Virus record (IMG/VR): IMGVR_UViG_3300035562_000069
Location: 5,781-69,780 of that record
Origin: a virus
Direction: 5' to 3' (one strand)
DNA: 64,000 nt
The notes beneath the pieces are model-generated. The model made no database searches. It saw nothing but the letters and a program-made list of their open reading frames with translations, and was not told the origin of the DNA. Shown piece after piece: positions 1 through 64,000 of this stretch. How positions within the stretch are numbered: the stretch's first letter is position 1; each line of letters begins with the position of its first letter. A program made the translations under genes and the position numbers.

Positions 1-294
1 TCACTCAAACGACTGTCTAAAAGTCCAGGAACTGAAGATTTGATGCCTACTTATGAATTTTTGTGTGATATTGCTCACCCTAGCTTTATAGGGAATACAA
101 GCTATTGGTCACATATTGAAGCCATTAATCCTGATGGTTCAGAAAAAAGACTTATGTCACGCTTATCAGACCGGAACTTCAACAATGAAATCACAGATAA
201 AACATTATGGGCCTTAGCTTGGTCCGCGGCCTGTACTCAAAATGCCTTTTTAATAATGAAGAATGCAAACACCGTCTTGCTCAGCAAGATATAA
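1..294 (+). CDS. C-terminal part of an AT-rich hypothetical protein (5' end outside window); weak HEPN/DUF5677-like YxxLCxxxHP motif
   Basis: Frame is open from base 1 (SLKRLSKSPGTEDLMPTYEFLCDIAHPS...); convergent with the giant gene; followed by a terminator. Confidence 0.55.
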   Translation, partial: SLKRLSKSPGTEDLMPTYEFLCDIAHPSFIGNTSYWSHIEAINPDGSEKRLMSRLSDRNFNNEITDKTLWALAWSAACTQNAFLIMKNANTVLLSKI

Positions 295-326
295 AAACAG
301 AATAAAATGCCATTATTGGATACACG

Positions 327-350
327 GCCCGCCTACGAGCGGGCTTATTT
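327..350 (+). terminator. Intrinsic terminator
   Basis: GCCCGC-ctacga-GCGGGC followed by TTATTT. Confidence 0.65.
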
Positions 351-484
351 GAGTTATACTCCACTCACTATTTAGCTCACTATAACGTTAGATAGTTTCT
401 CTTTCGTCACTTTACCAAGCATTCTATTGAATATTGCTCAGAACAGCAAAACCCCAGATAAGTCTTAAGTAAAACAAATTAATT

Positions 485-3400
485 TCACTTATTAAAATAC
501 GGATTAACTCTCTCGACCGCCTGTTGCACCAGTTTATTTCGCTGAGCCATAAAGCGGTCAATCCTTTCCCTCTTCTGCTCGGCCGTCAGAATACGATCAA
601 TGCGCACCAGCTCAATCCGGTTATTCAACTGGCGGAGCTCTGTCTGCGTCGCCGTTAATCCTTTCCGTTGTGACAACTTATCCCTGTTTACCGCCTGCAG
701 CTCTTGAGCATCTTCAGTTCGCCCCTGCTTCCGATACGAATTAATGGTGCTTTGGATCTGATTTACCTGCGTCATCATCCGGTAGAAGTCTTCACTGAAC
801 TGAGTGGACTTCGCCGGGTCGTCACCATAACCACGCAACAGTGATTTAATCACCGGCATTTCGTCCAGTCGCATAGACGCGGTTTCACCATTATCCTGCA
901 TGCCACGCATCATGATATTAGTCGCCCCCATGACATATGCGCCCAGGCTGCCGGTGTACCCCTGAATGATGTGATCCAGCATCTTCGGTGACAGATTTGT
1001 AGCCTCACCGATTTCACGCATTAACAGGCTGGTCTGGTCGTTATATCTGGCCCCCGCAATCAGGTTACTGTCCGCCATGTTCTCGATCGGCCCACCCTTG
1101 AAGAAGTCATAATTCACATACGCTTCAGCGATCGGCATTGCTACCTGTGGGATTGGGTTAAAGGCCATTGTCTCCATGAAGTTGTGGGCCACCAGCTTGC
1201 CAAATTTACCAGCTGAATCTTGACCACCCATGGTGCGAACAAAACGCTCAGGCAGTGTGCCGAACATCAGACCAATTTCGAACGGTTTCGGCAAACGGAT
1301 GTGAATACCGCCGGGCAGCCAGGCATGCCAATAGGTGTCTTTATCCCAGTCTGGCAATTCCTCATAGCGTTTGTCGTCCCAGTTAAGCGCCAGGAGTGCC
1401 AGAGAGGCAGCGGTAATCATGCCGCCGCGCTTGAGAACCGATTTCGGATCTTCTTTAATCGCCCTGCCCAACTTACTCAGTCCCTGCATACGGGCGTTAA
1501 AGAACGGTAGCATGTCACTAAGGTTAATCATGATCTTGCTGGCACCCATCATGCTGAAGTCCATCAGGTCACGCGATTCAAACGCAGCCTGCGCCTTACC
1601 TTTGCCAGATTTAATAGCCGCCTCATAAGTGGCCAGGCGGTTGGCATTCTCCGCCGCTTCACTGAGGTGACGGTACTTTTCAAGCCCGGATCCCAATTTA
1701 TCCATGACATCCTTGCCACTTTTAACAATGGACGACTCGAACTCTTTGATCTGGCTGTCGGTATACCCTTTTCGGCGAAGCACGCCACGGATTGAACGCG
1801 CAGTCGATGCCGGATCATAAACGTTGGAATATCCGCCGCCAAACGTGGCGCCGGCGAACATCATGTCGATAAGGCTGTCATCAGTTTTAAGGGCTTTTTT
1901 GAACCCTGCGAAGGAATCAATACCGGCCTTAAACCCGTCTTTATTGATAGCCCACGAATGGAGCGAGTCACGCAGGAAGTTGCGGATGATGAAGTCCGGC
2001 ATGCTGGTTGTGCCAATCGTCAGCACCTTCTTCGCCTGGCGCGCTGCTTTCATGAATGCAGAGTTGCTGCGTTCAAGGTCGATCATTGTGAATGCACGGT
2101 AAAGCTCAGGGTCATTGACCTGCACCAGTTGCTCTTTGCCGTCAGTGAAAACCTTCACCACATCTTTTCCGATACGCTCAAAATCCATTTTCTTCGGGGA
2201 CTCGATCACCTCTAACATGCCAGTGTCAGCCAGGTTAACCACGGCACGACGCATCGCCTCGTTCTTCATCGAGGCATCCACTGACTTGGCCACGTAGTTG
2301 AACAGGTTCTCAATCGGATCCTTGATCGTCAGGTCGCTGCCTTTCAGTTTGCGGACGGTACTGCTTTGGTTAGCGATGCCCCGTGTACTCCACGGCCCTT
2401 TCACATCACCATTTTCCGCCTCACGGTAATATGGCAAGTACCAGGCACTTTCCCAGTTGGCTCGACTGTCCGGATCAATAAGGCCCATATCCTGCTGCAG
2501 ATCCAAAATCGACTTAATGAAGGTGTCATATTTTTTCTTCTGGGAGTCAAACAGCACCTCATTGCCCTTATTCAGCCCCTTCATATAGGCGATCTCGTCG
2601 GCCGTGAAGTTGTTTTCTTTCCCTTCGGCCATCAGTCGCTCAGACCGGTGGCCAGCAATCCACTTAAGGAAGTTTTCGCGATGATTACCCAGGGCGTCCA
2701 GAATGCCCATCAGCGCATCCTCTTTACCCGTTCCCGCCTGCCGCTCTACAACACCATCGGCTTTATTGTATTTGGGCAGGCCGTGCTCCAGAGTGGCCGC
2801 AGTGACTGAACCAGCACCGGCAGCCATGCGCGCCCCAATGTATGCTGATGATCGGGCATCTGATTTGCCAGCAGCGTCTTCCGCATACTTTAACGGCGCC
2901 ATACCGTCGAAGGTCTTGGTGTTTAATTTGCGGCCCATCTCCTGCAGCCAGCTTTTCAGCTCTGTTCTGTCCTTCGATTTCACCATGCCGTAAAAGTCTT
3001 TGGCCTTTTCGACCTTCCCTTTTTCGACGTTGAACCCCATTTTTCTGTTGGTGATCTCGTCCATGGTGGCTTCACCAGTACGGGAGTACAGCGCGGTGTT
3101 CTTGCGGATATCATCGGGAGAGAGTATATTTTTACTTGAGCCGCTAAGGGTGTTCGCCTCGGGCAATTGGAGCCCGACTGCATGAAGCCACTTAGCGGCT
3201 TTTCCATTATTCAGGTACAGCAGGTTGTTATCCAACTGACGCTGTAACGCTACGTTATTATCCTTCCCGTAAACGCTCGCAATCTTGTTGATCTCAGCAA
3301 ACCCTGCGCCCTTGCCATTGAGATGAATGGCTGCAATCACCGGGTTGCCGTAAACATCCTTGGCCTCAACCAACGATACAAGAGCATCCCCCTCGGTAGC

Positions 3401-6400
3401 AGATCGCATCACCGCGACCGGATCAGCAATGAGCTCAGGTAACCGCTGCATATCCTCCAATCTAACCTGGTGCGCGCGTACAGTTGGATCGGTCGCCTTG
3501 TGCACGACAGATGCTGGCATAACCATTTCCAGATTGCGGACACCAAGAGCCCGATATACTGCCGGAGTATCACCGAGACGCACCATGCCGCGAGGTGCAT
3601 TCTCCATTCCGGCGATATCCTCAACTTCAGCTGCGAAGTTCTTGGCGTCGTAGCTGTCAGGCTTAAACGGATCCTTCCTTCCAGATGCTGAGTAAAGGGC
3701 ATCGGTGCGGCTGAAAGTATCGTCAAACTCCCTGCTGCCTGGCTGCTCTCCTTCATACATTGCTGTACGTTTAAAGCGACCGGCAATGGAGTGCAGGATA
3801 TTGCGGATTTCCGACGGAGTGATATCCCCCGGGTTGAAGAAACCAGCATTACGCAAGGCATTGGTGATGATGGCAATAAGCCGATCCCATACATGGCCCA
3901 ATCCGGTTAATTCAGAACGCTCTGCCATGTGCGCCAGAAACTCATTCGCCTGGACTTCGGGCGACTCGTTGCCGTAGGCCTTTTGCACCTGACGCCAAAC
4001 AGACTGAATTTCCGGGTTCTTGCTATCACGCGTCTGGTGAAGTACGCGGATAATACGGTCATATTCCACATCCCCGATCACTGAGGCCAGGCCATGGTGT
4101 GCCAAAATCTCATGGCGCAACTTGGCGCGCAGCTGCTTGCCGTCGGCAATATTATCGGCAACCACAATCACGCGGCTGAGCTCGGGCTGGTAAATAGCGT
4201 GCACCGTACCAAATTCTTTCGGGATGCCATTCGGCATCATAGCCGCGGCGTCGGCCTGGGACTGAACAACCTGAACTTTGATTTTTGCCGCGCCATTGAA
4301 GCGGCGAACCCACTGGTCAGCAATGTGCTGAGCCTGTTTGTCCCCCATCCCCTTATCCGGTTTCGCCCCGGACGCATCAAAATTGCCCTCAGAAAGGATA
4401 TTGCCACCGCCAATATCAAGGCCATTTTTGGAATAGAAAGCCACGCCGCGATCTGTAGGCTTGGTTTTCAGCGTCTTGAACAAAGTATCGAAAGCATCGC
4501 GAACGCCATTATTCAGCTCTGCTTCTGTCGGATAAGCGTAGGTGTTCGGGTTGCCATGTTCATCCCCTTTTTTGAGGTTGACCAGGTAATCATTGCGGAT
4601 GCCTTTGGCCTCAGCCCGATCGAGGATATAGCGCTCATACGAACGAGCAGCCATTTCCACGTTGGTTGCCCAATAGGGTTTGCTGCGCAGCTCGTCCAGC
4701 CTCTGCGCGCGGGTAACCATGCCGCTATCGCCAACGGCTTTCATAACTCCCTTCCATGCATTCCAGACCTCTTGGCGCACAGGGAAATCAGCCGGCACCA
4801 TCTTCCCATCCTGGAACTTCATGGTCTGCCGGCGACGAACCGTAGCATAATTGTCGCCACGCCCACCGCCTACGTCAGCCTGACCGAAATAGTTGTCCAA
4901 TGCATGGAACCACTCATGCGCCAGCGAACCGGCACCATTATTTTTCGTCAGGTTAATCACCACCTCACCCGGCTCATAATGCGCCTTAACTGCATTAGAA
5001 CCGCCACGTCCGCGCGCGCCGAACGCAAGGCCGAGCTCGCCATTCAGAGAAATGGCTTTTGCCGGAACGCCGATAATGTCGGCCATGTCATGCAGGCTAT
5101 CAAAGGCATCGTTCAATTCTGCCTGGCGGCGACCCGACTCCACATAGTTTCCGAACTGTACCCCACGGAAACCGAATTCTTTATCGAACTGCGTTGGGGT
5201 AACGTCGGCGGTTCGCCTTTCGGCACCGGCTCGCGGGGCGTTGGTATCACGACGTTGCTCGGTACGTGCCTTATCGCGTTGCTTGGCTATTTGGCTTTCC
5301 AGTTCAGCGCGGTTCTCATTGAGATAATCTCGGGCTGCACGAGGATCCTTGAACCCTTCTTTTATTCTGGCTACCCCGCTAGCCCCTTTGTATCCGATAA
5401 AAATGTCCCGAGTGTATCGATCCGCGTGGATAGTGAAATTGGTTTGTTTGGATACTGGAGCGCCAGCACTTTGTTGATCAATGTACGCTCTCGCTTTATG
5501 CATAAAGTTGGCTTTATCCGTATCAGACACTCCGCCGACCGCTGCCCCTTTGGCTGTCTCCAGCTCATAGACCGATTTCCCCGGAGCCGGATACTCTTTG
5601 CCTTCGTACATAGAGTAATGCGAATGACGTACGCGATACTTTGCGGCCGCCGCCATCTGTTCTGGCGGTATTGAAGAAATCAGATCGTGCGTATCCAACA
5701 TGCCACGCAAATTCTTGCTATTGAAAATCTTTTCACGAACATCAGCGACACTGACCCTTCCATAAAGCAGATCTCCGGAAAGTCCCTTCATCGTCTGAGC
5801 AGATTCGACCCAGCGCTGAAGCAAACGTTTAGGTTTGGTCGGTGGGATCTGGGCTCTTAGCATGGAGAGCAATGCCAACTTGTCGCTGCTTACACCGTCA
5901 TCAGACATTTTTCTGTAATCAGGTTGAGGGAACAGCTTGGATAGGGGGTCAGTTCGATACTGCTCATCCGTAGCATCGCGCTCCATCGCCTCCGAGAACT
6001 TGCCCCACTTGTGCTTCGCTGCGCCTTCCAACTTCTGGCCGAAGTCGTCGATCTGGTCTTCATGACGCGTAGAACCATGGTCACTCCCTGTGTCTTCAAG
6101 TTCAGCGTTACCGCGCCAGTGCGGCCTTTTGGCACGATGTTCGTTGAGAACTGGGCTATATTGTGCACCATACATTCGCCGTTCCTCTGGCGTACCATGG
6201 GCAGCCCTAAAGATGCTCATCACATGCCCACCGGCACTATCATCAGCAAGCATCCGCTGTATCAGCTCAGCAGACTCGTCCTTTGTCAGTCCATTTTCTG
6301 TGGCCACTGTCTGTGGTTCTGCAGTTGGCGTTTTTTCTACCGGCATGCGTATAGCATATCCGCCCTCAACTTCTTCGATCTTGGCGCCGGGTGTTTTTCC

Positions 6401-8599
6401 CGAACGGGATGCCTGTGCCATACGTAATGTGGCGAAAGGTTTATCTCCAAAGAAGCGCAGCTCACCGACTGGTTCACCCTTGGCATAGGCTTCGGTCTGC
6501 GCATCAATGAGAACGCCACCAGTACGCTGTCGATTGTCCGGTAATCCTTGAGGCTGGTTATTGGCACCGATGCCTTCAGAGTATTCACGCAGGTTACGTT
6601 GATCACGTGTCTCTCCCCGGGTGAATGCTGGTGCTGACCCAGCTTGCACATCGTCGGTATTGGCTTCTGGCCCATTGGCGAAAATGATGTTCTTGTCAGT
6701 TATTGCATTGCTGGGGACAGTCTCACCATCATAGGTCTGGGAAGCTCGGCCAACTTCATTCCCCCGAGGATCCTCATCGCGCGGGATGAATTGCTGGCCC
6801 CTAACCTGCTCCCCTGCCCGGAACTGTGGCCCGGCGCCAACTTGCTCGTCATCAACATTCACGTTTGCCACTTCACCTGGCATGGCAATGACCGACGTTT
6901 TACCCGGAGATGGTAAGCGCGGCATAAGCGCTTCACGGATTTGATCTGCCCGCTCCTGCGCCGCCAGCTCTTCAGAGGTATAGCCCTGGTCACCTGACTC
7001 CATTTGCTGCTGGATTAACTCATCAGCCGTCGGCGATGGCTGTTGCTCCGCCAAGGCACGCTGCACGTCGTTATCTTCGGCAAAACCTTGAATGCGCGGA
7101 TCTTGGCGCAGATATGCTGGAGTGTCCCTGAACTCGTCGGCACGCGTTGGCGCAGCGCCGGCGACCTCTTCAGCGGCAAACGGACCATGTGCTGTTTGTG
7201 CCGGTTGCTCAGGCATCGACTCAGGATTATTGCCGGTGACCGGCTGCTGCTCTTCGGTGGCACCTTCAGCATTAACTGGTTGATTTTGTTGATCAACATT
7301 CTGCTGCTCAGGTGTTGATCGGCTACCGCGAAAACCGCCAACGGCACCGATGGTTCCCCCCATACCGGCACCAAGAACTGCATTACTTGCACCGGTGGTC
7401 ACAACATCCTTCATAGGATCGATTTTTTGCCCAGCAGTATCAATAAGCTGTTGGTTCTGGACATATCGCTGCCCAGCGCCCTGCGCAAATTCAGTAGAAC
7501 CTTCAGCCGCAGCCCCTATCAGGGCACCGGAAAGCACACCTGACGCGGCTCCTTTCTTTGTAAGCAAATTGAGAAGTGTATGATCGCCCAGCGTTGATGC
7601 CGCGATATTGATGGCCAGCATTTTAGGATCGGCTGTTACTGCGCTAGCCGCCTGATCTGCAATCTGATTCCTTGCTAGTGTGAGTTTTTCGCTGTCAGAA
7701 AGGGAGGCAGTAACAGGGTTCAAATCCACATTATCGAACGCTTTTTGAAAGGAAGGACTTTGCATTAAATCCGTAAAGGACAAGGTATTAATTTGTTCAC
7801 GCATATCAGTACCACCGCCACCTTGGGCGGTGGCTGCCATGGTGCCAACGAAAGCAGTTTTACCCGCAACAGAAGCAGCTCGCTCTGCAGTTTCTTTCGC
7901 AACCTGACGTGCCGCTTCCTCCGGAAGTTTTTTACTAATCCTATTAAAAATAGAGTTTTCGACAGCGTTTCTTGTCGCGACTGCTCCAAGCTTTGATACC
8001 GCCCCGCCAGCAAGTAATTGCGACACCGTAGGGATCGCATTCATCATCCAAGCATCTTTGTCGAAAAAGCCAGAACCTAAGCGATAATTCCCTTTTCCGT
8101 CTTGCTCAATGAAAGGCATCGCGGCGGCTGGTTTTGCCCCTTCACTGTACCCACTAGTAATTGCATCAGACATCGAACCAGCAAGTTTTCCTGCTGCATT
8201 TAAAGCTGCAGAGCCAGCATCAGATAATGGATTTCCTTCATTATCACGCATCACTTTTAGCATTGCAGGGTCAATGCCTAAATCAATTAGCGGTTTGCTC
8301 TCTCCAGAACGGTATCCAGAAGTTTTACGGTCAAGCATTTCATTGCCTGCATCAAAAATCTGAGCACCAGACCGAACCATCTCTAAAGGTGCTGAAACAG
8401 CAGAGCGAGCAATATCGCCGAGGCTAATACTCGGATCGGGAACCACAGATTTTCGGCCAGCGGCCTCGCGCGCTTTACGCACCTGATCCCAGTCGAAACC
8501 AGTGCTGCCAGTTTCACCTGGCTGCCGGATATTCAGCGATTCACGGTTGTTGTTTAATGCTTGTTCTTCAGGTCGCTGTTGTTGCGGATCATAGGCCAT
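485..8599 (-). CDS. 2704-aa giant virion/ejection polyvalent protein (933W/Phi24B giant-gene type) with LPD5-like, zincin HEWFH, LPD1-like, HEILAH metallopeptidase-like, MuF-C/PBECR-like and C-terminal LPD38-like regions
   Basis: Last gene of the ejection block; motifs IDDFGQKLEGA, FRGVQFGNY...GSLAHEWFHALD, YWATNVEMAARSYERY, LRHEILAHHGL, RLPELIADPVAVMRS...IASVYGKD, ELPDWDKDTYW...RLPKPFEIG. Confidence 0.85.
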   Translation of the reverse strand: MAYDPQQQRPEEQALNNNRESLNIRQPGETGSTGFDWDQVRKAREAAGRKSVVPDPSISLGDIARSAVSAPLEMVRSGAQIFDAGNEMLDRKTSGYRSGESKPLIDLGIDPAMLKVMRDNEGNPLSDAGSAALNAAGKLAGSMSDAITSGYSEGAKPAAAMPFIEQDGKGNYRLGSGFFDKDAWMMNAIPTVSQLLAGGAVSKLGAVATRNAVENSIFNRISKKLPEEAARQVAKETAERAASVAGKTAFVGTMAATAQGGGGTDMREQINTLSFTDLMQSPSFQKAFDNVDLNPVTASLSDSEKLTLARNQIADQAASAVTADPKMLAINIAASTLGDHTLLNLLTKKGAASGVLSGALIGAAAEGSTEFAQGAGQRYVQNQQLIDTAGQKIDPMKDVVTTGASNAVLGAGMGGTIGAVGGFRGSRSTPEQQNVDQQNQPVNAEGATEEQQPVTGNNPESMPEQPAQTAHGPFAAEEVAGAAPTRADEFRDTPAYLRQDPRIQGFAEDNDVQRALAEQQPSPTADELIQQQMESGDQGYTSEELAAQERADQIREALMPRLPSPGKTSVIAMPGEVANVNVDDEQVGAGPQFRAGEQVRGQQFIPRDEDPRGNEVGRASQTYDGETVPSNAITDKNIIFANGPEANTDDVQAGSAPAFTRGETRDQRNLREYSEGIGANNQPQGLPDNRQRTGGVLIDAQTEAYAKGEPVGELRFFGDKPFATLRMAQASRSGKTPGAKIEEVEGGYAIRMPVEKTPTAEPQTVATENGLTKDESAELIQRMLADDSAGGHVMSIFRAAHGTPEERRMYGAQYSPVLNEHRAKRPHWRGNAELEDTGSDHGSTRHEDQIDDFGQKLEGAAKHKWGKFSEAMERDATDEQYRTDPLSKLFPQPDYRKMSDDGVSSDKLALLSMLRAQIPPTKPKRLLQRWVESAQTMKGLSGDLLYGRVSVADVREKIFNSKNLRGMLDTHDLISSIPPEQMAAAAKYRVRHSHYSMYEGKEYPAPGKSVYELETAKGAAVGGVSDTDKANFMHKARAYIDQQSAGAPVSKQTNFTIHADRYTRDIFIGYKGASGVARIKEGFKDPRAARDYLNENRAELESQIAKQRDKARTEQRRDTNAPRAGAERRTADVTPTQFDKEFGFRGVQFGNYVESGRRQAELNDAFDSLHDMADIIGVPAKAISLNGELGLAFGARGRGGSNAVKAHYEPGEVVINLTKNNGAGSLAHEWFHALDNYFGQADVGGGRGDNYATVRRRQTMKFQDGKMVPADFPVRQEVWNAWKGVMKAVGDSGMVTRAQRLDELRSKPYWATNVEMAARSYERYILDRAEAKGIRNDYLVNLKKGDEHGNPNTYAYPTEAELNNGVRDAFDTLFKTLKTKPTDRGVAFYSKNGLDIGGGNILSEGNFDASGAKPDKGMGDKQAQHIADQWVRRFNGAAKIKVQVVQSQADAAAMMPNGIPKEFGTVHAIYQPELSRVIVVADNIADGKQLRAKLRHEILAHHGLASVIGDVEYDRIIRVLHQTRDSKNPEIQSVWRQVQKAYGNESPEVQANEFLAHMAERSELTGLGHVWDRLIAIITNALRNAGFFNPGDITPSEIRNILHSIAGRFKRTAMYEGEQPGSREFDDTFSRTDALYSASGRKDPFKPDSYDAKNFAAEVEDIAGMENAPRGMVRLGDTPAVYRALGVRNLEMVMPASVVHKATDPTVRAHQVRLEDMQRLPELIADPVAVMRSATEGDALVSLVEAKDVYGNPVIAAIHLNGKGAGFAEINKIASVYGKDNNVALQRQLDNNLLYLNNGKAAKWLHAVGLQLPEANTLSGSSKNILSPDDIRKNTALYSRTGEATMDEITNRKMGFNVEKGKVEKAKDFYGMVKSKDRTELKSWLQEMGRKLNTKTFDGMAPLKYAEDAAGKSDARSSAYIGARMAAGAGSVTAATLEHGLPKYNKADGVVERQAGTGKEDALMGILDALGNHRENFLKWIAGHRSERLMAEGKENNFTADEIAYMKGLNKGNEVLFDSQKKKYDTFIKSILDLQQDMGLIDPDSRANWESAWYLPYYREAENGDVKGPWSTRGIANQSSTVRKLKGSDLTIKDPIENLFNYVAKSVDASMKNEAMRRAVVNLADTGMLEVIESPKKMDFERIGKDVVKVFTDGKEQLVQVNDPELYRAFTMIDLERSNSAFMKAARQAKKVLTIGTTSMPDFIIRNFLRDSLHSWAINKDGFKAGIDSFAGFKKALKTDDSLIDMMFAGATFGGGYSNVYDPASTARSIRGVLRRKGYTDSQIKEFESSIVKSGKDVMDKLGSGLEKYRHLSEAAENANRLATYEAAIKSGKGKAQAAFESRDLMDFSMMGASKIMINLSDMLPFFNARMQGLSKLGRAIKEDPKSVLKRGGMITAASLALLALNWDDKRYEELPDWDKDTYWHAWLPGGIHIRLPKPFEIGLMFGTLPERFVRTMGGQDSAGKFGKLVAHNFMETMAFNPIPQVAMPIAEAYVNYDFFKGGPIENMADSNLIAGARYNDQTSLLMREIGEATNLSPKMLDHIIQGYTGSLGAYVMGATNIMMRGMQDNGETASMRLDEMPVIKSLLRGYGDDPAKSTQFSEDFYRMMTQVNQIQSTINSYRKQGRTEDAQELQAVNRDKLSQRKGLTATQTELRQLNNRIELVRIDRILTAEQKRERIDRFMAQRNKLVQQAVERVNPYFNK

Positions 8600-8621
8600 T
8601 TGGGACTCCAGAATTTAGGCA

Positions 8622-8695
8622 TAAAAAAAGCCCCGCTGGTTAGAGCGAGGCTTGGCATCATTGGGGAATTTAGCGCATTACCGCCAAGAATGTAA
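8622..8695 (-). promoter_or_regulatory. Late promoter-terminator cassette, copy 1 (upstream of giant gene)
   Basis: TTACAT-17bp(...ATGCGC)-TAAATT-cccc-AATGAT, then hairpin AAGCCTCGC/GCGGGGCTT and U-tract. Confidence 0.8.
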
Positions 8696-8721
8696 CTTTT
8701 TACTCACAAGGCATTTAGCTT

Positions 8722-8730
8722 TGTTATAAT
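8722..8730 (+). promoter_or_regulatory. Extended -10 promoter for the DUF4365-like moron
   Basis: TGtTATAAT 25 nt upstream of the ATG at 8756; back-to-back with cassette 1. Confidence 0.6.
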
Positions 8731-8755
8731 CAAATAAAAAGAAGGAACTTGGTAT

Positions 8756-10333
8756 ATGAATGCAAGAAACGTTGGAAAAATGGGTGAAAACGCCATTACT
8801 TATTGGTGTAGCCAACAAAATATTACAGCAACATCCCCTTCAGAGGATCGCCATGGATGGGATCTCTTGCTTGAATTTCCGAAGGAAACTCACAATACAA
8901 TCTCTGGGGATCAACACCCTCCTGCAATTGAATGTAAAGTACAGGTAAAATCCACAGATAAAAAAACAAACACTTGGGCAATTAAACTTTCCAACCTAGA
9001 AATGATGGTAAAATCCCCACTGCCGTCATTTTTATTATTCCTTCACTTTGAAAAAAGCATCTCGGTTAAAAATGCATATCTAGTTCACATAGACAAAAAT
9101 ATTGCCTCAAAAACTTTAGAAAGGTTAAGAAAACTGAGTGTTTTAGATAATAAGTATGACTTTCACAACCACACAATAACAATACCTTATGGTAACAAAC
9201 ATGAACTAGATACATTAGATGGTTCGGGTTTAAAGAAAAAAATAGAGTCTTACATCCTTAATTACAGTAATTATGCTTCAAAAAAGGAAAGACAAAATAG
9301 TGAGGTAGGCTACAATTCAACCAATAGCCATGGCTTCACTCTAGAGCTAACAGAGAAAGAACACAAAGAAGAATTAATAAATTTATTCTTAGGAGAGATC
9401 AAGGAAGCAAAAAACTTTAAAATGTCTATATTTAACAATAGATTTGGCATTAAGGAAATTACAGAGAATTTTGAATTTGGAACATGTAGACTTTCTTTAC
9501 CCGAACCATATAAAAAAGAAGAAACGTCTGAAATAACCATCATTCCAAATGACATCAAATCCAACACTCAAGCAATCCCTTGTACAATAATATTCCCACC
9601 ACCTTTAGTTAGCGTGAATAGTGAATTGTTTAAATTTAAGATTGAAACTAAGTTTTTCAATATAATAATGGCGCCTAACTCCGGCACATTCAATATAAAA
9701 CAGATAGTTAATTCAAATGAAAAGCATCAAATAAACGAGCTCTATGATGGATTAAAAGCTCTTGAAACCATGATATTCAAGCAAAAAAACTTCTCAATTA
9801 AATTGAAAACAAAAGATATGGAGCCTATTTTTTATCATAGTGGAAAAGTTAAATCAAAAAAAGGAACAGAAACTAAAAACATCACTATTGAAACTTTAGA
9901 TAATTTAATAAAATTATGTAATGACTTTAGGATAAACCACAAGGTAAAAATTAGCATTAATGAGTTAGACCATTTAACACAACCGATAAAAGAATTCTCA
10001 ATGATAAATACTAATTCCGAAGCCGCTATCAAAGCATCGTTTGAATTTGATAAAGCGTCAAACACCCCTATAAATAAAAATTTAGTTGGCATAGGTAGGA
10101 CAGGGTTTGTCTTTGACGGATATTTTATATATAAAATATTTTCAACTTCAGGCGTGGTGTCTAAAATTAAAAACTCTGGAACATTCTTAGCTAGAGGAAT
10201 TAAAATTGAATCCACGGAAATATTATCTTGTACTGAAAACGACCACGTTATTAAAATGAATGGGCACATTGATGACATTATAAAAAACTATGATAAAATA
10301 GGTAATGAGTGTTTATTATTGTATCCTAAATAG
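8756..10333 (+). CDS. AT-rich moron: N-terminal DUF4365-like PD-(D/E)xK nuclease plus uncharacterised C-terminal region
   Basis: EDRHGWDLLLEF...KVQVKST...PLPSFLLFL motif; opposite strand to late genes; own promoter and terminator. Confidence 0.7.
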   Translation: MNARNVGKMGENAITYWCSQQNITATSPSEDRHGWDLLLEFPKETHNTISGDQHPPAIECKVQVKSTDKKTNTWAIKLSNLEMMVKSPLPSFLLFLHFEKSISVKNAYLVHIDKNIASKTLERLRKLSVLDNKYDFHNHTITIPYGNKHELDTLDGSGLKKKIESYILNYSNYASKKERQNSEVGYNSTNSHGFTLELTEKEHKEELINLFLGEIKEAKNFKMSIFNNRFGIKEITENFEFGTCRLSLPEPYKKEETSEITIIPNDIKSNTQAIPCTIIFPPPLVSVNSELFKFKIETKFFNIIMAPNSGTFNIKQIVNSNEKHQINELYDGLKALETMIFKQKNFSIKLKTKDMEPIFYHSGKVKSKKGTETKNITIETLDNLIKLCNDFRINHKVKISINELDHLTQPIKEFSMINTNSEAAIKASFEFDKASNTPINKNLVGIGRTGFVFDGYFIYKIFSTSGVVSKIKNSGTFLARGIKIESTEILSCTENDHVIKMNGHIDDIIKNYDKIGNECLLLYPK

Positions 10334-10389
10334 CAATGGCTTATATAATATAAAACCAGCATTCTATTATTATGGACTAATGCCATGTG

Positions 10390-10440
10390 AAAAAACCACT
10401 AATGACCACAATGTTATGTGTTTGGTCATTAGTGATTTTT
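10390..10440. terminator. Bidirectional intrinsic terminator
   Basis: 12-bp stem CACTAATGACCA/TGGTCATTAGTG flanked by A- and T-runs, between convergent genes. Confidence 0.75.
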
Positions 10441-10463
10441 GGAGATTATTAACCCCCTCTAAT

Positions 10464-10625
10464 CTACTGTATTTCATTATATCGTTGTTCGATGTTCTTT
10501 AATAAAATCCATCCTAATAACGCAGTAGTTTGCACAGTCTCAATCTTTGTATCTTCATCGCAGTGTGTAAGTAAATCTAACAGCGCAGCTAAACTGGCTA
10601 ATGCATCTTCAATGTCCAATGTCAC
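10464..10625 (-). CDS. 53-aa SOS-regulated protein, candidate antirepressor
   Basis: GGGGAG RBS then GTG at 10625 (MTLDIEDALASLAALLDLL...); directly downstream of a LexA-boxed promoter. Confidence 0.65.
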   Translation of the reverse strand: MTLDIEDALASLAALLDLLTHCDEDTKIETVQTTALLGWILLKNIEQRYNEIQ

Positions 10626-10685
10626 AAAAATCTCCCCAGCAGAAGCCAAACATATCGATATGAATTAAAATGATTTTTATTAAAT

Positions 10686-10728
10686 AACTGTATGTATATA
10701 CAGTAGTATTTTATTACATACGTGTCAA
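10686..10728 (-). promoter_or_regulatory. Sigma70 promoter with overlapping LexA (SOS) box
   Basis: TTGACA-17bp-TACTGT; box TACTGTATATACATACAGTT (10686-10705) is 18/20 identical to the LexA consensus. Confidence 0.9.
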
Positions 10729-10850
10729 CGCAGACGCCCATAAGTTTGTTGTGTTGGCAATGGCTAACACTCTGAAGTATTGAACAAGCAATAATTAGCA
10801 ATTGAATTTTATTTATAAAACAATTAGATATAATCATTCAGTTAGATTGA

Positions 10851-10885
10851 ATGCAAAAGCGCAGCGCAAAAATGCGCTTTTGCAT
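10851..10885. terminator. Hairpin insulating the SOS gene from the late operon
   Basis: 13-bp perfect stem ATGCAAAAGCGCA/TGCGCTTTTGCAT just after the 446-aa gene stop. Confidence 0.65.
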
Positions 10886-10895
10886 CACTTGATGC

Positions 10896-12236
10896 TTACT
10901 GTTGCTGTCGTTGTGCCTGCTGGCGCATCTCCCTCAGGTATCCCGCCGCATACGAATTCTCGGGTGGTTGTGCCGGTGCCTGGCCTTGAGGCGTTGCAGT
11001 AGTGGATGCCGCTGGCTGCCCACCTCCCTGCTTCTGGGATTTCCATTGTTGGTAGAATTGGATGTCTTGAGCATTCTTAGGATCCGGTGGTACTCCGTTC
11101 TCCTTTTGGTACTCTACAGAGAAATCTTCGAATGAATCAGTTGGTTTACCTGGCTGTCCGTAAGTCTGCAGCACCTGATTTTGCAACTGATCATATTGGT
11201 TATTGATTTCAGCCATTGCGTCTTTATCAGTCGCACCGGCCAATGCCTTAGCGCGGGCCTTGCCCACGTCGAGCAAATCGCGGCGCAAGCCGTTGGCCTC
11301 TTCACGGCTAGCAGTCTTATCCGGCGGGTTAACCATATTGTTGAGGAAGGCAGCGCGATCCGGTTGGTTAAGCTGGCCGACCATCTGACCATAGCCACGA
11401 ATTTCATCCATCATGCGTGATACCGGCATATGCGCGAGTTGATTATCACGCTCATCTGCGGAACCTAATTCAGTCATCGGCTTCTGAGCGGTGGATCCAT
11501 CGTCATACTTAACTGTTAAACCAGGAATGATGTATTTCCCATCCTCGCTTACGCCAATGTGGCCTAGTTCTTTGCTGACGATTTTCTTACCCGTCAGCGG
11601 ATCAACCTCACCCACGCCACGCTGAATATGTGGTGACAGCACAGTATTCATCAGCTTGATGACTTTCGGATCGTTGTAGTTCATCTCACCAGAGAGCACC
11701 TTCGGCATGACGCGGTTCACTTCCATCACGTTGTTGATCGCCTCCTGTCCAAAGAAGCGCCCTGGGTTAAGCGGGTTGTCTTTCGAAATCTGCGAGTACA
11801 GTTGCGGGTCGAATTTGCCCGTCTCCTCCATCTGTTTATAAAGCGTCTGAACCACCGGCATTTCATTCTGCAGACGCTGGCTGCGCTCTTCCTGCATCAT
11901 GCGATAATTGTATTCCTTCTGCCGCATGCCCAGTTCCTGCGCACGCATACCAAGGCCAGCGCGGCTGATCCCCACCTGTTGCTGATCGAGTGCATGGCGT
12001 AAGCCCCATTGTTTATCGCCCACTTGGTCGCGCTCTTTCTGATAACCAAAATTGCGCTGGTCGCGATCTTTGCCGTAATTAAAATCGGCTTCACGCAGAC
12101 TGTAGTTGCGATCGGAGTCCTTCACTTGCTGCTGCAGGGCCGCGTCGCGCTGCTGTAGTTCCTTGTTACGCGAGATAGCTGTATCAGCAGTATTGAAGCC
12201 AGCCAGGAAGCCATCCGCCAGACCTTGAACACCCAT
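10896..12236 (-). CDS. Internal virion/DNA ejection protein (446 aa)
   Basis: Position in ejection block; Q-rich coiled N-terminus; GLADGFLAGF start typical of ejection proteins. Confidence 0.65.
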   Translation of the reverse strand: MGVQGLADGFLAGFNTADTAISRNKELQQRDAALQQQVKDSDRNYSLREADFNYGKDRDQRNFGYQKERDQVGDKQWGLRHALDQQQVGISRAGLGMRAQELGMRQKEYNYRMMQEERSQRLQNEMPVVQTLYKQMEETGKFDPQLYSQISKDNPLNPGRFFGQEAINNVMEVNRVMPKVLSGEMNYNDPKVIKLMNTVLSPHIQRGVGEVDPLTGKKIVSKELGHIGVSEDGKYIIPGLTVKYDDGSTAQKPMTELGSADERDNQLAHMPVSRMMDEIRGYGQMVGQLNQPDRAAFLNNMVNPPDKTASREEANGLRRDLLDVGKARAKALAGATDKDAMAEINNQYDQLQNQVLQTYGQPGKPTDSFEDFSVEYQKENGVPPDPKNAQDIQFYQQWKSQKQGGGQPAASTTATPQGQAPAQPPENSYAAGYLREMRQQAQRQQQ

Positions 12237-12246
12237 GATTTACTCC

Positions 12247-12729
12247 TTAAAAAAGTTGGCTTGCCAATAGACCGACCGCCGCGCCAATACCCATACCGAT
12301 AGGGCCGCCCCATGCACCGGCTGTCGCACCTGTAGCTGCAGCAGTACCTGCCCCGGCAGCAACACCGGTTGCTGTTCCTGCGGCTGCTGCGCCACCAGCT
12401 GCTGCTGCCGTTCCTGCTGCTGCGGTACCGGCGGCGGCAGTGCCTGCGGCGGCTGTTCCGGCTGCCGCGCCTGCAGCTCCAGCCTCTGCGGCTCCCGCAG
12501 CTGATCCTGCAGCAGTACCCGCACCACTTCCCAGCAAAGAACTGCCCGACCCCATGGCCAGCCCCATACCAGCGCCGGTACCGGTCATCTGCATCTTCAT
12601 TTGCTTCTCAGCATCTTTCAGTTGCTGGTTTGCAACTTCACGCTGCGTTTCACGCGAGGACGCTTCACCAAATCCCTGCAACGCCTGCTGGCGCGTCTGG
12701 TTCGCGATATCCACTAATCCGTATCCCAT
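12247..12729 (-). CDS. Ala/Gly-rich internal virion protein with AAAGT repeats
   Basis: Low-complexity hydrophobic C-terminus ending WGGPIGMGIGAAVGLLASQLF, typical of pilot/ejection proteins. Confidence 0.65.
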   Translation of the reverse strand: MGYGLVDIANQTRQQALQGFGEASSRETQREVANQQLKDAEKQMKMQMTGTGAGMGLAMGSGSSLLGSGAGTAAGSAAGAAEAGAAGAAAGTAAAGTAAAGTAAAGTAAAAGGAAAAGTATGVAAGAGTAAATGATAGAWGGPIGMGIGAAVGLLASQLF

Positions 12730-13115
12730 TAGCTGCTACTCCCGCCGCCGATATTCATTTGTTGGCGGAGGCTGGCGCTGCCCCCCGTCAGAATATTCAT
12801 TTGCCGATCCGCTTCACCTTCTCGGATCCCGTTTTTGGCCCCGGCAGTTGCCAACGCAGACCTTAGTCCCAGGCTGTTGTCTCCTGTTGTTGGAGATTGC
12901 GCCACCCCGTAGCGTGCCATCTGGTTTTTCTGGCCGACCTGCGCCGTGTTCAGCGTCTGCTGCGTATTGGCATCAGCGCGGGATAGTTGGTCATTCATCA
13001 ATTGACCACTCGTCGCAAGCCCCATTAGCTCTTTCTGTTTCGGATAAAATCGGTTCTGCCAATCCGCGTACTGCTCCCGGATCAATCGGGCGTAGGTATC
13101 TGCTGCCTGTCCCAT
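12729..13115 (-). CDS. Putative internal virion protein (128 aa)
   Basis: Tightly coupled ORF in ejection block. Confidence 0.6.
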   Translation of the reverse strand: MGQAADTYARLIREQYADWQNRFYPKQKELMGLATSGQLMNDQLSRADANTQQTLNTAQVGQKNQMARYGVAQSPTTGDNSLGLRSALATAGAKNGIREGEADRQMNILTGGSASLRQQMNIGGGSSS

Positions 13116-13126
13116 ACGTACCCCTA

Positions 13127-13798
13127 TTAGTTAAAAGTCGATTTACCGAATGGCGTGTTTGACACACCGTATTGCCCGCTGCTTTTACCGCCACCAAATA
13201 CCCCGGTTGAACCGGCGCTTGCCGCTGGCGCAGCGGCATCCTGCAATCCATAGGTACGCACGGCGGCGCCACCCAATGCACCAGCGACTCCTGCCGTCGC
13301 TTGTCGGTTGCTCATTGATCGCTGCGCATCGGACTGTGCTTTTTGCATGCTGGTATTTGCGATGCTATTGAACCCAGACAAAGCATCGGCTTTCTGGCCG
13401 GCACCCATCGCAACGACATCCTGCAGGCCACCAACATACTTATCGGCCTGGGTACTCTGCGCGCGGTTAGTCGTGTCGATCTGGCCGGCAACCTGATCTG
13501 AAGTGATGTTGTCGAGCGTCCCCTGGAATTTGCCGCTGCTTGGATCCACGCCCCTGGCTGCCAACTGCGTGGCGGTATCCTGCCGCGCCTTACCGAACTC
13601 GGCCTGGTAGCCAAGGTTGGTATCATTAGCAATGTCCGCATACTTCTGCTCGTTGTTCAGCGCATCGACCTTATCCATAAACAGATTTTCATAAGGCCGG
13701 AGCTCGTTCTGATAAAGGTCCCATTGCTGCGAAGCCACCTGCGCCGCCGCCTTTTCATTCTCTGTTTCTTTGACTTCGTTACTGCCACCTTTGCCCAT
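13127..13798 (-). CDS. Putative internal virion protein (223 aa)
   Basis: MGKGGS... N-terminus and Gly/Ala-rich C-terminus typical of podovirus core proteins. Confidence 0.6.
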   Translation of the reverse strand: MGKGGSNEVKETENEKAAAQVASQQWDLYQNELRPYENLFMDKVDALNNEQKYADIANDTNLGYQAEFGKARQDTATQLAARGVDPSSGKFQGTLDNITSDQVAGQIDTTNRAQSTQADKYVGGLQDVVAMGAGQKADALSGFNSIANTSMQKAQSDAQRSMSNRQATAGVAGALGGAAVRTYGLQDAAAPAASAGSTGVFGGGKSSGQYGVSNTPFGKSTFN

Positions 13799-13805
13799 AC
13801 CACCC

Positions 13806-14174
13806 TCACACCGGGATCCGGAATTTCATTAATCCATCTTCATCAGGTAGGCGCACAAAACCGAGTCGCCTGGCTACTCTGATGAACCCTTTCCTGTCTG
13901 TGTAAAACTCTGCCCACCTGCCACCGATCATTCGTGTCAGGTCTTTAACGCGCGGGGTATACCGCAGCAGCCCATCGGTAGCAGTGCTTACGCCTAACCA
14001 CACGACGACATACGGAACACCGTCTTTCATCCGCGGACGCAAGACGATCCGGGCATCATCGGCACCAAAGCAAAACGCCTGCTTTTCACGGCAGGCGTCT
14101 TGAATTTCTGTTATCAAGTTTTTATCGGCGCTTCGCCTGGCAAGGGCATTCACCTTTTCTTCAAGCGTCATCAT
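13806..14174 (-). CDS. Small virion-assembly protein, possibly degenerate GNAT fold (T7 gp13-like position)
   Basis: Lies between tail and ejection genes; ends ARRLGFVRL, reminiscent of GNAT motif B. Confidence 0.45.
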   Translation of the reverse strand: MMTLEEKVNALARRSADKNLITEIQDACREKQAFCFGADDARIVLRPRMKDGVPYVVVWLGVSTATDGLLRYTPRVKDLTRMIGGRWAEFYTDRKGFIRVARRLGFVRLPDEDGLMKFRIPV

Positions 14175-15439
14175 TGCGGGCCGCTCGTGGCTATCTGTCG
14201 CCCGGATTTATAGACGCCAATTACCGGCTTGGCCCTTACTTCAGGGCTCCCGGTACTACCGCCACCACTGATCACTGGAGTGTAAATAGCGACACTGCTC
14301 CCCCTGTTCTCACCTATCCGGATGATTAACTGTTGCTGCTTATCACGTCCGACCGCTGGGAGCTGTATGCCCTCGAGCAAATAGATTAATGACCCGCTTT
14401 CCCCGTTATTCCCCGTGTCTTTGTAAGCAATTTGGATATCTTCATGGCCCGGGCTCCGCAGAATAACGGTGAAGTACTGTCTATCAGCGCTTGCAGCCAA
14501 AATCGTGACGTTTGTATCCATGACACGATCGAAATCCTCACCCACAATATTCCAAATCACATGATCTCCAGCCTCACTCGACCATGTGAAGCCATAGCGC
14601 ACACCTTGAGTGATGGGGGGCATAGATATCCCACCAGACTGCGCGTTATACACATCACCTACCAACTTATTGGCGTAGATTGTACCTCGGACATCGCAGT
14701 CCTCCAGGATCTGACAGTTCCTGAATGTGGCGCGCTCAGCGTATACGTCGTAGAACCACCCGCCATTAGCCGTCATAAAGTTCATGCTGGCATTGATGGC
14801 CGTCATGTTGCCGTTCTCATCGACCTTGAACCGACCATTCTCAATCCGAGCAGATCGCAACAGCGGAGTGATCATCTCAATACCGGCGATGACGCGGTCA
14901 GCAATCAGGTTTTGTGCTGCATCCGGATCGGTTTTCGCGAATGTGCCGGCAGTATCATTGAACGGCCCCGGTACGCCATTGGCGTTAACATGGCGGATCC
15001 AGTAGTAAGCACCTGGCGTGCCGGTATTCTGCGGATCGCTGAAGACGCCGGCGGCTTCAGTGCCCACGATTACTGCATCCGCAAGATTGTCCTCACTGTT
15101 GCGGTAGACTTCCGTCAGCGAGTGGCCGCCGTACTTCGGCATATCCCACACCAGCGCGATAAACGAGAACGCGCCATACGCCGTGAAGCCCGTTGGCTTA
15201 GTCGGGAACTGCGTCGGTTTGTTTGCTCCCGGCCCACCCCAGTCCGGCGGCGGCGTCCATCCAGGTATCAATGACACGCCACCGTTACCCGCTTTCTTGG
15301 TCGAGAAGCCGAGTCGAGCCAAATCACGCACAGTAACAGCACGATCAAGGCCATCGCCGCGCTGTCCGGTCAACGTCTGAATATTCTCTGCCACCGTCGG
15401 CAGATCCGTACCAGAACGAAACTTACCTTTATTGTTCAC
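14171..15439 (-). CDS. Tail tip/fibre protein (J-C-terminus/DUF1983-like region)
   Basis: FnIII-like segment (YYWIRHVNANGVPGPFN) and FKVDENGNMTAINA repeats. Confidence 0.6.
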   Translation of the reverse strand: MNNKGKFRSGTDLPTVAENIQTLTGQRGDGLDRAVTVRDLARLGFSTKKAGNGGVSLIPGWTPPPDWGGPGANKPTQFPTKPTGFTAYGAFSFIALVWDMPKYGGHSLTEVYRNSEDNLADAVIVGTEAAGVFSDPQNTGTPGAYYWIRHVNANGVPGPFNDTAGTFAKTDPDAAQNLIADRVIAGIEMITPLLRSARIENGRFKVDENGNMTAINASMNFMTANGGWFYDVYAERATFRNCQILEDCDVRGTIYANKLVGDVYNAQSGGISMPPITQGVRYGFTWSSEAGDHVIWNIVGEDFDRVMDTNVTILAASADRQYFTVILRSPGHEDIQIAYKDTGNNGESGSLIYLLEGIQLPAVGRDKQQQLIIRIGENRGSSVAIYTPVISGGGSTGSPEVRAKPVIGVYKSGRQIATSGPQ

Positions 15440-17061
15440 GCAGGCATCTCCATCATTGAAGTGGAAAGCGTGATCCGGTCAACCTGACCCCGCCCCCACG
15501 TTTCGATCATCCACTTGCGTCCTGATATTGGCGGCAACTTGAGCATGCTTTCCCGCAACGAACCCGGTGGCAAAGTGATCACCTGCGCGCCATCGACAAT
15601 AATATTGATGCCAACAAAGAAGAGCTGTTCGCTCATTACCCGCAAGCAGGAAAAAGAGGTGTCATAGGGTGCCAGAAAGGGTTTTGAGCGCCAGCGCATG
15701 CTAACTGACATATCGCCACCCTGCAGGGTATAGAGCTGGGTACCCTTCACGATGTAAAGCGTGTCGCTCTTCTCATCGTTAAAGCCGGCATCGAACGAGG
15801 CCGTCATGTGCCGGATATCCATCATTTGGGGATTGAAGATAAAGCCCGCAGTGCCATCAGGCGTGTCGTATAGCGCCAGATACTCATTCTCCACCCGCCA
15901 GGCACGAATCGATGTCGGGTTAAACATCTTCCGCCACTGCTTCTGCTCGACGATTTTCTCTGTGGCCACCAGCGCATTACCCGAAGCATCCACAGTAACA
16001 ATGCCGTTGGGTGATGCGTAAATTGCAAACCCATCCATCGCGACCATTGAACGGCGTGACACACAAGCCAGGGTGATATTAGGCTCTGTACTGCTGATGT
16101 TTGACGGCGTGATGCCGCTGAATAGATACGGATCACCTTCGGTGCCAACCACCAGAGAAGTGCCGACTGGCGCGATGGCAACAATCTTGTTCATGGTGGT
16201 CTGCCGGTTTGTCGGCTTCCAGGCATACGGCAGATAGGCTTCAGAGAACATCACCTCATTGCCTTTGAAACCCGCACAGATACCATTTTTCATGGCACAC
16301 AAACCGATCATGCCTTCCTGCGGCATCATGTAGTCGTAGGTTTCCAGCGTTGCACTCAGTTCTGCGCCAGACAGTGAATCTTCAAAGGATCCAATGGCGA
16401 TCCCCAGTTCGACCACCAGCAGGAAGTCTGCGGTGCTATCGCTGGTTGCCGAGCGATAAATGCGGCGTCGCGTGATGTTACTGTTTTGGGTGCCTGGCGG
16501 CTGGAGCTGCAATGCGACCGTACTACCCGGGTAAATAATAGTGACCTCCGCTGACGCGGGCCCCGGCGGCCCTTCTTCGCCATAGTCGGTTACATAGGTT
16601 TCAACATAGAACCGCGTTTCATCGTCCGTCGGATCATCCTCTCCCGGGTCTGCCGGTGGTGTTACACCACCAATCACAATCGCATGTTCTGGTGCTGGAA
16701 TGCCTAAACGGAAATACGCCGCCGGATAGTTGCCTTGCCCTTGTGTCGCAATGCGGTTGCTTGTCACCTTCGGGTAAGAGCCATCGGTAAAATAAACACG
16801 GTCATAATCGTCATTGGCTACCGGACTGCGGATCGCATCAACGATGCCGTTCCAGGCAAACCAGACATCGTCGTGATAGTTGAAAATGGTGCCAGGCGTA
16901 ATGCTAAATACCTTGGCTTGCTTGGCATCAACGTTATTCGGAGTGATCACGCCGTGGCGAAAATGGCAGTTATTGGCGATCGTCGCAGAGGATTGCGGCA
17001 ATAGGTGCGCGACCATGCGCGGCATCTCGCCGCCCATAGTTGTGATGTCGATATCAGGCAT
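15436..17061 (-). CDS. Tail nozzle/stabilisation protein (P22 gp10/T7 gp12-like)
   Basis: 541 aa, beta-propeller-like motifs (FSEAYLPYAW, LACVSRRSMV); position in tail block. Confidence 0.65.
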   Translation of the reverse strand: MPDIDITTMGGEMPRMVAHLLPQSSATIANNCHFRHGVITPNNVDAKQAKVFSITPGTIFNYHDDVWFAWNGIVDAIRSPVANDDYDRVYFTDGSYPKVTSNRIATQGQGNYPAAYFRLGIPAPEHAIVIGGVTPPADPGEDDPTDDETRFYVETYVTDYGEEGPPGPASAEVTIIYPGSTVALQLQPPGTQNSNITRRRIYRSATSDSTADFLLVVELGIAIGSFEDSLSGAELSATLETYDYMMPQEGMIGLCAMKNGICAGFKGNEVMFSEAYLPYAWKPTNRQTTMNKIVAIAPVGTSLVVGTEGDPYLFSGITPSNISSTEPNITLACVSRRSMVAMDGFAIYASPNGIVTVDASGNALVATEKIVEQKQWRKMFNPTSIRAWRVENEYLALYDTPDGTAGFIFNPQMMDIRHMTASFDAGFNDEKSDTLYIVKGTQLYTLQGGDMSVSMRWRSKPFLAPYDTSFSCLRVMSEQLFFVGINIIVDGAQVITLPPGSLRESMLKLPPISGRKWMIETWGRGQVDRITLSTSMMEMPA

Positions 17062-17083
17062 ATGGGGTCACAAATTGAGGGAA

Positions 17084-17158
17084 TAAAAAAACCGACCTTA
17101 CTGTTAAGCATAGGTCGGCATCTTTGGAGAATTTAGCGCGCATCACTCAAGTTGGCAA
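17084..17158 (-). promoter_or_regulatory. Late promoter-terminator cassette, copy 2
   Basis: TTGCCA-17bp(...ATGCGCGC)-TAAATT-ctcc-AAAGAT, hairpin CCGACCT/AGGTCGG and U-tract. Confidence 0.8.
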
Positions 17159-17251
17159 CTGACAACTTGAATTTTCCCCTATACCCCTATAATGCCGGGG
17201 GCATGATTTCTTGAAGAAAGTTGCCAATGTAGATTGTTCATCCATAGATGA

Positions 17252-17965
17252 TTAAGGAACTGTTACACCTCTTTTAGCCATAATCTCAGTTATGGTGTCC
17301 ATTCTTTTTACCGCAGTATCCACATCGATAAATTCTTTGTAAAACAGGAGCATTCCCAATGTTCCAGAAGCACCGGCCGTTATTGATCCGGCAGAGACAT
17401 TCGACGGAATGCCATTAATATAATATGGGTTCCGCTTACCAATACCTCGGTTCGCTATTGCTATCTCATTTCGACTTCCACCATGTGTGATCTGCCTTAT
17501 GAGTCCATTGTTCCAGCTAAGGGTTCGAACAGTCCAAGCACCGGTAAATGTTAACCCTAAAGCAGTTAGTGATGAGCCGGAACCAATGCCGCTTGCGATG
17601 TTAAGCTGCCCAGAATTGTTGTCCAAGGTAACAAGCCGAGTTCCTGTATACATATTTGTAGAAGTGTCGAAATTATTAAAAAAAGATTTTGCGACACCAT
17701 CATTAGCTATGTTGCAGCAAAATATCACTGTGAACTCGTCTTGCTCCATAACTGGGGTTTTAATTATATTTTCTGGACTATTTCTCAAAACAGCACCGTT
17801 TGAGTCGAACGAGCCATTCCATGAAAAGTGATTTCCGTGACCACTGAAGTCCCTGTTAGACATCATATCGTAACCCGCTACCAGAGTATCTGTAATCAAC
17901 GGTATACGCTGATCGATAAGTGGTAACTCATCATTGTCTATTTCCGTATCCAGTATAATTCTCAT
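17252..17965 (-). CDS. AT-rich beta-rich partner of the tailspike (237 aa)
   Basis: TAAATG coupling to tailspike stop; beta-strand-rich, LamG-like appearance. Confidence 0.6.
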   Translation of the reverse strand: MRIILDTEIDNDELPLIDQRIPLITDTLVAGYDMMSNRDFSGHGNHFSWNGSFDSNGAVLRNSPENIIKTPVMEQDEFTVIFCCNIANDGVAKSFFNNFDTSTNMYTGTRLVTLDNNSGQLNIASGIGSGSSLTALGLTFTGAWTVRTLSWNNGLIRQITHGGSRNEIAIANRGIGKRNPYYINGIPSNVSAGSITAGASGTLGMLLFYKEFIDVDTAVKRMDTITEIMAKRGVTVP

Positions 17966-20047
17966 TTAAAGCCTCGTCTGTTCGAACAATCCAATTTGAG
18001 CGACACTACAATCTGCGATCCCACTATTAAAAACGATTGTCACTTTGTTGTACTCATCCGAAACTGTGAACTCATACCAGTAATATGCCCACTCGGTTAT
18101 AGCCGCATCCCAACCGCGAATGCCCGCCAAATGAGATGATGATAATTCATTGCCTCCCAACACATAGAATTCGAATAATCCTGCCCCATCTGTTTTGACA
18201 AAGAAACCCAATGCATACCTTCCGCCTGGAATAGTATCAATAGTAATAGAAGACGATTGATTTCTCGAAACCCATGAGTTACCGCTAAGCCCACTGGCAG
18301 AGATTCTCGATACTCCTACCGTTTTTACATTCCAACCTTTTGGATTTAAACCATTATGTTCAAGAAATAATGGATTGCTAATTATGTTATTAGATAACCC
18401 TGGCAACAGCTGCTCATCTGCATGCTGAGGAAATACAGGCGCAGTCCAATCCAGTAAACCATCAACAAGTGCTTTGCCCATTGCCCGTGCACCATTGCTA
18501 GTCGGGTGTGATACGTCTTGATTATAACCAGCGATCCAATCACCTGTTTCTGGGTTTACCGTGTTTCGGTGAAGATCAACAAGTGGGAGCCGATGCTTAT
18601 GTGCATAAGATCTAAACCAGTTATTGAGTTTATGCTCAGCAATTCGGCGAGTATTATTACTACTATTGCCATGTGCAGACATGGTGCACACAATAGGAAT
18701 GATCCCTGCTTGCCTTAAGATAAGGAATATTTTCTTTAATGCCGGGATTGTCACCCTGTCAATATCAATACCCTGCACGATATCATTTCGCCCACCCATG
18801 ACGACACAAAACGTGGGGCTGGCAACTAGAGCTTTAGGTAAGTGGGTTTTCAAAATCTGTGTTGCTGTAAATCCTCCCGTTGCTGAGGCACCCACCAACC
18901 TTAATCTTGCAGACGAAAATAACATTGCCCAAGCATGCCATGAAAGACTATTAAAACAAGCAGCGTAAGATCCATATGGCCCATTACCTGAACGAGAAAT
19001 CCCATTTGCAGTAATAGAGTCACCAATGGCAAAAAAATCACCAGGCAATGGCCCACGATGATTATGTAACGGTTCGCCAAAATAAATTTTCCTACCTGTT
19101 TTTTTATCGGTGGCAAATAGAACTCGCCCTTTGGTATCTATTTCAGCCAATGGATAGTTATCAGCGCTATCTTCAAGTGCCGTGATAATTGGAGTGTGTA
19201 TGTTCTGTGGGGAGAATGATTCAGTTTCAAGGCTTTTGGTCTTAACACCAGCAGGAGCGTTAATCTTTCCATCATTCTCTGCAAATAATAGACCACGCCC
19301 TTTTTTATCTAAAAGCTCAAAAGAATAAAATGACTCTGCCTCAGTTCTCAAACCGTCTGTTCTTTTATCAGTAGCAAGAGAACGTTCATTCACCCTGTCA
19401 ACAAATTGCTTGTTTGGAAGTGATGTCAAAAATTGGGCTATGCCATTTGTATTTCTGTAGTAATTAAATGCGACTATTACTTCATCGCCCAATCTGATGA
19501 TCACTCTAAAACTTTGACCGTTGGTTGTTGCAGCCAATCCAGCAATAGTCCCATCCGGGTCAGAATCAGTTGAGTAAAATGTGTTAGCGTCAGCGATATT
19601 TTGAGCAATTTCTGCGCTTTCTTTAGCTATGCTACTTGCTGTAACAGCTTCATTTCTTGCTGAAACTGTAGTGGTAACCGCTTCATCAATCTTTCCAAAG
19701 CTTGTAAAGAGAATCCCGGTTTGAGTTTGAAAGTAAGTCCAATAGTCTGCAGGTATCTCTGCCATCATGGCATCTTGCAGGATCAATGCATTAATGGATT
19801 TTGGAACCGTTAAATCAGTAACGGTGATCATGCCAGAAAACCAGTTATTCCCATCTTTGGAAATAGACACGGCAAAGTTACCGTTGTGCAAAGTAAATGA
19901 ATACCTACCATCCTTATCTGTCTTAACAGTCAATGGAGTACCACCAAGTACTGTCAAGCTCGTAGAGATAGCAATAAGCGTAATATCAGCGTTATCAATA
20001 ACATTTCCTGCTGGTGACTTTAAAGTACCATCAACGAGGATACTCAT
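17966..20047 (-). CDS. Tailspike/receptor-binding protein with N-terminal Stf-like anchor, SGNH/GDSL esterase domain and C-terminal CBM-like domain
   Basis: SGNH blocks FAIGDSIT, GGFT, MGGRNDI, DVSHP; N-terminus MSILVDGTLKSPAG...DGRYSFTL. Confidence 0.8.
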   Translation of the reverse strand: MSILVDGTLKSPAGNVIDNADITLIAISTSLTVLGGTPLTVKTDKDGRYSFTLHNGNFAVSISKDGNNWFSGMITVTDLTVPKSINALILQDAMMAEIPADYWTYFQTQTGILFTSFGKIDEAVTTTVSARNEAVTASSIAKESAEIAQNIADANTFYSTDSDPDGTIAGLAATTNGQSFRVIIRLGDEVIVAFNYYRNTNGIAQFLTSLPNKQFVDRVNERSLATDKRTDGLRTEAESFYSFELLDKKGRGLLFAENDGKINAPAGVKTKSLETESFSPQNIHTPIITALEDSADNYPLAEIDTKGRVLFATDKKTGRKIYFGEPLHNHRGPLPGDFFAIGDSITANGISRSGNGPYGSYAACFNSLSWHAWAMLFSSARLRLVGASATGGFTATQILKTHLPKALVASPTFCVVMGGRNDIVQGIDIDRVTIPALKKIFLILRQAGIIPIVCTMSAHGNSSNNTRRIAEHKLNNWFRSYAHKHRLPLVDLHRNTVNPETGDWIAGYNQDVSHPTSNGARAMGKALVDGLLDWTAPVFPQHADEQLLPGLSNNIISNPLFLEHNGLNPKGWNVKTVGVSRISASGLSGNSWVSRNQSSSITIDTIPGGRYALGFFVKTDGAGLFEFYVLGGNELSSSHLAGIRGWDAAITEWAYYWYEFTVSDEYNKVTIVFNSGIADCSVAQIGLFEQTRL

Positions 20048-20700
20048 AGTTGGGTGCTCCCATTGTATTGTTCTCGTTTTCTATTGCCTACAGCCATCTC
20101 AGCCTGAGTTTTAACACCCAACTGATCATTAAATGCCTGGTAATGCTGTAGCGCTAACTGCGAGTTGGCGCCGTTCTGGGAGTCTTTGGAATAACAACGG
20201 TATAGCATCCATTCGATGATCGGATTGGTATAGAGCTCATCCAATGAAACTGCAGCCCCCTTATCAACCTGGCTAATACTGACTGACTCGGGGATACGAG
20301 ATACCACGGCATCCAACTGCACGCCTGCCACGGTGCCCGGAAACACGTAAAATGTCCTTGGCGTCTGTTCGTCATAGCAATAACCTTCAATTCCGCCGGT
20401 GCTGAAATGCCAGTCAGGGAATTGCGTATCCAGCGTTTCGCGCGGTACCGGGCGGATCACACGGCCCCCCGCCACCCGGGTGATGTCTAATAGTCGATTA
20501 GCTCCCACAGGCAATTGCTGCTTGGTGCCTTCTACACACGTCAGAAGCTCGGATCTTTCTCCTGCATCCGGACGAACAATAATCACGGCGCGGATCGCGT
20601 CGTTGTAATAATCAAGGAGCTCTGCCTTGGGCCAGCGCAACCATGCGACATCCACGAGCTGCGTGTTAACGCGCCCGATAATCTCGGCAACCTTTTGCAT
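20044..20700 (-). CDS. Head-tail adaptor (tail tubular A-like)
   Basis: RWPKAELLDYYNDAIRAV motif; position after capsid genes. Confidence 0.65.
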   Translation of the reverse strand: MQKVAEIIGRVNTQLVDVAWLRWPKAELLDYYNDAIRAVIIVRPDAGERSELLTCVEGTKQQLPVGANRLLDITRVAGGRVIRPVPRETLDTQFPDWHFSTGGIEGYCYDEQTPRTFYVFPGTVAGVQLDAVVSRIPESVSISQVDKGAAVSLDELYTNPIIEWMLYRCYSKDSQNGANSQLALQHYQAFNDQLGVKTQAEMAVGNRKREQYNGSTQL

Positions 20701-21296
20701 TAGTAGAACTCGTGCTTACGAATGGGGTTATAAAAAGAGGTGATCGGTGAATTTTCCAGAGCGTCGCGGAACGCGCGGCGATAGCCCTCGATAAACTGGG
20801 CATTAAAGTATCCCGCCCGATTCGGATCCGACCACGGCTTGCCAGGCATCATGTACAGGTCATTCAGTGCGCCGGCGGCAATAACATCCAGGTAGTCGTC
20901 GGCGAGTGCATCAGGAATGTCCGTAACACTTCGGCGCGGCTCAATAGCGAACAGGACTGCGACCTTTTCGAACGGACGAACAAACGCGATATGGTTCGCA
21001 GACATGACATTAAAGTCGATCCCCGCCACAAGGACAGCGCCTGGCTCATCAGGCCGTCTCAGCTGCTCGGAGAGATCGATAACACGCAAGCGCTTAACGC
21101 ATTTCACCAGTGAGCTTTCGGTCAACGCATACGTCGTTCCCGGCGTTGCGTCGAGTAATGTCAGCTCTTCACGACAGAACAGCGATTCACGACAAAACGC
21201 GATAGCAGACTCAAGCACCGACTGCCGCATCATGATCTCCAGCGGCCCGTTGATGTGACGCCGGATCGCAGGCAGAAATACGTCAAGCGATGCCAT
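20700..21296 (-). CDS. Virion structural/adaptor protein (198 aa)
   Basis: Coupled ORF in head-tail block. Confidence 0.6.
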   Translation of the reverse strand: MASLDVFLPAIRRHINGPLEIMMRQSVLESAIAFCRESLFCREELTLLDATPGTTYALTESSLVKCVKRLRVIDLSEQLRRPDEPGAVLVAGIDFNVMSANHIAFVRPFEKVAVLFAIEPRRSVTDIPDALADDYLDVIAAGALNDLYMMPGKPWSDPNRAGYFNAQFIEGYRRAFRDALENSPITSFYNPIRKHEFY

Positions 21297-21745
21297 TACT
21301 CGCTATCTCCACCAGCCTGCTTAGCGTTAACTGCATCACGAACACGAATGCGGAAATCGCCAACCTTCTCTTGCGGATCCTGAGTCAGCTCCAGCTCTTC
21401 GGCTTCAATCAGCGTTGCCAACTGCACGGCGGTGAGCTTGGCGAGATCAACCTCATCATTGCCAATTTTGACGACGAAACTGTTTTCGGCTGCCAATGCG
21501 GCTAAACGCGCTTGCTCCAGGCGCTCAACTTCAGCCTGATTCTCTGCGGCGTTTGCCTTCGCTTGCATCACGGTTTCGAGGAAATCCGCTTTTACGAATA
21601 CCGTCGGGTAATCAAGCAACCGATGTGCAATAGCTGACTCGACATCAACAGGGGTAAAACGCGGGAACACCAGACGGCTGCCGGTGATCGTGTCGCGCTT
21701 TTTATCTTTTGGGCCGATATAGGCAACTGCGATAGTTTGGGTCAT
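21296..21745 (-). CDS. Hypothetical head-region protein (149 aa)
   Basis: RBS GGAG; conserved-looking N-terminus YIGPKDKKRDTITG. Confidence 0.65.
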   Translation of the reverse strand: MTQTIAVAYIGPKDKKRDTITGSRLVFPRFTPVDVESAIAHRLLDYPTVFVKADFLETVMQAKANAAENQAEVERLEQARLAALAAENSFVVKIGNDEVDLAKLTAVQLATLIEAEELELTQDPQEKVGDFRIRVRDAVNAKQAGGDSE

Positions 21746-21809
21746 TGGAGTGCTCCAATAAAAAAGGCCCGCACTTGGCGAGCCTCTTGGGTTTACGGGG
21801 ATTAGCGGA

Positions 21810-22208
21810 TCAGTAGCCGGTCGCTACATATTTTACGTTGACCACCAGGCGGCCGGCAGCATCACCGCCACCAACCGTTGCGGTAATCTTCTCACCACTG
21901 GCAACTGTGCTGTAAGGCACAATCGGAACTACTTTCGCTACTGCAGCAGCATGACTGCCTGCGGCCACCAGTGTGGTGGTGCCGGACTTAATCGCCACCG
22001 TTACACCGGCACCCAACGCTTCACTGACGATATCCAGTGAATAAATGCGCATGCCGATCGGCATTTCCAGCAGCTCTACCACATCGCCAGATTTTGCTGC
22101 CGACAAAATGATCTGCCCTTCTGCAATCGACAGGTTGCCCTGCGGGCCCTGATAAACAGCGTCTCGCATAGATGGCGCGATAATCGTTGCCATAGTTTTC
22201 TTCTCCAA
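21810..22208 (-). CDS. Capsid decoration/cement protein
   Basis: Small beta-rich protein directly after the major capsid gene. Confidence 0.65.
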   Translation of the reverse strand: MEKKTMATIIAPSMRDAVYQGPQGNLSIAEGQIILSAAKSGDVVELLEMPIGMRIYSLDIVSEALGAGVTVAIKSGTTTLVAAGSHAAAVAKVVPIVPYSTVASGEKITATVGGGDAAGRLVVNVKYVATGY

Positions 22209-22238
22209 AAAAAAGCAGGCCGAAACCTGCTGGTTGAA

Positions 22239-23462
22239 TTAACGGCCCAGCGTAATCGCCGAGTCCACCACCATGATGCCGTGGTCGTTCACGCGCCCGT
22301 CTTTCTGCTGGAAACGGATTTTTTTCAGGCCGTTAATCCAACTCACAGAGATTTCAGCGCCATTGCCATGGTCAACCTTCTCTTCGTGATAACCGAAGTG
22401 ACCACCGGCTTCACCGGTACCGTAGGCATTACCCAGAGCCTGGCCGCCCAGCAACAGTGCGCGGTCAATGGTGGTACCGGCTGTTTTATTTGAAACGCTG
22501 GCCACGTTGTCGTTATTTGAAACCGCGACGGTCGAGCCGGTATTGAAGCGGATCGGCATGCCGGAGTATTTGCGGATCAGGATGTTGCGCCACATCGCGC
22601 ATTCACCTTTAAACAGCGGATGATCGAAGCCTTTCGAGCGGTTAACCGCGCGCACCATCATCGCCTGCCAGTCTTTGCCAGAAGTTGAGGTGTACCAGTC
22701 GTTCCACTGACGTGGGGTGACGTAGAGAACAAAGTACGGGTCTTCGTCCTTCAATTCGTCCTTGGACATTTTGACCGGTTGCAGCGGGTGCGCCATTTCG
22801 TCCAGGAACAACGCGATGTTATCGACAGTGCCCAGACTGAACAGATCAGCGGCATCCAGTTGCTCGAACGATGTCGCATCACCGGCATAGAAATGGCGGT
22901 CATACGTCGGTGGCATCACGTCATTGATCATGATCTTGCCGAACTCGCCATGCCCCGCCAGTGGCAGAATAGTGTCATCGGCAATGAAATCGCCGCGAGC
23001 ACCAGCCAGATGGACAGTCGCACACTGATCCTGCAGGTCATTGAAGTAGGTACCCAGCAGAACGCGCGCGGTTTTATTCAGGTTGTGCTTGAAACGCTGC
23101 TGCGACATCTTGCCGCCCGCATCTACCAGGTGACGCCCTTGGTTAATCTTCAATGAGAAGTCAGCAAACCCGAGGTTTTCACCACGGCCTGCCAGCTTTT
23201 CATCACCCATGGTCGGGCGCTTGCTCAGCTTGTGGACGATCTGCATATTAACTTCATCACCCTTCTGCTTTTGCAGATCGGTAATGCGGACAACAGGCGC
23301 AGTAAAGCTGGTTTGCAGGGTGCCTTTCTTATCCGGGTTTACGGCCTTCGGCGCTTCCTGCTGTTCAGTCAGCACGTTCACGAATGAGCGGTTGCGGTTC
23401 GCTGCAGTAAACAGCGCGACCTGCTGGAGCTTATTCGCCTGGGCAGAGGTAATAGTGGTCAT
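22239..23462 (-). CDS. Major capsid protein, N4-gp56/DUF4043 family (933W-like)
   Basis: MTTITSAQANKLQQVALFTAANRNRS...KLSKRPTMGD...INQGRHLVDAGG matches recalled 933W-type capsid. Confidence 0.9.
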   Translation of the reverse strand: MTTITSAQANKLQQVALFTAANRNRSFVNVLTEQQEAPKAVNPDKKGTLQTSFTAPVVRITDLQKQKGDEVNMQIVHKLSKRPTMGDEKLAGRGENLGFADFSLKINQGRHLVDAGGKMSQQRFKHNLNKTARVLLGTYFNDLQDQCATVHLAGARGDFIADDTILPLAGHGEFGKIMINDVMPPTYDRHFYAGDATSFEQLDAADLFSLGTVDNIALFLDEMAHPLQPVKMSKDELKDEDPYFVLYVTPRQWNDWYTSTSGKDWQAMMVRAVNRSKGFDHPLFKGECAMWRNILIRKYSGMPIRFNTGSTVAVSNNDNVASVSNKTAGTTIDRALLLGGQALGNAYGTGEAGGHFGYHEEKVDHGNGAEISVSWINGLKKIRFQQKDGRVNDHGIMVVDSAITLGR

Positions 23463-23526
23463 GGATAACTCCCAAAAGAAAAACCCGCACGAGGCGGGCT
23501 ATAGATAAATGATATTGACCGTCAGG

Positions 23527-24564
23527 TCAGAGCGACTGCTCTAACAGCGCGTCGATTTGAGCCTCACTCATGCCAGAGAACATTGCCGTCAACTGCTGAT
23601 GATCAGCACCAGCGGCTTGCTCCAATAGCGTAGGTTGATGCGTACTCGGCGACCCCAGATCAGACGGTGATGTTGGGATTGCGGCAGAAGCTTTAGCCGC
23701 GGCTAACTTGTCATCTGCCAATTTTTGGAGCTCTTCAGCGGTAGGCTGTGCGGTTTGTGCTGCGACAGGAGATTGAGGCGCCTCAACACTCTCGCCGTAA
23801 GCCGCTTTGGTGCGCTTAACCACTTCGTTGAATCGCTCAGTTAATGGCTTGTCTTTCCATGCAGGGTCGGTTTGCAACTTCTCATCGAGGTGAACCGCAA
23901 GGCTAAAACGGTCTGGATCCGCAGACTGCCACCCTTCAAGCTCGGGTGTGGCCTTCAACGCATCAGTAACCGGATTACCTGTGGATTCAACCGGTGCAGG
24001 CTGCGCACCCGGATTCGCCTTTTGCAGATAATCAATCTTCTGCACCAACGTTTCGAAAACACCGGACAGATCCGGGAATTCATTACGGATTTTAGCCAGT
24101 TGCTCGGGAGTAATTTGCGCTTCTTCGGGTAATTTTGCCGGAGTTAAGCCAGCCTGATTAACCTGCTGCGTCAGCATCTGAAGCTGGCGCTTGGTCTGCT
24201 CCAGTTCATTGCTCGCCCGCTGCTGGCCCTCGGCATTACGACGGCTCTCTGCTCGCGCGGCCTCCAATACGGCATAGGGGATGACGTGCTTGCCGTCCTG
24301 AGTTGCGATACCTTTCGGCTGCTCTTCAGTTACAGCATTACCTGCAGCGCTGGCTCCGGTCTGTTCAACAGTGACACCCGGCGGCGGTGTGACTTCCGTA
24401 TCGCCCGTTTTAATCTGCTCAACAGCCGCAGCAACCTGCGTAACAGGCTTTTCAGTGCTTGCAGGAACAACTGCCGCGTCTGAAATCTCCACCTCACCCA
24501 AACTATCCAGCAGGGCTTCAATTTCCTCTGCTGTCTCATTACCCGTTAAATTATCGATGTCCAC
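23527..24564 (-). CDS. Scaffolding protein
   Basis: Acidic/Ala-Pro-rich, DGKHVIPYAVLEAAR motif, directly upstream of capsid gene. Confidence 0.75.
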   Translation of the reverse strand: MDIDNLTGNETAEEIEALLDSLGEVEISDAAVVPASTEKPVTQVAAAVEQIKTGDTEVTPPPGVTVEQTGASAAGNAVTEEQPKGIATQDGKHVIPYAVLEAARAESRRNAEGQQRASNELEQTKRQLQMLTQQVNQAGLTPAKLPEEAQITPEQLAKIRNEFPDLSGVFETLVQKIDYLQKANPGAQPAPVESTGNPVTDALKATPELEGWQSADPDRFSLAVHLDEKLQTDPAWKDKPLTERFNEVVKRTKAAYGESVEAPQSPVAAQTAQPTAEELQKLADDKLAAAKASAAIPTSPSDLGSPSTHQPTLLEQAAGADHQQLTAMFSGMSEAQIDALLEQSL

Positions 24565-24742
24565 GTCCCTACTCCTGCATGTCTATTTGTCGGATAGATC
24601 CGAAATGGAAAGGCGTATCGCTGCCCGTGCGAATAAGCACTCTGTTGCCAAAGTGCTTAGCGGCACAAACAAAAATGCCCGCACGAGGCGGGCAAATACT
24701 CAAAAGAAAATCACAACAGCACTGACCCTTGACCGGGGGAAA

Positions 24743-24815
24743 TAAAAAAGCCCCGCTTTTTAGGGCGAGGCTTGATATCATTCCGAAATCTAGCGCATCA
24801 AAAATCTTGACGCAA
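24743..24815 (-). promoter_or_regulatory. Late promoter-terminator cassette, copy 3
   Basis: TTGCGT-17bp(...ATGCGC)-TAGATT-tcgg-AATGAT, hairpin AAGCCTCGC/GCGGGGCTT and U-tract. Confidence 0.8.
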
Positions 24816-24820
24816 GCATT

Positions 24821-25633
24821 TTATCGGTAAGTTGCCGATGAACAACCTACACTAACATTATAAAAATCATTAAATGCTAAAAACTGGCCAACATCATCCT
24901 CTGAAAATTTATTTCTAGGCCCTAAAGTGATACTCTTAATAGCATGTAATGGAAAGTTAAGTTCAAAATATGATGTGAGAAATCCGGCGCCAATCCTATG
25001 TCTAATATCACTTATCTTATTTGTTACTGATATTACTTTCTTAGTGTCATCTCTTGAAATTAGCGGAGAGTATATCAATCTTTTTTCACACTCCTCACTA
25101 AATGCTGGATTTTTAATTGTCATGTAAATATAAGAACACCACTTGGCGAATAAAGAGGCGCTCCTGCATTTTTCAGGATAGTGTTTGATTATTTGGAGAG
25201 CCTCTTTGTCTAACCAATCTTCCACTTCTTTGTGTGACATATAATTAACCTCTTTAAGTGCCACACTTCTCTTTGCATCAAAAAAAGACTCTACAAATTG
25301 CTCGCCAACAGCAAGGTACTCATCATCAAACCCTATGGATACACCTTCACCATCTTGCGCGTAAGCTCTCCATTGGCTTAACGAATCATTTTTAAGAGAG
25401 AAGCATGCTATATATCGAGGAATATATTGACTTAAAAACTCCTCACGAACCATATTACACCACCTTTCCCCAAATCTACTCCAGTTATTCTCTAGCACTC
25501 TGTTGAGAGCATCATTAAACCACGTGCCCTCAGCGAAATCGTTCATATTTTTAGTAGATGATAACCAAAGGCATTTCCTCTCGACAATCTGCAGAAATGT
25601 ATGGGGTGAGCAGTAATGATAAATAAGTGCCAC
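24821..25633 (-). CDS. AT-rich DUF2971-like moron between portal and scaffold
   Basis: IYHYCS...LWLS...MNDFAEG...IACFS...SLSQWRAYAQDGEGVSIGFD...KNPAFSEECEKR; GTG start with AAGGAG RBS. Confidence 0.8.
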   Translation of the reverse strand: MALIYHYCSPHTFLQIVERKCLWLSSTKNMNDFAEGTWFNDALNRVLENNWSRFGERWCNMVREEFLSQYIPRYIACFSLKNDSLSQWRAYAQDGEGVSIGFDDEYLAVGEQFVESFFDAKRSVALKEVNYMSHKEVEDWLDKEALQIIKHYPEKCRSASLFAKWCSYIYMTIKNPAFSEECEKRLIYSPLISRDDTKKVISVTNKISDIRHRIGAGFLTSYFELNFPLHAIKSITLGPRNKFSEDDVGQFLAFNDFYNVSVGCSSATYR

Positions 25634-25659
25634 AGTATTCTCCTTATGCGATTAATGGA

Positions 25660-27786
25660 TTATACAGGAATCGAGTCAATTTCCCCCTGAATGGTCTGCA
25701 AGATTTGGTCATTCAGGGCGTGGATCTCCGCAGACACATTCTCCATCTGCTGCAGTATCTGCCCTGTTTGCGCCTGAGTATGGGCATCATTAAAGCGCTG
25801 GCCGTTGGCTAATGCCTGGTCGCGTTCCGCTTGAGCAGCAATCCGCTTACTTTCCGCCTCCAACTTAGCAACCTTCCCGGCAATCTCACGCATCGCCAGT
25901 TCTTGCTGCGCCTGCTGCATTTGCTGCTCTTGCTGGGCGGCCTGCTGTTCCTCTGGCGTCATTTCGTCCGGGGCCTTCGGTGTGCCAAGTGCGCTGCGGA
26001 TCCGCTCAATGAACTCCTGCTTGTTCGGCACATCCAGCAACTCTACCCACATATCCAGCACTGTCGCCTGCACTTCTGGTGGCAAACCGGTAATCACTTG
26101 AGACATCCGCTCTGCCAGTTGTGATTTATACGCCGGCGTCTGCTGAATAGGTGCTAGGGCAATATGAGCGCGCAACCGCGATACATCGTTATTCATCGGG
26201 CCCTGCCCATCCTCAACATTCAGCATGATCTCTTTACGGCGCCGCTTATCGTCCCGGTTGATCACCACTTTGTGATTTCGGCGGCGGCTTAGATCCTCCA
26301 ACAGATACGATAACAACAACTGCCCAACCTGCTGGCAGGCAAATTGGTAGTTGTCGTTGATTTCTGCCAGAGTCGTGGCACCTTGCTCCACCAGATTGCT
26401 AATAGCGATGCCACTCGATGCGCTTGAGTCCTGCCCAAGGAACGCGGAATACACGCCCATGCCATCCTGAATCAGCTTCATCGACTCTTGCATGACCGTA
26501 AACTGCTGCTGAGCCACCTGGAAATCCTGCTGCACCGTCAACGCTTCCGCTATGGTCTTTTTGTTCTTGCGATCCGGGTTGAGATTAACCACACCGTCGG
26601 GCCGTTCCAGCTCTTCCGCCAGTTGCTTATCGGTCATGTTAGTGGCGTCAGCGTCCTTAATCACGCGCTTGGCCTGCAACAGCCAGGTGAGCTTAATCCG
26701 ACGGAAATTCACTTCATCCTGTGCCGGAATGGCACGACAGGCCAGCCCATAGGGCGCGCCGGTTTTGTCTTTGCGGTAACCCCAGAATGGAATCAACGGG
26801 AACATACCCTGCGGCGCAGAACACGGGCGGTCTGTGATGAAGTGCGGGCCGACAAACCACGCTTCGCGGATCCGGCTAACGCGGGCCATCGTGACCGATA
26901 CGCGGCCAGTGGCCAGCGCCACGGCATGCATGACGTTGTTCTTGTCGTACTGAATAACACGCCCATTCGACAGCTCCATAACCGGCATCTGTTGGTAGGT
27001 GCGGTAATAGATGACCTGCAGCATGACGCGCTTACGGTTTGACGTGATCCACTCGGCCTGGTCACGGCTATACGAGTTATATTCCTCATAACCGTTTATC
27101 AGATTGGACTCATCACCCTCCGCCAGATCGGTTTCGACAAAACCTTTCCATTCACGTACTGAATAATCGATAACATCAGCATGCCCAGGGAACGAGCCTT
27201 TCACTTCATCGACATCCAGCCAACGCTTACGCATCAACCACCGACAGTCACTCAGGTCAGCTTCTCGGCTGAACCAGTCCCAGAATACTTCGTTACGGTG
27301 CACGGTACCGGCTTTGTACTTGTTGCCGAACGGGTCGCTATTGCGGCGCACTTCAACCCAGCTTAGGCCCGCCTTTATCTGCTCAGCGTATGCATCGGAA
27401 CGTGCCTTGTTCAGATTGCTTAGCCGGCAGGCGTCGGAGTATTCAGCGTTGACCGCTTCCGCCATCTGCTCCATCTCTTCGCTTGGGTCATCAGCAATGA
27501 CCATCAGATCGGTACGTGTCTTTGCCTCCATCCCGAGCACACCGTCGATAGTCGGAGCGATCAGGTTGTGCATGGTTAATGGCTGCCCACGCTCTTTTAG
27601 CTTGGTAACAACCTCCGGCGGCAGCTGATCGCCATCGTAATAAGCACAGGCTGTATTGGCTGTGGTTCTCCACTCAGGCTGTGAATCTATATCAGCAGAG
27701 ATATTCAGCAGTTGTTGCAGCGAAAAGCGGTCGCGGTTGTCCGGCTGAGACTGCGTGTCTTCAGCGTCAATCATGGCTGTATTCAT
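25660..27786 (-). CDS. Portal protein (933W/P22-like)
   Basis: 708 aa; YYDGDQL...NLIAPTIDGVLGMEAKTRTD; C-terminal Q-rich barrel. Confidence 0.9.
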   Translation of the reverse strand: MNTAMIDAEDTQSQPDNRDRFSLQQLLNISADIDSQPEWRTTANTACAYYDGDQLPPEVVTKLKERGQPLTMHNLIAPTIDGVLGMEAKTRTDLMVIADDPSEEMEQMAEAVNAEYSDACRLSNLNKARSDAYAEQIKAGLSWVEVRRNSDPFGNKYKAGTVHRNEVFWDWFSREADLSDCRWLMRKRWLDVDEVKGSFPGHADVIDYSVREWKGFVETDLAEGDESNLINGYEEYNSYSRDQAEWITSNRKRVMLQVIYYRTYQQMPVMELSNGRVIQYDKNNVMHAVALATGRVSVTMARVSRIREAWFVGPHFITDRPCSAPQGMFPLIPFWGYRKDKTGAPYGLACRAIPAQDEVNFRRIKLTWLLQAKRVIKDADATNMTDKQLAEELERPDGVVNLNPDRKNKKTIAEALTVQQDFQVAQQQFTVMQESMKLIQDGMGVYSAFLGQDSSASSGIAISNLVEQGATTLAEINDNYQFACQQVGQLLLSYLLEDLSRRRNHKVVINRDDKRRRKEIMLNVEDGQGPMNNDVSRLRAHIALAPIQQTPAYKSQLAERMSQVITGLPPEVQATVLDMWVELLDVPNKQEFIERIRSALGTPKAPDEMTPEEQQAAQQEQQMQQAQQELAMREIAGKVAKLEAESKRIAAQAERDQALANGQRFNDAHTQAQTGQILQQMENVSAEIHALNDQILQTIQGEIDSIPV

Positions 27787-29501
27787 CAGTGAGACATCCA
27801 GTGTGTGGGTTTAGATCTGTCGATAGGTGTGACTTTCGGACGGGCAGGCATACGAGCTCGCATCTCTTGGGCAATGGCATAGCTCATCACCTGGTCATCG
27901 TAACAACCAGATTGCGCGCCCATGGCACCCTTGGGGTCATACACGTAGGTGTTCGCTTCATTGACGGTGCCGATCCAGCGGATGCCACTGACACCGTTAC
28001 GTAATAGGGTTTTCAAGCCTTCGGTGATAACTGGCTTACTTTGCTTTGTAGTCAGCCAACCGAGCTTTGGCGTCTCGTCGTCGTCTTCGCGATCGAGATA
28101 CTGCTCAGCATAAATAGCGCGCAGCGGGTAGATATCACGAAGCTTTTGCAGCACCGCGTGACCGTGGTTATTACGCTCTGGCCCGATGTAGGCGGTGTTG
28201 TACCATTTGCCGACGTGTGCCAGCAGTTGTGCGAATAGCTCAGCATCGAGATAGCCGAACCAATGCGCCACTTGCTCGCCGCTGCTCTTCTTGATGACGT
28301 CAAACGAAGATCGGTCGCCGTTTTCCAACCCTTCCGCGATATCAGCGCCAATTGCATAGTCTTCTTCCGGATCTGGAAGCTCCCAGACCAGCAGATGATT
28401 TAACAAGGTGCGGACAAGCTCTTTTGTTTCACCGCCGCGCAGCCCCTGAGCTTTGGTCTTGGTGCCGGTTACCGGATCCATGTCGTACACCAGCAATGGC
28501 GGCTTACAGTGGCCTTGCGCTTTCATCGTGCTGATGGCATCGAATACACGACGGCCAGATGTCAGGAAGGCTTCCAGCGGCGTGCTGGGAAACTCCTGCT
28601 TCATTTCGTCACGCTGCTCGATTTCTTTGTTGATATACCACTGGCGCTGCTCGGCGCTGAGCGTGATCTGCATCGACAGCTCAACCCCTGTAAAATATTC
28701 CCTGTGGTATTTGCTGAGACGTAGGCCGGCAGCCGGTACCTGAGCCACATACTTAGGATCCTGCCACCAGGCAAAGAAATGAAACTTCCAATCCTGCGTA
28801 GTCAGCTCGATACCAGACTGCCCCAGCTCCATTGAGCGGGTGCTCATCTCGTGGAAGTCGCCGCCGACACCCTCCGCCGTGCTTTCGATGAAGGCGATAC
28901 AGCCATCGTGAATGGCGTTAAGCGTACCGGTTCGCACCTCTTTGGCTTTGGCCGGGTACTTGGCGCAGATCTTCCCATGCTCGGAAATGTGCAGGCGCTG
29001 GACGGTACCGGAACGGAATGAGGTTGCCACCTGAATGCTGCTGCCATGGGCAAACAGAATGTAACCGCCGTTCGCCCCGCTGCGTCGCTCAGTAATTTTA
29101 AAGTCGGCTCTCAACCACCCCGGCAGGTTGTCGAAAGGGATCGCTATTTTGGTACGGAATATCTCGCCGGCTGCTGATTTGTCCTGAGCGATAATCCCGC
29201 ACTTCAGGTTCTTGTTGAACAGCGCCTGATCCAGCAAGTAAATGTCGATTGCCGTTGAGAAGCCGAGCTGTCGCGCCTTCAAGATGATGTTGCGGTAATG
29301 CATCGATTCGAACAACGCACGCTGCGCCGGCCGTAAACGGAACGTGACCAGTTCACCCTTTTCATTCTCGATTTTGTAGAGGTTGTTCAGCCGCCACCAG
29401 GGATTGGAAAGCTTGGTGACTATGAACAGGCTCTGCTGCGCTGGAGTCATTCCGCTCAGTTCGTCTTCAACGCCAACTGATTCGTCGAATTGCGCCGTCA
29501 T
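27786..29501 (-). CDS. Terminase large subunit
   Basis: Walker A ILKARQLGFST, Walker B/ATPase LHISEHG, FIESTAEG, nuclease IGADIAEG and DDQVMS. Confidence 0.95.
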   Translation of the reverse strand: MTAQFDESVGVEDELSGMTPAQQSLFIVTKLSNPWWRLNNLYKIENEKGELVTFRLRPAQRALFESMHYRNIILKARQLGFSTAIDIYLLDQALFNKNLKCGIIAQDKSAAGEIFRTKIAIPFDNLPGWLRADFKITERRSGANGGYILFAHGSSIQVATSFRSGTVQRLHISEHGKICAKYPAKAKEVRTGTLNAIHDGCIAFIESTAEGVGGDFHEMSTRSMELGQSGIELTTQDWKFHFFAWWQDPKYVAQVPAAGLRLSKYHREYFTGVELSMQITLSAEQRQWYINKEIEQRDEMKQEFPSTPLEAFLTSGRRVFDAISTMKAQGHCKPPLLVYDMDPVTGTKTKAQGLRGGETKELVRTLLNHLLVWELPDPEEDYAIGADIAEGLENGDRSSFDVIKKSSGEQVAHWFGYLDAELFAQLLAHVGKWYNTAYIGPERNNHGHAVLQKLRDIYPLRAIYAEQYLDREDDDETPKLGWLTTKQSKPVITEGLKTLLRNGVSGIRWIGTVNEANTYVYDPKGAMGAQSGCYDDQVMSYAIAQEMRARMPARPKVTPIDRSKPTHWMSH

Positions 29502-30343
29502 TTGGACATCAGTCCAGTATCTGACATGCCCTGAATATCAGAGACGATGCCTGATAGTGGCGTAGTGACGTCTTTGCTTTCCGCCGTAAGCTTCTGCGTC
29601 TCCGCTTTCAGCTTGGCCGTGGCCGCTTTGATTCGGAGCGTATCCTCGCTAAGCCGGGGAACATTGACGGCATTCAGTTGCAGGCTGCTGAGCGTGCGCT
29701 CTATGGACTCAATACGCCCAATATTTCTGTCGAGCCCCTGCTCAGCCTTGAGAAATTTGTCGTAAAGCTCAATGCGGGTTTCTACGCTCTCAGCCTTCTG
29801 CAAATCCTCCATGATCTGCTTCATCGTCTTGGTGACTGATAACGCACGAGCGCGGGTGAATATCAGCTCGTCATGCAGGTCAGAGTCAGCGACGGCTTCG
29901 AACAACTCGTCAGCATCCAGATACTTTGAATAGGCGGAATGCTTTCTGGCGGTTTGATTACGCGGGGCAAATGCATTCGAAGGGACGCCGGTATTGCCTG
30001 CATTGCCTTGAGTAAATCGGCCCTTACCGTCTCTTCCGTGCGGTTTCGCGTCAGGATCCGGAGCTTTACCAATCTCTTCATTTGCGTCTGCTGATACATG
30101 TTCATCGTCATCTACTGAATCATTACCATCTGCGCAGTTTTGCGCATTCTCATTGCGCTGCGCACTGTGCGCAGTATTGCGATGTTTGTTTTGCGCAGAT
30201 TGCGCAGCACGAGGTTTGATGTAGCGACGAGCCGATTGATAGTTCAACCCACGGTTCTCACACCACTGCTGAGCTGTTATCCCTGTAGCTGCATTGTCCC
30301 TGAGGAACTCAGCCTGCAGCGCTTTCCAGTCATGCTTTGCCAT
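29498..30343 (-). CDS. Terminase small subunit
   Basis: MAKHDWKALQAEF N-terminal HTH, GRFTQGN motif; overlaps terL start. Confidence 0.8.
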   Translation of the reverse strand: MAKHDWKALQAEFLRDNAATGITAQQWCENRGLNYQSARRYIKPRAAQSAQNKHRNTAHSAQRNENAQNCADGNDSVDDDEHVSADANEEIGKAPDPDAKPHGRDGKGRFTQGNAGNTGVPSNAFAPRNQTARKHSAYSKYLDADELFEAVADSDLHDELIFTRARALSVTKTMKQIMEDLQKAESVETRIELYDKFLKAEQGLDRNIGRIESIERTLSSLQLNAVNVPRLSEDTLRIKAATAKLKAETQKLTAESKDVTTPLSGIVSDIQGMSDTGLMSK

Positions 30344-30413
30344 GTGATGTGTTTACTGCTCTCTTCCATTGACCATTAGACAGCCCACCCTGGAGGATGA
30401 ACTGTGTGATGGC

Positions 30414-30626
30414 TTATGCAACGGGCTGTGCTGAGTTGGTGTAAGTGGCTACTGTCTTGCCAGCCGCATTCGTTACATAGACGTCGTCCCCGGGCAACAG
30501 GTGATACTTCTCATCGCCGCCACTACCAATCACTGAAAGAGTTTTGCTTTCCCCATTCCATAGGACTTCGCTGCCGCCGATTAACCGCTCTTGCTTAGTG
30601 GCATACTTCAACTTGATGGTGAACAT
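30414..30626 (-). CDS. Hypothetical 70-aa phage protein
   Basis: RBS GGAG, located between spanins and terS. Confidence 0.6.
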   Translation of the reverse strand: MFTIKLKYATKQERLIGGSEVLWNGESKTLSVIGSGGDEKYHLLPGDDVYVTNAAGKTVATYTNSAQPVA

Positions 30627-30665
30627 ATTGCTTCTCCTGCTTCTGTTAGTAAAAAGCCCCGGTAA

Positions 30666-31202
30666 TTACCGAGGCTCTGTTGGTTGTTGGTGTGGGAGGC
30701 TTCGAATACTCTCGCGATCGTTGTTCGCCCTGTCCAGCAAGGTGAGTAACGGGTCAATCCAGAGAACCGCCTGGCGGTATGTCAGTTTGCTGGCGGCAGT
30801 GGAATCAGTAACGGCTCCGTCAGGTTTGCCGGTATCACGCATTGCGATGGCACGTAGACCGTTCGTGTACGAGTACAAGCGCTGAGCAGTAGCGTCAGGG
30901 ATATAGCGATCAGCGCATTCCTCAGTTTTAAGGTCGTTGCGGTTTTCATTTTGCCGTTCCTCACTCTTGGCTGAGATGGTGACGTTGTACTTACCGGCGG
31001 CGGCTGATATCTCATTAGCGCGCTGGAACTGGAATGCCTGCTGGGCATTAGTGACAGTGGCCGTATCCAGATCACTCCGAACCTGGCTCAACTCCCCATC
31101 CTTCGCAACGGATACACCGTAGAAATGGAATGCCATCCAGCCAAGCGCAAAGATCACCGCCAGCAATACACCGGCAAGGGTGAGCAGGATTTTGTTGGTC
31201 AT
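30666..31202 (-). CDS. i-spanin (Rz) whose C-terminal ~40 aa appear to be o-spanin sequence gained by frameshift
   Basis: N-terminal TM helix plus coiled coil; tail LTYRQAVLWIDPLLTLLDRANNDRESIR resembles an o-spanin C-terminus. Confidence 0.75.
   Translation of the reverse strand: MTNKILLTLAGVLLAVIFALGWMAFHFYGVSVAKDGELSQVRSDLDTATVTNAQQAFQFQRANEISAAAGKYNVTISAKSEERQNENRNDLKTEECADRYIPDATAQRLYSYTNGLRAIAMRDTGKPDGAVTDSTAASKLTYRQAVLWIDPLLTLLDRANNDRESIRSLPHQQPTEPR
30782..30949 (-). pseudogene. o-spanin (Rz1) lipoprotein, truncated at 55 aa by an apparent one-base deletion
   Basis: MKTATTLKLRNALIAISLTLLLSA-C lipobox, Pro-rich linker, then TGA at GCAAACTGA. Confidence 0.7.
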
Positions 31203-31334
31203 CTCGGGATCCGGGCTTAACGCAGCTTGCTATGGAAAATGTGAAGGCAACGACAATCAACGCGATTGTAGATTTCGCGTAGCGTTACCGATTCGGAGGT
31301 AATCTTGGAGAAAATGGCCAGAATTAGCCTGTTT

Positions 31335-31883
31335 TCAATGAGCTAGGCAGAGTGCCTTCTCTTTATCGCGCCGAGTGACTAATCCGGGAAGAACCGTTTT
31401 CCCGGAGTAAATCCAGCGCGGCAACTGCTCACAGGCTGCTACAGTTTTACCAGCCAGCAGATATCGGTACATCGTCGATCGGGTGAACTGGCCACAGCCG
31501 ACATTAAAAATAAAACTCCCGACTCCATCGAATACACCCTGGGGAAGTTGCTTCCCCAGTTTGCGCTCGACATTCCCCTCGATGCAGTTCTGCGCATCCA
31601 GTTGGTCTTCTGCAAACCACTTGGCGATCTGTTGATCACTTGCCGTGCTGACAGCGGCAACACCTTTCCCGGTATGGCCGATTCCCTGCGTGATGATGTT
31701 GGCAGGGCATAGATACGGATCCCGGCGGCAGCTCTCAGCATTCCCCATGACTTCCATTGCCGCTTTGGAGAACCGGGGGGGATTACCATTCGCCGATTTG
31801 AAATCACCCGCCTGGTTCAGTACCAGTCCGATTATCACGGACACAGAACAAACGACAGCGGCGACCTTCTTTTTAATCGTCAT
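31335..31883 (-). CDS. SAR-type endolysin (GH24 lysozyme)
   Basis: Basic then weakly hydrophobic N-terminus; E-x8-C-x5-T catalytic pattern (AESCRRDPYLCPANIITQGIGHT). Confidence 0.9.
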   Translation of the reverse strand: MTIKKKVAAVVCSVSVIIGLVLNQAGDFKSANGNPPRFSKAAMEVMGNAESCRRDPYLCPANIITQGIGHTGKGVAAVSTASDQQIAKWFAEDQLDAQNCIEGNVERKLGKQLPQGVFDGVGSFIFNVGCGQFTRSTMYRYLLAGKTVAACEQLPRWIYSGKTVLPGLVTRRDKEKALCLAH

Positions 31884-32122
31884 TTGGCCCGCCCCGGATT
31901 AATGATCGTGGCACCTGCACGAGAAGCCCGTTCAATGGCTCGCGTCTGGCGATTCTGGAAGTACAGGTTTGCGGCAAACGTCGCGATACCAATGATGATA
32001 CCGATGACAATCGCCCAATCGTTCAGAGTGAGATCGTTAAGTAATTTGCCCACCTTCCCCACCAGCACAAGAAACCCCGAAGAGAGGTAGGCCGCGAGGC
32101 TTGCTTTCTCCTGCATTTTCAT
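31880..32122 (-). CDS. Holin (HP1-like/pinholin type) with Met-Lys-Met dual start
   Basis: MKMQEKASLAAYL...LNDWAIVIGIIIGIATFAANLYF; strong RBS GGAGGTGGAG. Confidence 0.8.
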   Translation of the reverse strand: MKMQEKASLAAYLSSGFLVLVGKVGKLLNDLTLNDWAIVIGIIIGIATFAANLYFQNRQTRAIERASRAGATIINPGRAK

Positions 32123-32147
32123 ACTCCACCTCCCCCGCTGGGGGAAT

Positions 32148-32265
32148 AAAAAAGCCTGCAGGGCGAACCATGCAGGCTTAGGACTAACCAATAAAAAAGC
32201 CGAAGTAGCTTTAAGCATACTCCGGTATCTTTCGGAAATTTAGCGCATTATAACTGCTGATGCAA
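32148..32265 (-). promoter_or_regulatory. Late promoter-terminator cassette, copy 4 (canonical pR'-like position), two terminators
   Basis: TTGCAT-17bp(...ATGCGC)-TAAATT-tccg-AAAGAT; terminators at 32193-32225 and 32148-32179. Confidence 0.85.
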
Positions 32266-32269
32266 TGAT

Positions 32270-32503
32270 CTATTTGGCATCTTGTTCTTCATCTTCGGTC
32301 AATTTAACTTCTTTTTCGTTAATTTCTATCGATGCCTCATGCTGACCACAAATTGGCAAGTCGTCCAATAGAGGTAATATCCCTCTTTGTTGATATAAAT
32401 GAGGGTCAAAGGCCATTTGATTCCCTGAAATATCTTCAACAACCGTGTCAACAATTTTGCCATCCGAAAGCAATTTTTTGCATATACCTTTGTAATTTAC
32501 CAT
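32270..32503 (-). CDS. Hypothetical acidic 77-aa protein between Q-like gene and late promoter
   Basis: GAGG RBS before ATG at 32503; AT-rich. Confidence 0.55.
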   Translation of the reverse strand: MVNYKGICKKLLSDGKIVDTVVEDISGNQMAFDPHLYQQRGILPLLDDLPICGQHEASIEINEKEVKLTEDEEQDAK

Positions 32504-32543
32504 CGTCCTCTTATTCCTTTTCATTTAGTTTATTGGCAGATTT

Positions 32544-33356
32544 TCAATAATTGACTTCTTCAATTAATCGATTAGATAACAACGTAGTCGCCAAAGACTC
32601 TTCCACATACAGCCAATCCATGCACTGCTTAACCAGGTGTGAATACTGGCTTACCCAGTCACCCGGCTCAACCGCAGCCCCTATGATACGCATCGACTTA
32701 CGCAGATGCTCCATACTGGCTGGGATTTTTCCCTTACCGCCACACTCTTCACACTCCACCGGGTGCGGCCTAACAGTGCGGCCAGTGCCTGAGCAGCGTG
32801 GGCAAATATTGGTTGTGGCTGCGTGGCGTTCAGACCAGGCGCGCAGTGCTGCACGTTCCCGCTCAATCCGCGTATTCAAATCGGTAATTTCTAATCCAGC
32901 CTCAACGTAAACAGTATCGCTGATCTGCGCCTGACATCGGCGCTTGTCTAAACCCTTAATCTCAGACTGCAACGCCTCAATGTTTTTTCGGGCTTGGGCG
33001 GTACGTGGGCCATACCTGCGGAATAATGATGCGAGATGCGCCACTTGTGCCGGCAGGTTACGCTCAAGCACAATACTGAGGGCTAACTGGCATGCTGCTG
33101 CCGCACGATCAGGATGCGGGCGCTGATGTACCCATTCATTGATAGCTGCTCGTAGCCGCTGCTCTGCTTTGAAATCGTTACGGTACTTCGTCATCAGCAG
33201 ATCGAGGCCAACGGAATACTGCTGCTGCGCGGCTGCGAATGCTCCGAGAATTTGCTCCCTGGTCAGGGAAGAGCGGCCACGGCCTACATTCAATGATTCC
33301 GCGCTTACACAGCGCGGATCGTGCATTTTTATGAGTTGTTCTATTGCATTGGTCAT
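32544..33356 (-). CDS. Q-like late antiterminator with CxxC-x-CxxC zinc finger (TIGR02642-like)
   Basis: CPRCSGTG...CEECGGKG; located immediately upstream of late promoter and lysis genes. Confidence 0.75.
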   Translation of the reverse strand: MTNAIEQLIKMHDPRCVSAESLNVGRGRSSLTREQILGAFAAAQQQYSVGLDLLMTKYRNDFKAEQRLRAAINEWVHQRPHPDRAAAACQLALSIVLERNLPAQVAHLASLFRRYGPRTAQARKNIEALQSEIKGLDKRRCQAQISDTVYVEAGLEITDLNTRIERERAALRAWSERHAATTNICPRCSGTGRTVRPHPVECEECGGKGKIPASMEHLRKSMRIIGAAVEPGDWVSQYSHLVKQCMDWLYVEESLATTLLSNRLIEEVNY

Positions 33357-33367
33357 TGGTCAGTCCT
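33351..33367 (-). repeat. 17-nt start-site repeat AGGACTGACCAATGACC (Q-like gene)
   Basis: Exact copy. Confidence 0.9.
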
Positions 33368-33484
33368 GTAATTAATTGGCAGAACTGATTTTATAGCGTC
33401 TTTATTATAAAACAACCAAAATACAATATACTCCTAATAATCCCGTGTCATAGGCTTTATACTCCAATTTATTTACCTTTGATA

Positions 33485-35965
33485 TCACATTCCATACTTA
33501 AGAAAAACTCCATTTGTCCGGTTAGACTGATATCCTATCAAGTTCTCATAAGAGTCATAACCTTGACACTCATCCATAACAATAATCTCAACCAAAGGGC
33601 ATCCATGAAATTTGATATTTAGTTCTTTATGAAGAGCTTTCAACGCCTGGGAAAACTTTTCCTTTTGATTAGTATCCTTGCATATACTCTCAAAAATCAA
33701 GTATGCAACATCAGGTTCTATCCTCAAAACTTTTTCTTCAAACTTACTTCGATCGTTTTCGCTTTCTATAAATGCAGCGGCTGTCCCCTTAACTTCAGAA
33801 ATTATTAAATCGCCATCAATAATAGCTACAATGTCAATTTCTTGATAGTCATTCTTGTCAGATGACGAATGGAGATTAACTTCAGGAATGTAAACAGATT
33901 GCTTGCTTTTTGACTTCCTCAATAATAATGATACTGCGGCAATAACTGATAATCCATTATGCTCAGCCAAACATCTTAAAACAAATGGTGTAAATGCATA
34001 ACGCCATATCATATCTATTGGTGTGATATATTCCGCTGCACAAACATCACATTCATTCACTAATTTAAGACCATCTAAAACACGTCTATTTGAATTGCCA
34101 CAGTACTCACACCTTACAATATAAACCTGTTCAATAAAGCCAATTTTCACCATATACTCAATTACATCCAGCAAACTGGCACAGAGTAATTCTTTTGCTT
34201 TTCCAATATTTGTAATGTATTCGTCATCTATTACCCCATCAATATTTTTTCCTGGAATCTGCCTTATTTTTGTCTGAAGAGCTACTAACTCATAACCATT
34301 TACACTTTGTTCTCTTAATAAACCTCTAATGAAAACATTGTTAATGATAGATGATGCTTCATATATATTTGAAAACTTCGATACAACCCCTCTGTGCTGT
34401 TGGCCTTTATCCGAAATATTTATATATTCGTATTTATTTTTATCCTTACAAAATTTCCTATAATCATAATAACCTTTGTCATGACACATTAGTAATTTGA
34501 AAACATCCTCATCAGACGGGGACATCAATTGGAGATACTTGTCTTGTTTATTGTTATTACTTCTATACATACCAACAATATTTTCAGAACTTAGAATTGA
34601 GAGCGAGCGGTGTTTGTTTATTTTTGCCGGTTTTTTTGTAAATAACTCAGTGACAACATGCCTACGACATAGCTCCCAATAGTTATTCGTATTGACATAT
34701 AGACTATCATTTTGATAGCGCTCTATAAAAACATCAATAATCCACTCGCCACTCATTAAAAATTGGTGTTCATAATTTATATATGAGAAGTGCTCCGGCC
34801 CCTGCAGCTTAAATTTAGAATTTTTATTAATAGTATTTTCTTGTTGATCTGGCTTTCCTAAAAAACCGTATGGGTGTCGTCCGTCTAGATTAGGTAATGA
34901 TAGTTCATCAGTTTTTCTTGCTAGCTTTATTTCTACATTAGTAAATTGCTTTATTTTCAATATAAATTGCATGCAGTCATCATGCGTCAATGAAGATGTT
35001 CTTATTTCGACACACCCGCTTTGCGATCCATAGTTATATACATTTTTTTCTAAAAACCCACCAAGACTCTTACAAAAATCCTCATCACATGCAACCAATT
35101 TATCGATAATCATTTCAGATATACGCTCGGAACCCGAATAAAATGCCCCATCTTCAGAAATCATCCTTCTATTCCAGAAGTTTATTTTATCCAATGGAGA
35201 TGAACCAAGGTATAATTGGAATCTTACATTCCCAGCGGAACGTTTTTCTTTCGGATGTGAAATGTTTCCAGCATGGATTTTTGACAACAAAGAGAATGTT
35301 AATACTTCATCATTAGTTATAGCATCAACTATGCCCGCGATAGAATTTACTCTAAAATCACCTACATTCATATTTTCAGGAGTTTTTTCATCACAATAAC
35401 AAACCGTTTTAAACACACCATTTATCTTATATGTAAATGCTTCTACATCATGTCTAAACCCAAAGTTATCAGGTACAAAGTCTTTATGTTTTACATTGCC
35501 CTGTTGTGTGAGTAAAATTTTCTCCCCATCAGCATTTAATTTTCTTGCATATGGACTTTTAATTGTTGACAATGATTTAACTGGCTTATAGCGCACTAGC
35601 CTATTGGGGATGAAGCTACCATTTTCCCTCTCAAAACTATGATACCAAAACTCAATTGGCATTGTTATTTTATGCAGTTCCTCAATATCTTCCTGATTTA
35701 ATTTCACATATGAATAAATAAAATCAACTTCATAGTCATGTAACCAATCTAAGTATTTATCATTTAAAACCTTGCGCTTCTCATAGGGTATCAGTAATGT
35801 ATTTATACCTCCCCAACGGCTATAACACTCTTCAAATACTTTATTTATAATATTGCACGAAACCTCATCTTCATCAATAGGGATTAAATACGCAACTTTA
35901 ATAGGTCGGTTCCACAAGTCAACATCGATGCTCTTAGGAAGTTGCTCTAAATTATTTTCTTTCAT
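33485..35965 (-). CDS. 826-aa AT-rich protein with C-terminal Zn ribbon and PD-(D/E)xK nuclease-like motif
   Basis: CEYC...CDVC; QEIDIVAIIDGDLIISEVKG; N-terminal RPIKVAYLIP...WGG; ATGA-coupled to upstream gene. Confidence 0.7.
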   Translation of the reverse strand: MKENNLEQLPKSIDVDLWNRPIKVAYLIPIDEDEVSCNIINKVFEECYSRWGGINTLLIPYEKRKVLNDKYLDWLHDYEVDFIYSYVKLNQEDIEELHKITMPIEFWYHSFERENGSFIPNRLVRYKPVKSLSTIKSPYARKLNADGEKILLTQQGNVKHKDFVPDNFGFRHDVEAFTYKINGVFKTVCYCDEKTPENMNVGDFRVNSIAGIVDAITNDEVLTFSLLSKIHAGNISHPKEKRSAGNVRFQLYLGSSPLDKINFWNRRMISEDGAFYSGSERISEMIIDKLVACDEDFCKSLGGFLEKNVYNYGSQSGCVEIRTSSLTHDDCMQFILKIKQFTNVEIKLARKTDELSLPNLDGRHPYGFLGKPDQQENTINKNSKFKLQGPEHFSYINYEHQFLMSGEWIIDVFIERYQNDSLYVNTNNYWELCRRHVVTELFTKKPAKINKHRSLSILSSENIVGMYRSNNNKQDKYLQLMSPSDEDVFKLLMCHDKGYYDYRKFCKDKNKYEYINISDKGQQHRGVVSKFSNIYEASSIINNVFIRGLLREQSVNGYELVALQTKIRQIPGKNIDGVIDDEYITNIGKAKELLCASLLDVIEYMVKIGFIEQVYIVRCEYCGNSNRRVLDGLKLVNECDVCAAEYITPIDMIWRYAFTPFVLRCLAEHNGLSVIAAVSLLLRKSKSKQSVYIPEVNLHSSSDKNDYQEIDIVAIIDGDLIISEVKGTAAAFIESENDRSKFEEKVLRIEPDVAYLIFESICKDTNQKEKFSQALKALHKELNIKFHGCPLVEIIVMDECQGYDSYENLIGYQSNRTNGVFLKYGM

Positions 35966-37749
35966 TTCACTACCGCCCTATAGCTTATTGGTCTAAGGTC
36001 GAATAAACTTTCAGCCCCCCCCATTTTAATGTACATGCTGCAGCTATTTTCTATAAAATCAAGGTCATAGACACGATACAAAAAATATCTTGCTGCATTA
36101 TCAGCTGAAACGTTAACTTCATTTGATGATATATAAAACGGCGTGTATAAACTACCACGAGTTGTTTTCACTTCTATCAGTATAGAGTTCCCAGATTCAT
36201 CAAATGATTTAATATCATATCCTGCTGAACAATCCCTAAGAGATACTCTCTCTATTTTTGACGCAAGGTCAGGCCGACCTAAACTCAATAATCTCTCTCG
36301 TTCATAATTCATTACTAATTGCTCGCCTTGATCCCCAAGCGTACGGTTCCTTTCATCTGCAGCGGCCCAATCAGGTTGTTGTAAGATTTTAGTTGATTTA
36401 TTATTTTTTTTAACAACTTTAGATTTATTTTCTTCGTTAGGAAAATCAACCACTCTAATTTTAAATGCATCAACATCAAATTCATCAACAAATCCATCAT
36501 TTTTCAGAGCATTTAAAGCGGGAGCTATCTGTAATGAGTTTTTTAATTTAAAGGCTGATTGGCTACTCAGCAACCTCCACGTAAAACGAACTGGATTTGT
36601 TGAATTTTCAACAACCGAATCGTACGCCAACAACCCCAAATAACTATAATTTGATTTTTCTTCGCACCTTAAAAAAAGATGTATATTGCTTGTATTGTGA
36701 TCATGCGACTTTAACCTTTGAACAAAATCACTCTCCGCACTCATTTGTTTCTGTGTTTCCCAATGCAACTGACCTTCGTCGGTAAGTGCATCTTTATATG
36801 GATTGCCAGCATGCGGTTTTTCAATAGTAACAATGAATACTAGATCGTTCGTTTTATTTTTAAGTCTGATTATACCAGAGATACCCCAGCGCCCAGCCCC
36901 TACGGTAAATTTAGAACCAGGCTCAAATAACTGACAAATCCCCTCACGATCATATTTATTTAGTAAAATTGGCTTTAAGTTACCTTTCGACTTAGGTTCA
37001 ATATAAAATCCGTTTGACTTTAAAATTTCAAAACACTCACTATCTTCGCCGCCAGAAAACTCATCTGAAATTAGAAGTCTATTAATTATAGTTTTCGCAG
37101 CGATACCAAATATAAATTTTGGAGGGTAACGGTTTCCTTCATAAACTAAATCGTAAGTTGTCGAGTGCCGATAGCAGTAGCGCCATGGTTCGTATTGGCT
37201 ATAGTCCCTAATGGCTTCTCTAATATCCCTTGAGCTAAGCTCACGCATTAGTTCCTTTACATCATGGACCCTACCACTGGGGCCTTTATTAATGTCTACA
37301 AAACCATTACCGTCAAAGTATATACTAGCTTTTGACATTAAAAATGATGCCATATCAAAATCAATTTTCGATATGTATGCTCCTTGCTGAGGTACACCAT
37401 TTTTGTTTATAGGTGATAAATAATCACGTTTTATTGCAACCAGATGCTTTATATGTTCTTTAACATCAACCACTTTATTTAGCGGTTCAAACTTCACCTT
37501 TACTTCAAAATGTTCACTACCTTTCCAGTCAATAACTCTTGCTTCTTTTGACTTTACCACCCCAACGTTGGTTATTTTTTGGTCAAAGCATGCAAAAACT
37601 ATATCACCTTTTCTAGCTTGGCCTAGCATCTCGCGATAACCAAGCTTTGAATCACCGCCAATACCCGCAATAAGGATACCGTCACGAATTTCTATAACAT
37701 GACGTTCTTTATTATGATTAACCCAGAAAAACTGCTGTTCATTATCCAT
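35962..37749 (-). CDS. 595-aa multidomain nuclease: EVE/PUA-like, ScoMcrA-N-like, DUF3427-like and C-terminal DUF3883 (PD-(D/E)xK)
   Basis: FFWVNH...KGDIVF; STTYDLVYEGNRYPPK...FSGG; LHWETQ...IHLFLR...YSYLG; LGDQGEQLV...AGYDIKSF...IEVKTT...FYISSNE. Confidence 0.8.
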   Translation of the reverse strand: MDNEQQFFWVNHNKERHVIEIRDGILIAGIGGDSKLGYREMLGQARKGDIVFACFDQKITNVGVVKSKEARVIDWKGSEHFEVKVKFEPLNKVVDVKEHIKHLVAIKRDYLSPINKNGVPQQGAYISKIDFDMASFLMSKASIYFDGNGFVDINKGPSGRVHDVKELMRELSSRDIREAIRDYSQYEPWRYCYRHSTTYDLVYEGNRYPPKFIFGIAAKTIINRLLISDEFSGGEDSECFEILKSNGFYIEPKSKGNLKPILLNKYDREGICQLFEPGSKFTVGAGRWGISGIIRLKNKTNDLVFIVTIEKPHAGNPYKDALTDEGQLHWETQKQMSAESDFVQRLKSHDHNTSNIHLFLRCEEKSNYSYLGLLAYDSVVENSTNPVRFTWRLLSSQSAFKLKNSLQIAPALNALKNDGFVDEFDVDAFKIRVVDFPNEENKSKVVKKNNKSTKILQQPDWAAADERNRTLGDQGEQLVMNYERERLLSLGRPDLASKIERVSLRDCSAGYDIKSFDESGNSILIEVKTTRGSLYTPFYISSNEVNVSADNAARYFLYRVYDLDFIENSCSMYIKMGGAESLFDLRPISYRAVVK

Positions 37750-37782
37750 ACCAACACCCTATCCTTTGCGTGTTTTTAGGAT

Positions 37783-37811
37783 AAATTACCTTTTAGTTAC
37801 TGCAGTTTCAA
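37783..37811 (-). promoter_or_regulatory. Putative sigma70 promoter for the two-gene nuclease operon
   Basis: TTGAAA-17bp-TAATTT, 34 nt upstream of ATG 37749. Confidence 0.55.
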
Positions 37812-37890
37812 TTGAGAATCCAGGTGCTACTTATCATTCCACGTATAAACCGCCTCAGTTAATTTCATATACAATAATGAGCAACATCAA

Positions 37891-38208
37891 TTATTCCATT
37901 ATCAATAAATCATGTCCTATCCATATACCTATTGTCCTATGCAACGCATAGAATAAAACCTCATTAAGCTCACCTTGCCGCCAGTCGTATGGTATACGTC
38001 CATCGATTACATCGTGACAACTGGAGCATCCGAAAACAGCCCAGTAATCATCGCTTTTATACCCCATGCCATGGGTGCTACTGGGGAGATGACATAAAAC
38101 CGTTGTTTCCGGGTTCCCGTTGCAAATTCCAGGAATCTGCAGCGTACAGCACTGACCACGCGCCGAATCACGCAAGGCCTTACTCCTAAATGCTGGTGAC
38201 TTTCGCAC
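37891..38208 (-). CDS. DUF1364/YbcO-family nuclease-like nin protein
   Basis: SARGQCCTLQIPGICNGNPETTVLCHL...GCSSCHDVID. Confidence 0.85.
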   Translation of the reverse strand: MRKSPAFRSKALRDSARGQCCTLQIPGICNGNPETTVLCHLPSSTHGMGYKSDDYWAVFGCSSCHDVIDGRIPYDWRQGELNEVLFYALHRTIGIWIGHDLLIME

Positions 38209-38856
38209 TCAATACTCCAAGAGCCGATTAACGGCCTGTTCCATCTCATGCTCATCGGCGAAATGCTGTTGCAGCGTCTCGTTCCAGATGATGCCTGCGA
38301 CACCGCTATAAACCTTGTCGAACTTCTCCTGACTCATATTGACGAAAGCAATGCTCCAGCGCTGCTTCAGCGTTCCACCATCCGGGTTCGCGGCCAGGTC
38401 ATAGAAACCGGCCTTTACCATGACGTGATTGAGGTAAGCTTCCGTCGTTTTCACAGCTTCGGCGTCAAAACGCCGCTGACGTTGCGCAGCAACGCGCTGC
38501 AGCACACTGTCGGCGATCAGCTTTGTGATGTTGTCATACAGCAGCGGATCGCCAGCCTGCGCCGCCAGCGTCTTCGCTACCTCATGCGCAATCCACTTTT
38601 CTGGATCGCTAACGAACGTCCAATCTGGCTCCCAATACGAAAAGCCCAACTCCAGCAGCTTCCAGAATTTGCGGTGGTGCTTCAGGTTCCGGCGGTCGCC
38701 GATCGGTCGCATGGCGATAGGAGTGCCCGTAGGCACCCCTTTCATCGTGTCCCTGTCGTGGTCGGTCGCGTATTTGATACCGCCACCTGGTAGCAGCACC
38801 CCCAACGCTTCCGTCTTATGCTTTCTCGAGGACTTAGTTCGCGGCGCGGCTGTCAT
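38209..38856 (-). CDS. DUF1367-family (NinB-like) protein
   Basis: RNLKHHRKFWKLL...SIAFVNMSQEKFDKVY. Confidence 0.8.
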   Translation of the reverse strand: MTAAPRTKSSRKHKTEALGVLLPGGGIKYATDHDRDTMKGVPTGTPIAMRPIGDRRNLKHHRKFWKLLELGFSYWEPDWTFVSDPEKWIAHEVAKTLAAQAGDPLLYDNITKLIADSVLQRVAAQRQRRFDAEAVKTTEAYLNHVMVKAGFYDLAANPDGGTLKQRWSIAFVNMSQEKFDKVYSGVAGIIWNETLQQHFADEHEMEQAVNRLLEY

Positions 38857-39518
38857 GCGACACTCCTATCAGCCAGGCGCTCAGCTTCACTGCGGATCTG
38901 CGCCAAGAATGATTCGCCATGAGCCATCAACTGATCACGACTGACATAACTCTGAGCTGGACCGCGCCAAGTTTTATCAAACACCGCGATAGCTGCGCCA
39001 AAGCCGGCACTGCTGGCCTCTTGTTTTGCATCTGCCGGCCGATACCACAACGGCACATCAAAACCGATACGGCCACGAATGAACGCGACATGATCTGCAT
39101 CCTCTGGCCACCAGACTTCCGCTGTCGCTGATTTGATGAGAAACACATAACGCCCACCGAGATCCCGCATCGTCATGGTTTGGCGCATGATGTGCCGCAT
39201 GCCGGTGATATATTCACCTTCATACTGCTTCGCCGTGCTGTACGGCGGGTTACCAAAAGCCGCGCCATTCAGCTCTTTGACTCGGACAGACCAGTCCTGA
39301 ATCAGTGCATTATCTTCGGCTGTATAGAACGCCGCGCACTTGCTGTTTTCGCCGTCGCTGAACAGATCGAGAACAAAGGGACCAAACATCGCATTTATGC
39401 CCCAAAATAGCTTATCCGGCGTACGCCATTGGTCACCGATTTCTTTCAGCTCGTGAGCTGGAGCCTGTCTCAGCGCGGTTAGGGACCGAACGTAAGAGGA
39501 ATTTGAGAAGTCGATCAT
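38853..39518 (-). CDS. Phage N6-adenine DNA methyltransferase (phage Dam family)
   Basis: DQWRTP...FVLDLF...NPPYS catalytic motif. Confidence 0.9.
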   Translation of the reverse strand: MIDFSNSSYVRSLTALRQAPAHELKEIGDQWRTPDKLFWGINAMFGPFVLDLFSDGENSKCAAFYTAEDNALIQDWSVRVKELNGAAFGNPPYSTAKQYEGEYITGMRHIMRQTMTMRDLGGRYVFLIKSATAEVWWPEDADHVAFIRGRIGFDVPLWYRPADAKQEASSAGFGAAIAVFDKTWRGPAQSYVSRDQLMAHGESFLAQIRSEAERLADRSVA

Positions 39519-39862
39519 AGCTGGACCACCTTGTGCGAAGGTACCAGTCGATAGAACCAGGTAGTTTTTCCCGATTCGTCGTTGCGGACTTTGCTTACCT
39601 GCTTCACCAGGCCATGCAAGATCGGAGAGATTTCACGTAGACGCGCGCTAATCGCCGTCTGAGTATCCCCCTCATCGGGGAACATCTGCGCCAGCAGGTT
39701 TTCCAGATCGCGCAGTGAATGCCAATCAGCACCGCTGGCTGCCGTGATAACCCGGTTCATTTGAGTATTTGCTTCATCGAATCGGCCCGCCTTACGCAAC
39801 TTGCGGATCCCCTCGTTGATGCAGCTACGCTCTTTTTCGGAGGCTTGAGGTTTCTGCATCAT
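39515..39862 (-). CDS. Hypothetical winged-helix-like protein (115 aa)
   Basis: WHSLRDLE...TAISARLRE; ATGA-coupled. Confidence 0.6.
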
Positions 39863-41001
39863 TGCTCGGCCCCTGTACTCAGCACTGTCCGCGTGCCATC
39901 GACACCGGGCGCAGACAGCACACCACCGGCCTCCATCTGCTCTATCAGCCGCGCAGCGCGGTTATAGCCGATTCGGAATTGACGCTGCAGGCCTGAAATC
40001 GAAGCGTGGCCTTTAGCCTGCACAAACTGCACAGCTTCGGGATAACGCTCGTCATTCAGCGACTCATCATCCTCATCAGCCGTTGAGCCACTGCTATTGG
40101 CCGAATGGCTCGCTTCCCCGCCGAGAGCTGCAACCAGGTTGGCAATCAATGCCGACAGCTCGCCGGTCAGCAGAATAAAGTCCGCGTCAAAACGTTGGGC
40201 GTAATCTTCCCGATCGATATCGTCGTTCTGCTCCAGCAGCACATCGCTAAATTTCAGTTTCTTCAGCGTGCCGTCATCGCTCAAGACGAAATCGATCCGA
40301 TCCTGCCAGCTCAGCGCCAACTTAGTGACCAACTTACCCGCCTGCAGGTTTGACGCGATTTCATCTCCGACCAGATCCTGCTTCTTGCAACGGATAATCC
40401 CGCCCTCTTCCAGCACGGCTTTCAGCTCGGCCTCATCCTGCAGTGTGAAGCCCGCCGGCGGCTGGCCGGAGCGCACCCACTCGGTCACTGTTAGCTCGAT
40501 CGGGTTTGCCATGGTCAGCGGCACTACCGGCAAAGAACCCAGGCTCTTGCGCAACAGCGCCAGCGCATCTTCGGCCCGTTTAGCACTGGCAGCGTCAACG
40601 ACGATTAACCCAGCCCCTTCGTTAATCCAGATCTGTGTTTTATGGTGTTTGCTGAAAGCGCGCGGCAACAGGCTATGCAGCACTTCGTCTTTGAGCGCGT
40701 CATTCTCTGATTTCTTCAGTTTCCGATGCTGTTCGGCTTCAAGTTTGGCGACTTTCTCGTTCAGCTCGGTTTGTATAACTTCACGCGGGAGCAGTTTCTC
40801 TTCGCGCTGTACCACCAGCAGATGCTGGCCGTTGGCGGTGTGCACGAGTGCATCGCCAATCGGTGCCACCCATCCGGTTTTTGCCATGTCCTGGCTACCG
40901 CATGGCGTGAACGCAAATGCAGCCAGTTGCTCTTCCATCCCGCTCAGATCCACACCTCGGGACAAGCGGTAAATCATTGCGTTTTTGATGCTAATGGTCA
41001 T
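39859..41001 (-). CDS. rdgC: RdgC fused to a C-terminal FtsK gamma domain
   Basis: RdgC motifs [27 protein letters not shown]; C-terminal [25 protein letters not shown]. Confidence 0.9.
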
Positions 41002-41012
41002 TGGTCAGTCCT
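40996..41012 (-). repeat. 17-nt start-site repeat (rdgC)
   Basis: Exact copy. Confidence 0.9.
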
Positions 41013-41760
41013 TACTTGTTTTTGCTAGGGCCACCTTCAGCCGGATTGACTGAAGTAGTGCCGCGCCTTTTTTCTCTGTTTCGAGGGTGGTCAATCCCCG
41101 TTCTTTTCCAACACCTATCGGTATTTCGGTGTGCCCCAGCCTGATTACTGGCTCTGGTATTCGCTCCCCCTCCTGTAGTCTTTTTTCCCATTGCCTGAGC
41201 AGCTTCTCTGCCACCTTTCGCAGCTCTGCGACGCCGTGGTTGTACTGCAGCATGGCTTTGCGCATATCGGTGACAATCCAGTACAGGATCGGCGCTTTCC
41301 ATCGGAATTCTTCAGGGCTAGCGAATTCACTCCGCCTGGCGCTGTACCGGTCAAACTCCTCCATCACGATATCCACCGTCGGCAGCCTAGCGTCGATCAG
41401 CTCTTTTGCCATGGCCAGCCAGTCTGGTGGCGCAGGGAACGGATAAAACTTGCGTCCCGGCGCCGCCCTGATCGCATAGTTCAGTTGTTCCGGGTTAATT
41501 GCCTCCTGCAGAAGAACCCGCGTCAGCTCCGAACCAAACGCCTCCATGAGCCCCGTCGTGTTCATTCGGCTGACCCATGCTGGCCAGTGGATCGGATACA
41601 TGGGCAAAATCACCGTCAAGACAATCCCCTGTATCGCTTCCCGTTCCGCCGCCGTAGCCGTATTTTTCTTGTACGGTCTGCATTGCGGCAAGTCCCTGCT
41701 GGAAGCGATCCGTTGCATTGCCGCCGCTGTTACCCGCTTCGGCCCGTTGCGGTCGCTCAT
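41005..41760 (-). CDS. Replication protein P-like helicase loader
   Basis: FPAPPDWLAM, FRWKAPILYWIV, WEKRLQEGERIPEP motifs; follows O-like gene. Confidence 0.75.
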   Translation of the reverse strand: MSDRNGPKRVTAAAMQRIASSRDLPQCRPYKKNTATAAEREAIQGIVLTVILPMYPIHWPAWVSRMNTTGLMEAFGSELTRVLLQEAINPEQLNYAIRAAPGRKFYPFPAPPDWLAMAKELIDARLPTVDIVMEEFDRYSARRSEFASPEEFRWKAPILYWIVTDMRKAMLQYNHGVAELRKVAEKLLRQWEKRLQEGERIPEPVIRLGHTEIPIGVGKERGLTTLETEKKGAALLQSIRLKVALAKTSKD

Positions 41761-42547
41761 AGCGCTGTCCTCGCAATTGCTCGTGTTTTAGTGAGCTGAT
41801 AAATTTTTGCTGCCACTGGGAGTGGTAATAAACCCGGCCTGTCGGCTTCCAGAAGATCCGGAACTCGTTCAGTAGCTCTGGAGTGAATTCCGCTGCGGTC
41901 AAACCGGACAGGTGCGCGATTTGCGCAAAGTCGGCACCAGGCTCCCAGTCGAACGACATCGGGAACATACCGAATTGAGGTGCAGGTTGTGGTGCCGGTG
42001 GGCGGTTATTCAAAATGGCATTCAGATGTGGGTTTAGCGGTGGTTCATCACCGGTTGAATTTTGAGTTTCCCCCAAGAGAGAGAGATCAGTATTTACTAC
42101 AGATCCGTCTTTACTAATGCCCTGAATTTCAGGATACGGATTTTCAGGATTCGGTGGTTCGTCCGTTTCCTGATTTTCAGGATTCGGAGCCAAGCCTTGC
42201 GGCGCCTGGGGCTCATCCACTTCCTGAATTTCAGGATGCGGTTGCGGCGTGTCGAAGACGAAATAGTCGAAACCGTCGGTCACTCCCTTGGCGTCGCGCA
42301 GTTGGAAACGGTGAATAAAACCGACCTGGATCAGTTCGTTCAGCAGCTTGTAAACGGCATCACGGCCACAGCCGCGAACGCCCTTCTTCTCCTGCCACAA
42401 ATGTGACGGATTGACTGACCAGCCATCAGGCTTGGACAGCAGGTAATGCAGCATTCCTTCAGCCGCCCAGCTCAGCGTTTTATTGCCGATAGCCGCATTG
42501 TCGATCATGGTGAATCCACGCTGGCGGTTGGTTCTTACAATAGCCAT
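41495..42547 (-). CDS. O-like replication initiator with N-terminal HTH and DnaT-like DNA-binding domain
   Basis: GFTMIDN...LSKPDGW; FPMSFDWEPG...EFRIFW...WQQKF; internal iterons. Confidence 0.8.
   Translation of the reverse strand: MAIVRTNRQRGFTMIDNAAIGNKTLSWAAEGMLHYLLSKPDGWSVNPSHLWQEKKGVRGCGRDAVYKLLNELIQVGFIHRFQLRDAKGVTDGFDYFVFDTPQPHPEIQEVDEPQAPQGLAPNPENQETDEPPNPENPYPEIQGISKDGSVVNTDLSLLGETQNSTGDEPPLNPHLNAILNNRPPAPQPAPQFGMFPMSFDWEPGADFAQIAHLSGLTAAEFTPELLNEFRIFWKPTGRVYYHSQWQQKFISSLKHEQLRGQRYERPQRAEAGNSGGNATDRFQQGLAAMQTVQEKYGYGGGTGSDTGDCLDGDFAHVSDPLASMGQPNEHDGAHGGVWFGADAGSSAGGN
42121..42235. repeat. Replication-origin iterons inside the O-like gene
   Basis: CCTGA(A/T)TTTCAGG inverted repeats at 42121, 42169 and 42223 plus a half copy at ~42139. 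Confidence 0.75.
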
Positions 42548-42729
42548 TACTCAGACCTCGAAGCAGAGGCCCCATGTTTGTCACTCTCCCGTGAGTAGTA
42601 CGCCTGCGTTACCCCTGACAGAGTCCCTGTGATAGCCAAACGCCGGGCTTCATGCCCAGCGATACCCAGCTTCTTACCAATGAGGCTGGATATCAGTTCT
42701 ACGGATTGGGTGGTCGATTGCTGGCTCAT
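42547..42729 (-). CDS. Hypothetical 60-aa protein
   Basis: ATGA overlap with upstream gene and TAATG overlap with O-like gene. Confidence 0.6.
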   Translation of the reverse strand: MSQQSTTQSVELISSLIGKKLGIAGHEARRLAITGTLSGVTQAYYSRESDKHGASASRSE

Positions 42730-43088
42730 AGTGGCAGCTCCTTTGTTGATGGAAGTGGCGGAAGCCATTCGGGAACCGGCAGGCCGGCGGCCTTCAGTTC
42801 GTTGTGGACGTGAACCAACATCTCGGGAGCTTCGGCGAACATAGCCAGGAAGCCCCGGATCGCGGCAACGTTGGTTTCAACTGCGGGGTTGGACGCCATA
42901 GCATCAGCGGCGCTTTTGATCGTCACTGCTTCACTCTCAGTCCACCGCGTTTTGATCTGGTCTTCTCGTACTGCAGCGAATGGCAGGCCGTTTTTGCCTA
43001 CCTTCTTGCGGGATAACAACTCCCGACGGACGCCAGAGGCTATCGCAGCCCCTGCCGTTCCGTCGCCTGGCCGGTAAATTGTGGTCAT
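42726..43088 (-). CDS. Hypothetical regulator at the cII position
   Basis: Directly after cro; starts within the 17-nt repeat. Confidence 0.55.
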   Translation of the reverse strand: MTTIYRPGDGTAGAAIASGVRRELLSRKKVGKNGLPFAAVREDQIKTRWTESEAVTIKSAADAMASNPAVETNVAAIRGFLAMFAEAPEMLVHVHNELKAAGLPVPEWLPPLPSTKELPL

Positions 43089-43099
43089 TGGTCAGTCCT
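43083..43099 (-). repeat. 17-nt start-site repeat (cII-position gene)
   Basis: Exact copy. Confidence 0.9.
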
Positions 43100-43108
43100 T
43101 ATGTGGTG

Positions 43109-43351
43109 CTAACAGGCTGGTTTGGTCAGAACCAGGCTTAAATTTTCAGGGTTGCGGCCATAATCCGCTGGGTTGTAGGTGTATGGGATTTTGGGTGATA
43201 AGTGGCAAAGCAAAGCGATGTCCTCGGGCACACCTTGAGCTCTCCATTTACCTACCGCTTGCCCAGTTCTTGCCTTGCCTTTTGATGGGAAAAGACGCCC
43301 AATTTCTGCGTTACTCCCAATTTGCTCTTTCAGGATTTCGTAAAGTCTCAT
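43109..43351 (-). CDS. cro: Cro-like repressor
   Basis: Divergent from cI; HTH SNAEIGRLF...TGQAVGKW; GGAGGT RBS before ATG 43351. Confidence 0.75.
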   Translation of the reverse strand: MRLYEILKEQIGSNAEIGRLFPSKGKARTGQAVGKWRAQGVPEDIALLCHLSPKIPYTYNPADYGRNPENLSLVLTKPAC

Positions 43352-43367
43352 TGTTACCTCCGATGTA

Positions 43368-43443
43368 AGCGTAACTAAAGTGTCGAAACCAATCAATAGC
43401 ACAACGAAAACAAAGTTTCCAAGCTTAGTGTTACTTTGGTGTC
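43368..43443. promoter_or_regulatory. pR promoter and three 14-bp operators (OR)
   Basis: pR (minus strand) TTGATT-17-TACGCT; operators at 43371-43384, 43406-43419 and 43430-43443, consensus GWMAC-YAAA-GTNWC. Confidence 0.75.
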
Positions 43444-43466
43444 CGATTTCAGGTTTGGAGTAAAAG

Positions 43467-44108
43467 ATGACCAGTAGCCTTGGTGAGCGAGTCAGTAAAC
43501 GGCGAGCTGATTTGGAAATGTCTCAAGAAGAATTAGCCAAGAAAGCTGGCGTATCACGCGTTGCGATAAGCAAGGCTGAACTCGGCCTAACCAAAAATTT
43601 CAATGGCGATACCCTTTTCAACGTTGCTCGGGCGTTGCGATGCGATCCGGAGTGGCTTCAAACTGGTAAGGGCAATATTGAGGGACGTACCTCTAATATT
43701 GACCCTGAACCTCAATACACGCCCTATAGTCTCCCAGTTTTAAATTGGCAGTCAGTATTGGAGCAGATTGAGGGGGGCAATAAAAAAGCCGAACAATGCC
43801 TGGAAACAACCTTGAACGTAGGTAAAGATGCATTTTGGCTGAAAGTAGAAACCGATGCCATGACATCCCCTATCGGACTAACAATTCCTGAAGGAATGAT
43901 GATACTCGTTAATCCTACTGACAATTTAACTTCTGGTAATTTAGTTATATTTAAGAAATCCGGGACTCGCGAAATATTTTTCAGGAAGTATGTTGAAGAG
44001 GCTGGCGATCGTTACCTCAGACCACTAAACCAAAACTACTCAATGATTAAAATAGATGGGCAGTACATGCCTGTTGGGGTGGTTGTTGATGCGAAATGGA
44101 TTCTGTGA
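43467..44108 (+). CDS. cI: CI-like repressor (HTH plus S24 fold) with inactivated autoprotease
   Basis: HTH MSQEELAKKAGVSRVAISKAE; AFWLKVETDAM (Ser to Ala), IFFRKY (Lys to Arg), no Ala-Gly site. Confidence 0.9.
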   Translation: MTSSLGERVSKRRADLEMSQEELAKKAGVSRVAISKAELGLTKNFNGDTLFNVARALRCDPEWLQTGKGNIEGRTSNIDPEPQYTPYSLPVLNWQSVLEQIEGGNKKAEQCLETTLNVGKDAFWLKVETDAMTSPIGLTIPEGMMILVNPTDNLTSGNLVIFKKSGTREIFFRKYVEEAGDRYLRPLNQNYSMIKIDGQYMPVGVVVDAKWIL

Positions 44109-44119
44109 GAGGGCAATAA

Positions 44120-44710
44120 ATGTATTGCATGAAGTGTAAAACGATTCTTAATGTTGATGATAACTTCTGCCGTTCTTGCGGGACGCCTGTCAGCAATTTA
44201 GCAAAGGACTCAACAGATGAACCTTGGCAGCAAGCTGCGTTGCCAAAAAACAACAACGGCAATCACAAGAAACCCACATTTTTAAAAAAATGGTGGTTTA
44301 TAGTTTTAGTTTGTTTCGCATTCTTTATTTTCTCTATGTTCAGAAAAGATTTGGTTAATATACAAATCAAAGAAAACCTACAATCAAATAGCGATCCTTG
44401 GGTAGCAGCAACAAAAGAATATGAATCGATAAAAAAGCAGCAAAAACTTCCATTGCAAACCGATAAATACACCATATTTAAAGATATGTTTATCAAAGGT
44501 CATGAAATTAACTATGTGTACTCTGTTAGTAACCTGGCTTTGAGTCATGAACTTAAAGATGCGTTTGCCAAAGATACACTAAGTGGGTTTAAGAAAGGCT
44601 CGTGCCAAGACCCCCTGATTGTTCAACATGGTGGGAAGATGGTTATTACATACCAATTCCTAACTGGCGACTTGGTTTACAGTTACGATAAAAGCAACTG
44701 CCTCAAATAG
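44120..44710 (+). CDS. Zn-ribbon, single-TM membrane protein co-transcribed with cI
   Basis: CMKC...CRSC, TM KWWFIVLVCFAFFIFSMF, soluble C-terminal domain; 11 nt after cI stop. Confidence 0.75.
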   Translation: MYCMKCKTILNVDDNFCRSCGTPVSNLAKDSTDEPWQQAALPKNNNGNHKKPTFLKKWWFIVLVCFAFFIFSMFRKDLVNIQIKENLQSNSDPWVAATKEYESIKKQQKLPLQTDKYTIFKDMFIKGHEINYVYSVSNLALSHELKDAFAKDTLSGFKKGSCQDPLIVQHGGKMVITYQFLTGDLVYSYDKSNCLK

Positions 44711-44731
44711 TTACCCTACCGTAAAGAACAG

Positions 44732-44753
44732 AAGCCGGTAAAGCCGGCTTTTT
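44732..44753 (+). terminator. Terminator of the cI operon
   Basis: AGCCGG/CCGGCT stem plus T-run. Confidence 0.65.
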
Positions 44754-44766
44754 CATGACCCATTCC

Positions 44767-44818
44767 GAAACTAAAGTATCAAAAATAACTTGACCGCACC
44801 CGAAACCAAAGTTACATT
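44767..44818 (+). promoter_or_regulatory. pL promoter with two 14-bp operators (OL)
   Basis: TTGACC-17-TACATT; GAAACTAAAGTATC (44767-44780) and GAAACCAAAGTTAC (44802-44815) match the OR consensus. Confidence 0.8.
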
Positions 44819-44839
44819 GAAGCCATCCCAACCGGGATT

Positions 44840-44851
44840 GCTCTTTAACAA
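44840..44851 (+). promoter_or_regulatory. boxA (nutL-like)
   Basis: GCTCTTTAACAA just downstream of pL. Confidence 0.75.
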
Positions 44852-45001
44852 ACAGGTAGCGACAGTAACACAGGGTATCCAGCACCCGTCGCGGCGCAAC
44901 TCAGTCGGATGAAACCCACTGATCGCTAAGCCTGTAGTGTTTTTACCCTGCCGCTGCCATTTCGGGGCGGCAGGACTAAGGCCACTGAATGAGAAAATCA
45001 A

Positions 45002-45193
45002 ATGAAAGATGAGCGACCAAAACCAACAGAAGACGAAGTGCAACAGTTGAAGACACTGCTGGAAAAGCATCCTACGTTTGTCTTCCAGCAGTTAAATAAG
45101 TGGATGAATCAAGATGGCTTGATGCTTCGCATAGTCGAACTGCCTAGCGAAAATGCGATCAGCGGAACTTCTGGTACATCACGCCTGATCTAA
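45002..45193 (+). CDS. Hypothetical 63-aa early protein
   Basis: First ORF after pL leader. Confidence 0.5.
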   Translation: MKDERPKPTEDEVQQLKTLLEKHPTFVFQQLNKWMNQDGLMLRIVELPSENAISGTSGTSRLI

Positions 45194-45266
45194 ATTCCAG
45201 TATCTACTAACGGCTTCCGCGCCGGTGGTCAGCACCGGCCTCCGCAGCAACAATTTGGAGAAAACT

Positions 45267-45452
45267 ATGGAATTACCTGAGTTACCTCTAGATGTACAAA
45301 TCATAGCTGCACAGGCGCTATGTCGTTATTTATGTGAGTCAGAAGAGCCAGCTGAAAGGCTGGCTCTAAGGGTTAAAACTGCGTTTATGACTCTTTATTG
45401 TCAGAATTCACACGAGTGTATTCCGCACGAAAATGATCAAGAAGCTGGGTGA
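45267..45452 (+). CDS. Hypothetical 61-aa early protein
   Basis: GGAG RBS before ATG 45267. Confidence 0.5.
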   Translation: MELPELPLDVQIIAAQALCRYLCESEEPAERLALRVKTAFMTLYCQNSHECIPHENDQEAG

Positions 45453-45564
45453 ACTCTAGATTAAACATTGTTGCGTTTGAAATCTTTCCGGCTTTGACTA
45501 ATTCCAGGGCTGCTTGATATGCAGCCGAGCTAGGTGCACGCAGGGGGTTGATAATATCAGACAT
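45385..45564 (-). CDS. Hypothetical 59-aa protein, antisense to the pL operon
   Basis: GAGG RBS before MSDIINPLRAPSSAAYQAALELVKAG. Confidence 0.55.
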   Translation of the reverse strand: MSDIINPLRAPSSAAYQAALELVKAGKISNATMFNLEFTQLLDHFRAEYTRVNSDNKES

Positions 45565-45690
45565 TTTTACCTCTTCTTGGTTGTGTGGAAACACCAAGAT
45601 ACCACCTCGCCTGATGTGGAAAAAAGCAGGTAACCTAATCATTCAAAAAGCATTAATCACCAAAATGTACATGCCCCAAAGTACTATCCG

Positions 45691-45707
45691 AGGACTGACC
45701 AATGACC
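45691..45707 (+). repeat. 17-nt start-site repeat (N-like gene)
   Basis: Exact copy. Confidence 0.9.
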
Positions 45708-45965
45708 ATGATTACAGCAAAAGCAAAATCAGCAAAAATCCGCCGCGCTCGTGAATTGCAAGAGCGGATTCAGCGCAGCAGTGACTGCATCGAAAAAACC
45801 ACGTTGGTGATCACTCGCTGTAAAACGATGCCGGATATGCCAGCGCCATCAAAGCCGCGCAAGCGCCGCACGGTTGAGAGCGAGCTTCTCGCACCGGGAC
45901 GAATCAGCGCTGCAGGCCGACAGAAAATGCGCGGTTGTAGCCGGATCCCCCGCGGCGTCATCTAA
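45702..45965 (+). CDS. N-like early antiterminator
   Basis: Arg-rich N-terminus AKSAKIRRARE, C-terminal AAGRQKMRG; boxA upstream; terminator at 45985-46014. Confidence 0.6.
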   Translation: MTMITAKAKSAKIRRARELQERIQRSSDCIEKTTLVITRCKTMPDMPAPSKPRKRRTVESELLAPGRISAAGRQKMRGCSRIPRGVI

Positions 45966-46036
45966 GCCCTTCCCTAACACAAAGAGCCGTAGCTAACGCT
46001 GCGGCTTTTTTTTTCGCCAAGATTCCGAACCTATGC

Positions 46037-46363
46037 CTATTTATTAGGCCCAGTAGGAGCAAGACTAAACTGCAAATGGTAAACGACGCCTTTGAAGTGA
46101 AACTCCACTTTAAATTGCGACGTAGGTTTGAATGGATCCGGAGAACCTTCGGCAACACAAGTTGAACGCCACTTGATATGCTCATTACCCTCACCCAGCC
46201 CTTTGGACTCCCACCACTCTCTCCAGCATTGATCAGCTGGTTGGTCTGTACCGATTTCCGTCACATACCAATGATTTTTTTTGGCTTGTTTGCCTTCTGC
46301 ATCAGACCCGTACATCCGGGAAGTCTTTCTTTTATTGACTAGAACAGTCATAGATTTTTCCAC
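46037..46363 (-). CDS. Hypothetical AT-rich antisense moron (Trp-rich)
   Basis: Opposite strand within pL operon. Confidence 0.55.
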   Translation of the reverse strand: MEKSMTVLVNKRKTSRMYGSDAEGKQAKKNHWYVTEIGTDQPADQCWREWWESKGLGEGNEHIKWRSTCVAEGSPDPFKPTSQFKVEFHFKGVVYHLQFSLAPTGPNK

Positions 46364-46601
46364 ACTATTTTTGATGACTTCTTATAGCACCGAGCTCCAA
46401 CAGCATCAATTCGATTTAAGTCATTAAACGAAGGCACATTCACTCGCATGTGGCTTGGCGTGCCTTCGGGGCGTCCACGCGACAACAGGCCACAGCCGAA
46501 TGAATGAATTGCTGTGTGTAGTCACCTTGCCCCGCTTGTCGGGGCTTTTTTTTGCCCCTACATCAGCCCACCAGCTTTTTCATCAACCAAAGGAAAACAT
46601 C

Positions 46602-46862
46602 ATGACCCCAATCAACATGACCCCCGTCGAATCCTCCCAGATTGACAGCATTGGCCACGACTCGGCCACCAACACGCTGGCCATCCGCTTCAAGTCAAAA
46701 GGCGCGCCATCGTCGCTGTATCATTACAGCAATGTGACACCGGAGGATTTTGCCGCGTTTAGCGGTGCCGAATCCGTCGGTTCCCACTTCTACAAGCACA
46801 TCAAAGCAGATACCGAGCGCTTCCCGTTCCAGCGAATCAATGAAAAGAAGGGTGACGAATAA
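46602..46862 (+). CDS. KTSC-domain protein
   Basis: PVESSQIDSIGHD...LAIRF...YHYSNV...SVGSHF. Confidence 0.85.
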   Translation: MTPINMTPVESSQIDSIGHDSATNTLAIRFKSKGAPSSLYHYSNVTPEDFAAFSGAESVGSHFYKHIKADTERFPFQRINEKKGDE

Positions 46863-46929
46863 CAGCGTGCTTTCACCATGCGCCAGGCTGCTGGCGCATG
46901 GGCAAGTTCACTGATACCGGAGGCAAGCA

Positions 46930-47283
46930 ATGCACGACTACAACTATCAGCGGATGGTTGAGGAGGCGCTGGAGCAGTACGACCGCAAGTTAGCGGCGGA
47001 TCCTGATGAAAAAGCGCTGCTCGATGAGCGCATTGAAGACATGCGTAAAAGTTTGCGGGTATCGGTGTTCCAAAAACTGATTGCGGATCGCTGCTACATC
47101 GCAGGGTTAGACAAGCGCCCTCTTGTCGCACTAACGGAGTCACCTGACATGGAGGAATACCTTTACTCGGTACAAACCGAAATCCTCACCCGGGTGGCAA
47201 AATCTGAGCGCGCGATGAAAATTAATTTAGTACGCGAACCAACACACTATAACTTTCCTGATGAAATAGAGTTCAGGTTTTAA
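46930..47283 (+). CDS. Hypothetical 117-aa early protein
   Basis: GGAGG RBS; helical acidic protein. Confidence 0.6.
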   Translation: MHDYNYQRMVEEALEQYDRKLAADPDEKALLDERIEDMRKSLRVSVFQKLIADRCYIAGLDKRPLVALTESPDMEEYLYSVQTEILTRVAKSERAMKINLVREPTHYNFPDEIEFRF

Positions 47284-48008
47284 TCTTCATCTTCATTGGT
47301 GATATAAAAAGCAGAAACCCTAGGGTATATATTATCCTCTGGGGAGCACTCCCCAATGGTTATAACAATAAGCCTATTTCTTTTCACATCACTAAAGCTA
47401 AACTTACAATATGCAAACCCTGTTGGACAGGCAACATCTATCTCCCAAAACCCTTGCCCCCAATAGTATTCCCCGTTACCACCTTGTAGTGTAAATTCTT
47501 CCGAGGGATATGACCATGAGTGCATTAGTGGGATCCACCCACTATCAATTAATTTCGCCCTTGCAATTTCATATCGCACGTCACGTATTTTAGGGATTGG
47601 CGTATAGTCTGCACCAGCTGGTTGAGGATAATACTCTTGCGACATTATTTTACCAATCCCAAGTCTGGTTTCACTTTCTCTTGTCTCCTTCCAGAATTTT
47701 AGTGTATCGAAATTATAGGAGAAAGTATCCACATCAATTAATTTTGAGCAATTCTGACATAGCCAAATTCCATTTTTTATATCTGACCGCTCTTCTCTTG
47801 TCATATTAACATCGAACCTAGGTCCTCCTGGGGAGGCAGCTAGTATATGACAAGCAACACCTATATTTATCGAATCTTTATCGTTGCCACTAGCACCTAT
47901 TGTGGTACTTCGACAGTCTGGGTTAGAGCAAATATATGCTGCTCTCTTCGCGAGCTCTTGTTTTACTCTGCTTTTAAAATCATCCCTTGCCACGTAATTA
48001 AACTCCAT
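47280..48008 (-). CDS. AT-rich antisense moron: N-terminal HNH nuclease plus unknown C-terminal domain (start may be GTG at 47993)
   Basis: CSNPDC...GVACHILAASPGGPRF...NGIWLCQNCSKLID. Confidence 0.8.
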   Translation of the reverse strand: MEFNYVARDDFKSRVKQELAKRAAYICSNPDCRSTTIGASGNDKDSINIGVACHILAASPGGPRFDVNMTREERSDIKNGIWLCQNCSKLIDVDTFSYNFDTLKFWKETRESETRLGIGKIMSQEYYPQPAGADYTPIPKIRDVRYEIARAKLIDSGWIPLMHSWSYPSEEFTLQGGNGEYYWGQGFWEIDVACPTGFAYCKFSFSDVKRNRLIVITIGECSPEDNIYPRVSAFYITNEDED

Positions 48009-48070
48009 TAAAGAGAAAAGCCCCGCAAGCGGGGCTATCCCGAGATGCGGCGACCAAACCGCAAATCATA

Positions 48071-48087
48071 AGGACTGGCCAATGACC
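48071..48087 (+). repeat. 17-nt start-site repeat, 1 mismatch (6-codon mini-ORF MTKATS, 48082-48102)
   Basis: AGGACTGGCCAATGACC. Confidence 0.75.
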
Positions 48088-48141
48088 AAGGCCACCAGCT
48101 AGCTGAGCGGGGAACCACCCCCGATCAACACGGAGAATACC

Positions 48142-48300
48142 ATGAGCCATAACCCTATCCAACAGATCCAGTACCAACACCGGATCGGCAGCCACAATAT
48201 TCACCAATTCAAACACCGCCGTCACCCGTTAAAAGCCTGCGCCGTCGTTCTCAGCGTTTTACGCTTATCTATCCGTAACTCCGTGAGGGCCGACCAATGA
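48142..48300 (+). CDS. Hypothetical 52-aa protein
   Basis: GGAG RBS; ATGA overlap with bet; translated by hand (below ORF-track cutoff). Confidence 0.5.
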   Translation: MSHNPIQQIQYQHRIGSHNIHQFKHRRHPLKACAVVLSVLRLSIRNSVRADQ

Positions 48301-49136
48301 GCAACATGGTAACAACGGGCAATTTACCGCAATCAGTCGCCGCCATGGGTATCGATGAACCCACCTGGAACGCGCTGAAAAACTCCATCTATCCCGGCGC
48401 GCGCGATGACTCTGTTGTCATGGCTGTCAGTTATTGCGTCGCCCGACAGTTAGATCCGCTGATGAAGCCGGTTCACTTAGTACCGATGAGCGTTAAAGAT
48501 GCCCAATCAGGCAAAAACGAATGGCGCGACGTAGTGATGCCCGGCATCGGCCTTTATCGCATTCAGGCCGATCGCTCAGGGAGCTATGCAGGCGCATATG
48601 AGCCTGAATTTGGCGACGACATCACAAAGACGCTGAACGGCGTTGAAATCACCTTCCCCGCCTGGTGCAAGTACACTGTCTGCAAGAGCATGCCCGACGG
48701 CAAGATCGTCGAATTCAGCGCCAAAGAATACTGGATGGAGAATTACGCGACTGCTGGCCGTGATAGCTCCGCGCCGAACGCTATGTGGAAGAAACGCCCT
48801 TATGGCCAGCTCGCGAAATGCGCCGAAGCACAGGCACTACGCAAAGCATGGCCCGAAATCGGCCAGCAGCCTACGGCGGAAGAAATGGAAGGTAAATCCT
48901 TGGATATCAGCGACGCCAAGGATGTGACGCCCCACAAAGAAACCCAAACGCCGCTGACGTTGCCACATTACCCGGCTGAAAAATTCAATCAAAACCTCCC
49001 TGGTTGGCAAAAGATGATCGAATCCGGCAGTAAAAAAGCCGATGCCGTGATCGCGACCGTCAGCACCAAGTTCACCCTTTCAGAAGCTCAAACCGAAGCT
49101 ATCCGTAAATTGGAGCCTATCGATGCAAATCATTAA
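48297..49136 (+). CDS. bet: Single-strand annealing recombinase Bet
   Basis: YCVARQLDPLMKPVHLVP...GIGLYRIQADRSG...MWKKRPYGQLAKCAEAQALRKAWP. Confidence 0.9.
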   Translation: MSNMVTTGNLPQSVAAMGIDEPTWNALKNSIYPGARDDSVVMAVSYCVARQLDPLMKPVHLVPMSVKDAQSGKNEWRDVVMPGIGLYRIQADRSGSYAGAYEPEFGDDITKTLNGVEITFPAWCKYTVCKSMPDGKIVEFSAKEYWMENYATAGRDSSAPNAMWKKRPYGQLAKCAEAQALRKAWPEIGQQPTAEEMEGKSLDISDAKDVTPHKETQTPLTLPHYPAEKFNQNLPGWQKMIESGSKKADAVIATVSTKFTLSEAQTEAIRKLEPIDANH

Positions 49137-50721
49137 CGTACAGCAGGGTTCTGCTGAATGGCACGCGCTGCGTGCCAAACACTTCACCGCCAGCGAAGCG
49201 CCAGTAATGATGGCCGCATCCAGCAAAATGCGCCGCGACGAACTGCTGAGCATGAAAGCCACCGGTACCGAGCGCGAGATCAGCGACTGGGTGCAAACCA
49301 ATCTTTTCGATAAAGGCCACCAGCAAGAAGCAACCGCGCGAATCATCGTCGAGAGTATGATCGGCGACGAACTTTATCCGGCAACAGCTGTTGATGATAT
49401 GGGCTGCCTACTGGCTTCTTTCGACGGCATGACGATGATGGAAGACACGTTGTTCGAACATAAAATGTGGAATGCCAGCCTGGCAGCGGCAGTACGCCAG
49501 CAAGAGTTACCGCCTGAGTATTACTGGCAACTGGAACAGCAATTGCTGGTCAGTGGTGCACAACGCGTAATTTTCGTTTGCTCCGATGGCACCGAGGAAA
49601 ATTTTGCATCCATGGAATACACCCCGGTTCCGGGACGTGCGGATGCACTAATCGCAGGCTGGCACCAGTTCAAGCAGGATTTGGACAGCTTTGAACCCGG
49701 TGAGCTGAAAGAGTCACCGCAGGGTAAATCGATCATGCGCCTACCCGCGCTGATGGTAGAGATTGAAGGCGCGGTAAAACAGTCAAACCTGACCGTTTAT
49801 CAAGGGAAGGCATTGGCCTTCATTGAATCCATCAATACTACCCTCGTCACGGATCAGGACTTCGCTGATGCGGAAGAAACAGTAAAGTTCTGCGACAAGG
49901 CAGAGTCAGAGCTCGACCTCATCAAACAGCAGGCGCTGTCGCAAACAGTTGAAATTGATGAGCTGTTTCGCACGATCGACGTCCTGCGAGAAGCAATGCG
50001 CGCTAAACGCCTGGAGTTAACGAAGCTGGTTAAGTCGCGTAAAGAAGAGATCCGCGCTGAAATCATCAGCAAGGCCAAAACGGCACTGAATGAACATATC
50101 AGTGCTTTAAACGTCCAGCTTGGTGCCGTTCGCTTGCCGATTATCCCAGTGGACTTCGTCACTTCCATCAAGGGTAAGAAAACCCTGACATCGCTACAGG
50201 GGGCCGCAAACGACGAGTTGGCTCGCGCCAAGATCGAAGCCAATCAGATCTGCGATAAATACCTGGCAAATCTGAAACTGTTCGACGTGATTGAGCCGGC
50301 CTTTAAATCCCTTTTTGCCGATATCAACCAACTCGTCGGAAACGACAGTGAGCACCTGAAACTGCTGATCGAACAGCGCATCAGCAATCAGAAGAAACTC
50401 GATAACGAACGTATTGAGCGGGAACGGCTGGCAGCCGCAGCATTACAGGCCGCAAAGGCTGCGCCAATTGAAGATCCTGAGCCAGTTGCTAATGCCCCCC
50501 TTCACTCGGTTACGGCGTTCCAGTATCCCGAAACATTGGGTAGCGCACCGGCGGTGTCCACTGAAGAATTAAAACCAGCAGGAATGAGCATCGCGGAAAT
50601 TATCAATGATGTGAAAGCCGACCTGGCCGCCGAAGGCATCAAGATCAACGCAGCAGCATTGAACCAGCTTATTCCTGCAATTATCGCCGGTCGCATTCGC
50701 CACATCTCTGCCAACGTTTAA
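49123..50721 (+). CDS. YqaJ/lambda-exo family exonuclease with long coiled-coil C-terminus
   Basis: QGSAEWHALR...TASEA...ASFDG...FEHK...YYWQLEQQL. Confidence 0.85.
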   Translation: MQIINVQQGSAEWHALRAKHFTASEAPVMMAASSKMRRDELLSMKATGTEREISDWVQTNLFDKGHQQEATARIIVESMIGDELYPATAVDDMGCLLASFDGMTMMEDTLFEHKMWNASLAAAVRQQELPPEYYWQLEQQLLVSGAQRVIFVCSDGTEENFASMEYTPVPGRADALIAGWHQFKQDLDSFEPGELKESPQGKSIMRLPALMVEIEGAVKQSNLTVYQGKALAFIESINTTLVTDQDFADAEETVKFCDKAESELDLIKQQALSQTVEIDELFRTIDVLREAMRAKRLELTKLVKSRKEEIRAEIISKAKTALNEHISALNVQLGAVRLPIIPVDFVTSIKGKKTLTSLQGAANDELARAKIEANQICDKYLANLKLFDVIEPAFKSLFADINQLVGNDSEHLKLLIEQRISNQKKLDNERIERERLAAAALQAAKAAPIEDPEPVANAPLHSVTAFQYPETLGSAPAVSTEELKPAGMSIAEIINDVKADLAAEGIKINAAALNQLIPAIIAGRIRHISANV

Positions 50722-50762
50722 TCGAAGCATCCTGCATCAGTAGGCCCGCATAAGGAATATCC

Positions 50763-51917
50763 ATGAGCACCACACTAACAACCGTTGCCAGCGTGTTGGA
50801 ATCAGCCCTGCGCCCCGTTCGGGCGCAGCTCGATCTTGCTACCGAACAGACCACAGGGACTGCGCAACGCTCCGTTGAAAGCGCAGGCGTTTTGCTAAAC
50901 CAAGCACAGTCCCTGTGTATCGAGCAGCACAATGCCGATGTTGACGAATTTAACGAATTGCTCGACCGGCACGAGGCGCTACAAGCTGACATCACCACTC
51001 AGAAATTGCAGATCACCAGCCTGCAGGATCAACTGGATGAACAGACCATTGTCGCCAAAGAGGCTAATGCCAATGCAGAGATAACGCGCGCCCGGGTGAA
51101 GCAGCTCACCAGCGATAACAGCCTACTGGCTAAAGACAACAACGCCCTGAAATCTCTCAACCCGCAGGCACTACAAAAGCAGATAACCAGGCTGAAAGAG
51201 GATCTGAAATTCAAGGTGCAATTACTCGACCAGCAAAAGGCGGAAATGAGGAAAGCCCGCGGTGAAGCAGCGGATCTAAAAACATCGTTAGCGCAGGCAG
51301 CACAGCGTAATTCCGTGCTGGAGGATACCGTTGGGGAATTACAGTCACGCCTGCAAAACATCGATGGCGACGTGGCGCCAGTCTGGTACCGCGCCAGCGA
51401 CGGCAGCGGGATCCATTTTTACTTTTATACCTTCGGTTGGCGCTTGTCGTTCGGATCGGATGACCGCGATGTGCAGTTGCAGATCCTGCAGGACATCAAC
51501 TGGCATATTGAGGTCAGAACCAACACCGGGATCGGCGTCATCGTCTCAGTGACCGAGTGGTGCCGACCGCGTTACCCAACGCTGGACGTCTTTAAGCTGG
51601 CCTGGCCGGAAGAACTTGGCTCAGCGATTTGTACCCGGATTAGCGAACTATTGGAACGCAGCCACCCTCACCTTGTCCGCCGTGCTGAATGGGCTGAAGG
51701 TATCCCGCTTAGCTCGCTGCAGCAGCTAAAACCCCAATGGCTAGATTTGCTGAATGCCTCCGGCATGCACTCGTTGTATGCCGTCGCCAGCCTAACCCCG
51801 GAAGAGCTCTCCGAAACTGTTAAAGGCTTTGGCATCACTACCGCGCGCCAGGTACACGCCGCGTGCATCAAAACGGTGAAAGAGTGGGAAACCGAAGATA
51901 AGCAGAAGGCGGCCTGA
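50763..51917 (+). CDS. Coiled-coil protein with C-terminal helix-hairpin-helix-like motif
   Basis: Heptad-rich ~200 aa; LLNASGMHSLYAVASLTPEEL...VKGFGITTARQV. Confidence 0.65.
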   Translation: MSTTLTTVASVLESALRPVRAQLDLATEQTTGTAQRSVESAGVLLNQAQSLCIEQHNADVDEFNELLDRHEALQADITTQKLQITSLQDQLDEQTIVAKEANANAEITRARVKQLTSDNSLLAKDNNALKSLNPQALQKQITRLKEDLKFKVQLLDQQKAEMRKARGEAADLKTSLAQAAQRNSVLEDTVGELQSRLQNIDGDVAPVWYRASDGSGIHFYFYTFGWRLSFGSDDRDVQLQILQDINWHIEVRTNTGIGVIVSVTEWCRPRYPTLDVFKLAWPEELGSAICTRISELLERSHPHLVRRAEWAEGIPLSSLQQLKPQWLDLLNASGMHSLYAVASLTPEELSETVKGFGITTARQVHAACIKTVKEWETEDKQKAA

Positions 51918-51918
51918 A

Positions 51919-52341
51919 ATGGATGAAGAGCTGAACTACGGCAAAATTTACAAACCCGAAGACGATAAGTGCTGCTATATCGCGGTGATCATCTGGCGAA
52001 TGCGCGCCCGCGCCGCGATCCGCAGCGGCATGCCATACCAACATGAACCCAAGCCCATATATCAGGGTAACGGCCTGCCGCCGGCTAAGCGCAAACTTGA
52101 CTCGGTAAACATCGGCGTGCGCCAGCGCTATTCATCAACGGTAATGCTGGCCGTTTACCAGTTCCACCGATCGGGACACAACGAGCACACGATATCCGGT
52201 GATACCGGTATCCCTGTACCGGACATCCGCAAGATGCTGGAGCACAAAACGCAGACACAGCGCAAAGCGTGGATGCTTGCCCACCAGATCCGGATCCCGT
52301 CGAAGCAAGAGATCCTGAGCCGCCTTTCCCGCGAAGTTTAA
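51919..52341 (+). CDS. Hypothetical 140-aa protein
   Basis: Coupled ORF in early-left operon. Confidence 0.6.
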   Translation: MDEELNYGKIYKPEDDKCCYIAVIIWRMRARAAIRSGMPYQHEPKPIYQGNGLPPAKRKLDSVNIGVRQRYSSTVMLAVYQFHRSGHNEHTISGDTGIPVPDIRKMLEHKTQTQRKAWMLAHQIRIPSKQEILSRLSREV

Positions 52342-52347
52342 CTCGTT

Positions 52348-52608
52348 ATGGAGGTAAAGCATGGCCGCCGGGAAGTTTGGCAGCATGTGGCCGACGCTAA
52401 TATGCAGGACGCGATAAAGAAAATCGCTGCCATTTTCGACATCGACGACATCGACGACATCGACGACATCGACGACATCGCCATTTTCACTCCCGGCAAA
52501 CTGACCTATCTCAAGAATAAACCCGTCAAGTACAAACGAATTTGCCCGTTGCAGAGCGACGTGGTGATCAACCCTATTACCGGCGCTATTAGCGCCAAGG
52601 AAAATTGA
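52348..52608 (+). CDS. Hypothetical protein with DDI tandem repeat
   Basis: In-frame 9-bp repeat. Confidence 0.5.
   Translation: MEVKHGRREVWQHVADANMQDAIKKIAAIFDIDDIDDIDDIDDIAIFTPGKLTYLKNKPVKYKRICPLQSDVVINPITGAISAKEN
52438..52479 (+). repeat. 9-bp tandem repeat (GACGACATC) x4 preceded by GACATC
   Basis: Seen directly; encodes DIDDIDDIDDIDDI. Confidence 0.95.
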
Positions 52609-52808
52609 TGTAATGAGCAGCAAATACCGTAAGGGCGTGCTTTATACCCGCCATATCCAGCCCGACGATAAGTGCGACAGCTTTATGTCTGCCATGGACC
52701 TAGCCGCCGCTACGATGATGGTAAAGAACGGCAAACACCGCAGCTCCACTATTCAACTCTGACTAGAATACTTGGCAGCCAACAACATGAACTGGAGTGA
52801 TGTGCAAA

Positions 52809-53873
52809 TCATGCCGTACATATCACACAGAACGCGTCCCAACGAGCCTGAAGGTTATCTGTTTTAATAGGGTGCATAGTAGGACGCATAGCTGCGCCGT
52901 TGTATCTCACCAGATCTGAATCAGTATCCAGCATATCTTTCACGAACCATATTTTCAAAGTCTTAGGGTCAATCGCACACAGCCCCGCATCAAACAGCTT
53001 GTGGATATCAGAGCGAAGAAGTAGCCCGTTTTTGAAGCTCGCACCGCCTTTACGTGCATGAGGCACCAAATGAGCAGCTTCACAACGGATGCTAGAAGCC
53101 AGCGTAAAAACACAGCGGCCACCACAATTGAGATCGACATCATCATGGAATTGTTCCTGATTGCGACGGCGGCGGCCATAGTAGGGAATATCCTCTTTAT
53201 GTTCACGTTCTTCAACCAGAGTGCGTTCGCGGGGCTTTTCCTCAGCATTCGCTTCAGGCTCCACTTCTTCAGGAACAGAAACTTCCGGCATTCTTTCTTC
53301 AGCCAGAAAGATAGCGATAGTATCCACCAGTTTAACGCCATGGAAGCGGCCAGTGCGCTTGCGAAACCACTCATGAAATTCCGCAACATCTTCAGCCGGT
53401 AGTCCTTTAGGGACATATATCGATGCCATATGGCGGATAATATCTTCGGGAGAAGACTTCTCCCCTTTCGCAAGTTTCTTCGCTGGTGCAGAAATTGTGC
53501 TTGTGGCAGAACTGCGGATAATATTGGTGGAGCTACGATTGCCACTTATGTGACGTTTAACGGAATTCCCTTCAACCAGGATCTGCTTAGCCTCGTCAAC
53601 CTGACGTTGAAGAAAAGCCTCAATTTGGGTGTGGTTCAGTTTGAAGTGGCGCATCACGGCTCCACGGAATGCCAGCAGGACTTCATTGTTACGTCCCGGT
53701 GGGCAGGAACGGTCAACACGCTGGTTGCTATAGGTATTATGACCCCACGCTTGCGTACCATAACGGCTAAAAATGACTGTCCAGTCTTTGGCGGTATAGC
53801 TACGATAAACTTTCCTATCGCAGACAAAAATGAAGGGTGCATGAATAGTAAACCCGTTAACATCTATTGCCAT
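52809..53873 (-). CDS. HNH endonuclease with large uncharacterised N-terminal region
   Basis: CVFT...EAAHLVP...NGLLLRSDIHKLFD; GAGG RBS before ATG 53873. Confidence 0.8.
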   Translation of the reverse strand: MAIDVNGFTIHAPFIFVCDRKVYRSYTAKDWTVIFSRYGTQAWGHNTYSNQRVDRSCPPGRNNEVLLAFRGAVMRHFKLNHTQIEAFLQRQVDEAKQILVEGNSVKRHISGNRSSTNIIRSSATSTISAPAKKLAKGEKSSPEDIIRHMASIYVPKGLPAEDVAEFHEWFRKRTGRFHGVKLVDTIAIFLAEERMPEVSVPEEVEPEANAEEKPRERTLVEEREHKEDIPYYGRRRRNQEQFHDDVDLNCGGRCVFTLASSIRCEAAHLVPHARKGGASFKNGLLLRSDIHKLFDAGLCAIDPKTLKIWFVKDMLDTDSDLVRYNGAAMRPTMHPIKTDNLQARWDAFCVICTA

Positions 53874-54007
53874 GTTATGCCACCTCAACCAAAGTATTTT
53901 TCCAGTCCATCCCTTCGGGTTCAACTTTGCCAACATCTTCCAGCCAGCGATTGCAGTAGTGGTCGATACCTAAGAAGCAATGTTTATGGAAAATGGTACT
54001 ACACTGA

Positions 54008-54436
54008 TTACTGATCAAGTTCGATGCACCAAAGCTGTGAATTTGCATCCTCGCAACATGCACCACACGCCTTCCAAAAGCTTCTCGCTTGCTCTGAACT
54101 ACTCACTGGTATGTCAATAATTGCAGTATTTCTCTCTTTGTAAATCTGCTTTAAAGCCTCAAGCATTGCTCTGCCATGACCTTGCATTCTGAAATCTGGT
54201 GCAACGTAAAATTGAACGATTTTAGTAGATGTAAACAGTGCATAACCGCACACGTTGTTATCATCATCAAGCAGTGCACCAACTTCATACCCTACAGCAG
54301 AATGTGAGAATAACCCGAGAGTATTTGCTAGCGGTTCGCTGAAAACGTTAAATATTGCGTTGCTATCAGAATTAAGCATAACGCTAACGTCATTGGCCAG
54401 GCTAGGATCATGCTGGCAGTTGAAAATTTTGAACAT
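54008..54436 (-). CDS. GNAT acetyltransferase
   Basis: FYVAPDFRMQGHGRAML acetyl-CoA motif; ARSFWKACG. Confidence 0.85.
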   Translation of the reverse strand: MFKIFNCQHDPSLANDVSVMLNSDSNAIFNVFSEPLANTLGLFSHSAVGYEVGALLDDDNNVCGYALFTSTKIVQFYVAPDFRMQGHGRAMLEALKQIYKERNTAIIDIPVSSSEQARSFWKACGACCEDANSQLWCIELDQ

Positions 54437-54556
54437 TCAAAGCCCCCTAAACTCCACTGAGTGAGGTAGAACTTTACACTAAAATTTTTCCGAGAGGATC
54501 ATCTTGCCCAACAAAGGGATAGCTTTAGATCGTTCTATCCTTCCCTTTCTTTATGG

Positions 54557-54599
54557 TTGCAACGTCTAAAACGGGATTATACTGTATATAAAAACAGTA
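54557..54599 (+). promoter_or_regulatory. umuDC promoter with LexA box
   Basis: TTGCAA-17-TACTGT; TACTGTATATAAAAACAGTA at 54580-54599. Confidence 0.92.
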
Positions 54600-54613
54600 T
54601 AGAGAAATGCACA

Positions 54614-55036
54614 ATGAAGCACTTTTTTCCAACACCAACACCCGAGAAACAACTCACTCCGCTTTACTCCGACAAAGTCCCTGCAGGCTTCCCCAGCCCT
54701 GCGCAAGACTACGTGCACGCGCGGATCGACCTCAACGAGTACTGCATAAGCCACCCTTCGGCAACTTACTTTCTGATCGCTTCAGGAGAAAGCATGATCG
54801 AAGCCGGGATCACCGACGGATCTATGCTGGTAGTCGATCGAAGCATTAGCGCCTGTCACGGCGATATCGTGATCGCCAGTATCGCAGGCGAGTTCACGGT
54901 TAAGCGGCTGTGCCTAAATCCTGTTGCACAGCTCGAGCCCATGAACCCGAAATTCAGCCCTATTCCTCTTCCAGACGGTGGCGAAGACCTGGATATCGTT
55001 GGGGTAGTCATTTCAACGATCACGAGGCTGAAATAA
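54614..55036 (+). CDS. umuD: Pol V subunit UmuD
   Basis: VPAGFPSPA cleavage site, GESM and FTVKRL catalytic residues intact. Confidence 0.95.
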
Positions 55037-56304
55037 TGTATGCCCTGGCCGATGTAAACAGCTTTTATGCAAGCTGCGAAACGCTGTGGCGTCCGGATCT
55101 ACGCGGACGCCCAGTGGTTGTTCTATCGAATAATGACGGCTGTGTAGTGGCGCGGAGTAAAGAAGCCAAGTTGTTGGGGCTCAAGATGGGAGAGCCTTAC
55201 TTCAAAATTAAACGGGACTTTGAGCGCGCCGGCGGCATAGCGTTCAGCAGTAATTACGAGTTGTACGCCGATATGTCGATGCGAGTGATGGCGGTGCTGG
55301 AAGAAATGGCACCTCGCGTCGAAATTTATTCAATTGACGAAAGTTTTCTCGATCTGACAGGCGTCCGTAACTGCATTGAACTTGAGAAGTTCGGCCGGCA
55401 GGTTCGTGCCAAAGTGTTGCGCGACACGGGGCTCACCGTGGGCGTGGGCATTGCCCAAACCAAGACACTCGCAAAACTGGCAAATTACGCTGCGAAAAAA
55501 TGGGATAAGACCGGCGGCGTGGTTGACCTTTCCAATCTGCAACGGCAGCGAAAATTGATGGCGCTAGTGCCGGTAGCAGAGATCTGGGGTATTGGTCGGC
55601 GGATATCGAAAAAACTGCAAGTCATGGGGATAGAAACTGCACTTCAGTTAGCAGATGCAAGCACCACAATGATCAGAAAGCATTTCAGTGTCGTGATTGA
55701 GCGCACGGTGCGAGAACTGCGTGGTGAACCCTGTTTGTCGCTCGAAGAATTTGCGCCGACGAAGCAGCAGATTATCTGCAGCCGCAGCTTCGGCGACCGC
55801 ATCACGGAGTATGACCAAATGCACCAGGCGATCTGCATGTATGCTTCCCGCGCGGCAGAGAAACTGCGCGAAGAGCGTCAATATTGCCGGTATATAAACA
55901 CTTGGGTTAAAACCAGCCCCTTCACTATCAATGAGGAATATTACGGCAACACGGCAAGCATCAAGCTCAGTACGCCCACGCAGGATACGCGAGATATCAT
56001 CGCTGCGGCTATTCGATGTCTGGATGCCATCTGGCAGACAGGATACCGATATCAGAAAGCCGGGGTCATGCTGCAGGATTTCTACTCGCAGGGCGTCGCC
56101 CAACTGAATCTTTTCGATGAGTATCAACCACGGCAGAACAGTGGACAACTAATGGCAGTTTTAGACCACATCAACAAGTCTGGCCGCGCGAAAGTATGGT
56201 TTGCTGGCCAGGGTAACCAACAAGCATGGTCAATGAAGCGGGAATTGCTTTCGCCAGCATACACAACGCGCGTGTCAGACCTTCCGCGCGCCCGCGTGTA
56301 CTGA
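55036..56304 (+). CDS. umuC: Y-family Pol V subunit UmuC
   Basis: [15 protein letters not shown]...VVLSNNDGC...YSIDE; TAATG coupling to umuD. Confidence 0.95.
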
Positions 56305-56306
56305 CA

Positions 56307-57005
56307 TCACAGCAGTGGATTATCGATCGGCTTGATGAGATCCGCACTGTCGTTCCTAATACTGCCAACGGCCTTTGAAACAGGATGCCACGAGAATTTA
56401 TCGGCAGGTGTAGCTCCGCTCGTGGCGAGCTCTTCAGCACGTGCAGAAGAGGTATCGGGGTTTAGCCATTCGCGGGCCGCCGGCGGCGGCAAAACTACCG
56501 GTCGCCGATCATGGATATCCAGTAAGCCGGAGTCGCTGGCAGCCGTGACAATGACAAAGCCGTCATTGTGCTGCTCAGCCTCTTTGGTGTGAAATCGACT
56601 GATAGCCGCAAAGAAAATCGGCTCATCGGCATGGATAAAGTAAGGCTGTTTTTTCTTCGGGTCATCCGGTGACTTCTTCCACTCATACCAACCGTCGGCA
56701 GCCACCAGCATGCGGCCATGCTCCCACAACGGTTTAAACATACGGCTACTCGCAGCAGTTTCAACTCGCGCATTGATTACCGGTTGCCGCTTCATTTCAA
56801 GCCACCAATCAGGGCCATATCCCCATAGAACCGGATCCATATGGAGCTGGGTGTCGCGCTGATTGATGAGCAGTACATGGGTGCCAGGCGCTACGTTATA
56901 GCGACCAATAGGCACAGTATCCAGAGCATCTGCATACTCGAGCTCTGAAGCTAAATAATAGAGATAGTCAGCCCTTGTTTGTACTTGGGCAAAGCGGCCG
57001 CACAT
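56307..57005 (-). CDS. SRAP/HMCES-family abasic-site crosslinking protein (YedK-like)
   Basis: MCGRF N-terminus, INARVET, DGWYEW, HDRRP. Confidence 0.92.
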   Translation of the reverse strand: MCGRFAQVQTRADYLYYLASELEYADALDTVPIGRYNVAPGTHVLLINQRDTQLHMDPVLWGYGPDWWLEMKRQPVINARVETAASSRMFKPLWEHGRMLVAADGWYEWKKSPDDPKKKQPYFIHADEPIFFAAISRFHTKEAEQHNDGFVIVTAASDSGLLDIHDRRPVVLPPPAAREWLNPDTSSARAEELATSGATPADKFSWHPVSKAVGSIRNDSADLIKPIDNPLL

Positions 57006-57137
57006 ACAAAAACCTCACAGTGATAGTAGGCAAAGTATAGCCCACACACGATCGACCATAGCCCCTTCCTAATCACATTAGATAAACCATAATAAGGGCG
57101 TAGCAGTGTTACGCCCTTCTCTTTTGAGGAGCAGATA

Positions 57138-57413
57138 ATGACAAAGTTACTCACCCTAGAAGAATGGAGTGAAAAAACCTATGAGAGTAAACAGCCATCA
57201 ATAAAAACATTACGCCGCTGGGCTCGTAGTGGGAACATTTACCCAGCGCCGGAAAAGCATGGGCGAGAATACAGAGTGAAACCGAACGCGATTTATATAC
57301 AACCCAAGTCATTTAATCTTGCCAGGGCATTGCAAAAAACCGGAGCAATAGAAGTTCCACCGCTGATAGAGAGAATAATCAATGGCGAAAAGACCAGAAA
57401 AGTACGACGCTAA
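57138..57413 (+). CDS. xis: Excisionase
   Basis: LLTLEEW...TLRRWARSGNIYPAPEKHGREYRV; overlaps int start. Confidence 0.85.
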   Translation: MTKLLTLEEWSEKTYESKQPSIKTLRRWARSGNIYPAPEKHGREYRVKPNAIYIQPKSFNLARALQKTGAIEVPPLIERIINGEKTRKVRR

Positions 57414-58467
57414 CTTACCTAAGAATCTCACTTATCGTAAGAAGTATAAATCGTTCTACTGGCGCCACCCTATCACGCAGCGAGAGCTTCCCTTGGGGCA
57501 GATTGCAAGAAAGGATGCCATTGCACAAGCAATCGAAGCGAACAACTACCTTGAGCAAAACTATCTGCCCAATGCACTCATAGATCGCCTTAAAAGCCGT
57601 AAAGACGTTTTAACACTTAATGCGTGGCTAGATAGGTACGAGGTAATACTTAGCCGGAGAGAGTTAAAACCGAACACTATAAAAATTCGAACTAACCAGT
57701 TAAAAATGATTAGGTCACTAATGGGTAATTATTTTCTGCCAGAAATAGACACTCGTCAGATAGCTGAGTATTTGGAGTCCTTTAACGCGCAGGGGAAAAA
57801 TTCGATGTCAACAGCAATGCGTTCAATTTTGTCAGATATATTCAGGGAGGCAATTGTGGAAGGTAGAATAAAAACAAACCCAGTGGAAGCAACTAGAGCC
57901 CCTCGCATTAAAGTTAAACGTGAACGTCTAAATTATGATGAGTACACAAAAATATACTTTGCAGCAAGTGAGCACCCTCAATGGGTGGGATTTGCTATGG
58001 ATATGGCCCTTATCACCGGCCAAAGGCGAGAGGATGTTGTTCTCATGCGTTTTACTGACATCATCGACGATCGACTGCATGTCGAACAGGGTAAAACAGG
58101 TATGCGTATCGCCATCCCTTTAAGCCTACATCTTGAAGCGGCAAATCTTCGCTTGGGGGATGTAATAGAGCGCTGCCGAGCCTCGCATTCTTCAAACTAC
58201 ATCATCAACACTACGCGGCGTTCTAAGAAAGGTGATACATCGTTACACCCTGATGCTTTAACCAAAGCATTTGTGAAAGCCAGGAATGCCTCAACGCTGG
58301 ATCTTGGTGACAATCCACCAACATTTCACGAGATTCGCAGTCTCGCGTCACGGCTATACAGCATGGAAAAAGGGGAAGAGTTTGCACAGCGCCTACTGGG
58401 CCACAAATCAGCAATCATGACGAAGAAATATCTCGATCCCAGAGGCAAGGAATACGTACTTGTCTAA
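57382..58467 (+). CDS. int: Lambda-type tyrosine integrase
   Basis: Arm-binding N-terminus LPKNLTYRK; TGQRREDV, FHEIRSL, LLGHK...KYLD. Confidence 0.95.
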   Translation: MAKRPEKYDANLPKNLTYRKKYKSFYWRHPITQRELPLGQIARKDAIAQAIEANNYLEQNYLPNALIDRLKSRKDVLTLNAWLDRYEVILSRRELKPNTIKIRTNQLKMIRSLMGNYFLPEIDTRQIAEYLESFNAQGKNSMSTAMRSILSDIFREAIVEGRIKTNPVEATRAPRIKVKRERLNYDEYTKIYFAASEHPQWVGFAMDMALITGQRREDVVLMRFTDIIDDRLHVEQGKTGMRIAIPLSLHLEAANLRLGDVIERCRASHSSNYIINTTRRSKKGDTSLHPDALTKAFVKARNASTLDLGDNPPTFHEIRSLASRLYSMEKGEEFAQRLLGHKSAIMTKKYLDPRGKEYVLV

Positions 58468-58547
58468 AAAGACCGGATATAGGTTTTCGTGGAAATTTCG
58501 TGTATTTTCGTGGGTGGGTGAAATTTTTCTTTATAAATCAAACACAC

Positions 58548-58571
58548 AAAAAAAGACCGAATACGATTCCT
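58548..58571. other. att core (SdsR/RyeB-terminator-like) at the junction of the two prophages
   Basis: Minus strand reads AGGAATCGTATTCGGTCTTTTTTT; 80 nt after int; TTTCGTG direct repeats (arm-type) at ~58489-58512. Confidence 0.7.
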
Positions 58572-58792
58572 TTAATCGCGAAAGCGGTATTTTTACATTT
58601 AAAATCAAAGTGATATAGTGATTTTAGATTAAAAAACACCTTGTTTTACCTTCGTTAACTGATCTTTATCTTCATATAGTTATCAATTTCCTCGGATCGG
58701 TTCGGGAAATCTTCGAACGTATAATCTTTGCATTTTGCCAAATAATGGTGACCAGTCATTGTTATGTGCCGGGATTTCTCCCGACACTTGTT

Positions 58793-60127
58793 TCAGGTTT
58801 CTGGTTTAGTTTCTACTAACTCCATATCTTGGACTGGTGCTTCCTCTTCTGGCATCTCAACACGCAGATCTATCCATCGCCCCTCCGGTATATCTATCGG
58901 CATCCCTTCGTCATAACCCAGTACTTCATTGCGAGCGAATGCCGGCGCCGCCGGGTGTGTGCGGTGGTAGGTTTTGATCAGCAGGTCGCCGGTCGGTTCT
59001 ACCTCGTAATCTACCCAGATCAGCGGCTGCTTGTTGCGGTCGAGCGGTACCTCAATACCACCGTCAGGGCCGCCCCATTGAGCATCGGCGTTAAAACCAA
59101 GTGTGCCGGATATGCGATAAACGCCCTCTCCAACCCGCTCAGTTTCAACACCTAAGCTCTCAACGTTGAGTTCGCATGCACCATTGCCGAATAATTTCAC
59201 TATTGGTGATGCTGATTTCAAAAAACCATTCGCGTCCACAGTTACGTTATAACCAGAGTAAATTTTATCTTCTGCGACGAGTGTAAGCCCATCAGGCTTA
59301 GTTTTTTGCCATGTGTTATCTTTCAGCAATTCAATCCCTGACATTGCATTTGAACTACTGCTGGCCAGTATTGTTACCGATGGCATGCTATATGCTGGAC
59401 CTAACATCCACAGCTCCCATCGCGCTGTTTGGGCGTTATATATTGCACCAAACTTAACGTCTTGCCCCGCTGGCCCCAGGGATGCAACTTTAAGCCCTCT
59501 ACTATCGAGTGCTGTAGCCGTTGCGTTGCGTGCAGAAAACTGAACAAACTTTATATCCATGCCAGGAGTACCGTACGTTCTCCCCGCTGTAACCATAAAA
59601 TGCACACCGTTCACGCCTGTGCTTGTTATTGGCAACGTGGCCAACTTCAAATAACCTTGAAAGTTACCCGTCGCGCTTACTACAGCAGGAACTATGACAG
59701 CTCGGGAGTTTTCTTTTACAGCACCTGCTAATGTAGCCGCCGAGTTATCTTCGCTTTGTTTTGCCGCTGCGGCCGATATGGCTGCTTTATCTGCTGATAC
59801 TGCAGTTTCCGCCCTCATTGTATCGACAGTTTGAACAACCGCCGGGGTTAGTTCGTTTTCTCCAGGGGCAAGAAGAAAATCATTTAACGTGCCATCTTTC
59901 GAGTCTGAAAAAACCTGTATTTCTCCCACAGCTCCAAGCGTGGAAACCATGACCTCATAGCGCCCAGGGAAAACCTGCATCGAGTATTTACCATCGCTAT
60001 CAGTTGCAATGGCGGAGTTGTTAGCAACCAATACCTTTGAACTCGTCCCTTTAGCCTTCATAGTAATGATTACGCCTGATTGCGGATCACCATATGGACC
60101 GCGCAAAACATCGCTAATTAAAGCCAT
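58793..60127 (-). CDS. Prophage B tail-fibre protein (Stf-like N-terminal anchor, conserved C-terminal fibre domain)
   Basis: DGKYSMQVFPGRYEV; NVTVDANGFLKSASPIVKLF...EVPLDRNKQPLIWVDYEV. Confidence 0.8.
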   Translation of the reverse strand: MALISDVLRGPYGDPQSGVIITMKAKGTSSKVLVANNSAIATDSDGKYSMQVFPGRYEVMVSTLGAVGEIQVFSDSKDGTLNDFLLAPGENELTPAVVQTVDTMRAETAVSADKAAISAAAAKQSEDNSAATLAGAVKENSRAVIVPAVVSATGNFQGYLKLATLPITSTGVNGVHFMVTAGRTYGTPGMDIKFVQFSARNATATALDSRGLKVASLGPAGQDVKFGAIYNAQTARWELWMLGPAYSMPSVTILASSSSNAMSGIELLKDNTWQKTKPDGLTLVAEDKIYSGYNVTVDANGFLKSASPIVKLFGNGACELNVESLGVETERVGEGVYRISGTLGFNADAQWGGPDGGIEVPLDRNKQPLIWVDYEVEPTGDLLIKTYHRTHPAAPAFARNEVLGYDEGMPIDIPEGRWIDLRVEMPEEEAPVQDMELVETKPET

Positions 60128-60186
60128 CTTATTTCTCCATAAAAAACCGCCGAAGCGGAGTTGGTAATTGTGATGTTGATTATTAA

Positions 60187-61305
60187 TTAATGGGCTTTTG
60201 ACTCTTTTAATTTTCTAATTTCTTCATCCTGAATACTAACCTTCAATGATAATTCTTTAATCGCTTCAACGAGTAGCCCCGACACTTCACCATATGAAAT
60301 GGCTTTGGTATTTTTAAGTATTGAGCCTTTTTTTAAATCACCAACATCACTCTTAAGTTCATAATCCCCCATATCGGAAACGACTTCTGGTAAAATCCCC
60401 TCAACTTCTTGCGCTATGAGGCCTGTCGATGACACTCCATCTTTTATATATGTATAACCTGAGATTGAGTTTATTTTATCTAGTGCATCTTTAATAACAC
60501 TTTTGTTTAATTTCAATCGCCCATCAGAAGTGTTATTCCATACTGCAGCGTATGCGTTCCCATCGCTTTTAAATAAATACACATTCCCACTCTGAACTAT
60601 TCTATATGAGTGATATTGCTTATCAACAAAGTAATACCCGTGAATGACATCATAATTCCCATCCGCAGCAGAATACACACTATTATTTGATACAACGGTA
60701 CCTCCTGACTCTGATTGTCTATTATCAATTCGAAGTAGGCCTTTTAATTCCCCTCCCTTTACTGATAATGCATTCACTATGCGTGCATCGTTACCTGCTG
60801 CAACAGTTCCGGACGCTGTACCCACATCGCGTGTCGCAGAATTACCGAGTGATGTTTTATCGGCTTTTTTATCTAACTCGGTTTTATCGGCTTTTAAATT
60901 CAATGCAGTCGTAAAGCTATTCCATGCAGGACCAGTAAACGTGCTGCCGTCGGGTAGCTTCACTGTAATATTTCCGCTCCCGCTAAATAGCTGCTGCCAG
61001 TTCTCCTTGTCGTAGTTCATACCACGCATGGCTTTAGTTGCCTCTGACACCAACTGCGCGGTAACTGAGTTCTGCATCTCACGCGGCACGGCATACCACG
61101 CAGCCCCGGCTTGCGTTGGCCCATCATAGACTTTAATCAGCGTAACCTGAGTGGCGCTATCAACGGTTTTCACAGGCAGCGTATATGTTACGCCGCCAAC
61201 GACACTTACAATAAAATCACCGGCTTTAAGCTCTGTGTTAAATGCCGTACCGGTGCCCTTCACTATGGCGGAATTGTTGGTAAGTGTTAGAGTGCCTGCT
61301 GGCAT
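60187..61305 (-). CDS. Prophage B tail fibre with C-terminal intramolecular chaperone (peptidase S74)
   Basis: TSDGRLK...GLIAQEV...LVEAIKEL; N-terminus MPAGTLTLTNNSAIVKGTGTAF. Confidence 0.85.
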   Translation of the reverse strand: MPAGTLTLTNNSAIVKGTGTAFNTELKAGDFIVSVVGGVTYTLPVKTVDSATQVTLIKVYDGPTQAGAAWYAVPREMQNSVTAQLVSEATKAMRGMNYDKENWQQLFSGSGNITVKLPDGSTFTGPAWNSFTTALNLKADKTELDKKADKTSLGNSATRDVGTASGTVAAGNDARIVNALSVKGGELKGLLRIDNRQSESGGTVVSNNSVYSAADGNYDVIHGYYFVDKQYHSYRIVQSGNVYLFKSDGNAYAAVWNNTSDGRLKLNKSVIKDALDKINSISGYTYIKDGVSSTGLIAQEVEGILPEVVSDMGDYELKSDVGDLKKGSILKNTKAISYGEVSGLLVEAIKELSLKVSIQDEEIRKLKESKAH

Positions 61306-61354
61306 AATGTTCTCCTGAATTCTGGCAATAAAAAACCGGCTCAGTGCCGGTTAG

Positions 61355-62344
61355 TTAGAAATAGTGGTCTGCATTAATGACCATGAGTGGAATATTAGCG
61401 GCATAAAAGTCGGTGGAACTCCATTTCGTTTGCACCCGCGAACCACCTCGCCCGCGCCAATATCTAAATCCACCGCCATTGACAAAGCGGAAACCATTGG
61501 TGTGATAGTTATAATATCCACCATTCATCTCCCGGTTGCCCCGTTGATAGCCACATATTGGTATAGGAATCATTGGTCGTTCCAATCCAGTCCAGGTTAC
61601 ATTATCTGGAATTCTATCAACGACACCTTGCCGACCATCCCACACCAATGGGGTAACATCACTCGTAAATGTATTTTGGCCAAGTGCATTTTTAATCACT
61701 AATCCATAACCGTTAGGTGTTGGTGGATAATATCCACTATTCATGATTAAAACTCTAATCGTGGCGGTGGTTGCTACTGGCTCCCCCTCCCCGTTATCGC
61801 GGCTTACATATATACGATTTTGTTCTGGTCTGTGGCTTATGCAAACACCTTCATCATCACAACGAACAAATACTATTTTCGTGCTATCGTTTTGTACTAC
61901 AGGAACTTCCCACGAGTCATTAATTGACACATCACCTTTCCAGACGACAAATCCTAATTGTTGCTCGCTGTTGATACTCATCCAGTTAACTGAATCTTGA
62001 ATAACAATACCGTAAGTGCCTGTTATGCTCTCGGGTCTTTGTACTTGATACACACTGAAATTAGTAAATGGCTGACTAGAATTCTTTGAATTAAAGCCAA
62101 GAATTATTTCATTACCGTTTGTTCGCCAACCTGTTAATCCACCATAATTTGCTGGGTTAGTTTGGCTTCCAAATACCCATCCCGTTGTTCCAGCGCAAAA
62201 CACCGAATTACCTGGTATATAGTTTGACGGGGTTAGAATTAACTCACCATTACCATTTGAACGAGGCTCAACTAAATTTGTTAAAAGTGATGGGGAGTTT
62301 AACCCCCCTAGACTCCTGCCATTAACAACAATACCATAGGCCAT
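61355..62344 (-). CDS. Prophage B tail protein downstream of J
   Basis: Internal YGIVI/YGLVI repeats typical of post-J tail proteins. Confidence 0.65.
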   Translation of the reverse strand: MAYGIVVNGRSLGGLNSPSLLTNLVEPRSNGNGELILTPSNYIPGNSVFCAGTTGWVFGSQTNPANYGGLTGWRTNGNEIILGFNSKNSSQPFTNFSVYQVQRPESITGTYGIVIQDSVNWMSINSEQQLGFVVWKGDVSINDSWEVPVVQNDSTKIVFVRCDDEGVCISHRPEQNRIYVSRDNGEGEPVATTATIRVLIMNSGYYPPTPNGYGLVIKNALGQNTFTSDVTPLVWDGRQGVVDRIPDNVTWTGLERPMIPIPICGYQRGNREMNGGYYNYHTNGFRFVNGGGFRYWRGRGGSRVQTKWSSTDFYAANIPLMVINADHYF

Positions 62345-62345
62345 A

Positions 62346-64000
62346 TTAAAGCCTCCCCATCCTTACGCGCAGATTGCCGCCAGCGTCATAAACGTTAATC
62401 TGATCGCCGCGTATCTCCATGCGGCCATTACCATCACCGCCGTTAATCTGAATCTGCCCTGCGCCAGAACCGCTTTTATCCAGTCTCCAGCCGCTGGTAG
62501 CGCTGAAATTATCAGACTGGATAAATCCGCTAATTTTGGCATTCACAATAGCCCCGTCTTTAATATGAGCAGTATCAATAGACGCTTTTTGAATAAATGC
62601 ATCACTTAGAAATGCCTGCCCATTAATTACAGCAAAAGGAGAATATTGTGTGTCGCCGATACCACTCATCAACACGAACTGATTGGCGTTAAAACCAATT
62701 CGTGTGATTACTGGCTTTCCGGTCTCTGCAAGCACTGCGATCGACATACCGGCGCTGTAGAAGACGTCATTAATGCGAATGCCAGCTTTCAGAGTGTGAA
62801 TTGCTGTAGCACCATCAGCATCAATCGTGGCCGTCAGCTTATCCTCAAGTACCGCCGTCACATCGTCGATCTGCACCTGAACCTGTGTTCTCAGCTCCGC
62901 CAGCCCGCGATCCACTTCCGCGATGGTAGTTTTTACAATGAGGATATCCGCCCGCACCGTCCCGTATTGCGCCCACTGATGCTCTACCGTCGCATTGTTA
63001 GCCAGCGCATCCTGCAGGATGCCCTCAATGTTTGTATCGATGTCACCTGTAAGGCGGTCGCCATCTTTGTCCGTTAGAAAACCATCCCCGATACTCTCGA
63101 GATAGTCGCCGGCGTTCGCGTTAGACTGTCCCTTGATCCAACCGGTCCAGTCCCCGATATTCCCGGTCCTGTCCTGCAGGCGTGCACGGAACCAAAACTC
63201 TTGGCCAGCCTTCAATCCGGTCATTGTGTGCGTATGCAGCGGATAAGGAATATCGGCCAGCAGCATAGCGTTGTTGCCGGCGGCATTGTCCGCATAGTGA
63301 ATCTCGGTCTTTAGCGTATCCTCGGCGCCGGCAGGAAATCCCCAGTCTAACTGGATGCCCCACAGTAGCGGTGAAGCAACGAACCCAACCGGTACCGGTG
63401 GCTTGCCCTCCTTCCCTTTGAGATAGGTTTCCATCGACGTTGCCCAGATTGACGAAATATCACTGGCGTTGATGGCACGCACACGAACCAGGTAGCGGCC
63501 GGCATAAATGCCAGGCACTTCAAAACCCAAAGCGGACGTACGCGGCATAGGTACCCAGTTACCGCTATCTTTCCGCCATTCCGCCTCATAAGCTATCGCG
63601 CTATCCACTGCATCCCACTTGGCGCGCAGGGTCGTAACGGCGATCCCCTGACTTACAGACGAATAACTATCAATGGTGATGTTCTTCGGCGGCGGCTGTA
63701 CGCCGGGTGGAATAATCGATATCGGACGATCATCGATGCGCGCACCGGTATCAATCGCCGCATATTTCCCTGGCTCATGCCAAACAGCAGTAACGGTAAA
63801 TGTGTTGTCGTCATTGTCTGTAACGTTGGATACGCGGTATTGCTGAACGAACAGATCATTCGCGTCTACCGTCCACACCGCCTCCGGCTCTGGCGTTTCT
63901 GTATATGCCGTCGATACTGTCACAACCCGTTCATTCACCGCCTGCACCGTGCGGGCCTGAGATTTCCCTGAGGGCAGGTTTACCAGCAGGCGATCCCCGA
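62346..64000 (-). CDS. Central tail fibre/host-specificity protein J (5' end outside window)
   Basis: Frame open to window edge; FnIII repeats, DUF1983-like FNANQFVL region, C-terminal NLRVRMGRL. Confidence 0.9.
   Translation of the reverse strand, partial: GDRLLVNLPSGKSQARTVQAVNERVVTVSTAYTETPEPEAVWTVDANDLFVQQYRVSNVTDNDDNTFTVTAVWHEPGKYAAIDTGARIDDRPISIIPPGVQPPPKNITIDSYSSVSQGIAVTTLRAKWDAVDSAIAYEAEWRKDSGNWVPMPRTSALGFEVPGIYAGRYLVRVRAINASDISSIWATSMETYLKGKEGKPPVPVGFVASPLLWGIQLDWGFPAGAEDTLKTEIHYADNAAGNNAMLLADIPYPLHTHTMTGLKAGQEFWFRARLQDRTGNIGDWTGWIKGQSNANAGDYLESIGDGFLTDKDGDRLTGDIDTNIEGILQDALANNATVEHQWAQYGTVRADILIVKTTIAEVDRGLAELRTQVQVQIDDVTAVLEDKLTATIDADGATAIHTLKAGIRINDVFYSAGMSIAVLAETGKPVITRIGFNANQFVLMSGIGDTQYSPFAVINGQAFLSDAFIQKASIDTAHIKDGAIVNAKISGFIQSDNFSATSGWRLDKSGSGAGQIQINGGDGNGRMEIRGDQINVYDAGGNLRVRMGRL

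Follow-up and report, generated by a model that had tools for sequence, protein, structure and literature searches.

A small gene behind a predicted LexA operator in a 933W-type virion module encodes a candidate antirepressor of a non-cleavable CI

The window considered here, that is, the whole 64,000-nucleotide stretch of DNA that was analysed, belongs to a 72.8-kb virus record from a soil metagenome and carries, inside its virion module, an isolated gene for a 53-residue protein that is probably the switch waking the prophage after DNA damage. This reading draws together the predicted LexA control of the gene, a CI repressor that appears to have lost the capacity for self-cleavage and the location of relatives of the gene in antirepressor-type places. 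The probability that the protein represents a new family of small antirepressors or induction triggers, wired in this prophage to the SOS response, can be put at about one half. The kind of system is already known. Its novelty lies in the family, in the placement of the gene within the virion module and in signs that a single effector has been wired to several different inputs.

In the mechanism proposed, LexA sitting on an operator that overlaps the −10 hexamer would keep the 53-aa gene off in the lysogen. DNA damage would activate RecA and lead to cleavage of LexA, upon which an acidic helical hairpin would be produced, would inactivate the self-cleavage-deficient CI and would open the lytic promoters. 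Antirepression by this protein would most likely be non-proteolytic. Binding of LexA to the box, SOS-induced synthesis of the protein and CI as its target are all elements that we infer.

Transcription unit of the 53-aa gene

The ORF lies on the reverse strand (10464..10625), with a GTG start at 10625 and a TAG stop at 10464. A GGGGAG ribosome-binding site (10632..10637, reverse strand), located 6 nt ahead of the GTG, is conserved in relatives; ATG alleles of the gene have GGAGG in place of GGGGAG and start at the same codon. The first residue is the same in relatives, in some of which it is encoded by ATG; this fixes the start and excludes an alternative reading of the ORF as a 61-aa protein beginning at a TTG. 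The putative promoter of the gene combines a −35 hexamer TTGACA (10723..10728) with a −10 hexamer TACTGT (10700..10705), both on the reverse strand and separated by a 17-nt spacer. An earlier note on this DNA had called the promoter perfect, which holds for TTGACA and for the spacing but not for TACTGT, which agrees with TATAAT at just 3/6 positions (T1, A2 and T6); a consensus promoter scan missed the promoter for this reason.

The −10 hexamer doubles as the left arm of a predicted LexA operator, TACTGTATATACATACAGTT (10686..10705, reverse strand), which matches the E. coli consensus at 18 of 20 positions and overlaps both the −10 and the probable start of transcription. The distance from the box to the GTG is 78 nt, and the transcription unit includes an AT-rich leader of ~65 nt ahead of GGGGAG. 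When up to three mismatches to the 20-mer consensus are allowed, two sites are found in the window and the same two in the whole 72.8-kb record, namely this box and one in the umuDC promoter (54580–54599), against a chance expectation of 0.00 from shuffles. On its 3′ side, the unit ends at a bidirectional intrinsic terminator (10390..10440; −28.6 kcal/mol, z = −6.1), formed by a stem and a U-run, which it shares with a convergent DUF4365-like cargo gene. Its upstream fence is a hairpin on the reverse strand (10851..10885; −20 kcal/mol, z = −2.5) that lacks a clean U-tract and lies 3′ of the stop of a 446-aa virion gene. The 53-aa unit is a self-contained transcription unit under predicted SOS (LexA) control. 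No RNA run was found to contain its sequence. It is situated inside the virion module, between the 446-aa phrog_601 gene (10896–12236) and a polyvalent gene of 2704 aa (485–8599), within a stretch of ~2.2 kb whose GC content is ~30%. These observations agree with the earlier description of an isolated gene within the virion module, with a GTG-started helical ORF behind GGGGAG, an 18/20 LexA box over its promoter and two fencing hairpins, both of which fold.

The predicted operator is retained, at its position, in independent Serratia-type prophages, in keeping with the LexA control that had been put forward. GTG alleles of the gene (L006, L007-9, L018, L019 and L021) preserve the TTGACA-17-TACTGT promoter together with a CTGT-N8-ACAG box 78 nt ahead of the start. 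The same promoter, TTGACA included, precedes the ATG allele of L017, where the CTGT and ACAG arms are fully intact and the box lies 67 nt ahead of the ATG. The box has one core mismatch in L001-5, and in L010-12 an IS3-type insertion, ~20 nt before the ribosome-binding site, stands in place of the LexA promoter. Remote homologues of the gene have no LexA box.

The record offers no rival candidate for an SOS trigger, as far as its sequence can tell: ANT, Bro-N, AntA and P22_AR_N domains are absent from the whole 72.8 kb, as is a third LexA box. The second LexA box (54580–54599) precedes a prophage umuD-umuC pair (54557–56304), and the same pair is found in G003, G004, G006 and the G001 remnant.

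The CI repressor and the small-protein family

The proposed target is a CI repressor of 213 aa encoded on the forward strand (43467..44108), with HTH_3 and Peptidase_S24 domains according to Pfam. In an alignment of this CI with 29 relatives (A3), relatives at ≤59% identity read NWVQAG in the cleavage-site region, KGDSMT around the catalytic Ser and TFKKY around the catalytic Lys, and keep all three autocleavage features; the corresponding segments of the Serratia clade are NWQSVL, ETDAMT and FFRKY. The window CI has thus no Ala-Gly site, its catalytic Ser is replaced by Ala, and its catalytic Lys, which we take to be the equivalent of lambda K192 (counted from the lambda C-terminus), by Arg. 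The three losses are common to 11/11 Serratia-clade sequences, that is, the window CI and ten relatives at 70–97% identity. On this evidence the window CI is predicted to be non-cleavable, its autocleavage apparatus having been lost as the earlier note had held when it called the CI dead. The dead-CI lineage is stable and looks like a selected state rather than the product of decay.

Ser and Lys are both retained at 79 of 80 CI-related IMG/VR loci, as is, judged by inspection, the Ala-Gly; the record of the lone dead CI also carries the small gene. Viewed from the side of the small gene, CI has no Ala-Gly in any of the six complete records that carry it, and has also lost the Ser in four: three have a CI of the dead window type and one shows Ser replaced by Thr together with loss of the Ala-Gly. 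The CI of the remaining two retains Ser and Lys and has Ile-Val at the Ala-Gly position. A single co-fold of CI (A3) with the small protein (A2) scored 0.00, a value that counts neither way.

The 53-aa protein is acidic, with a net charge of about −7, and is modelled by AF2 as a two-helix hairpin (H5–21 and H24–52, mean pLDDT 86.6). Its core holds 8 acidic residues and 1 basic residue, and it looks soluble, with no hydrophobic membrane segment. A word-indexed search yielded 27 close clusters of 49–68 aa, mostly from Serratia and all unnamed; searching 1.84 billion representatives with a profile brought in 7 remote ones, for a total of about 35. Residues 1–42 are nearly invariant in the Serratia clade, and the last ~10 residues are hypervariable in both sequence and length. 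The gene evolves with dN/dS values of 0.04–0.16 at pairwise dS values from 0.3 up to saturation; low dN/dS accompanied by such abundant synonymous change indicates selection on the protein and excludes conservation at the DNA or RNA level. By this measure the ORF is a real protein gene under strong purifying selection.

The family is undescribed. We found no paper on it in the literature, and Pfam, PHROG and PADLOC assign the 53-aa protein and 17 family members to no family (Pfam and PHROG being searched at E values up to 1–10). The HMM check called for earlier, run with Pfam and PHROG, thus agrees with the statement that the protein bears no likeness to known antirepressors: it shows no sequence or profile similarity to characterised antirepressors, contains no ANT/KilAC, P22_AR_N, AntA or Bro-N domain and, in profile searches, has no resemblance to Kil, DicB, DinI, SulA or other known families. 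Foldseek comparison of the AF2 model with the PDB and BFVD retrieves nothing more specific than helical hairpins of a generic kind, the ExoVII small subunit among them, and every E value exceeds 0.6. Its ESM Atlas neighbours are unnamed clusters; ‘Derepression' appears at rank 70 with a score of 0.79, a mere lead. A tblastn search of 50,697 phage records with the 53-aa protein gave no match, and blastn and tblastn searches of cultured phages and E. coli genomes gave nothing for its gene. The small gene is rare: within the bacterial family that contains genome G001, it occurs in 4 of the 401 species genomes sampled.

Genomic settings of the homologues and comparison with known systems

In Serratia-type prophages, the small gene always lies 3′ of the 446-aa gene and is followed by variable AT-rich cargo and then by the LPD5/LPD1/MuF_C/LPD38 giant gene. 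The two virion genes are directly joined, without a small gene, in the 933W-type phages of E. coli and Shigella. Degraded prophage remnants adjoining copCD-yebY (L010-L012, upstream of 5001 and 1809, and L046 at G001:C1:780000-799000) have an intact small gene and no CI, and the copies in the CI-less remnants of G001 have intact LexA boxes as well.

Small antirepressors that are repressed by LexA and have their genes at a distance from the immunity region are established in Gifsy, 186 and N15 phages, and some of the Gifsy antirepressors also act on non-cognate repressors (PMC3121763). Like Gifsy GfoA, GftA and GfhA, 186 Tum and N15 AntC, the 53-aa product is a small protein encoded by its own LexA unit with a hairpin ahead, far from the immunity region of a prophage whose repressor, here judged by its sequence, is not cleaved on SOS. 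The cross-acting antirepressors of Gifsy would also fit the near-invariant core of the protein. However, the 53-aa unit has no dinI or irsA companion, its product is shorter (53 aa) and shares no detectable similarity with these antirepressors, and it is embedded in the virion module of a lambdoid, podovirus-like phage of the 933W type.

Four lineages (L033, L036, L040 and L043) have a homologue placed after ant genes in Arc/Mnt-type operons resembling immI. In L033, L036 and L040 it closes a divergent Arc/Mnt-type operon and lies just 5′ of the giant gene. The stop codon that it overlaps belongs to a KilA-N+ANT or P22_AR_N antirepressor gene in L033 and L036 and to a 65-aa ORF located 3′ of the antirepressor gene in L040; in L043 the overlap is with an ANT-domain remnant (E = 1.4e-22). 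These homologues are predicted to be translationally coupled to the ant genes. In P22 immI, the mnt-arc-ant region lies beside ejection-protein genes. The remote homologues similarly close Arc/Mnt-controlled ant operons just before an ejection-type giant gene, and the 53-aa unit of the window fills the same slot of the virion module. P22 is not known to have a small gene after ant. Unlike in P22 immI, arc, mnt and ant are all absent from the window, which has just the small gene under LexA.

Other homologues are counter-oriented to regulator genes. The partner is a LuxR-type receptor gene (Autoind_bind+GerE), at a prophage end, in L035 and an HTH_31 gene for an XRE-type regulator in L037-39, and in L020 the small gene faces an 87-aa ORF with no Pfam match. 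L035, L037-39 and possibly L020 thus have the counter-oriented layout of TF-smORF modules (Silpe et al. 2023); the window does not, its regulator being host LexA. The 51–60-aa products of TF-smORF modules inactivate cI without proteolysis; the characterised ones all target cI, and the published smORFs are not mutually homologous (PMC10432266). The 53-aa protein resembles the products of these modules, and of VqmA-Qtip in plasmid-like phages of Vibrio and Aeromonas, in its similar size and in having no known domains. [quoted passage not shown] Comparison of the small protein (A2) with the 53-aa ORF opposite xre-luxR of phiARM81ld gives an hhalign probability of 0.1 and no homology.

Satellite-like islands provide a further setting. 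Two species genomes contain an island (L042, G332:C1:1354300-1374299; L044, G132:C13:21000-40999) with an integrase, AlpA, AntA, a primase of the Zn-ribbon/Toprim/DUF927 type and a small-gene homologue (hhalign 98.2%), in the order 61–71-aa ORF, small gene, ~220-aa ORF, primase. Three virion genes of the window, those for the 160-aa and 446-aa proteins and the giant one, also have homologues in both islands, which possibly parasitise helper phages of the 933W type. The gene order of P4 is epsilon-orf151-alpha, with epsilon two genes ahead of the primase. Like epsilon, the derepression protein of that satellite, the homologue of L042 and L044 stands two genes before the primase; unlike in P4, the primase is of another type, and hmmscan finds no match to PF25738 (P4 epsilon, Derepression) in 17 family members. 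A satellite of this kind would need from its small protein the derepression of a helper prophage, as with P4 epsilon. All four settings of the family are sites where phages or satellites keep repressor-inactivating proteins.

A second small ORF of 61–71 aa lies directly 5′ of the small gene in L040 (5820–6017), L042 (10143–10328) and L044 (10092–10307). These ORFs are alike among themselves, the window has no equivalent, and the similarity of those of L040 and L042 to the small-gene family is not significant (hhalign E 0.1–0.4).

Target of the small protein and implications

The proposal of the earlier note that the 53-aa gene is the SOS trigger of the prophage is partly supported, in that the gene is real, its LexA box is kept, CI is dead and no other candidate is at hand. 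What does not fit is the idea of an antirepressor dedicated to one repressor: residues 8–42 are almost identical across prophages with three CI types of ~25–35% mutual identity (two of them being those of G004/G006 and of G005), alleles of the small protein show no covariation with CI across the three types, and the protein also occurs in prophage remnants that have no CI. Near-identical proteins facing three CI types point either to a generalist or to another, conserved target that is not CI. P22 Ant is a precedent for a generalist antirepressor. Tentatively, the ~45-residue acidic hairpin could be a generalist inactivator of CI-type repressors that has been rewired to host LexA in Serratia prophages with a CI deficient in autocleavage, and elsewhere to a LuxR quorum-sensing receptor, to XRE-type regulators or to Arc/Mnt superinfection circuits plus Ant, and that satellites have captured to derepress 933W-type helpers; we consider this extended version possible rather than probable.

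The other branch, which we hold to be rather unlikely, is that of a small effector, induced by SOS here and by quorum sensing, transcription factors or superinfection elsewhere, directed not at CI but at a conserved target in the host or a general one. Cell division, RecA/LexA activity or a protease would be possible targets, and the effector would ready the cell for lytic growth beside the true switch. Such an effector would account for a core that is near-invariant despite very different CIs and that persists in CI-less remnants. It would also suit the four lineages that co-transcribe the homologue with a full-size Ant already able to antirepress, where the small protein may act otherwise, and an acidic helical hairpin could mimic nucleic acid or a binding helix, as DinI does. 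However, a non-CI effector leaves no visible path from SOS to a non-cleavable CI, it departs from the cI targeting common to all characterised TF-smORF products (PMC10432266), and the protein bears no likeness to the Kil, DicB, DinI and SulA families or others that are known.

A giant polyvalent gene is found near the small gene in most contexts, which could hint at a different partner. The protein might assist the giant polyvalent ejection protein, whether as a chaperone, as an inhibitor or as an immunity factor, or it might regulate the adjacent defence-like cargo. The gene stands just 5′ of the giant gene or its cargo in the window, L006, L007, L010, L017-L021, L033 and L040, the satellite-like islands that have the homologue also hold giant-gene homologues, and the C-terminal tail of the small protein switches along with the cargo. 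Yet L035 and the satellite operons place the homologue apart from any giant gene, L020 and L040 have no cargo, and the E. coli and Shigella 933W-type phages hold the giant gene without the small one, which makes a function linked to either the giant gene or the cargo less likely. The core of the protein also stays constant whereas the cargo differs from lineage to lineage, and a LexA promoter and a terminator of its own set the gene apart from the late operon. An accessory function is accordingly judged improbable. An SOS-induced toxin or abortive-infection peptide, the alternative raised by the earlier note, is very improbable: enterobacteria do have small genes under LexA control, among them tisB, dinQ and hokE, and the gene sits within an AT-rich moron beside defence-like genes, but its product is a strongly acidic, soluble-looking hairpin without a hydrophobic membrane segment, and neither an antitoxin gene nor a partnering antisense RNA is evident; the gene also shares operons with ant genes and is intact in remnants.

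If the antirepressor reading is true, a so far unannotated family of small proteins acquires a name and a function, and it becomes clear how a lineage of lambdoid prophages of the 933W type still senses DNA damage although its CI is catalytically dead. A single effector would then tie together LexA-controlled antirepressors, TF-smORF modules and immI ant operons, the input of the prophage switch being exchangeable and its output protein retained. The presence of a generalist antirepressor in remnants and satellites would bear on cross-induction in polylysogens, and predictors of SOS dependence that use CI cleavability alone would misclassify such phages.

The virion module that surrounds the small gene (485–8599 and 10896–15439) is of the 933W/Stx-phage type. 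Its 446-aa protein is 31–34% identical to proteins of Stx-converting phages over ~280 residues, and in those phages nothing is inserted between the homologue of the 446-aa gene and the adjoining LPD5 giant gene. The interval from the small gene to the giant gene is a cargo hotspot (8700–10440 in the window; also L006, L007, L010 and L017-L021), with cargo absent from L020 and L040. Antisense regulation of the convergent cargo by the small gene was rejected as a possibility, given that the orientation and content of the cargo vary and that some members have none. The window carries a DUF4365-like 525-aa protein in this interval; other lineages have DUF4062, DUF4145, an MBL-fold protein with an LmuA/Avs1a-like N-terminus, a KAP-NTPase/PDC-S49-like protein or a three-gene set, and the content differs in almost every lineage. 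The switching of the small-protein tail with the cargo looks as if an exchange junction lay at about codon 43.

Follow-up and report, generated by a model that had tools for sequence, protein, structure and literature searches.

The window, i.e. the whole 64-kb stretch of viral DNA analysed here, carries four exact copies of the asymmetric 17-mer AGGACTGACCAATGACC, one copy with a single mismatch and one copy with three mismatches at a gene start, counted on both strands. All six copies are confined to the early region (33.3-48.3 kb), and each covers the start codon of an early gene in the orientation of that gene. On the minus strand, exact copies are found at the start of the Q-like gene (copy 33351-33367; gene 32544-33356, 270 aa, phrog_127), of an RdgC plus FtsK-gamma gene (40996-41012; 39859-41001) and of a conserved 120-aa gene in the cII position, directly 3' of a cro-like gene (43083-43099; 42726-43088). 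The fourth heads the N-like gene on the plus strand, whose 87-aa product has an Arg-rich N-terminus (45691-45707; 45702-45965). Also on the plus strand, the 1-mismatch copy (48071-48087) and a degenerate copy recovered by the mismatch search (14/17; 48286-48302) head a 6-codon ORF (48082-48102) and a RecT-family gene (48297-49136), respectively; in relatives, recT is headed by an exact or 1-mismatch motif. The first-pass annotation had placed these copies at gene starts on both strands and we recovered all of them, while its label “bet” has to be corrected, as this gene is RecT-family and not Red-beta.

In the consensus AGG-A-CU-GACCAA-UG-ACC, the Shine-Dalgarno (SD) sequence AGGA is separated by a constant 7-nt spacer from the start codon, and a codon for Thr comes next; at the Q-like gene, AGGA and the spacer CUGACCA are followed by the AUG (33356-33354) and ACC. 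The ATG within every exact copy opens an ORF and all four ORFs start with Met-Thr, as had been claimed. The 17-mer also closes two reading frames by TGA, at positions 6-8 and at 13-15, with a third-frame stop arising if TA or TG precedes it, and it contains a 7-bp direct repeat in the form of tandem heptads (TGACCAA-TGACCAn). Neither promoter-like hexamers nor a promoter or terminator consensus were found at the copies.

Allowing up to three mismatches, the window holds seven matches versus 0.10 expected, a number reached in 0 of 100 shuffles, which agrees with the earlier statement that chance is very unlikely. At other gene starts in the window, the best match is 12/17 or less. A further 3-mismatch match at 24718 (plus strand) lies away from any gene start and is probably a chance occurrence.

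Distribution in a prophage lineage

The motif is present in 39 of 39 related proviruses with 2-10 copies each, adding up to 289 matches (up to three mismatches) versus 3 for the reversed control, and is a feature of a whole lambda-like prophage lineage of Serratia, Yersinia and Pectobacterium. Two complete host genomes carry it in prophage early regions only, clustered within a single stretch of 11-22 kb apart from one copy in a second contig, and host genes outside the prophages lack the motif. Multi-copy matches are limited to Pectobacterium, Brenneria, Serratia, Yersinia, Symbiopectobacterium and one MAG labelled Aeromonadaceae, and single matches in other taxa are consistent with the roughly 70 that chance would give in 596 Gb. 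The marker genes of the lineage are absent from the cultured phages in the INPHARED collection, and the motif string had no match in the literature searched.

With the relatives included, the motif heads at least ten unrelated early gene families, namely N-like (found in 35 of the 39 relatives), 120-aa, Q-like, RdgC, RecT, P-like, excisionase, Arc-like and two of unknown function. The earlier description of the headed genes as key regulatory genes fits part of this set and is too narrow for the remainder. The 120-aa protein is encoded in 37 of 39 proviruses (81-99% identical in 34), always with the motif on the start of its own gene. A few copies in relatives come without ATG, with ATA in its place at the mini-ORF and another copy located behind an opposite-strand hairpin. 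Variant forms of the motif are site-specific and inherited with their gene, which indicates that there is no intragenomic homogenisation.

Conservation relative to the flanks

Conservation was assessed with RdgC-gamma and Q-like homologues collected irrespective of the motif. All 32 RdgC-gamma homologues (63-97% amino acid identity) carry it across at least five unrelated upstream contexts, and distant 300-aa RdgC genes are without it. The core AGGACTGACCA is kept in 45 of 46 Q-like homologues, where its spacing to the ATG shifts by -1 to +2 and is still inside the SD-to-AUG tolerance. Among homologues of only 55-65% identity, with unrelated DNA upstream and saturation at third codon positions, pairwise identity is 25-60% upstream, about 100% at motif positions 1-15 and about 45-50% at the downstream third codon positions. 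Since positions 1-15 are nearly invariant between unrelated or saturated flanks, the spacer is selected beyond the needs of SD and AUG, and the substitutions seen preserve function (ATG to GTG, TGA to TAA). Within the motif, conservation is lowest in the second heptad, where positions 15-17 vary.

These data bear on the view that the motif is simply a good ribosome binding site, copied or convergent, with optimal or extended 16S rRNA pairing in these hosts. AGGA is correctly distanced from the AUG, and UAAGGA, UGA and CC can be aligned with the 16S 3' tail in a bipartite pairing. However, 21.5% of the 16,384 possible spacers match or beat the motif in 16S-tail pairing, shuffled motifs pair more strongly than the motif with the whole 16S rRNA, the hosts do not use it outside prophages and the remaining genes of the same prophage have ordinary GGAG sites. 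A plain ribosome binding site is already disfavoured and, in our judgement, highly improbable; the statement of the first-pass annotation that the four exact copies exceed what an SD requires is in line with the spacer comparison and the identity profile.

The tandem heptads would fit a DNA operator, at which a phage DNA-binding protein such as the 120-aa protein would act as a roadblock, similar to stoperators, or as an activator. This protein is highly conserved and always has the motif on its own start, shows a beta-alpha-alpha core in a low-confidence structure model and gives Atlas feature matches to ribbon-helix-helix (RHH) families with scores of 0.89-0.90. Precedents exist: the sites of lambda CII overlap the cII and xis starts and are also found inside Q, and heptad repeats are the target of the RHH repressor omega. 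Nevertheless, the RHH assignment is a lead with no match to Pfam and none in the fold search, the second heptad is the less conserved one and the 7-bp phase is broken by the -1 to +2 indels in Q-like genes. Besides, the core always stays at SD distance and co-oriented with the gene, neither of which an operator needs, promoter-like hexamers are lacking at the motif and the upstream DNA, where the -10 of an antisense promoter would be expected, is not conserved. We therefore regard an operator as quite unlikely. In cluster A mycobacteriophages, the repressor binds asymmetric 13-bp sites called stoperators (mentioned in PMC3203893). Both elements have many asymmetric early-region copies oriented with transcription, but stoperators are DNA sites not fixed to start codons, whereas our motif is invariant on SD and AUG.

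Gene junctions and mosaic breakpoints

In about 27% of 298 distinct contexts, the upstream ORF stops on a stop codon of the motif, with all three frames represented. In the window, the lambda-P-like gene (41005-41760) ends on the internal TGA (41007-41005) of the rdgC copy. Pairs of loci that share the downstream gene and have unlike upstream DNA lose identity within 6 nt of the motif 5' edge in 114 of 116 cases, and reverse pairs break within 4 nt of the 3' edge in 13 of 13, where the pairs are not phylogenetically independent and the loci were partly gathered via the motif itself. Compared with its relatives, the window shows 15 of 20 HSP ends exactly on the motif edge at RdgC and breaks on both sides at the 120-aa gene. 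Moreover, 9 loci have and 10 lack a 455-bp single-gene cassette that is bounded by two motif copies, with flanks of 92-96% identity. This indel fits recombination within the motif and may go back to one historical event. Mosaic breakpoints also accumulate at motif-less gene boundaries, e.g. near 38850, 42600 and 46600. Mapping the mosaic boundaries in relatives thus found the motif both conserved and at breakpoints, the opposite of the outcome that the first-pass annotation had named as speaking against its proposal.

Homology between relatives starts or stops at the motif, as with the boundary or linker sequences proposed for lambdoid module exchange (Susskind and Botstein, 1978; Clark et al., 2001, for HK620; both cited in PMC3029335). 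By that description, both are short conserved sequences at gene or module borders; in contrast to the linkers, the motif is the same sequence at many junctions of one genome, holds a whole translation initiation region and is conserved above the expectation for a neutral linker. A pure recombination linker would persist only via module exchange, with SD and AUG incidental and the spacer unread. This would account for the breakpoints on the motif edges, the cassette indel, the position of copies at the classical lambdoid module borders (N|immunity|cII-position, replication|nin and nin|Q, as well as where the recombination module begins) and the presence of a RecT-family annealing protein. On the other hand, selection for exchangeability is second-order and unlikely to keep 15 positions at about 100% with synonymous sites saturated. 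Different junctions need no common sequence, and identical repeats within one genome should cost deletions. The site-specific inheritance of variants and the Q-like indels, which leave the core at SD distance, also speak against a pure linker, and so does a length of 17 nt, below the published minima for efficient pairing by RecA (31-34 bp) and Red-beta (23-27 bp) (PMC3945230). The same length disagrees with the Bet-mediated microhomology suggested earlier. As this explanation also leaves the spacer word in hairpin loops (see below) unaccounted for, we consider it rather doubtful.

Single-gene gain or loss between two copies also recalls the PeSL “mobile regulatory cassettes” of T4-type phages, in which a promoter and a terminator stem-loop form an element of about 50-70 bp (Arbiol et al., 2010, PMC2839356). 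Both are repeated regulatory elements at gene borders and sites of modular shuffling. At 17 nt and without a promoter or terminator consensus, the motif is not a PeSL cassette.

Hairpin loops and start-associated sequences

Both early operons contain covarying hairpins whose invariant loop is again the spacer word CUGACCA with its core GACCAA. Where the cro-like gene ends, 17 nt upstream of the motif copy of the 120-aa gene, the hairpin CUGGUU-CUGACCA-AACCAG (43117-43135, minus strand) displays the spacer as its 7-nt loop; its stems covary among relatives, with 5 of 6 pairs changing on both sides and 94% of cells paired versus 14-44% when slid. The leftward early operon contains a conserved three-hairpin element (48040-48126, plus strand; z -2.9), within which the 6-codon ORF sits. 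Hairpin 1 (48046-48063) has the loop CGACCAAA, hairpin 2 (48076-48094) is made by the 1-mismatch motif copy, whose A-to-G mismatch creates the stem, and has the loop AAUGACCAA, and hairpin 3 (48105-48126) has the loop AACCAC. In the leftward-operon hairpins, the loop GACCAA is invariant over at least four different stems. No Rfam family was matched.

BoxB hairpins of nut sites are bound by Arg-rich N proteins and have the loops GAAAA in lambda and GACAA in P22. The hairpins at 43117-43135 and 48046-48063 have the stem-loop character of boxB, with covarying stems, an invariant purine-rich loop and one element per early operon. They are candidate sites for N-protein binding, and the gene at the N position of this phage codes for a small protein whose N-terminus is Arg-rich. 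They differ from boxB in their loops of 6-8 nt (CUGACCA, GACCAA), in the location of the leftward hairpin 2.3 kb downstream of the N-like gene and in that the motif copies themselves, save 48071, lie outside hairpins. Reading the sequence by eye, we saw no boxA-like CGCTCTTA near the two hairpins.

The closest functional analogue of the motif is the start-associated sequence (SAS) of cluster K mycobacteriophages, 5'-GGGATAGGAGCCC (Pope et al., 2011, PMC3203893). According to the passages on SAS in that paper, both are short asymmetric repeats with an SD core, on or a few bases from the start codon, in multiple copies (about 7-19 per genome) with one orientation relative to the gene. Both head many unrelated families of exclusively non-structural early genes, conserve positions unable to pair with 16S rRNA, are absent from the host genome and sometimes contain the upstream stop codon. 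The sequences are unrelated (at most two deviations from GGGATAGGAGCCC were demanded), so that the motif is an analogue and not a member of the SAS family, and the host phylum differs (Gram-negative Enterobacterales with lambdoid prophages). Furthermore, start codon and second codon belong to the repeat only here, the spacer word recurs in hairpin loops, and breakpoints and a cassette indel lie at the motif edges, on which the passages of Pope et al. (2011) are silent for SAS. ESAS-like 17-bp inverted repeats were not seen.

Based on these data, the motif is probably the start-associated sequence of one lineage, a portable gene-junction cassette read by a factor and also used as recombination junction. 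It would form the translation initiation region of the headed genes, with the spacer fixed because a sequence-specific factor (protein or RNA, from phage or host) reads the mRNA, and such a factor would co-regulate early genes. The hairpins of both early operons would present the same word single-stranded. Being shared by numerous junctions across many phages, the motif could also act as a crossover point, with modules and cassettes exchanged by RecT-type or host recombination. The length below the pairing minima, the deletions that identical repeats should cost, the motif-less breakpoints and the scarcity of special structure around the initiation regions count against this reading too. The two alternatives raised by the first-pass annotation, a translational operator or an exchange linker, are compatible and both survive, partly supported by the conservation and the edge breakpoints; for the operator partners it had proposed, no complementary sRNA or other antisense partner was found within the window, and no RNA-binding protein or other trans-acting factor was identified. 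A more specific and unlikely version names a single phage factor, best the N-like protein, for GACCAA/CUGACCA. This Arg-rich protein would recognise the word in the loops of its boxB-like hairpins as well as in the SD-AUG region of its own, the 120-aa, Q-like, RdgC, RecT and other early genes, so that one RNA-binding protein would run antitermination and early translation, with the shared site as cassette-exchange point.

The function of SAS, which were described 15 years ago from a single mycobacteriophage cluster, was still untested in 2025 (PMC12699233). An independent, unrelated start-associated sequence in lambdoid prophages of genetically tractable Enterobacterales makes it testable whether sequence-specific translation initiation signals run a phage early programme, and whether the “linker” sequences of modular phage-evolution theory exist and work. 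Homology breaks that are nucleotide-exact on the 17-mer edges, together with the clean cassette indel, provide a concrete substrate for recombination assays.

Special structure is absent in three of the four translation initiation region contexts. At the Q-like start, the upstream UCAGUUCUG (33380-33388) pairs with the motif part CAGGACUGA (33360-33368) to form a hairpin (33360-33388, minus strand; z -1.8) with a 9-bp stem that hides the SD of the Q-like gene, and most Q-like homologues have comparable complementary arms on their upstream side.

Copies of the motif and the genes that they head

The 17-nt motif, composed of the SD AGGA, the spacer CUGACCA, the start codon and ACC, is a real, strongly selected and lineage-wide start-associated sequence of Gram-negative lambdoid prophages. 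The window comes from an IMG/VR virus record of 72.8 kb, the greater part of which it covers, and represents such a lambdoid prophage with genes for an S24 repressor, a Cro-like, a DnaT-domain and a P-like protein, Dam and DUF1367. Among sequencing runs, all of them available as contigs, one from a soil metagenome contains the stretch in full and may be its source; the only RNA run contains 5% of its words. A search allowing up to three mismatches returned seven matches in the window compared with 0.10 expected, a number reached in none of the shuffles, and thereby confirmed the four exact, the 1-mismatch and the 3-mismatch copies listed in the first-pass annotation. The exact copies are located at the starts of a 270-aa Q-like protein (phrog_127, with a zinc-finger C-terminus; motif at 33351, - strand), of RdgC fused to an FtsK-gamma domain (40996, -), of the 120-aa protein encoded directly after the cro-like gene (43083, -) and of an 87-aa protein with an Arg-rich N-terminus in the N position (45691, +), and all four ORFs begin with the ATG inside the motif. 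The copy with one mismatch lies at a mini-ORF (48071, +), the one with three at the start of the RecT-family gene (48286, +), and the seventh match (24718) is found away from any gene start. The remaining prophage genes have ordinary GGAG-type sites, matching the motif at 12 of 17 positions at best.

Beyond the window, more than 119 stretches of viral contigs contain the motif without mismatch, frequently with several on one contig. When 185,579 species genomes were searched, multi-copy matches were obtained only in Pectobacterium, Brenneria, Serratia, Yersinia, Symbiopectobacterium and one MAG labelled Aeromonadaceae, and the single matches scattered in other phyla are at chance level (about 70 expected in 596 Gb). 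All 39 related proviruses, collected via their Q-like gene, carry 2-10 copies with up to three mismatches, adding up to 289 copies; the reversed control gave 3. Two complete host genomes have all their copies within one 11-22 kb stretch, plus one copy on a second contig, and therefore host genes do not use the motif, which argues against a simple ribosome binding site.

Clustering of the ORFs behind exact copies yielded a minimum of eight families with more than one member, besides several singletons. The families include the 120-aa protein, a 270-280-aa phrog_2600 protein, the Q-like and N-like proteins, a 155-aa phrog_1621 protein, RdgC, RecT, a lambda-P-like protein, an excisionase and an Arc-like protein, and the motif-headed genes are early genes without exception. 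Among the cultured phages of INPHARED, neither megablast of 16 kb nor tblastn of the 120-aa protein gave a near match, and none carries the 120-aa or Q-like genes of this lineage; the Q-like protein has one distant match there, in a Pasteurella phage, and the RdgC matches are devoid of the FtsK-gamma tail. A literature search found no occurrence of the motif string.

Conservation beyond the needs of translation initiation

Homologues of RdgC-gamma and of the Q-like protein were collected through their protein sequences, so that the motif itself played no part in their choice. The form AGGACTGACCAATGA(C/G)C is present in each of 32 RdgC-gamma homologues (63-97% aa identity), preceded by at least five unrelated upstream contexts; ordinary sites are found at the distant RdgC genes (300 aa) of other phages. 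Likewise, AGGACTGACCA is kept in nearly all of 46 Q-like homologues (53-97% identity), in which the distance from the core to the ATG varies from -1 to +2, as is the case for an SD-linked element and not for a rigid block. In the column profile, upstream DNA shows 25-60% pairwise identity, motif positions 1-15 are about 100% identical, and the downstream region follows a codon pattern with saturated third positions (45-50%). This bears out the earlier proposal that the repeat exceeds what an SD requires. Rare changes of the motif keep its function (ATG to GTG, TGA to TAA). Variants are site-specific and inherited with the gene, as seen for AGGAAAGACCAATGACC at excisionase-like genes and ATGGCC at a third N-like type, and therefore the copies are not homogenised within a genome. 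Selection maintains each copy.

If the motif were a simple ribosome binding site, pairing with 16S rRNA should single out the spacer, and it fails to do so: the complete 16S rRNA shows no stronger pairing with the motif than with shuffled versions of it, and for 21.5% of all spacers the pairing with the 16S 3' tail is as good or better, so that 16S pairing was rejected as the cause of the spacer. A promoter in or beside the motif was also rejected, as there is no consensus promoter at any copy and AGGA is needed as the sole SD. Indels and the variability of the second heptad contradict a DNA operator made of tandem heptads. We favour a reading in which the motif would serve as a translation initiation region with a spacer that is read at the RNA level by a putative sequence-specific factor.

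Mosaic junctions at the motif

The motif sits exactly on mosaic junctions. It contains a TGA at positions 6-8 in frame with its own ATG and a second one at 13-15 in the +1 frame, and a stop in the third frame arises when TA or TG precedes. Upstream ORFs end on a motif stop in about 27% of 298 distinct contexts, using all three frames, and in the window the P-like gene terminates at the internal TGA. Mapping of mosaic boundaries relative to the repeat, which the first-pass annotation had suggested, placed the breaks at its edges. Where the downstream gene is shared (at least 85% identity) and the upstream DNA is not, 114 of 116 pairs, which are not independent of each other, lose identity within 6 nt of the 5' edge, and in the 13 reverse cases the break is without exception no more than 4 nt from the 3' edge. 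Comparing the window with relatives, 15 of 20 HSP ends at RdgC fall exactly on the motif edge, and breaks occur on either side of the 120-aa site, with recT and the N-like gene behaving alike. Breakpoints also pile up at borders without the motif.

Besides, two motif copies bound a 455-bp unit consisting of the motif, an 83-aa basic ORF (its protein begins MTISPKRWLTNWRAKRK) and about 190 nt. This cassette, inserted between the cro-like and 120-aa genes (L099:3062-3533, + strand; absent at L107:8983-8999, both loci from relatives), is present in nine loci and absent in ten, with flanks that are 92-96% identical. Its presence and absence fit the footprint expected from recombination between motif copies, and the motif may also be used as a crossover point. 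Its 17 nt are below the minimal pairing lengths reported (PMC3945230). A pure linker for module exchange would not be expected to show conservation this strong, its different junctions need no identical sequence, and it leaves the spacer word in hairpin loops unexplained. The two functions originally offered, translational operator and exchange linker, are compatible with each other: breakpoints were observed at the motif edges, and the operator would depend on the putative factor.

As an analogue, the start-associated sequence (SAS) of cluster K mycobacteriophages (PMC3203893) comes closest, and the motif agrees with it in every functional criterion; the sequences are unrelated, which makes it an analogue and not a member. 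The function of SAS was still untested in 2025 (PMC12699233). The motif is also consistent with the 'short conserved boundary sequences' that have been put forward for mosaicism in lambdoid phages (cited in PMC3029335). Like the PeSL cassettes of T4-type phages (PMC2839356) it doubles as a shuffling point, and unlike them it contains no promoter or terminator.

The spacer word in RNA hairpins and candidate partners

The spacer word also occurs in structured RNA loops. Outside the motif copies, CTGACCAA appears once in the window, as the loop (CUGACCA) of a hairpin (43117-43135, -) situated 17 nt upstream of the motif at the end of the cro-like gene. This loop is invariant among relatives, over varying stems (CUGGUU/AACCAG, CUGGCU/AGCCAG, GCACC/GGUGC, UCACC/GGUGA); both partners have changed in five of six pairs, and 94% of cells are paired versus 14-44% with the partner slid. 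The leftward operon contains a three-hairpin element (48040-48126; z -2.9) with the loops CGACCAAA, AAUGACCAA and AACCAC. Its middle hairpin is the 1-mismatch motif copy, in which the mismatch creates the stem, and a comparison of relatives by eye shows GACCAA maintained in the first hairpin on four or more different stems. The mini-ORF sometimes loses its start codon in relatives (ATA), and therefore the RNA and not the peptide is conserved. Since the N-like family with its Arg-rich N-terminus was found in 35 of 39 relatives, it is plausible that the hairpins with CUGACCA or GACCAA loops are boxB analogues. Upstream of the motif copy at the Q-like gene, an arm pairs with the 5' half of the motif and hides the SD, and most homologues have similar arms. 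CTGACCA hairpins within coding regions (40507-40523 and 33255-33270) were not counted in the system, as they are lost in more distant relatives or explained by Leu-Thr codons.

A candidate for the motif binder is the 120-aa protein itself (42726-43088, -). Found in 37 of 39 proviruses, with 81-99% identity in 34 of 39, it is conserved far better than any other early protein of the lineage. Its family is restricted to Serratia, Yersinia, Dickeya, Pectobacterium, Brenneria, Edwardsiella and kin and is annotated as 'hypothetical' everywhere. A Foldseek search of the PDB gave no match for the protein, nor did Pfam (including RHH) or PHROG, and confidence in its AlphaFold model is low (pLDDT 65); Atlas features provide the lead that residues 45-86 may form a ribbon-helix-helix core.

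The suggestion that a small RNA targets the repeat was not supported within the window, where no antisense partner was found: apart from the opposite strands of its own copies, the motif has no strong complement there. Rfam gave no hit at gathering score over the whole window and sub-threshold hits only in the 42.9-48.4 kb region. One of them is an RprA-like small RNA candidate (46418-46555, +; RF00034, 36 bits against a gathering score of 70, E 0.1) with the RprA core GAAUUGCUGUGUGUAGUC and a strong terminator (46529-46553). It was rejected as an antisense partner, as it pairs with the motif no better than with shuffled motifs. It is located between the terminator of the N-like gene and the KTSC-domain gene, the true start of which is probably the ATG at 46603.

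Directly 3' of the N-like gene, an intrinsic terminator-like hairpin with a T-run (about 45987-46016, region 45975-46015, +) occupies the expected place for an N-dependent terminator. A TACTAT hexamer stands 5 nt upstream of the motif at this gene, and the N-like mRNA may therefore start almost at the motif. Divergent from the N-like gene is a 59-aa gene (45385-45564, -; phrog_17494, of unknown function), and the 137-bp gap in between (45565-45701) must hold the leftward early promoter.

Motif copies are most degenerate in the provirus records G029 and G030 (loci L318 and L319), which are among the four records where the N-like gene was not found; these records are incomplete (54% and 74%), and the co-variation of motif degeneration with loss of the N-like gene is no more than a hint. 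One of the few copies away from a gene start is found in the loci L286-L289 of relatives. There, some 370-800 nt upstream of the Q-like gene and on the opposite strand, the 12-base motif core AGGACTGACCAA stands directly 3' of a hairpin and is followed by TAAAA without an ATG.

What the first reader, a model, noticed from the sequence alone, without database searches (positions are those of the whole stretch)
33485..37811. AT-rich two-gene nuclease operon inserted upstream of Q: candidate undescribed anti-phage system
Seen: 4.3 kb of markedly AT-rich DNA between nin and Q, with its own TTGAAA-17-TAATTT promoter and two ATGA-coupled genes (595 aa and 826 aa), both ending in PD-(D/E)xK-type motifs. 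I cannot match the pair to a named defence system. Established: lambdoid nin-Q intervals carry exchangeable cargo, and prophage morons are often defence genes. Inference: a sensor-nuclease plus effector pair expressed in the lysogen.
Basis: partly seen in the sequence, partly recalled or inferred. Interest (0 to 1): 0.8.

Follow-up and report, generated by a model that had tools for sequence, protein, structure and literature searches.

The report
Known restriction enzyme plus unknown nuclease
The AT-rich insert in this prophage is real, but it looks like two separable cargo genes rather than one new two-gene system: a relative of the characterised modified-cytosine restriction enzyme YenY4I, followed by a member of a large unnamed nuclease family that is found on its own everywhere else.

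Summary
Two overlapping (ATGA) minus-strand genes of 595 aa (A, 35962-37749) and 826 aa (B, 33485-35965) lie in about 34% GC DNA between the nin-like genes and a Q-like gene. Both end in conserved D...ExK nuclease motifs and both are under purifying selection.

- **Gene A is already described.** It is 52% identical over its full length to YenY4I (WP_077293998), a Type IV modification-dependent restriction enzyme tested by Lutz et al. 2019, and has the same EVE, DUF3427/SRA-like and DUF3883 nuclease layout.
- **Gene B is uncharacterised.** Its family has 626 clusters, no Pfam match and no PADLOC match. It combines a Rossmann-like N-terminal region, a zinc ribbon and a Can2/Card1-like PD-(D/E)xK nuclease.
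- **The pair is not a conserved system.**
  - A and B occur together only in one Serratia prophage lineage.
  - None of 24 other B loci (23 with usable flanks, none sharing a neighbour) encodes anything like A.
  - Yersinia carries A alone in the same slot.
  - A sister prophage about 90% identical has A followed by a KAP NTPase cassette instead of B.
- **The proposed promoter** is no better than chance in this AT-rich DNA.

The most likely reading is stacked, independent defence cargo. The scan's earlier notes on A and B concern this same stretch, not other DNA.

The parts
37783..37811 (-).
   Evidence: Read directly. The -10 hexamer matches at only 3 of 6 positions and is not listed by the consensus scan. 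Promoter-like sites in the region are not enriched over shuffled sequence. Function is unverified.
35962..37749 (-). Gene A, 595 aa: YenY4I-group Type IV modification-dependent restriction endonuclease
   Evidence: ORF. It is 52% identical over 603 aligned residues to YenY4I, WP_077293998. Pfam gives NOV_C 6e-17 and DUF3427 8e-14. dN/dS is 0.13-0.28.
37300..37737 (-). Gene A residues 5-150: EVE (PUA-superfamily) modified-base reader domain
36985..37242 (-). Gene A residues about 170-255: ScoMcrA N-terminal head-like domain
   Evidence: The profile search hits ScoMcrA (5zmm) residues 4-101 at E 2.5e-5. Homologues carry a precomputed PF26345 ScoMcrA_N assignment.
36526..36984 (-). Gene A residues 256-408: DUF3427 / SRA-like target-recognition domain
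35965..36363 (-). Gene A residues 463-595: NOV_C/DUF3883 PD-(D/E)xK nuclease domain
33485..35965 (-). Gene B, 826 aa: member of a large unnamed protein family
   Evidence: ORF. No Pfam, NCBIfam, PHROG or PADLOC family passes threshold. The family has 626 clusters (at 50% identity) with E<=1e-3 and 76 with E<=1e-30. dN/dS is 0.15-0.18.
34886..35932 (-). Gene B residues about 12-360: tandem Rossmann-like alpha/beta lobes, function unknown (proposed sensor or regulatory region)
33986..34135 (-). Gene B residues about 611-660: four-cysteine zinc ribbon (C619, C622, C639, C642)
   Evidence: All four cysteines are invariant in 60 homologues. The only sequence resemblance is a sub-threshold one to RanBP2/NZF-type fingers, E 0.14.
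33551..33985 (-). Gene B residues about 661-805: PD-(D/E)xK nuclease domain with conserved E695, D711, E724 and K726
33394..36102 (-). Exchangeable segment: the last ~46 codons of A, all of B and about 90 nt downstream
   Evidence: blastn against sister prophage L035 is collinear at about 90.6% from 42000 to 36103, breaks, and resumes at 33393. L035 carries a 282-aa gene and a KAP NTPase in this segment instead. In Yersinia, homology resumes at about 33396 directly after A.

Best explanation
The 4.3-kb AT-rich insert is accessory cargo in a recombination hotspot between the nin-like genes and the Q-like gene of a Serratia-type P22-like/lambdoid prophage. It holds two separable modules that are transcribed together, not one obligate two-gene system.

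Gene A is a YenY4I-group Type IV modification-dependent restriction endonuclease. Its EVE domain, ScoMcrA-head-like domain and DUF3427/SRA-like domain read modified cytosine (5mC or 5hmC) in incoming DNA. Its C-terminal DUF3883/NOV_C PD-(D/E)xK domain cuts that DNA. The domain layout and the homology are shown here. The specificity is inferred from assays on YenY4I at 52% identity.

Gene B is an autonomous single-polypeptide nuclease from a large unnamed family. I infer that its ~600-residue N-terminal part (three Rossmann-like lobes, then a beta-rich and helical region) senses or regulates, that the invariant zinc ribbon helps bind nucleic acid, and that the Can2/Card1-like PD-(D/E)xK domain is the effector. 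That would make it a second, independent anti-phage or anti-mobile-element layer. The fold resemblance and the conserved catalytic residues are shown. The sensing role and the defence function are inferred.
For: Gene A:
- It is 52% identical over its full length to YenY4I, WP_077293998.
- Lutz et al. 2019 (PMC6765204) describe the same three-part layout for YenY4I, prophage-borne in Yersinia, with homologues of 595-601 aa. They report 5mC/5hmC-dependent cleavage in Mn2+, weak restriction of T4gt and mild toxicity in Dcm+ cells.

Separability of A and B:
- The pair was found only in one prophage backbone, at 83-93% identity and always in the same slot.
- None of the 24 other loci carrying B homologues (about 22-32% identity; Betaproteobacteria, Xanthomonadales, Legionella, Desulfobacterota, Nitrospirota and others) encodes anything similar to A. 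In the 23 with usable flanks, no neighbouring gene is shared among more than 3 loci.
- Yersinia carries A alone in the same slot.
- Sister prophage L035 shares the backbone at about 90.6% nucleotide identity but has A followed by a 282-aa gene and a KAP NTPase. The NTPase matches PADLOC PDC-S20 at 1.5e-82.
- One Serratia assembly (L011) has A frameshifted while B is intact.

Gene B as a probable active nuclease and probable defence cargo:
- D711, E724 and the four cysteines are invariant in 60 homologues.
- dN/dS is 0.15-0.18.
- Neighbours of its homologues include integrases, a Tn3 transposase, AbiEii, TIR, restriction-modification methyltransferases, and PDC-S05 and PDC-S23 matches.
- In most loci its GC content is lower than that of the flanks.
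Against: - The ATGA overlap couples translation of B to A, and this overlap is conserved throughout the Serratia lineage.
- The left recombination breakpoint lies inside the 3' end of A. The last ~46 residues of A therefore travel with whichever downstream cargo is present. That could reflect a functional interface rather than mere homology-driven exchange.
- YenY4I is weak on its own in vitro. Lutz et al. proposed that DUF3427-DUF3883 enzymes may need partner NTPases.
- No experiment shows that B defends against anything, and B matches no PADLOC v2 model.
- The defence enrichment of B's neighbourhoods was judged qualitatively, not scored.
- The B model is only moderately confident (pLDDT 69.7), and its N-terminal fold matches are at common-arrangement level.
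Confidence: 0.6

Rival explanations
1. A and B form a functional two-gene system in this lineage. A reads modified DNA, and B acts either as a helper or second effector that strengthens the weak YenY4I-type nuclease, or as a guard that fires when A is blocked by a phage anti-restriction protein. The KAP NTPase cassette in the sister prophage would then be an alternative partner.
For: - The ATGA overlap is conserved in all Serratia copies.
- The two genes share composition.
- The exchange breakpoint lies inside the 3' end of A, so A's C-terminal tail co-varies with the downstream cargo.
- YenY4I alone has low activity, and NTPase partners have been proposed for this enzyme class.
Against: - B homologues are solitary in the 23 other loci with usable flanks, and none of the 24 other loci has any A-like gene.
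- A is solitary in Yersinia and Cupriavidus.
- In L011, A is broken but B is kept intact.
- YenY4I restricts T4gt, weakly, without any partner.
Confidence: 0.2
2. Gene B is not an immunity gene. It would be a nuclease used by mobile elements for their own purposes, such as recombination or replication processing, degrading host or competitor DNA, or selfish addiction. It would sit in the prophage hotspot only because that slot tolerates cargo.
For: - The nin regions of lambdoid phages naturally carry nucleases and recombination genes. YbcO and a NinB-like gene lie just upstream.
- B homologues lie beside conjugation genes (L013), integrases and transposases.
- No known defence model matches B.
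Against: - B is absent from 50,697 deposited phage genomes by tblastn, so it is not a core phage function.
- It is exchanged with a PDC-S20/PifA-like KAP NTPase cassette.
- Some homologues have TIR, AbiEii or restriction-modification neighbours.
- It sits directly behind a restriction enzyme.
Confidence: 0.15
3. One or both ORFs are chance open frames in AT-rich DNA, or decaying pseudogenes.
For: AT-rich DNA has few G+C-rich codons, and no expression data exist.
Against: - Chance ORFs of 595 and 826 codons are very unlikely in stop-rich AT-rich DNA.
- dN/dS is 0.13-0.28.
- Hundreds of homologues share conserved catalytic residues.
Confidence: 0.01

Closest known systems
YenY4I (REBASE name; WP_077293998), a Type IV modification-dependent restriction endonuclease of Yersinia (Lutz et al. 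2019, NAR 47:9761, PMC6765204)
   Same: Gene A shares 52% identity over the whole length. It has a similar length (595 against 601 aa), the same order of EVE/PUA-like, DUF3427 and DUF3883 PD-(D/E)xK domains, and a prophage location next to a phage adenine methylase, in the same slot upstream of the Q-like gene.
   Different: At 48% sequence divergence, its specificity for 5mC, 5hmC or another modification is untested. Here it is followed by an overlapping second gene, whereas YenY4I stands alone.
SauUSI, VcaM4I/TspA15I and ScoMcrA (Type IV restriction enzymes with solved structures)
   Different: The nuclease differs. Gene A has a PD-(D/E)xK domain of the NOV_C type, not a PLD nuclease with helicase (SauUSI) or an HNH nuclease (VcaM4I, ScoMcrA). 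It has no sulphur-binding domain match.
PD-T4-1 (Vassallo et al. 2022), PADLOC candidate PDC-S36 and Tiamat TmtA
   Same: They share the NOV_C/DUF3883 nuclease domain with gene A: PDC-S36 5e-44, PD-T4-1 6e-19, TmtA 2e-14.
   Different: Only the C-terminal ~170 residues match. The N-terminal parts of those models are not matched, and they lack the EVE and DUF3427 readers.
Can2 / Card1 / Can1 / Cdn1, the cyclic-oligoadenylate-activated CARF nucleases of type III CRISPR systems
   Different: No CARF domain was recognised in B. It has an inserted four-cysteine zinc ribbon and is about twice the length. No CRISPR or cyclase genes lie nearby, and there is no sequence-level match.
Prophage defence hotspots, where accessory 'moron' genes are exchanged at fixed positions of lambdoid and P2/P4-like prophages (general knowledge, not tested against a specific paper here)
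   Same: The flanks are fixed and the AT-rich cargo varies among otherwise about 90% identical prophages: A alone, A plus B, or A plus a 282-aa gene and a KAP NTPase.
   Different: The exchange is nested. A is the constant part, and its 3' end serves as the left recombination anchor for the downstream cargo.

Membership tests
YenY4I group of Type IV MDREs (gene A) | N-terminal PUA-superfamily domain of the TspA15I/VcaM4I (EVE) type | tested here: met
YenY4I group of Type IV MDREs (gene A) | [quoted passage not shown] | tested here: met
YenY4I group of Type IV MDREs (gene A) | C-terminal DUF3883/NOV_C PD-(D/E)xK domain with intact catalytic residues | tested here: met
   Pfam NOV_C 6.3e-17, above the curated cut-off. 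D512, E526 and K528 are invariant in 26 homologues.
YenY4I group of Type IV MDREs (gene A) | Full-length homology to YenY4I, with a size of 595-601 aa | tested here: met
   BLASTP against WP_077293998 (P0205) gives 315/603 identical, 52%, end to end.
YenY4I group of Type IV MDREs (gene A) | Cleavage or restriction that depends on 5mC/5hmC modification | not testable with these tools
   This is known only for YenY4I itself and needs enzyme and phage assays.
PD-T4-1 / PDC-S36 single-gene defence proteins (gene A) | Match over the whole model, not only the nuclease domain | tested here: not met
   Only model positions 218-374 of 383 (PD-T4-1) and 112-278 of 280 (PDC-S36) are matched, by gene A residues 424-593.
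Conserved two-gene defence system (A with B) | The two genes co-occur across divergent genomes | tested here: not met
   The pair occurs only in one prophage lineage. None of 24 other B loci has an A-like gene. Of 20 viral A-family loci, only the same lineage has B. A is alone in Yersinia and Cupriavidus.
CARF nucleases Can2/Card1 (gene B) | PD-(D/E)xK nuclease module of the Card1/DUF1887 type | tested here: inconclusive
CARF nucleases Can2/Card1 (gene B) | N-terminal CARF domain and association with type III CRISPR or cyclic-oligoadenylate signalling | tested here: not met
   No CARF match appeared in Pfam or the fold searches. No CRISPR or cyclase genes were seen in the window or among the neighbours surveyed at 23 homologue loci.
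NERD domain proteins, Pfam PF08378 (gene B) | Score above Pfam's gathering threshold | tested here: not met
   15.0 bits against a cut-off of 22.1, E 0.036.
Known defence systems in PADLOC-DB v2.0.0 (gene B) | Any model match | tested here: not met
   No families matched at E<=1. Systems named after 2023 could not be checked.

The most novel reading that the evidence does not exclude
Gene B founds a new, widespread single-gene immunity family. In this reading its ~600-residue N-terminal region, which has no sequence-recognisable relatives and is built on a three-lobed Rossmann-like core, is a new kind of infection sensor. That sensor would gate a zinc-ribbon plus Can2-like nuclease. In the more daring version, B in this prophage guards the YenY4I-type restriction enzyme to which it is translationally coupled.
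Probability: 0.35. Interest if true: 0.6.

Novelty: new variant of a known kind. Interest (0 to 1): 0.42.

Why it matters
- **The two-gene claim is corrected.** What looked like an undescribed two-gene system is half known. Gene A can be annotated as a YenY4I-like Type IV restriction enzyme instead of 'DUF3427 protein'.
- **A tractable unknown is isolated.** Gene B belongs to a family of several hundred sequence clusters across bacteria, plus at least one archaeal bin. It has no Pfam or PADLOC model. Its nuclease and zinc-ribbon residues are strongly conserved, and its context is that of mobile or defence cargo.
- **A natural experiment exists.** Three forms of the same slot are available for comparison: A alone, A plus B, and A plus a KAP NTPase cassette. 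These can show how prophages shuffle immunity genes, and whether weak Type IV enzymes such as YenY4I work alone or with partners.

Tried and rejected
- **DNA and protein searches of public collections.**
  - Megablast of the 4.5-kb region against complete E. coli genomes and deposited phages found nothing.
  - tblastn of B against deposited phages found nothing.
  - A found only distant DUF3427-NOV_C relatives in Vibrio and Listeria phages.
- **Relatives of the window's genome.** The Serratia and Yersinia loci are not in the held genomes, so no order-wide co-occurrence table could be made.
- **Complex prediction.** B with A residues 424-595 returned 'no answer' (score 0.00). This is not evidence either way.
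- **Expression.** The only full holder of the stretch is a soil metagenome DNA run, probably the source. No RNA runs exist.
- **Gene B against solved structures and annotation.**
  - Profiles of 11 and 60 sequences found nothing significant in PDB sequences.
  - Foldseek against PDB gave no hit at E<=0.001.
  - The Swiss-Prot AFDB search gave only weak IspH and ProA-like rows.
  - The ESM Atlas feature search gave no usable hit.
  - Pfam found nothing in 10 further family members.
- **Partners of distant B homologues.**
  - The 208-aa (L001) and 279-aa (L002) upstream ORFs have no Pfam family.
  - They are not shared between loci.
- **Literature.** A search for accessions of B homologues found no paper.


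Full report
**Observation**

Gene A runs 35962..37749 (595 aa) and gene B 33485..35965 (826 aa). They overlap in ATGA. GC drops to 0.31-0.38 across the insert, against 0.53-0.57 on both sides.

The flanks are those of a lambdoid/P22-like prophage:
- Upstream lie an RdgC-FtsK-gamma fusion, a Dam methyltransferase, a DUF1367/NinB-like gene and YbcO.
- Downstream lie a 270-aa protein with a weak Q-like antiterminator match, then holin, lysozyme and spanin genes.

The motif TTGAAA, 17 nt, TAATTT is present at 37811..37783. Its -10 hexamer matches the consensus at only three positions. Promoter-like sites in this AT-rich stretch are no more common than in shuffled sequence, 18 against 21.1 +/- 4.3, and no terminator follows B. 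The promoter, and expression in the lysogen, therefore remain untested. The only run holding the full stretch is a soil-metagenome DNA run, and no RNA run exists.

Both genes are real. dN/dS against relatives is 0.13-0.28 for A and 0.15-0.18 for B.

**Gene A is a described enzyme type**

Family and profile searches gave these matches:
- Pfam finds NOV_C (DUF3883) at residues 475-563 and DUF3427 at 261-393.
- A profile of 26 homologues hits the target-recognition domain of SauUSI (7clg, E 6.4e-9) and the head domain of ScoMcrA (5zmm, E 2.5e-5).

The AlphaFold model (pLDDT 77.5) resolves four parts:

| Residues | Domain | Best structural or sequence matches |
|---|---|---|
| ~170-255 | ScoMcrA-head-like | ScoMcrA head (5zmm), profile E 2.5e-5 |

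D512, E526 and K528 are invariant.

Lutz et al. 2019 (PMC6765204) describe exactly this layout as the YenY4I group, and report the following:
- The gene is prophage-borne in Yersinia, beside a phage adenine methylase.
- Cleavage depends on 5mC/5hmC, in Mn2+ and at high enzyme concentration.
- Restriction of T4gt is weak, and toxicity in Dcm+ cells is mild.

The cluster look-up shows that YenY4I's own accession, WP_077293998, sits in the cluster of my Yersinia hit. BLASTP of gene A against it gives 52% identity end to end. Gene A is therefore a new member of a known, assayed enzyme group. The PADLOC hits (PDC-S36, PD-T4-1, TmtA) cover only the shared nuclease domain.

**Gene B is uncharacterised**

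No Pfam, NCBIfam, PHROG or PADLOC model passes threshold. NERD reaches only E 0.036. Yet an exhaustive HMMER scan finds 626 clusters (at 50% identity) with E<=1e-3 and 76 with E<=1e-30, mostly 800-870 aa. Ten further members also lack any Pfam hit.

In a 60-sequence alignment the invariant residues are G53, D81, W264, N265, W430, four cysteines (C619, C622, C639, C642), D711 and E724. K726 is conserved in at least 90%.

The model (pLDDT 69.7, pTM 0.68) gave these matches:
- AFDB clusters named restriction endonuclease, Mrr, NERD, DUF1887 and 'REase associating with pPIWI_RE' also match.
- The N-terminal ~360 residues exist elsewhere as a stand-alone protein (TM 0.85).

**Is it a two-gene system?**

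- **Where the pair occurs.** All A-B pairs lie in one prophage backbone of Serratia marcescens or S. liquefaciens type, always in the same slot, at 83-93% identity.
- **B without A.**
  - I collected 24 other loci carrying B homologues, from betaproteobacteria, Xanthomonadales, Legionella, Desulfobacterota, Nitrospirota, a Bdellovibrionales bin and a Methanobacterium bin.
  - tblastn with A finds nothing in any of them.
  - All-against-all clustering of the neighbours in the 23 with usable flanks finds no gene shared by more than three loci.
- **What surrounds B elsewhere.** Neighbours include three integrases, a Tn3 transposase, RhuM, AbiEii, a TIR protein, restriction-modification methyltransferases, and PDC-S05 and PDC-S23 matches, alongside housekeeping genes.
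- **A without B.**
  - The Yersinia YenY4I locus has A alone in the homologous slot.
  - The shorter 460-aa relatives are also solitary.
- **A different cargo behind A.**
  - A viral contig, L035, shares the prophage backbone at about 90.6% nucleotide identity. It has A followed, after 10 nt, by a 282-aa gene with no family and a 512-aa KAP NTPase (Pfam 2.4e-37; PADLOC PDC-S20 1.5e-82).
  - The blastn map shows collinearity from 42000 down to 36103, a break, and resumption at 33393.
  - The exchanged unit is thus the last ~46 codons of A plus everything downstream to about 90 nt past B.
- **A broken, B intact.** One Serratia assembly has A frameshifted and B intact.

**Reading**

The simplest account is a nested cargo hotspot. 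A YenY4I-type Type IV enzyme is the constant element, and the position behind it accepts different independent modules, of which B is one. B stands alone everywhere else and keeps its catalytic and zinc-binding residues. I therefore read it as an autonomous nuclease with a large N-terminal regulatory or sensing region, most likely a second defence layer.

Three points keep a cooperative model alive, at about 0.2:
- The start of B is translationally coupled to A.
- The breakpoint lies inside A's C-terminus.
- YenY4I-class enzymes are weak in vitro, and Lutz et al. speculated that they need NTPase partners.

A complex prediction of B with A's nuclease domain gave no answer and is not used as evidence. 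A non-defence role for B, as a nuclease serving a mobile element, is possible at about 0.15. B's absence from deposited phage genomes and its swap with a PifA/QatA-like NTPase cassette argue against that.

**Novelty and verdict**

Gene A is a new member of a known kind. Gene B is an unnamed family whose effector is of a known kind and whose N-terminal region is unknown. The pair as a 'system' is not supported. Interest is moderate. The finding is worth a bench test because three natural forms of the slot exist and B's family is large and unannotated. It is not the undescribed two-gene system that was proposed.

Earlier notes of this scan on the same stretch (e1-5325242, three reader domains in A; e1-5325243, unassignable N-terminus ahead of the zinc ribbon and nuclease in B) agree with what I found. 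They concern this same DNA, not other genomes.

Noticed in passing
L035:7798-10223 (IMGVR_UViG_3300036828_000654): In a sister prophage the slot behind gene A holds a different AT-rich cassette. It has a 282-aa protein with no family, which contains an RNNIAH (R-x4-H, HEPN-like) motif, and a 512-aa KAP-family P-loop NTPase. The NTPase matches PADLOC PDC-S20 at 1.5e-82 and PifA/QatA weakly.
   Followed up: partly
window 32267-32596: A second small variable, AT-rich slot (GC about 0.40) lies between the Q-like gene and the holin. Homology to the Serratia prophages breaks here. They carry a 203-208 aa ORF, whereas the window has an 84-aa ORF (32270..32524) with no family match.
   Followed up: no
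L011:8219-10001: In one Serratia read-assembly, gene A is interrupted by frameshifts (tblastn pieces 1-441, 445-580 and 576-595) while gene B downstream is intact. This could be real decay or an assembly error.
   Followed up: no
L024:8001-11612; L029:8001-10076; L030:8001-10228: Some B-family genes are broken. In a Nitrospirota bin the gene is split by an insertion of about 1.1 kb. In two Legionella species it is in two or more ORF pieces.
   Followed up: no
window 38853-39518 (minus strand): A prophage-encoded Dam-family adenine methyltransferase (221 aa) lies 1.1 kb upstream of the Type IV enzyme. Lutz et al. noted the same for the YenY4I prophage. It is a backbone gene, not part of the AT-rich cargo.
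   Followed up: no
Only its C-terminal part (182-263) matches the Q-like antiterminator PHROG, at 1.9e-12, and it has a DnaJ-type CxxCxGxG zinc-finger match. The Q assignment is plausible but weak.
   Followed up: partly
L014:2750-3694: A B-family homologue in a short metagenomic contig is followed directly, after about 65-85 nt on the same strand, by a 308-aa TIR-domain protein.
   Followed up: no
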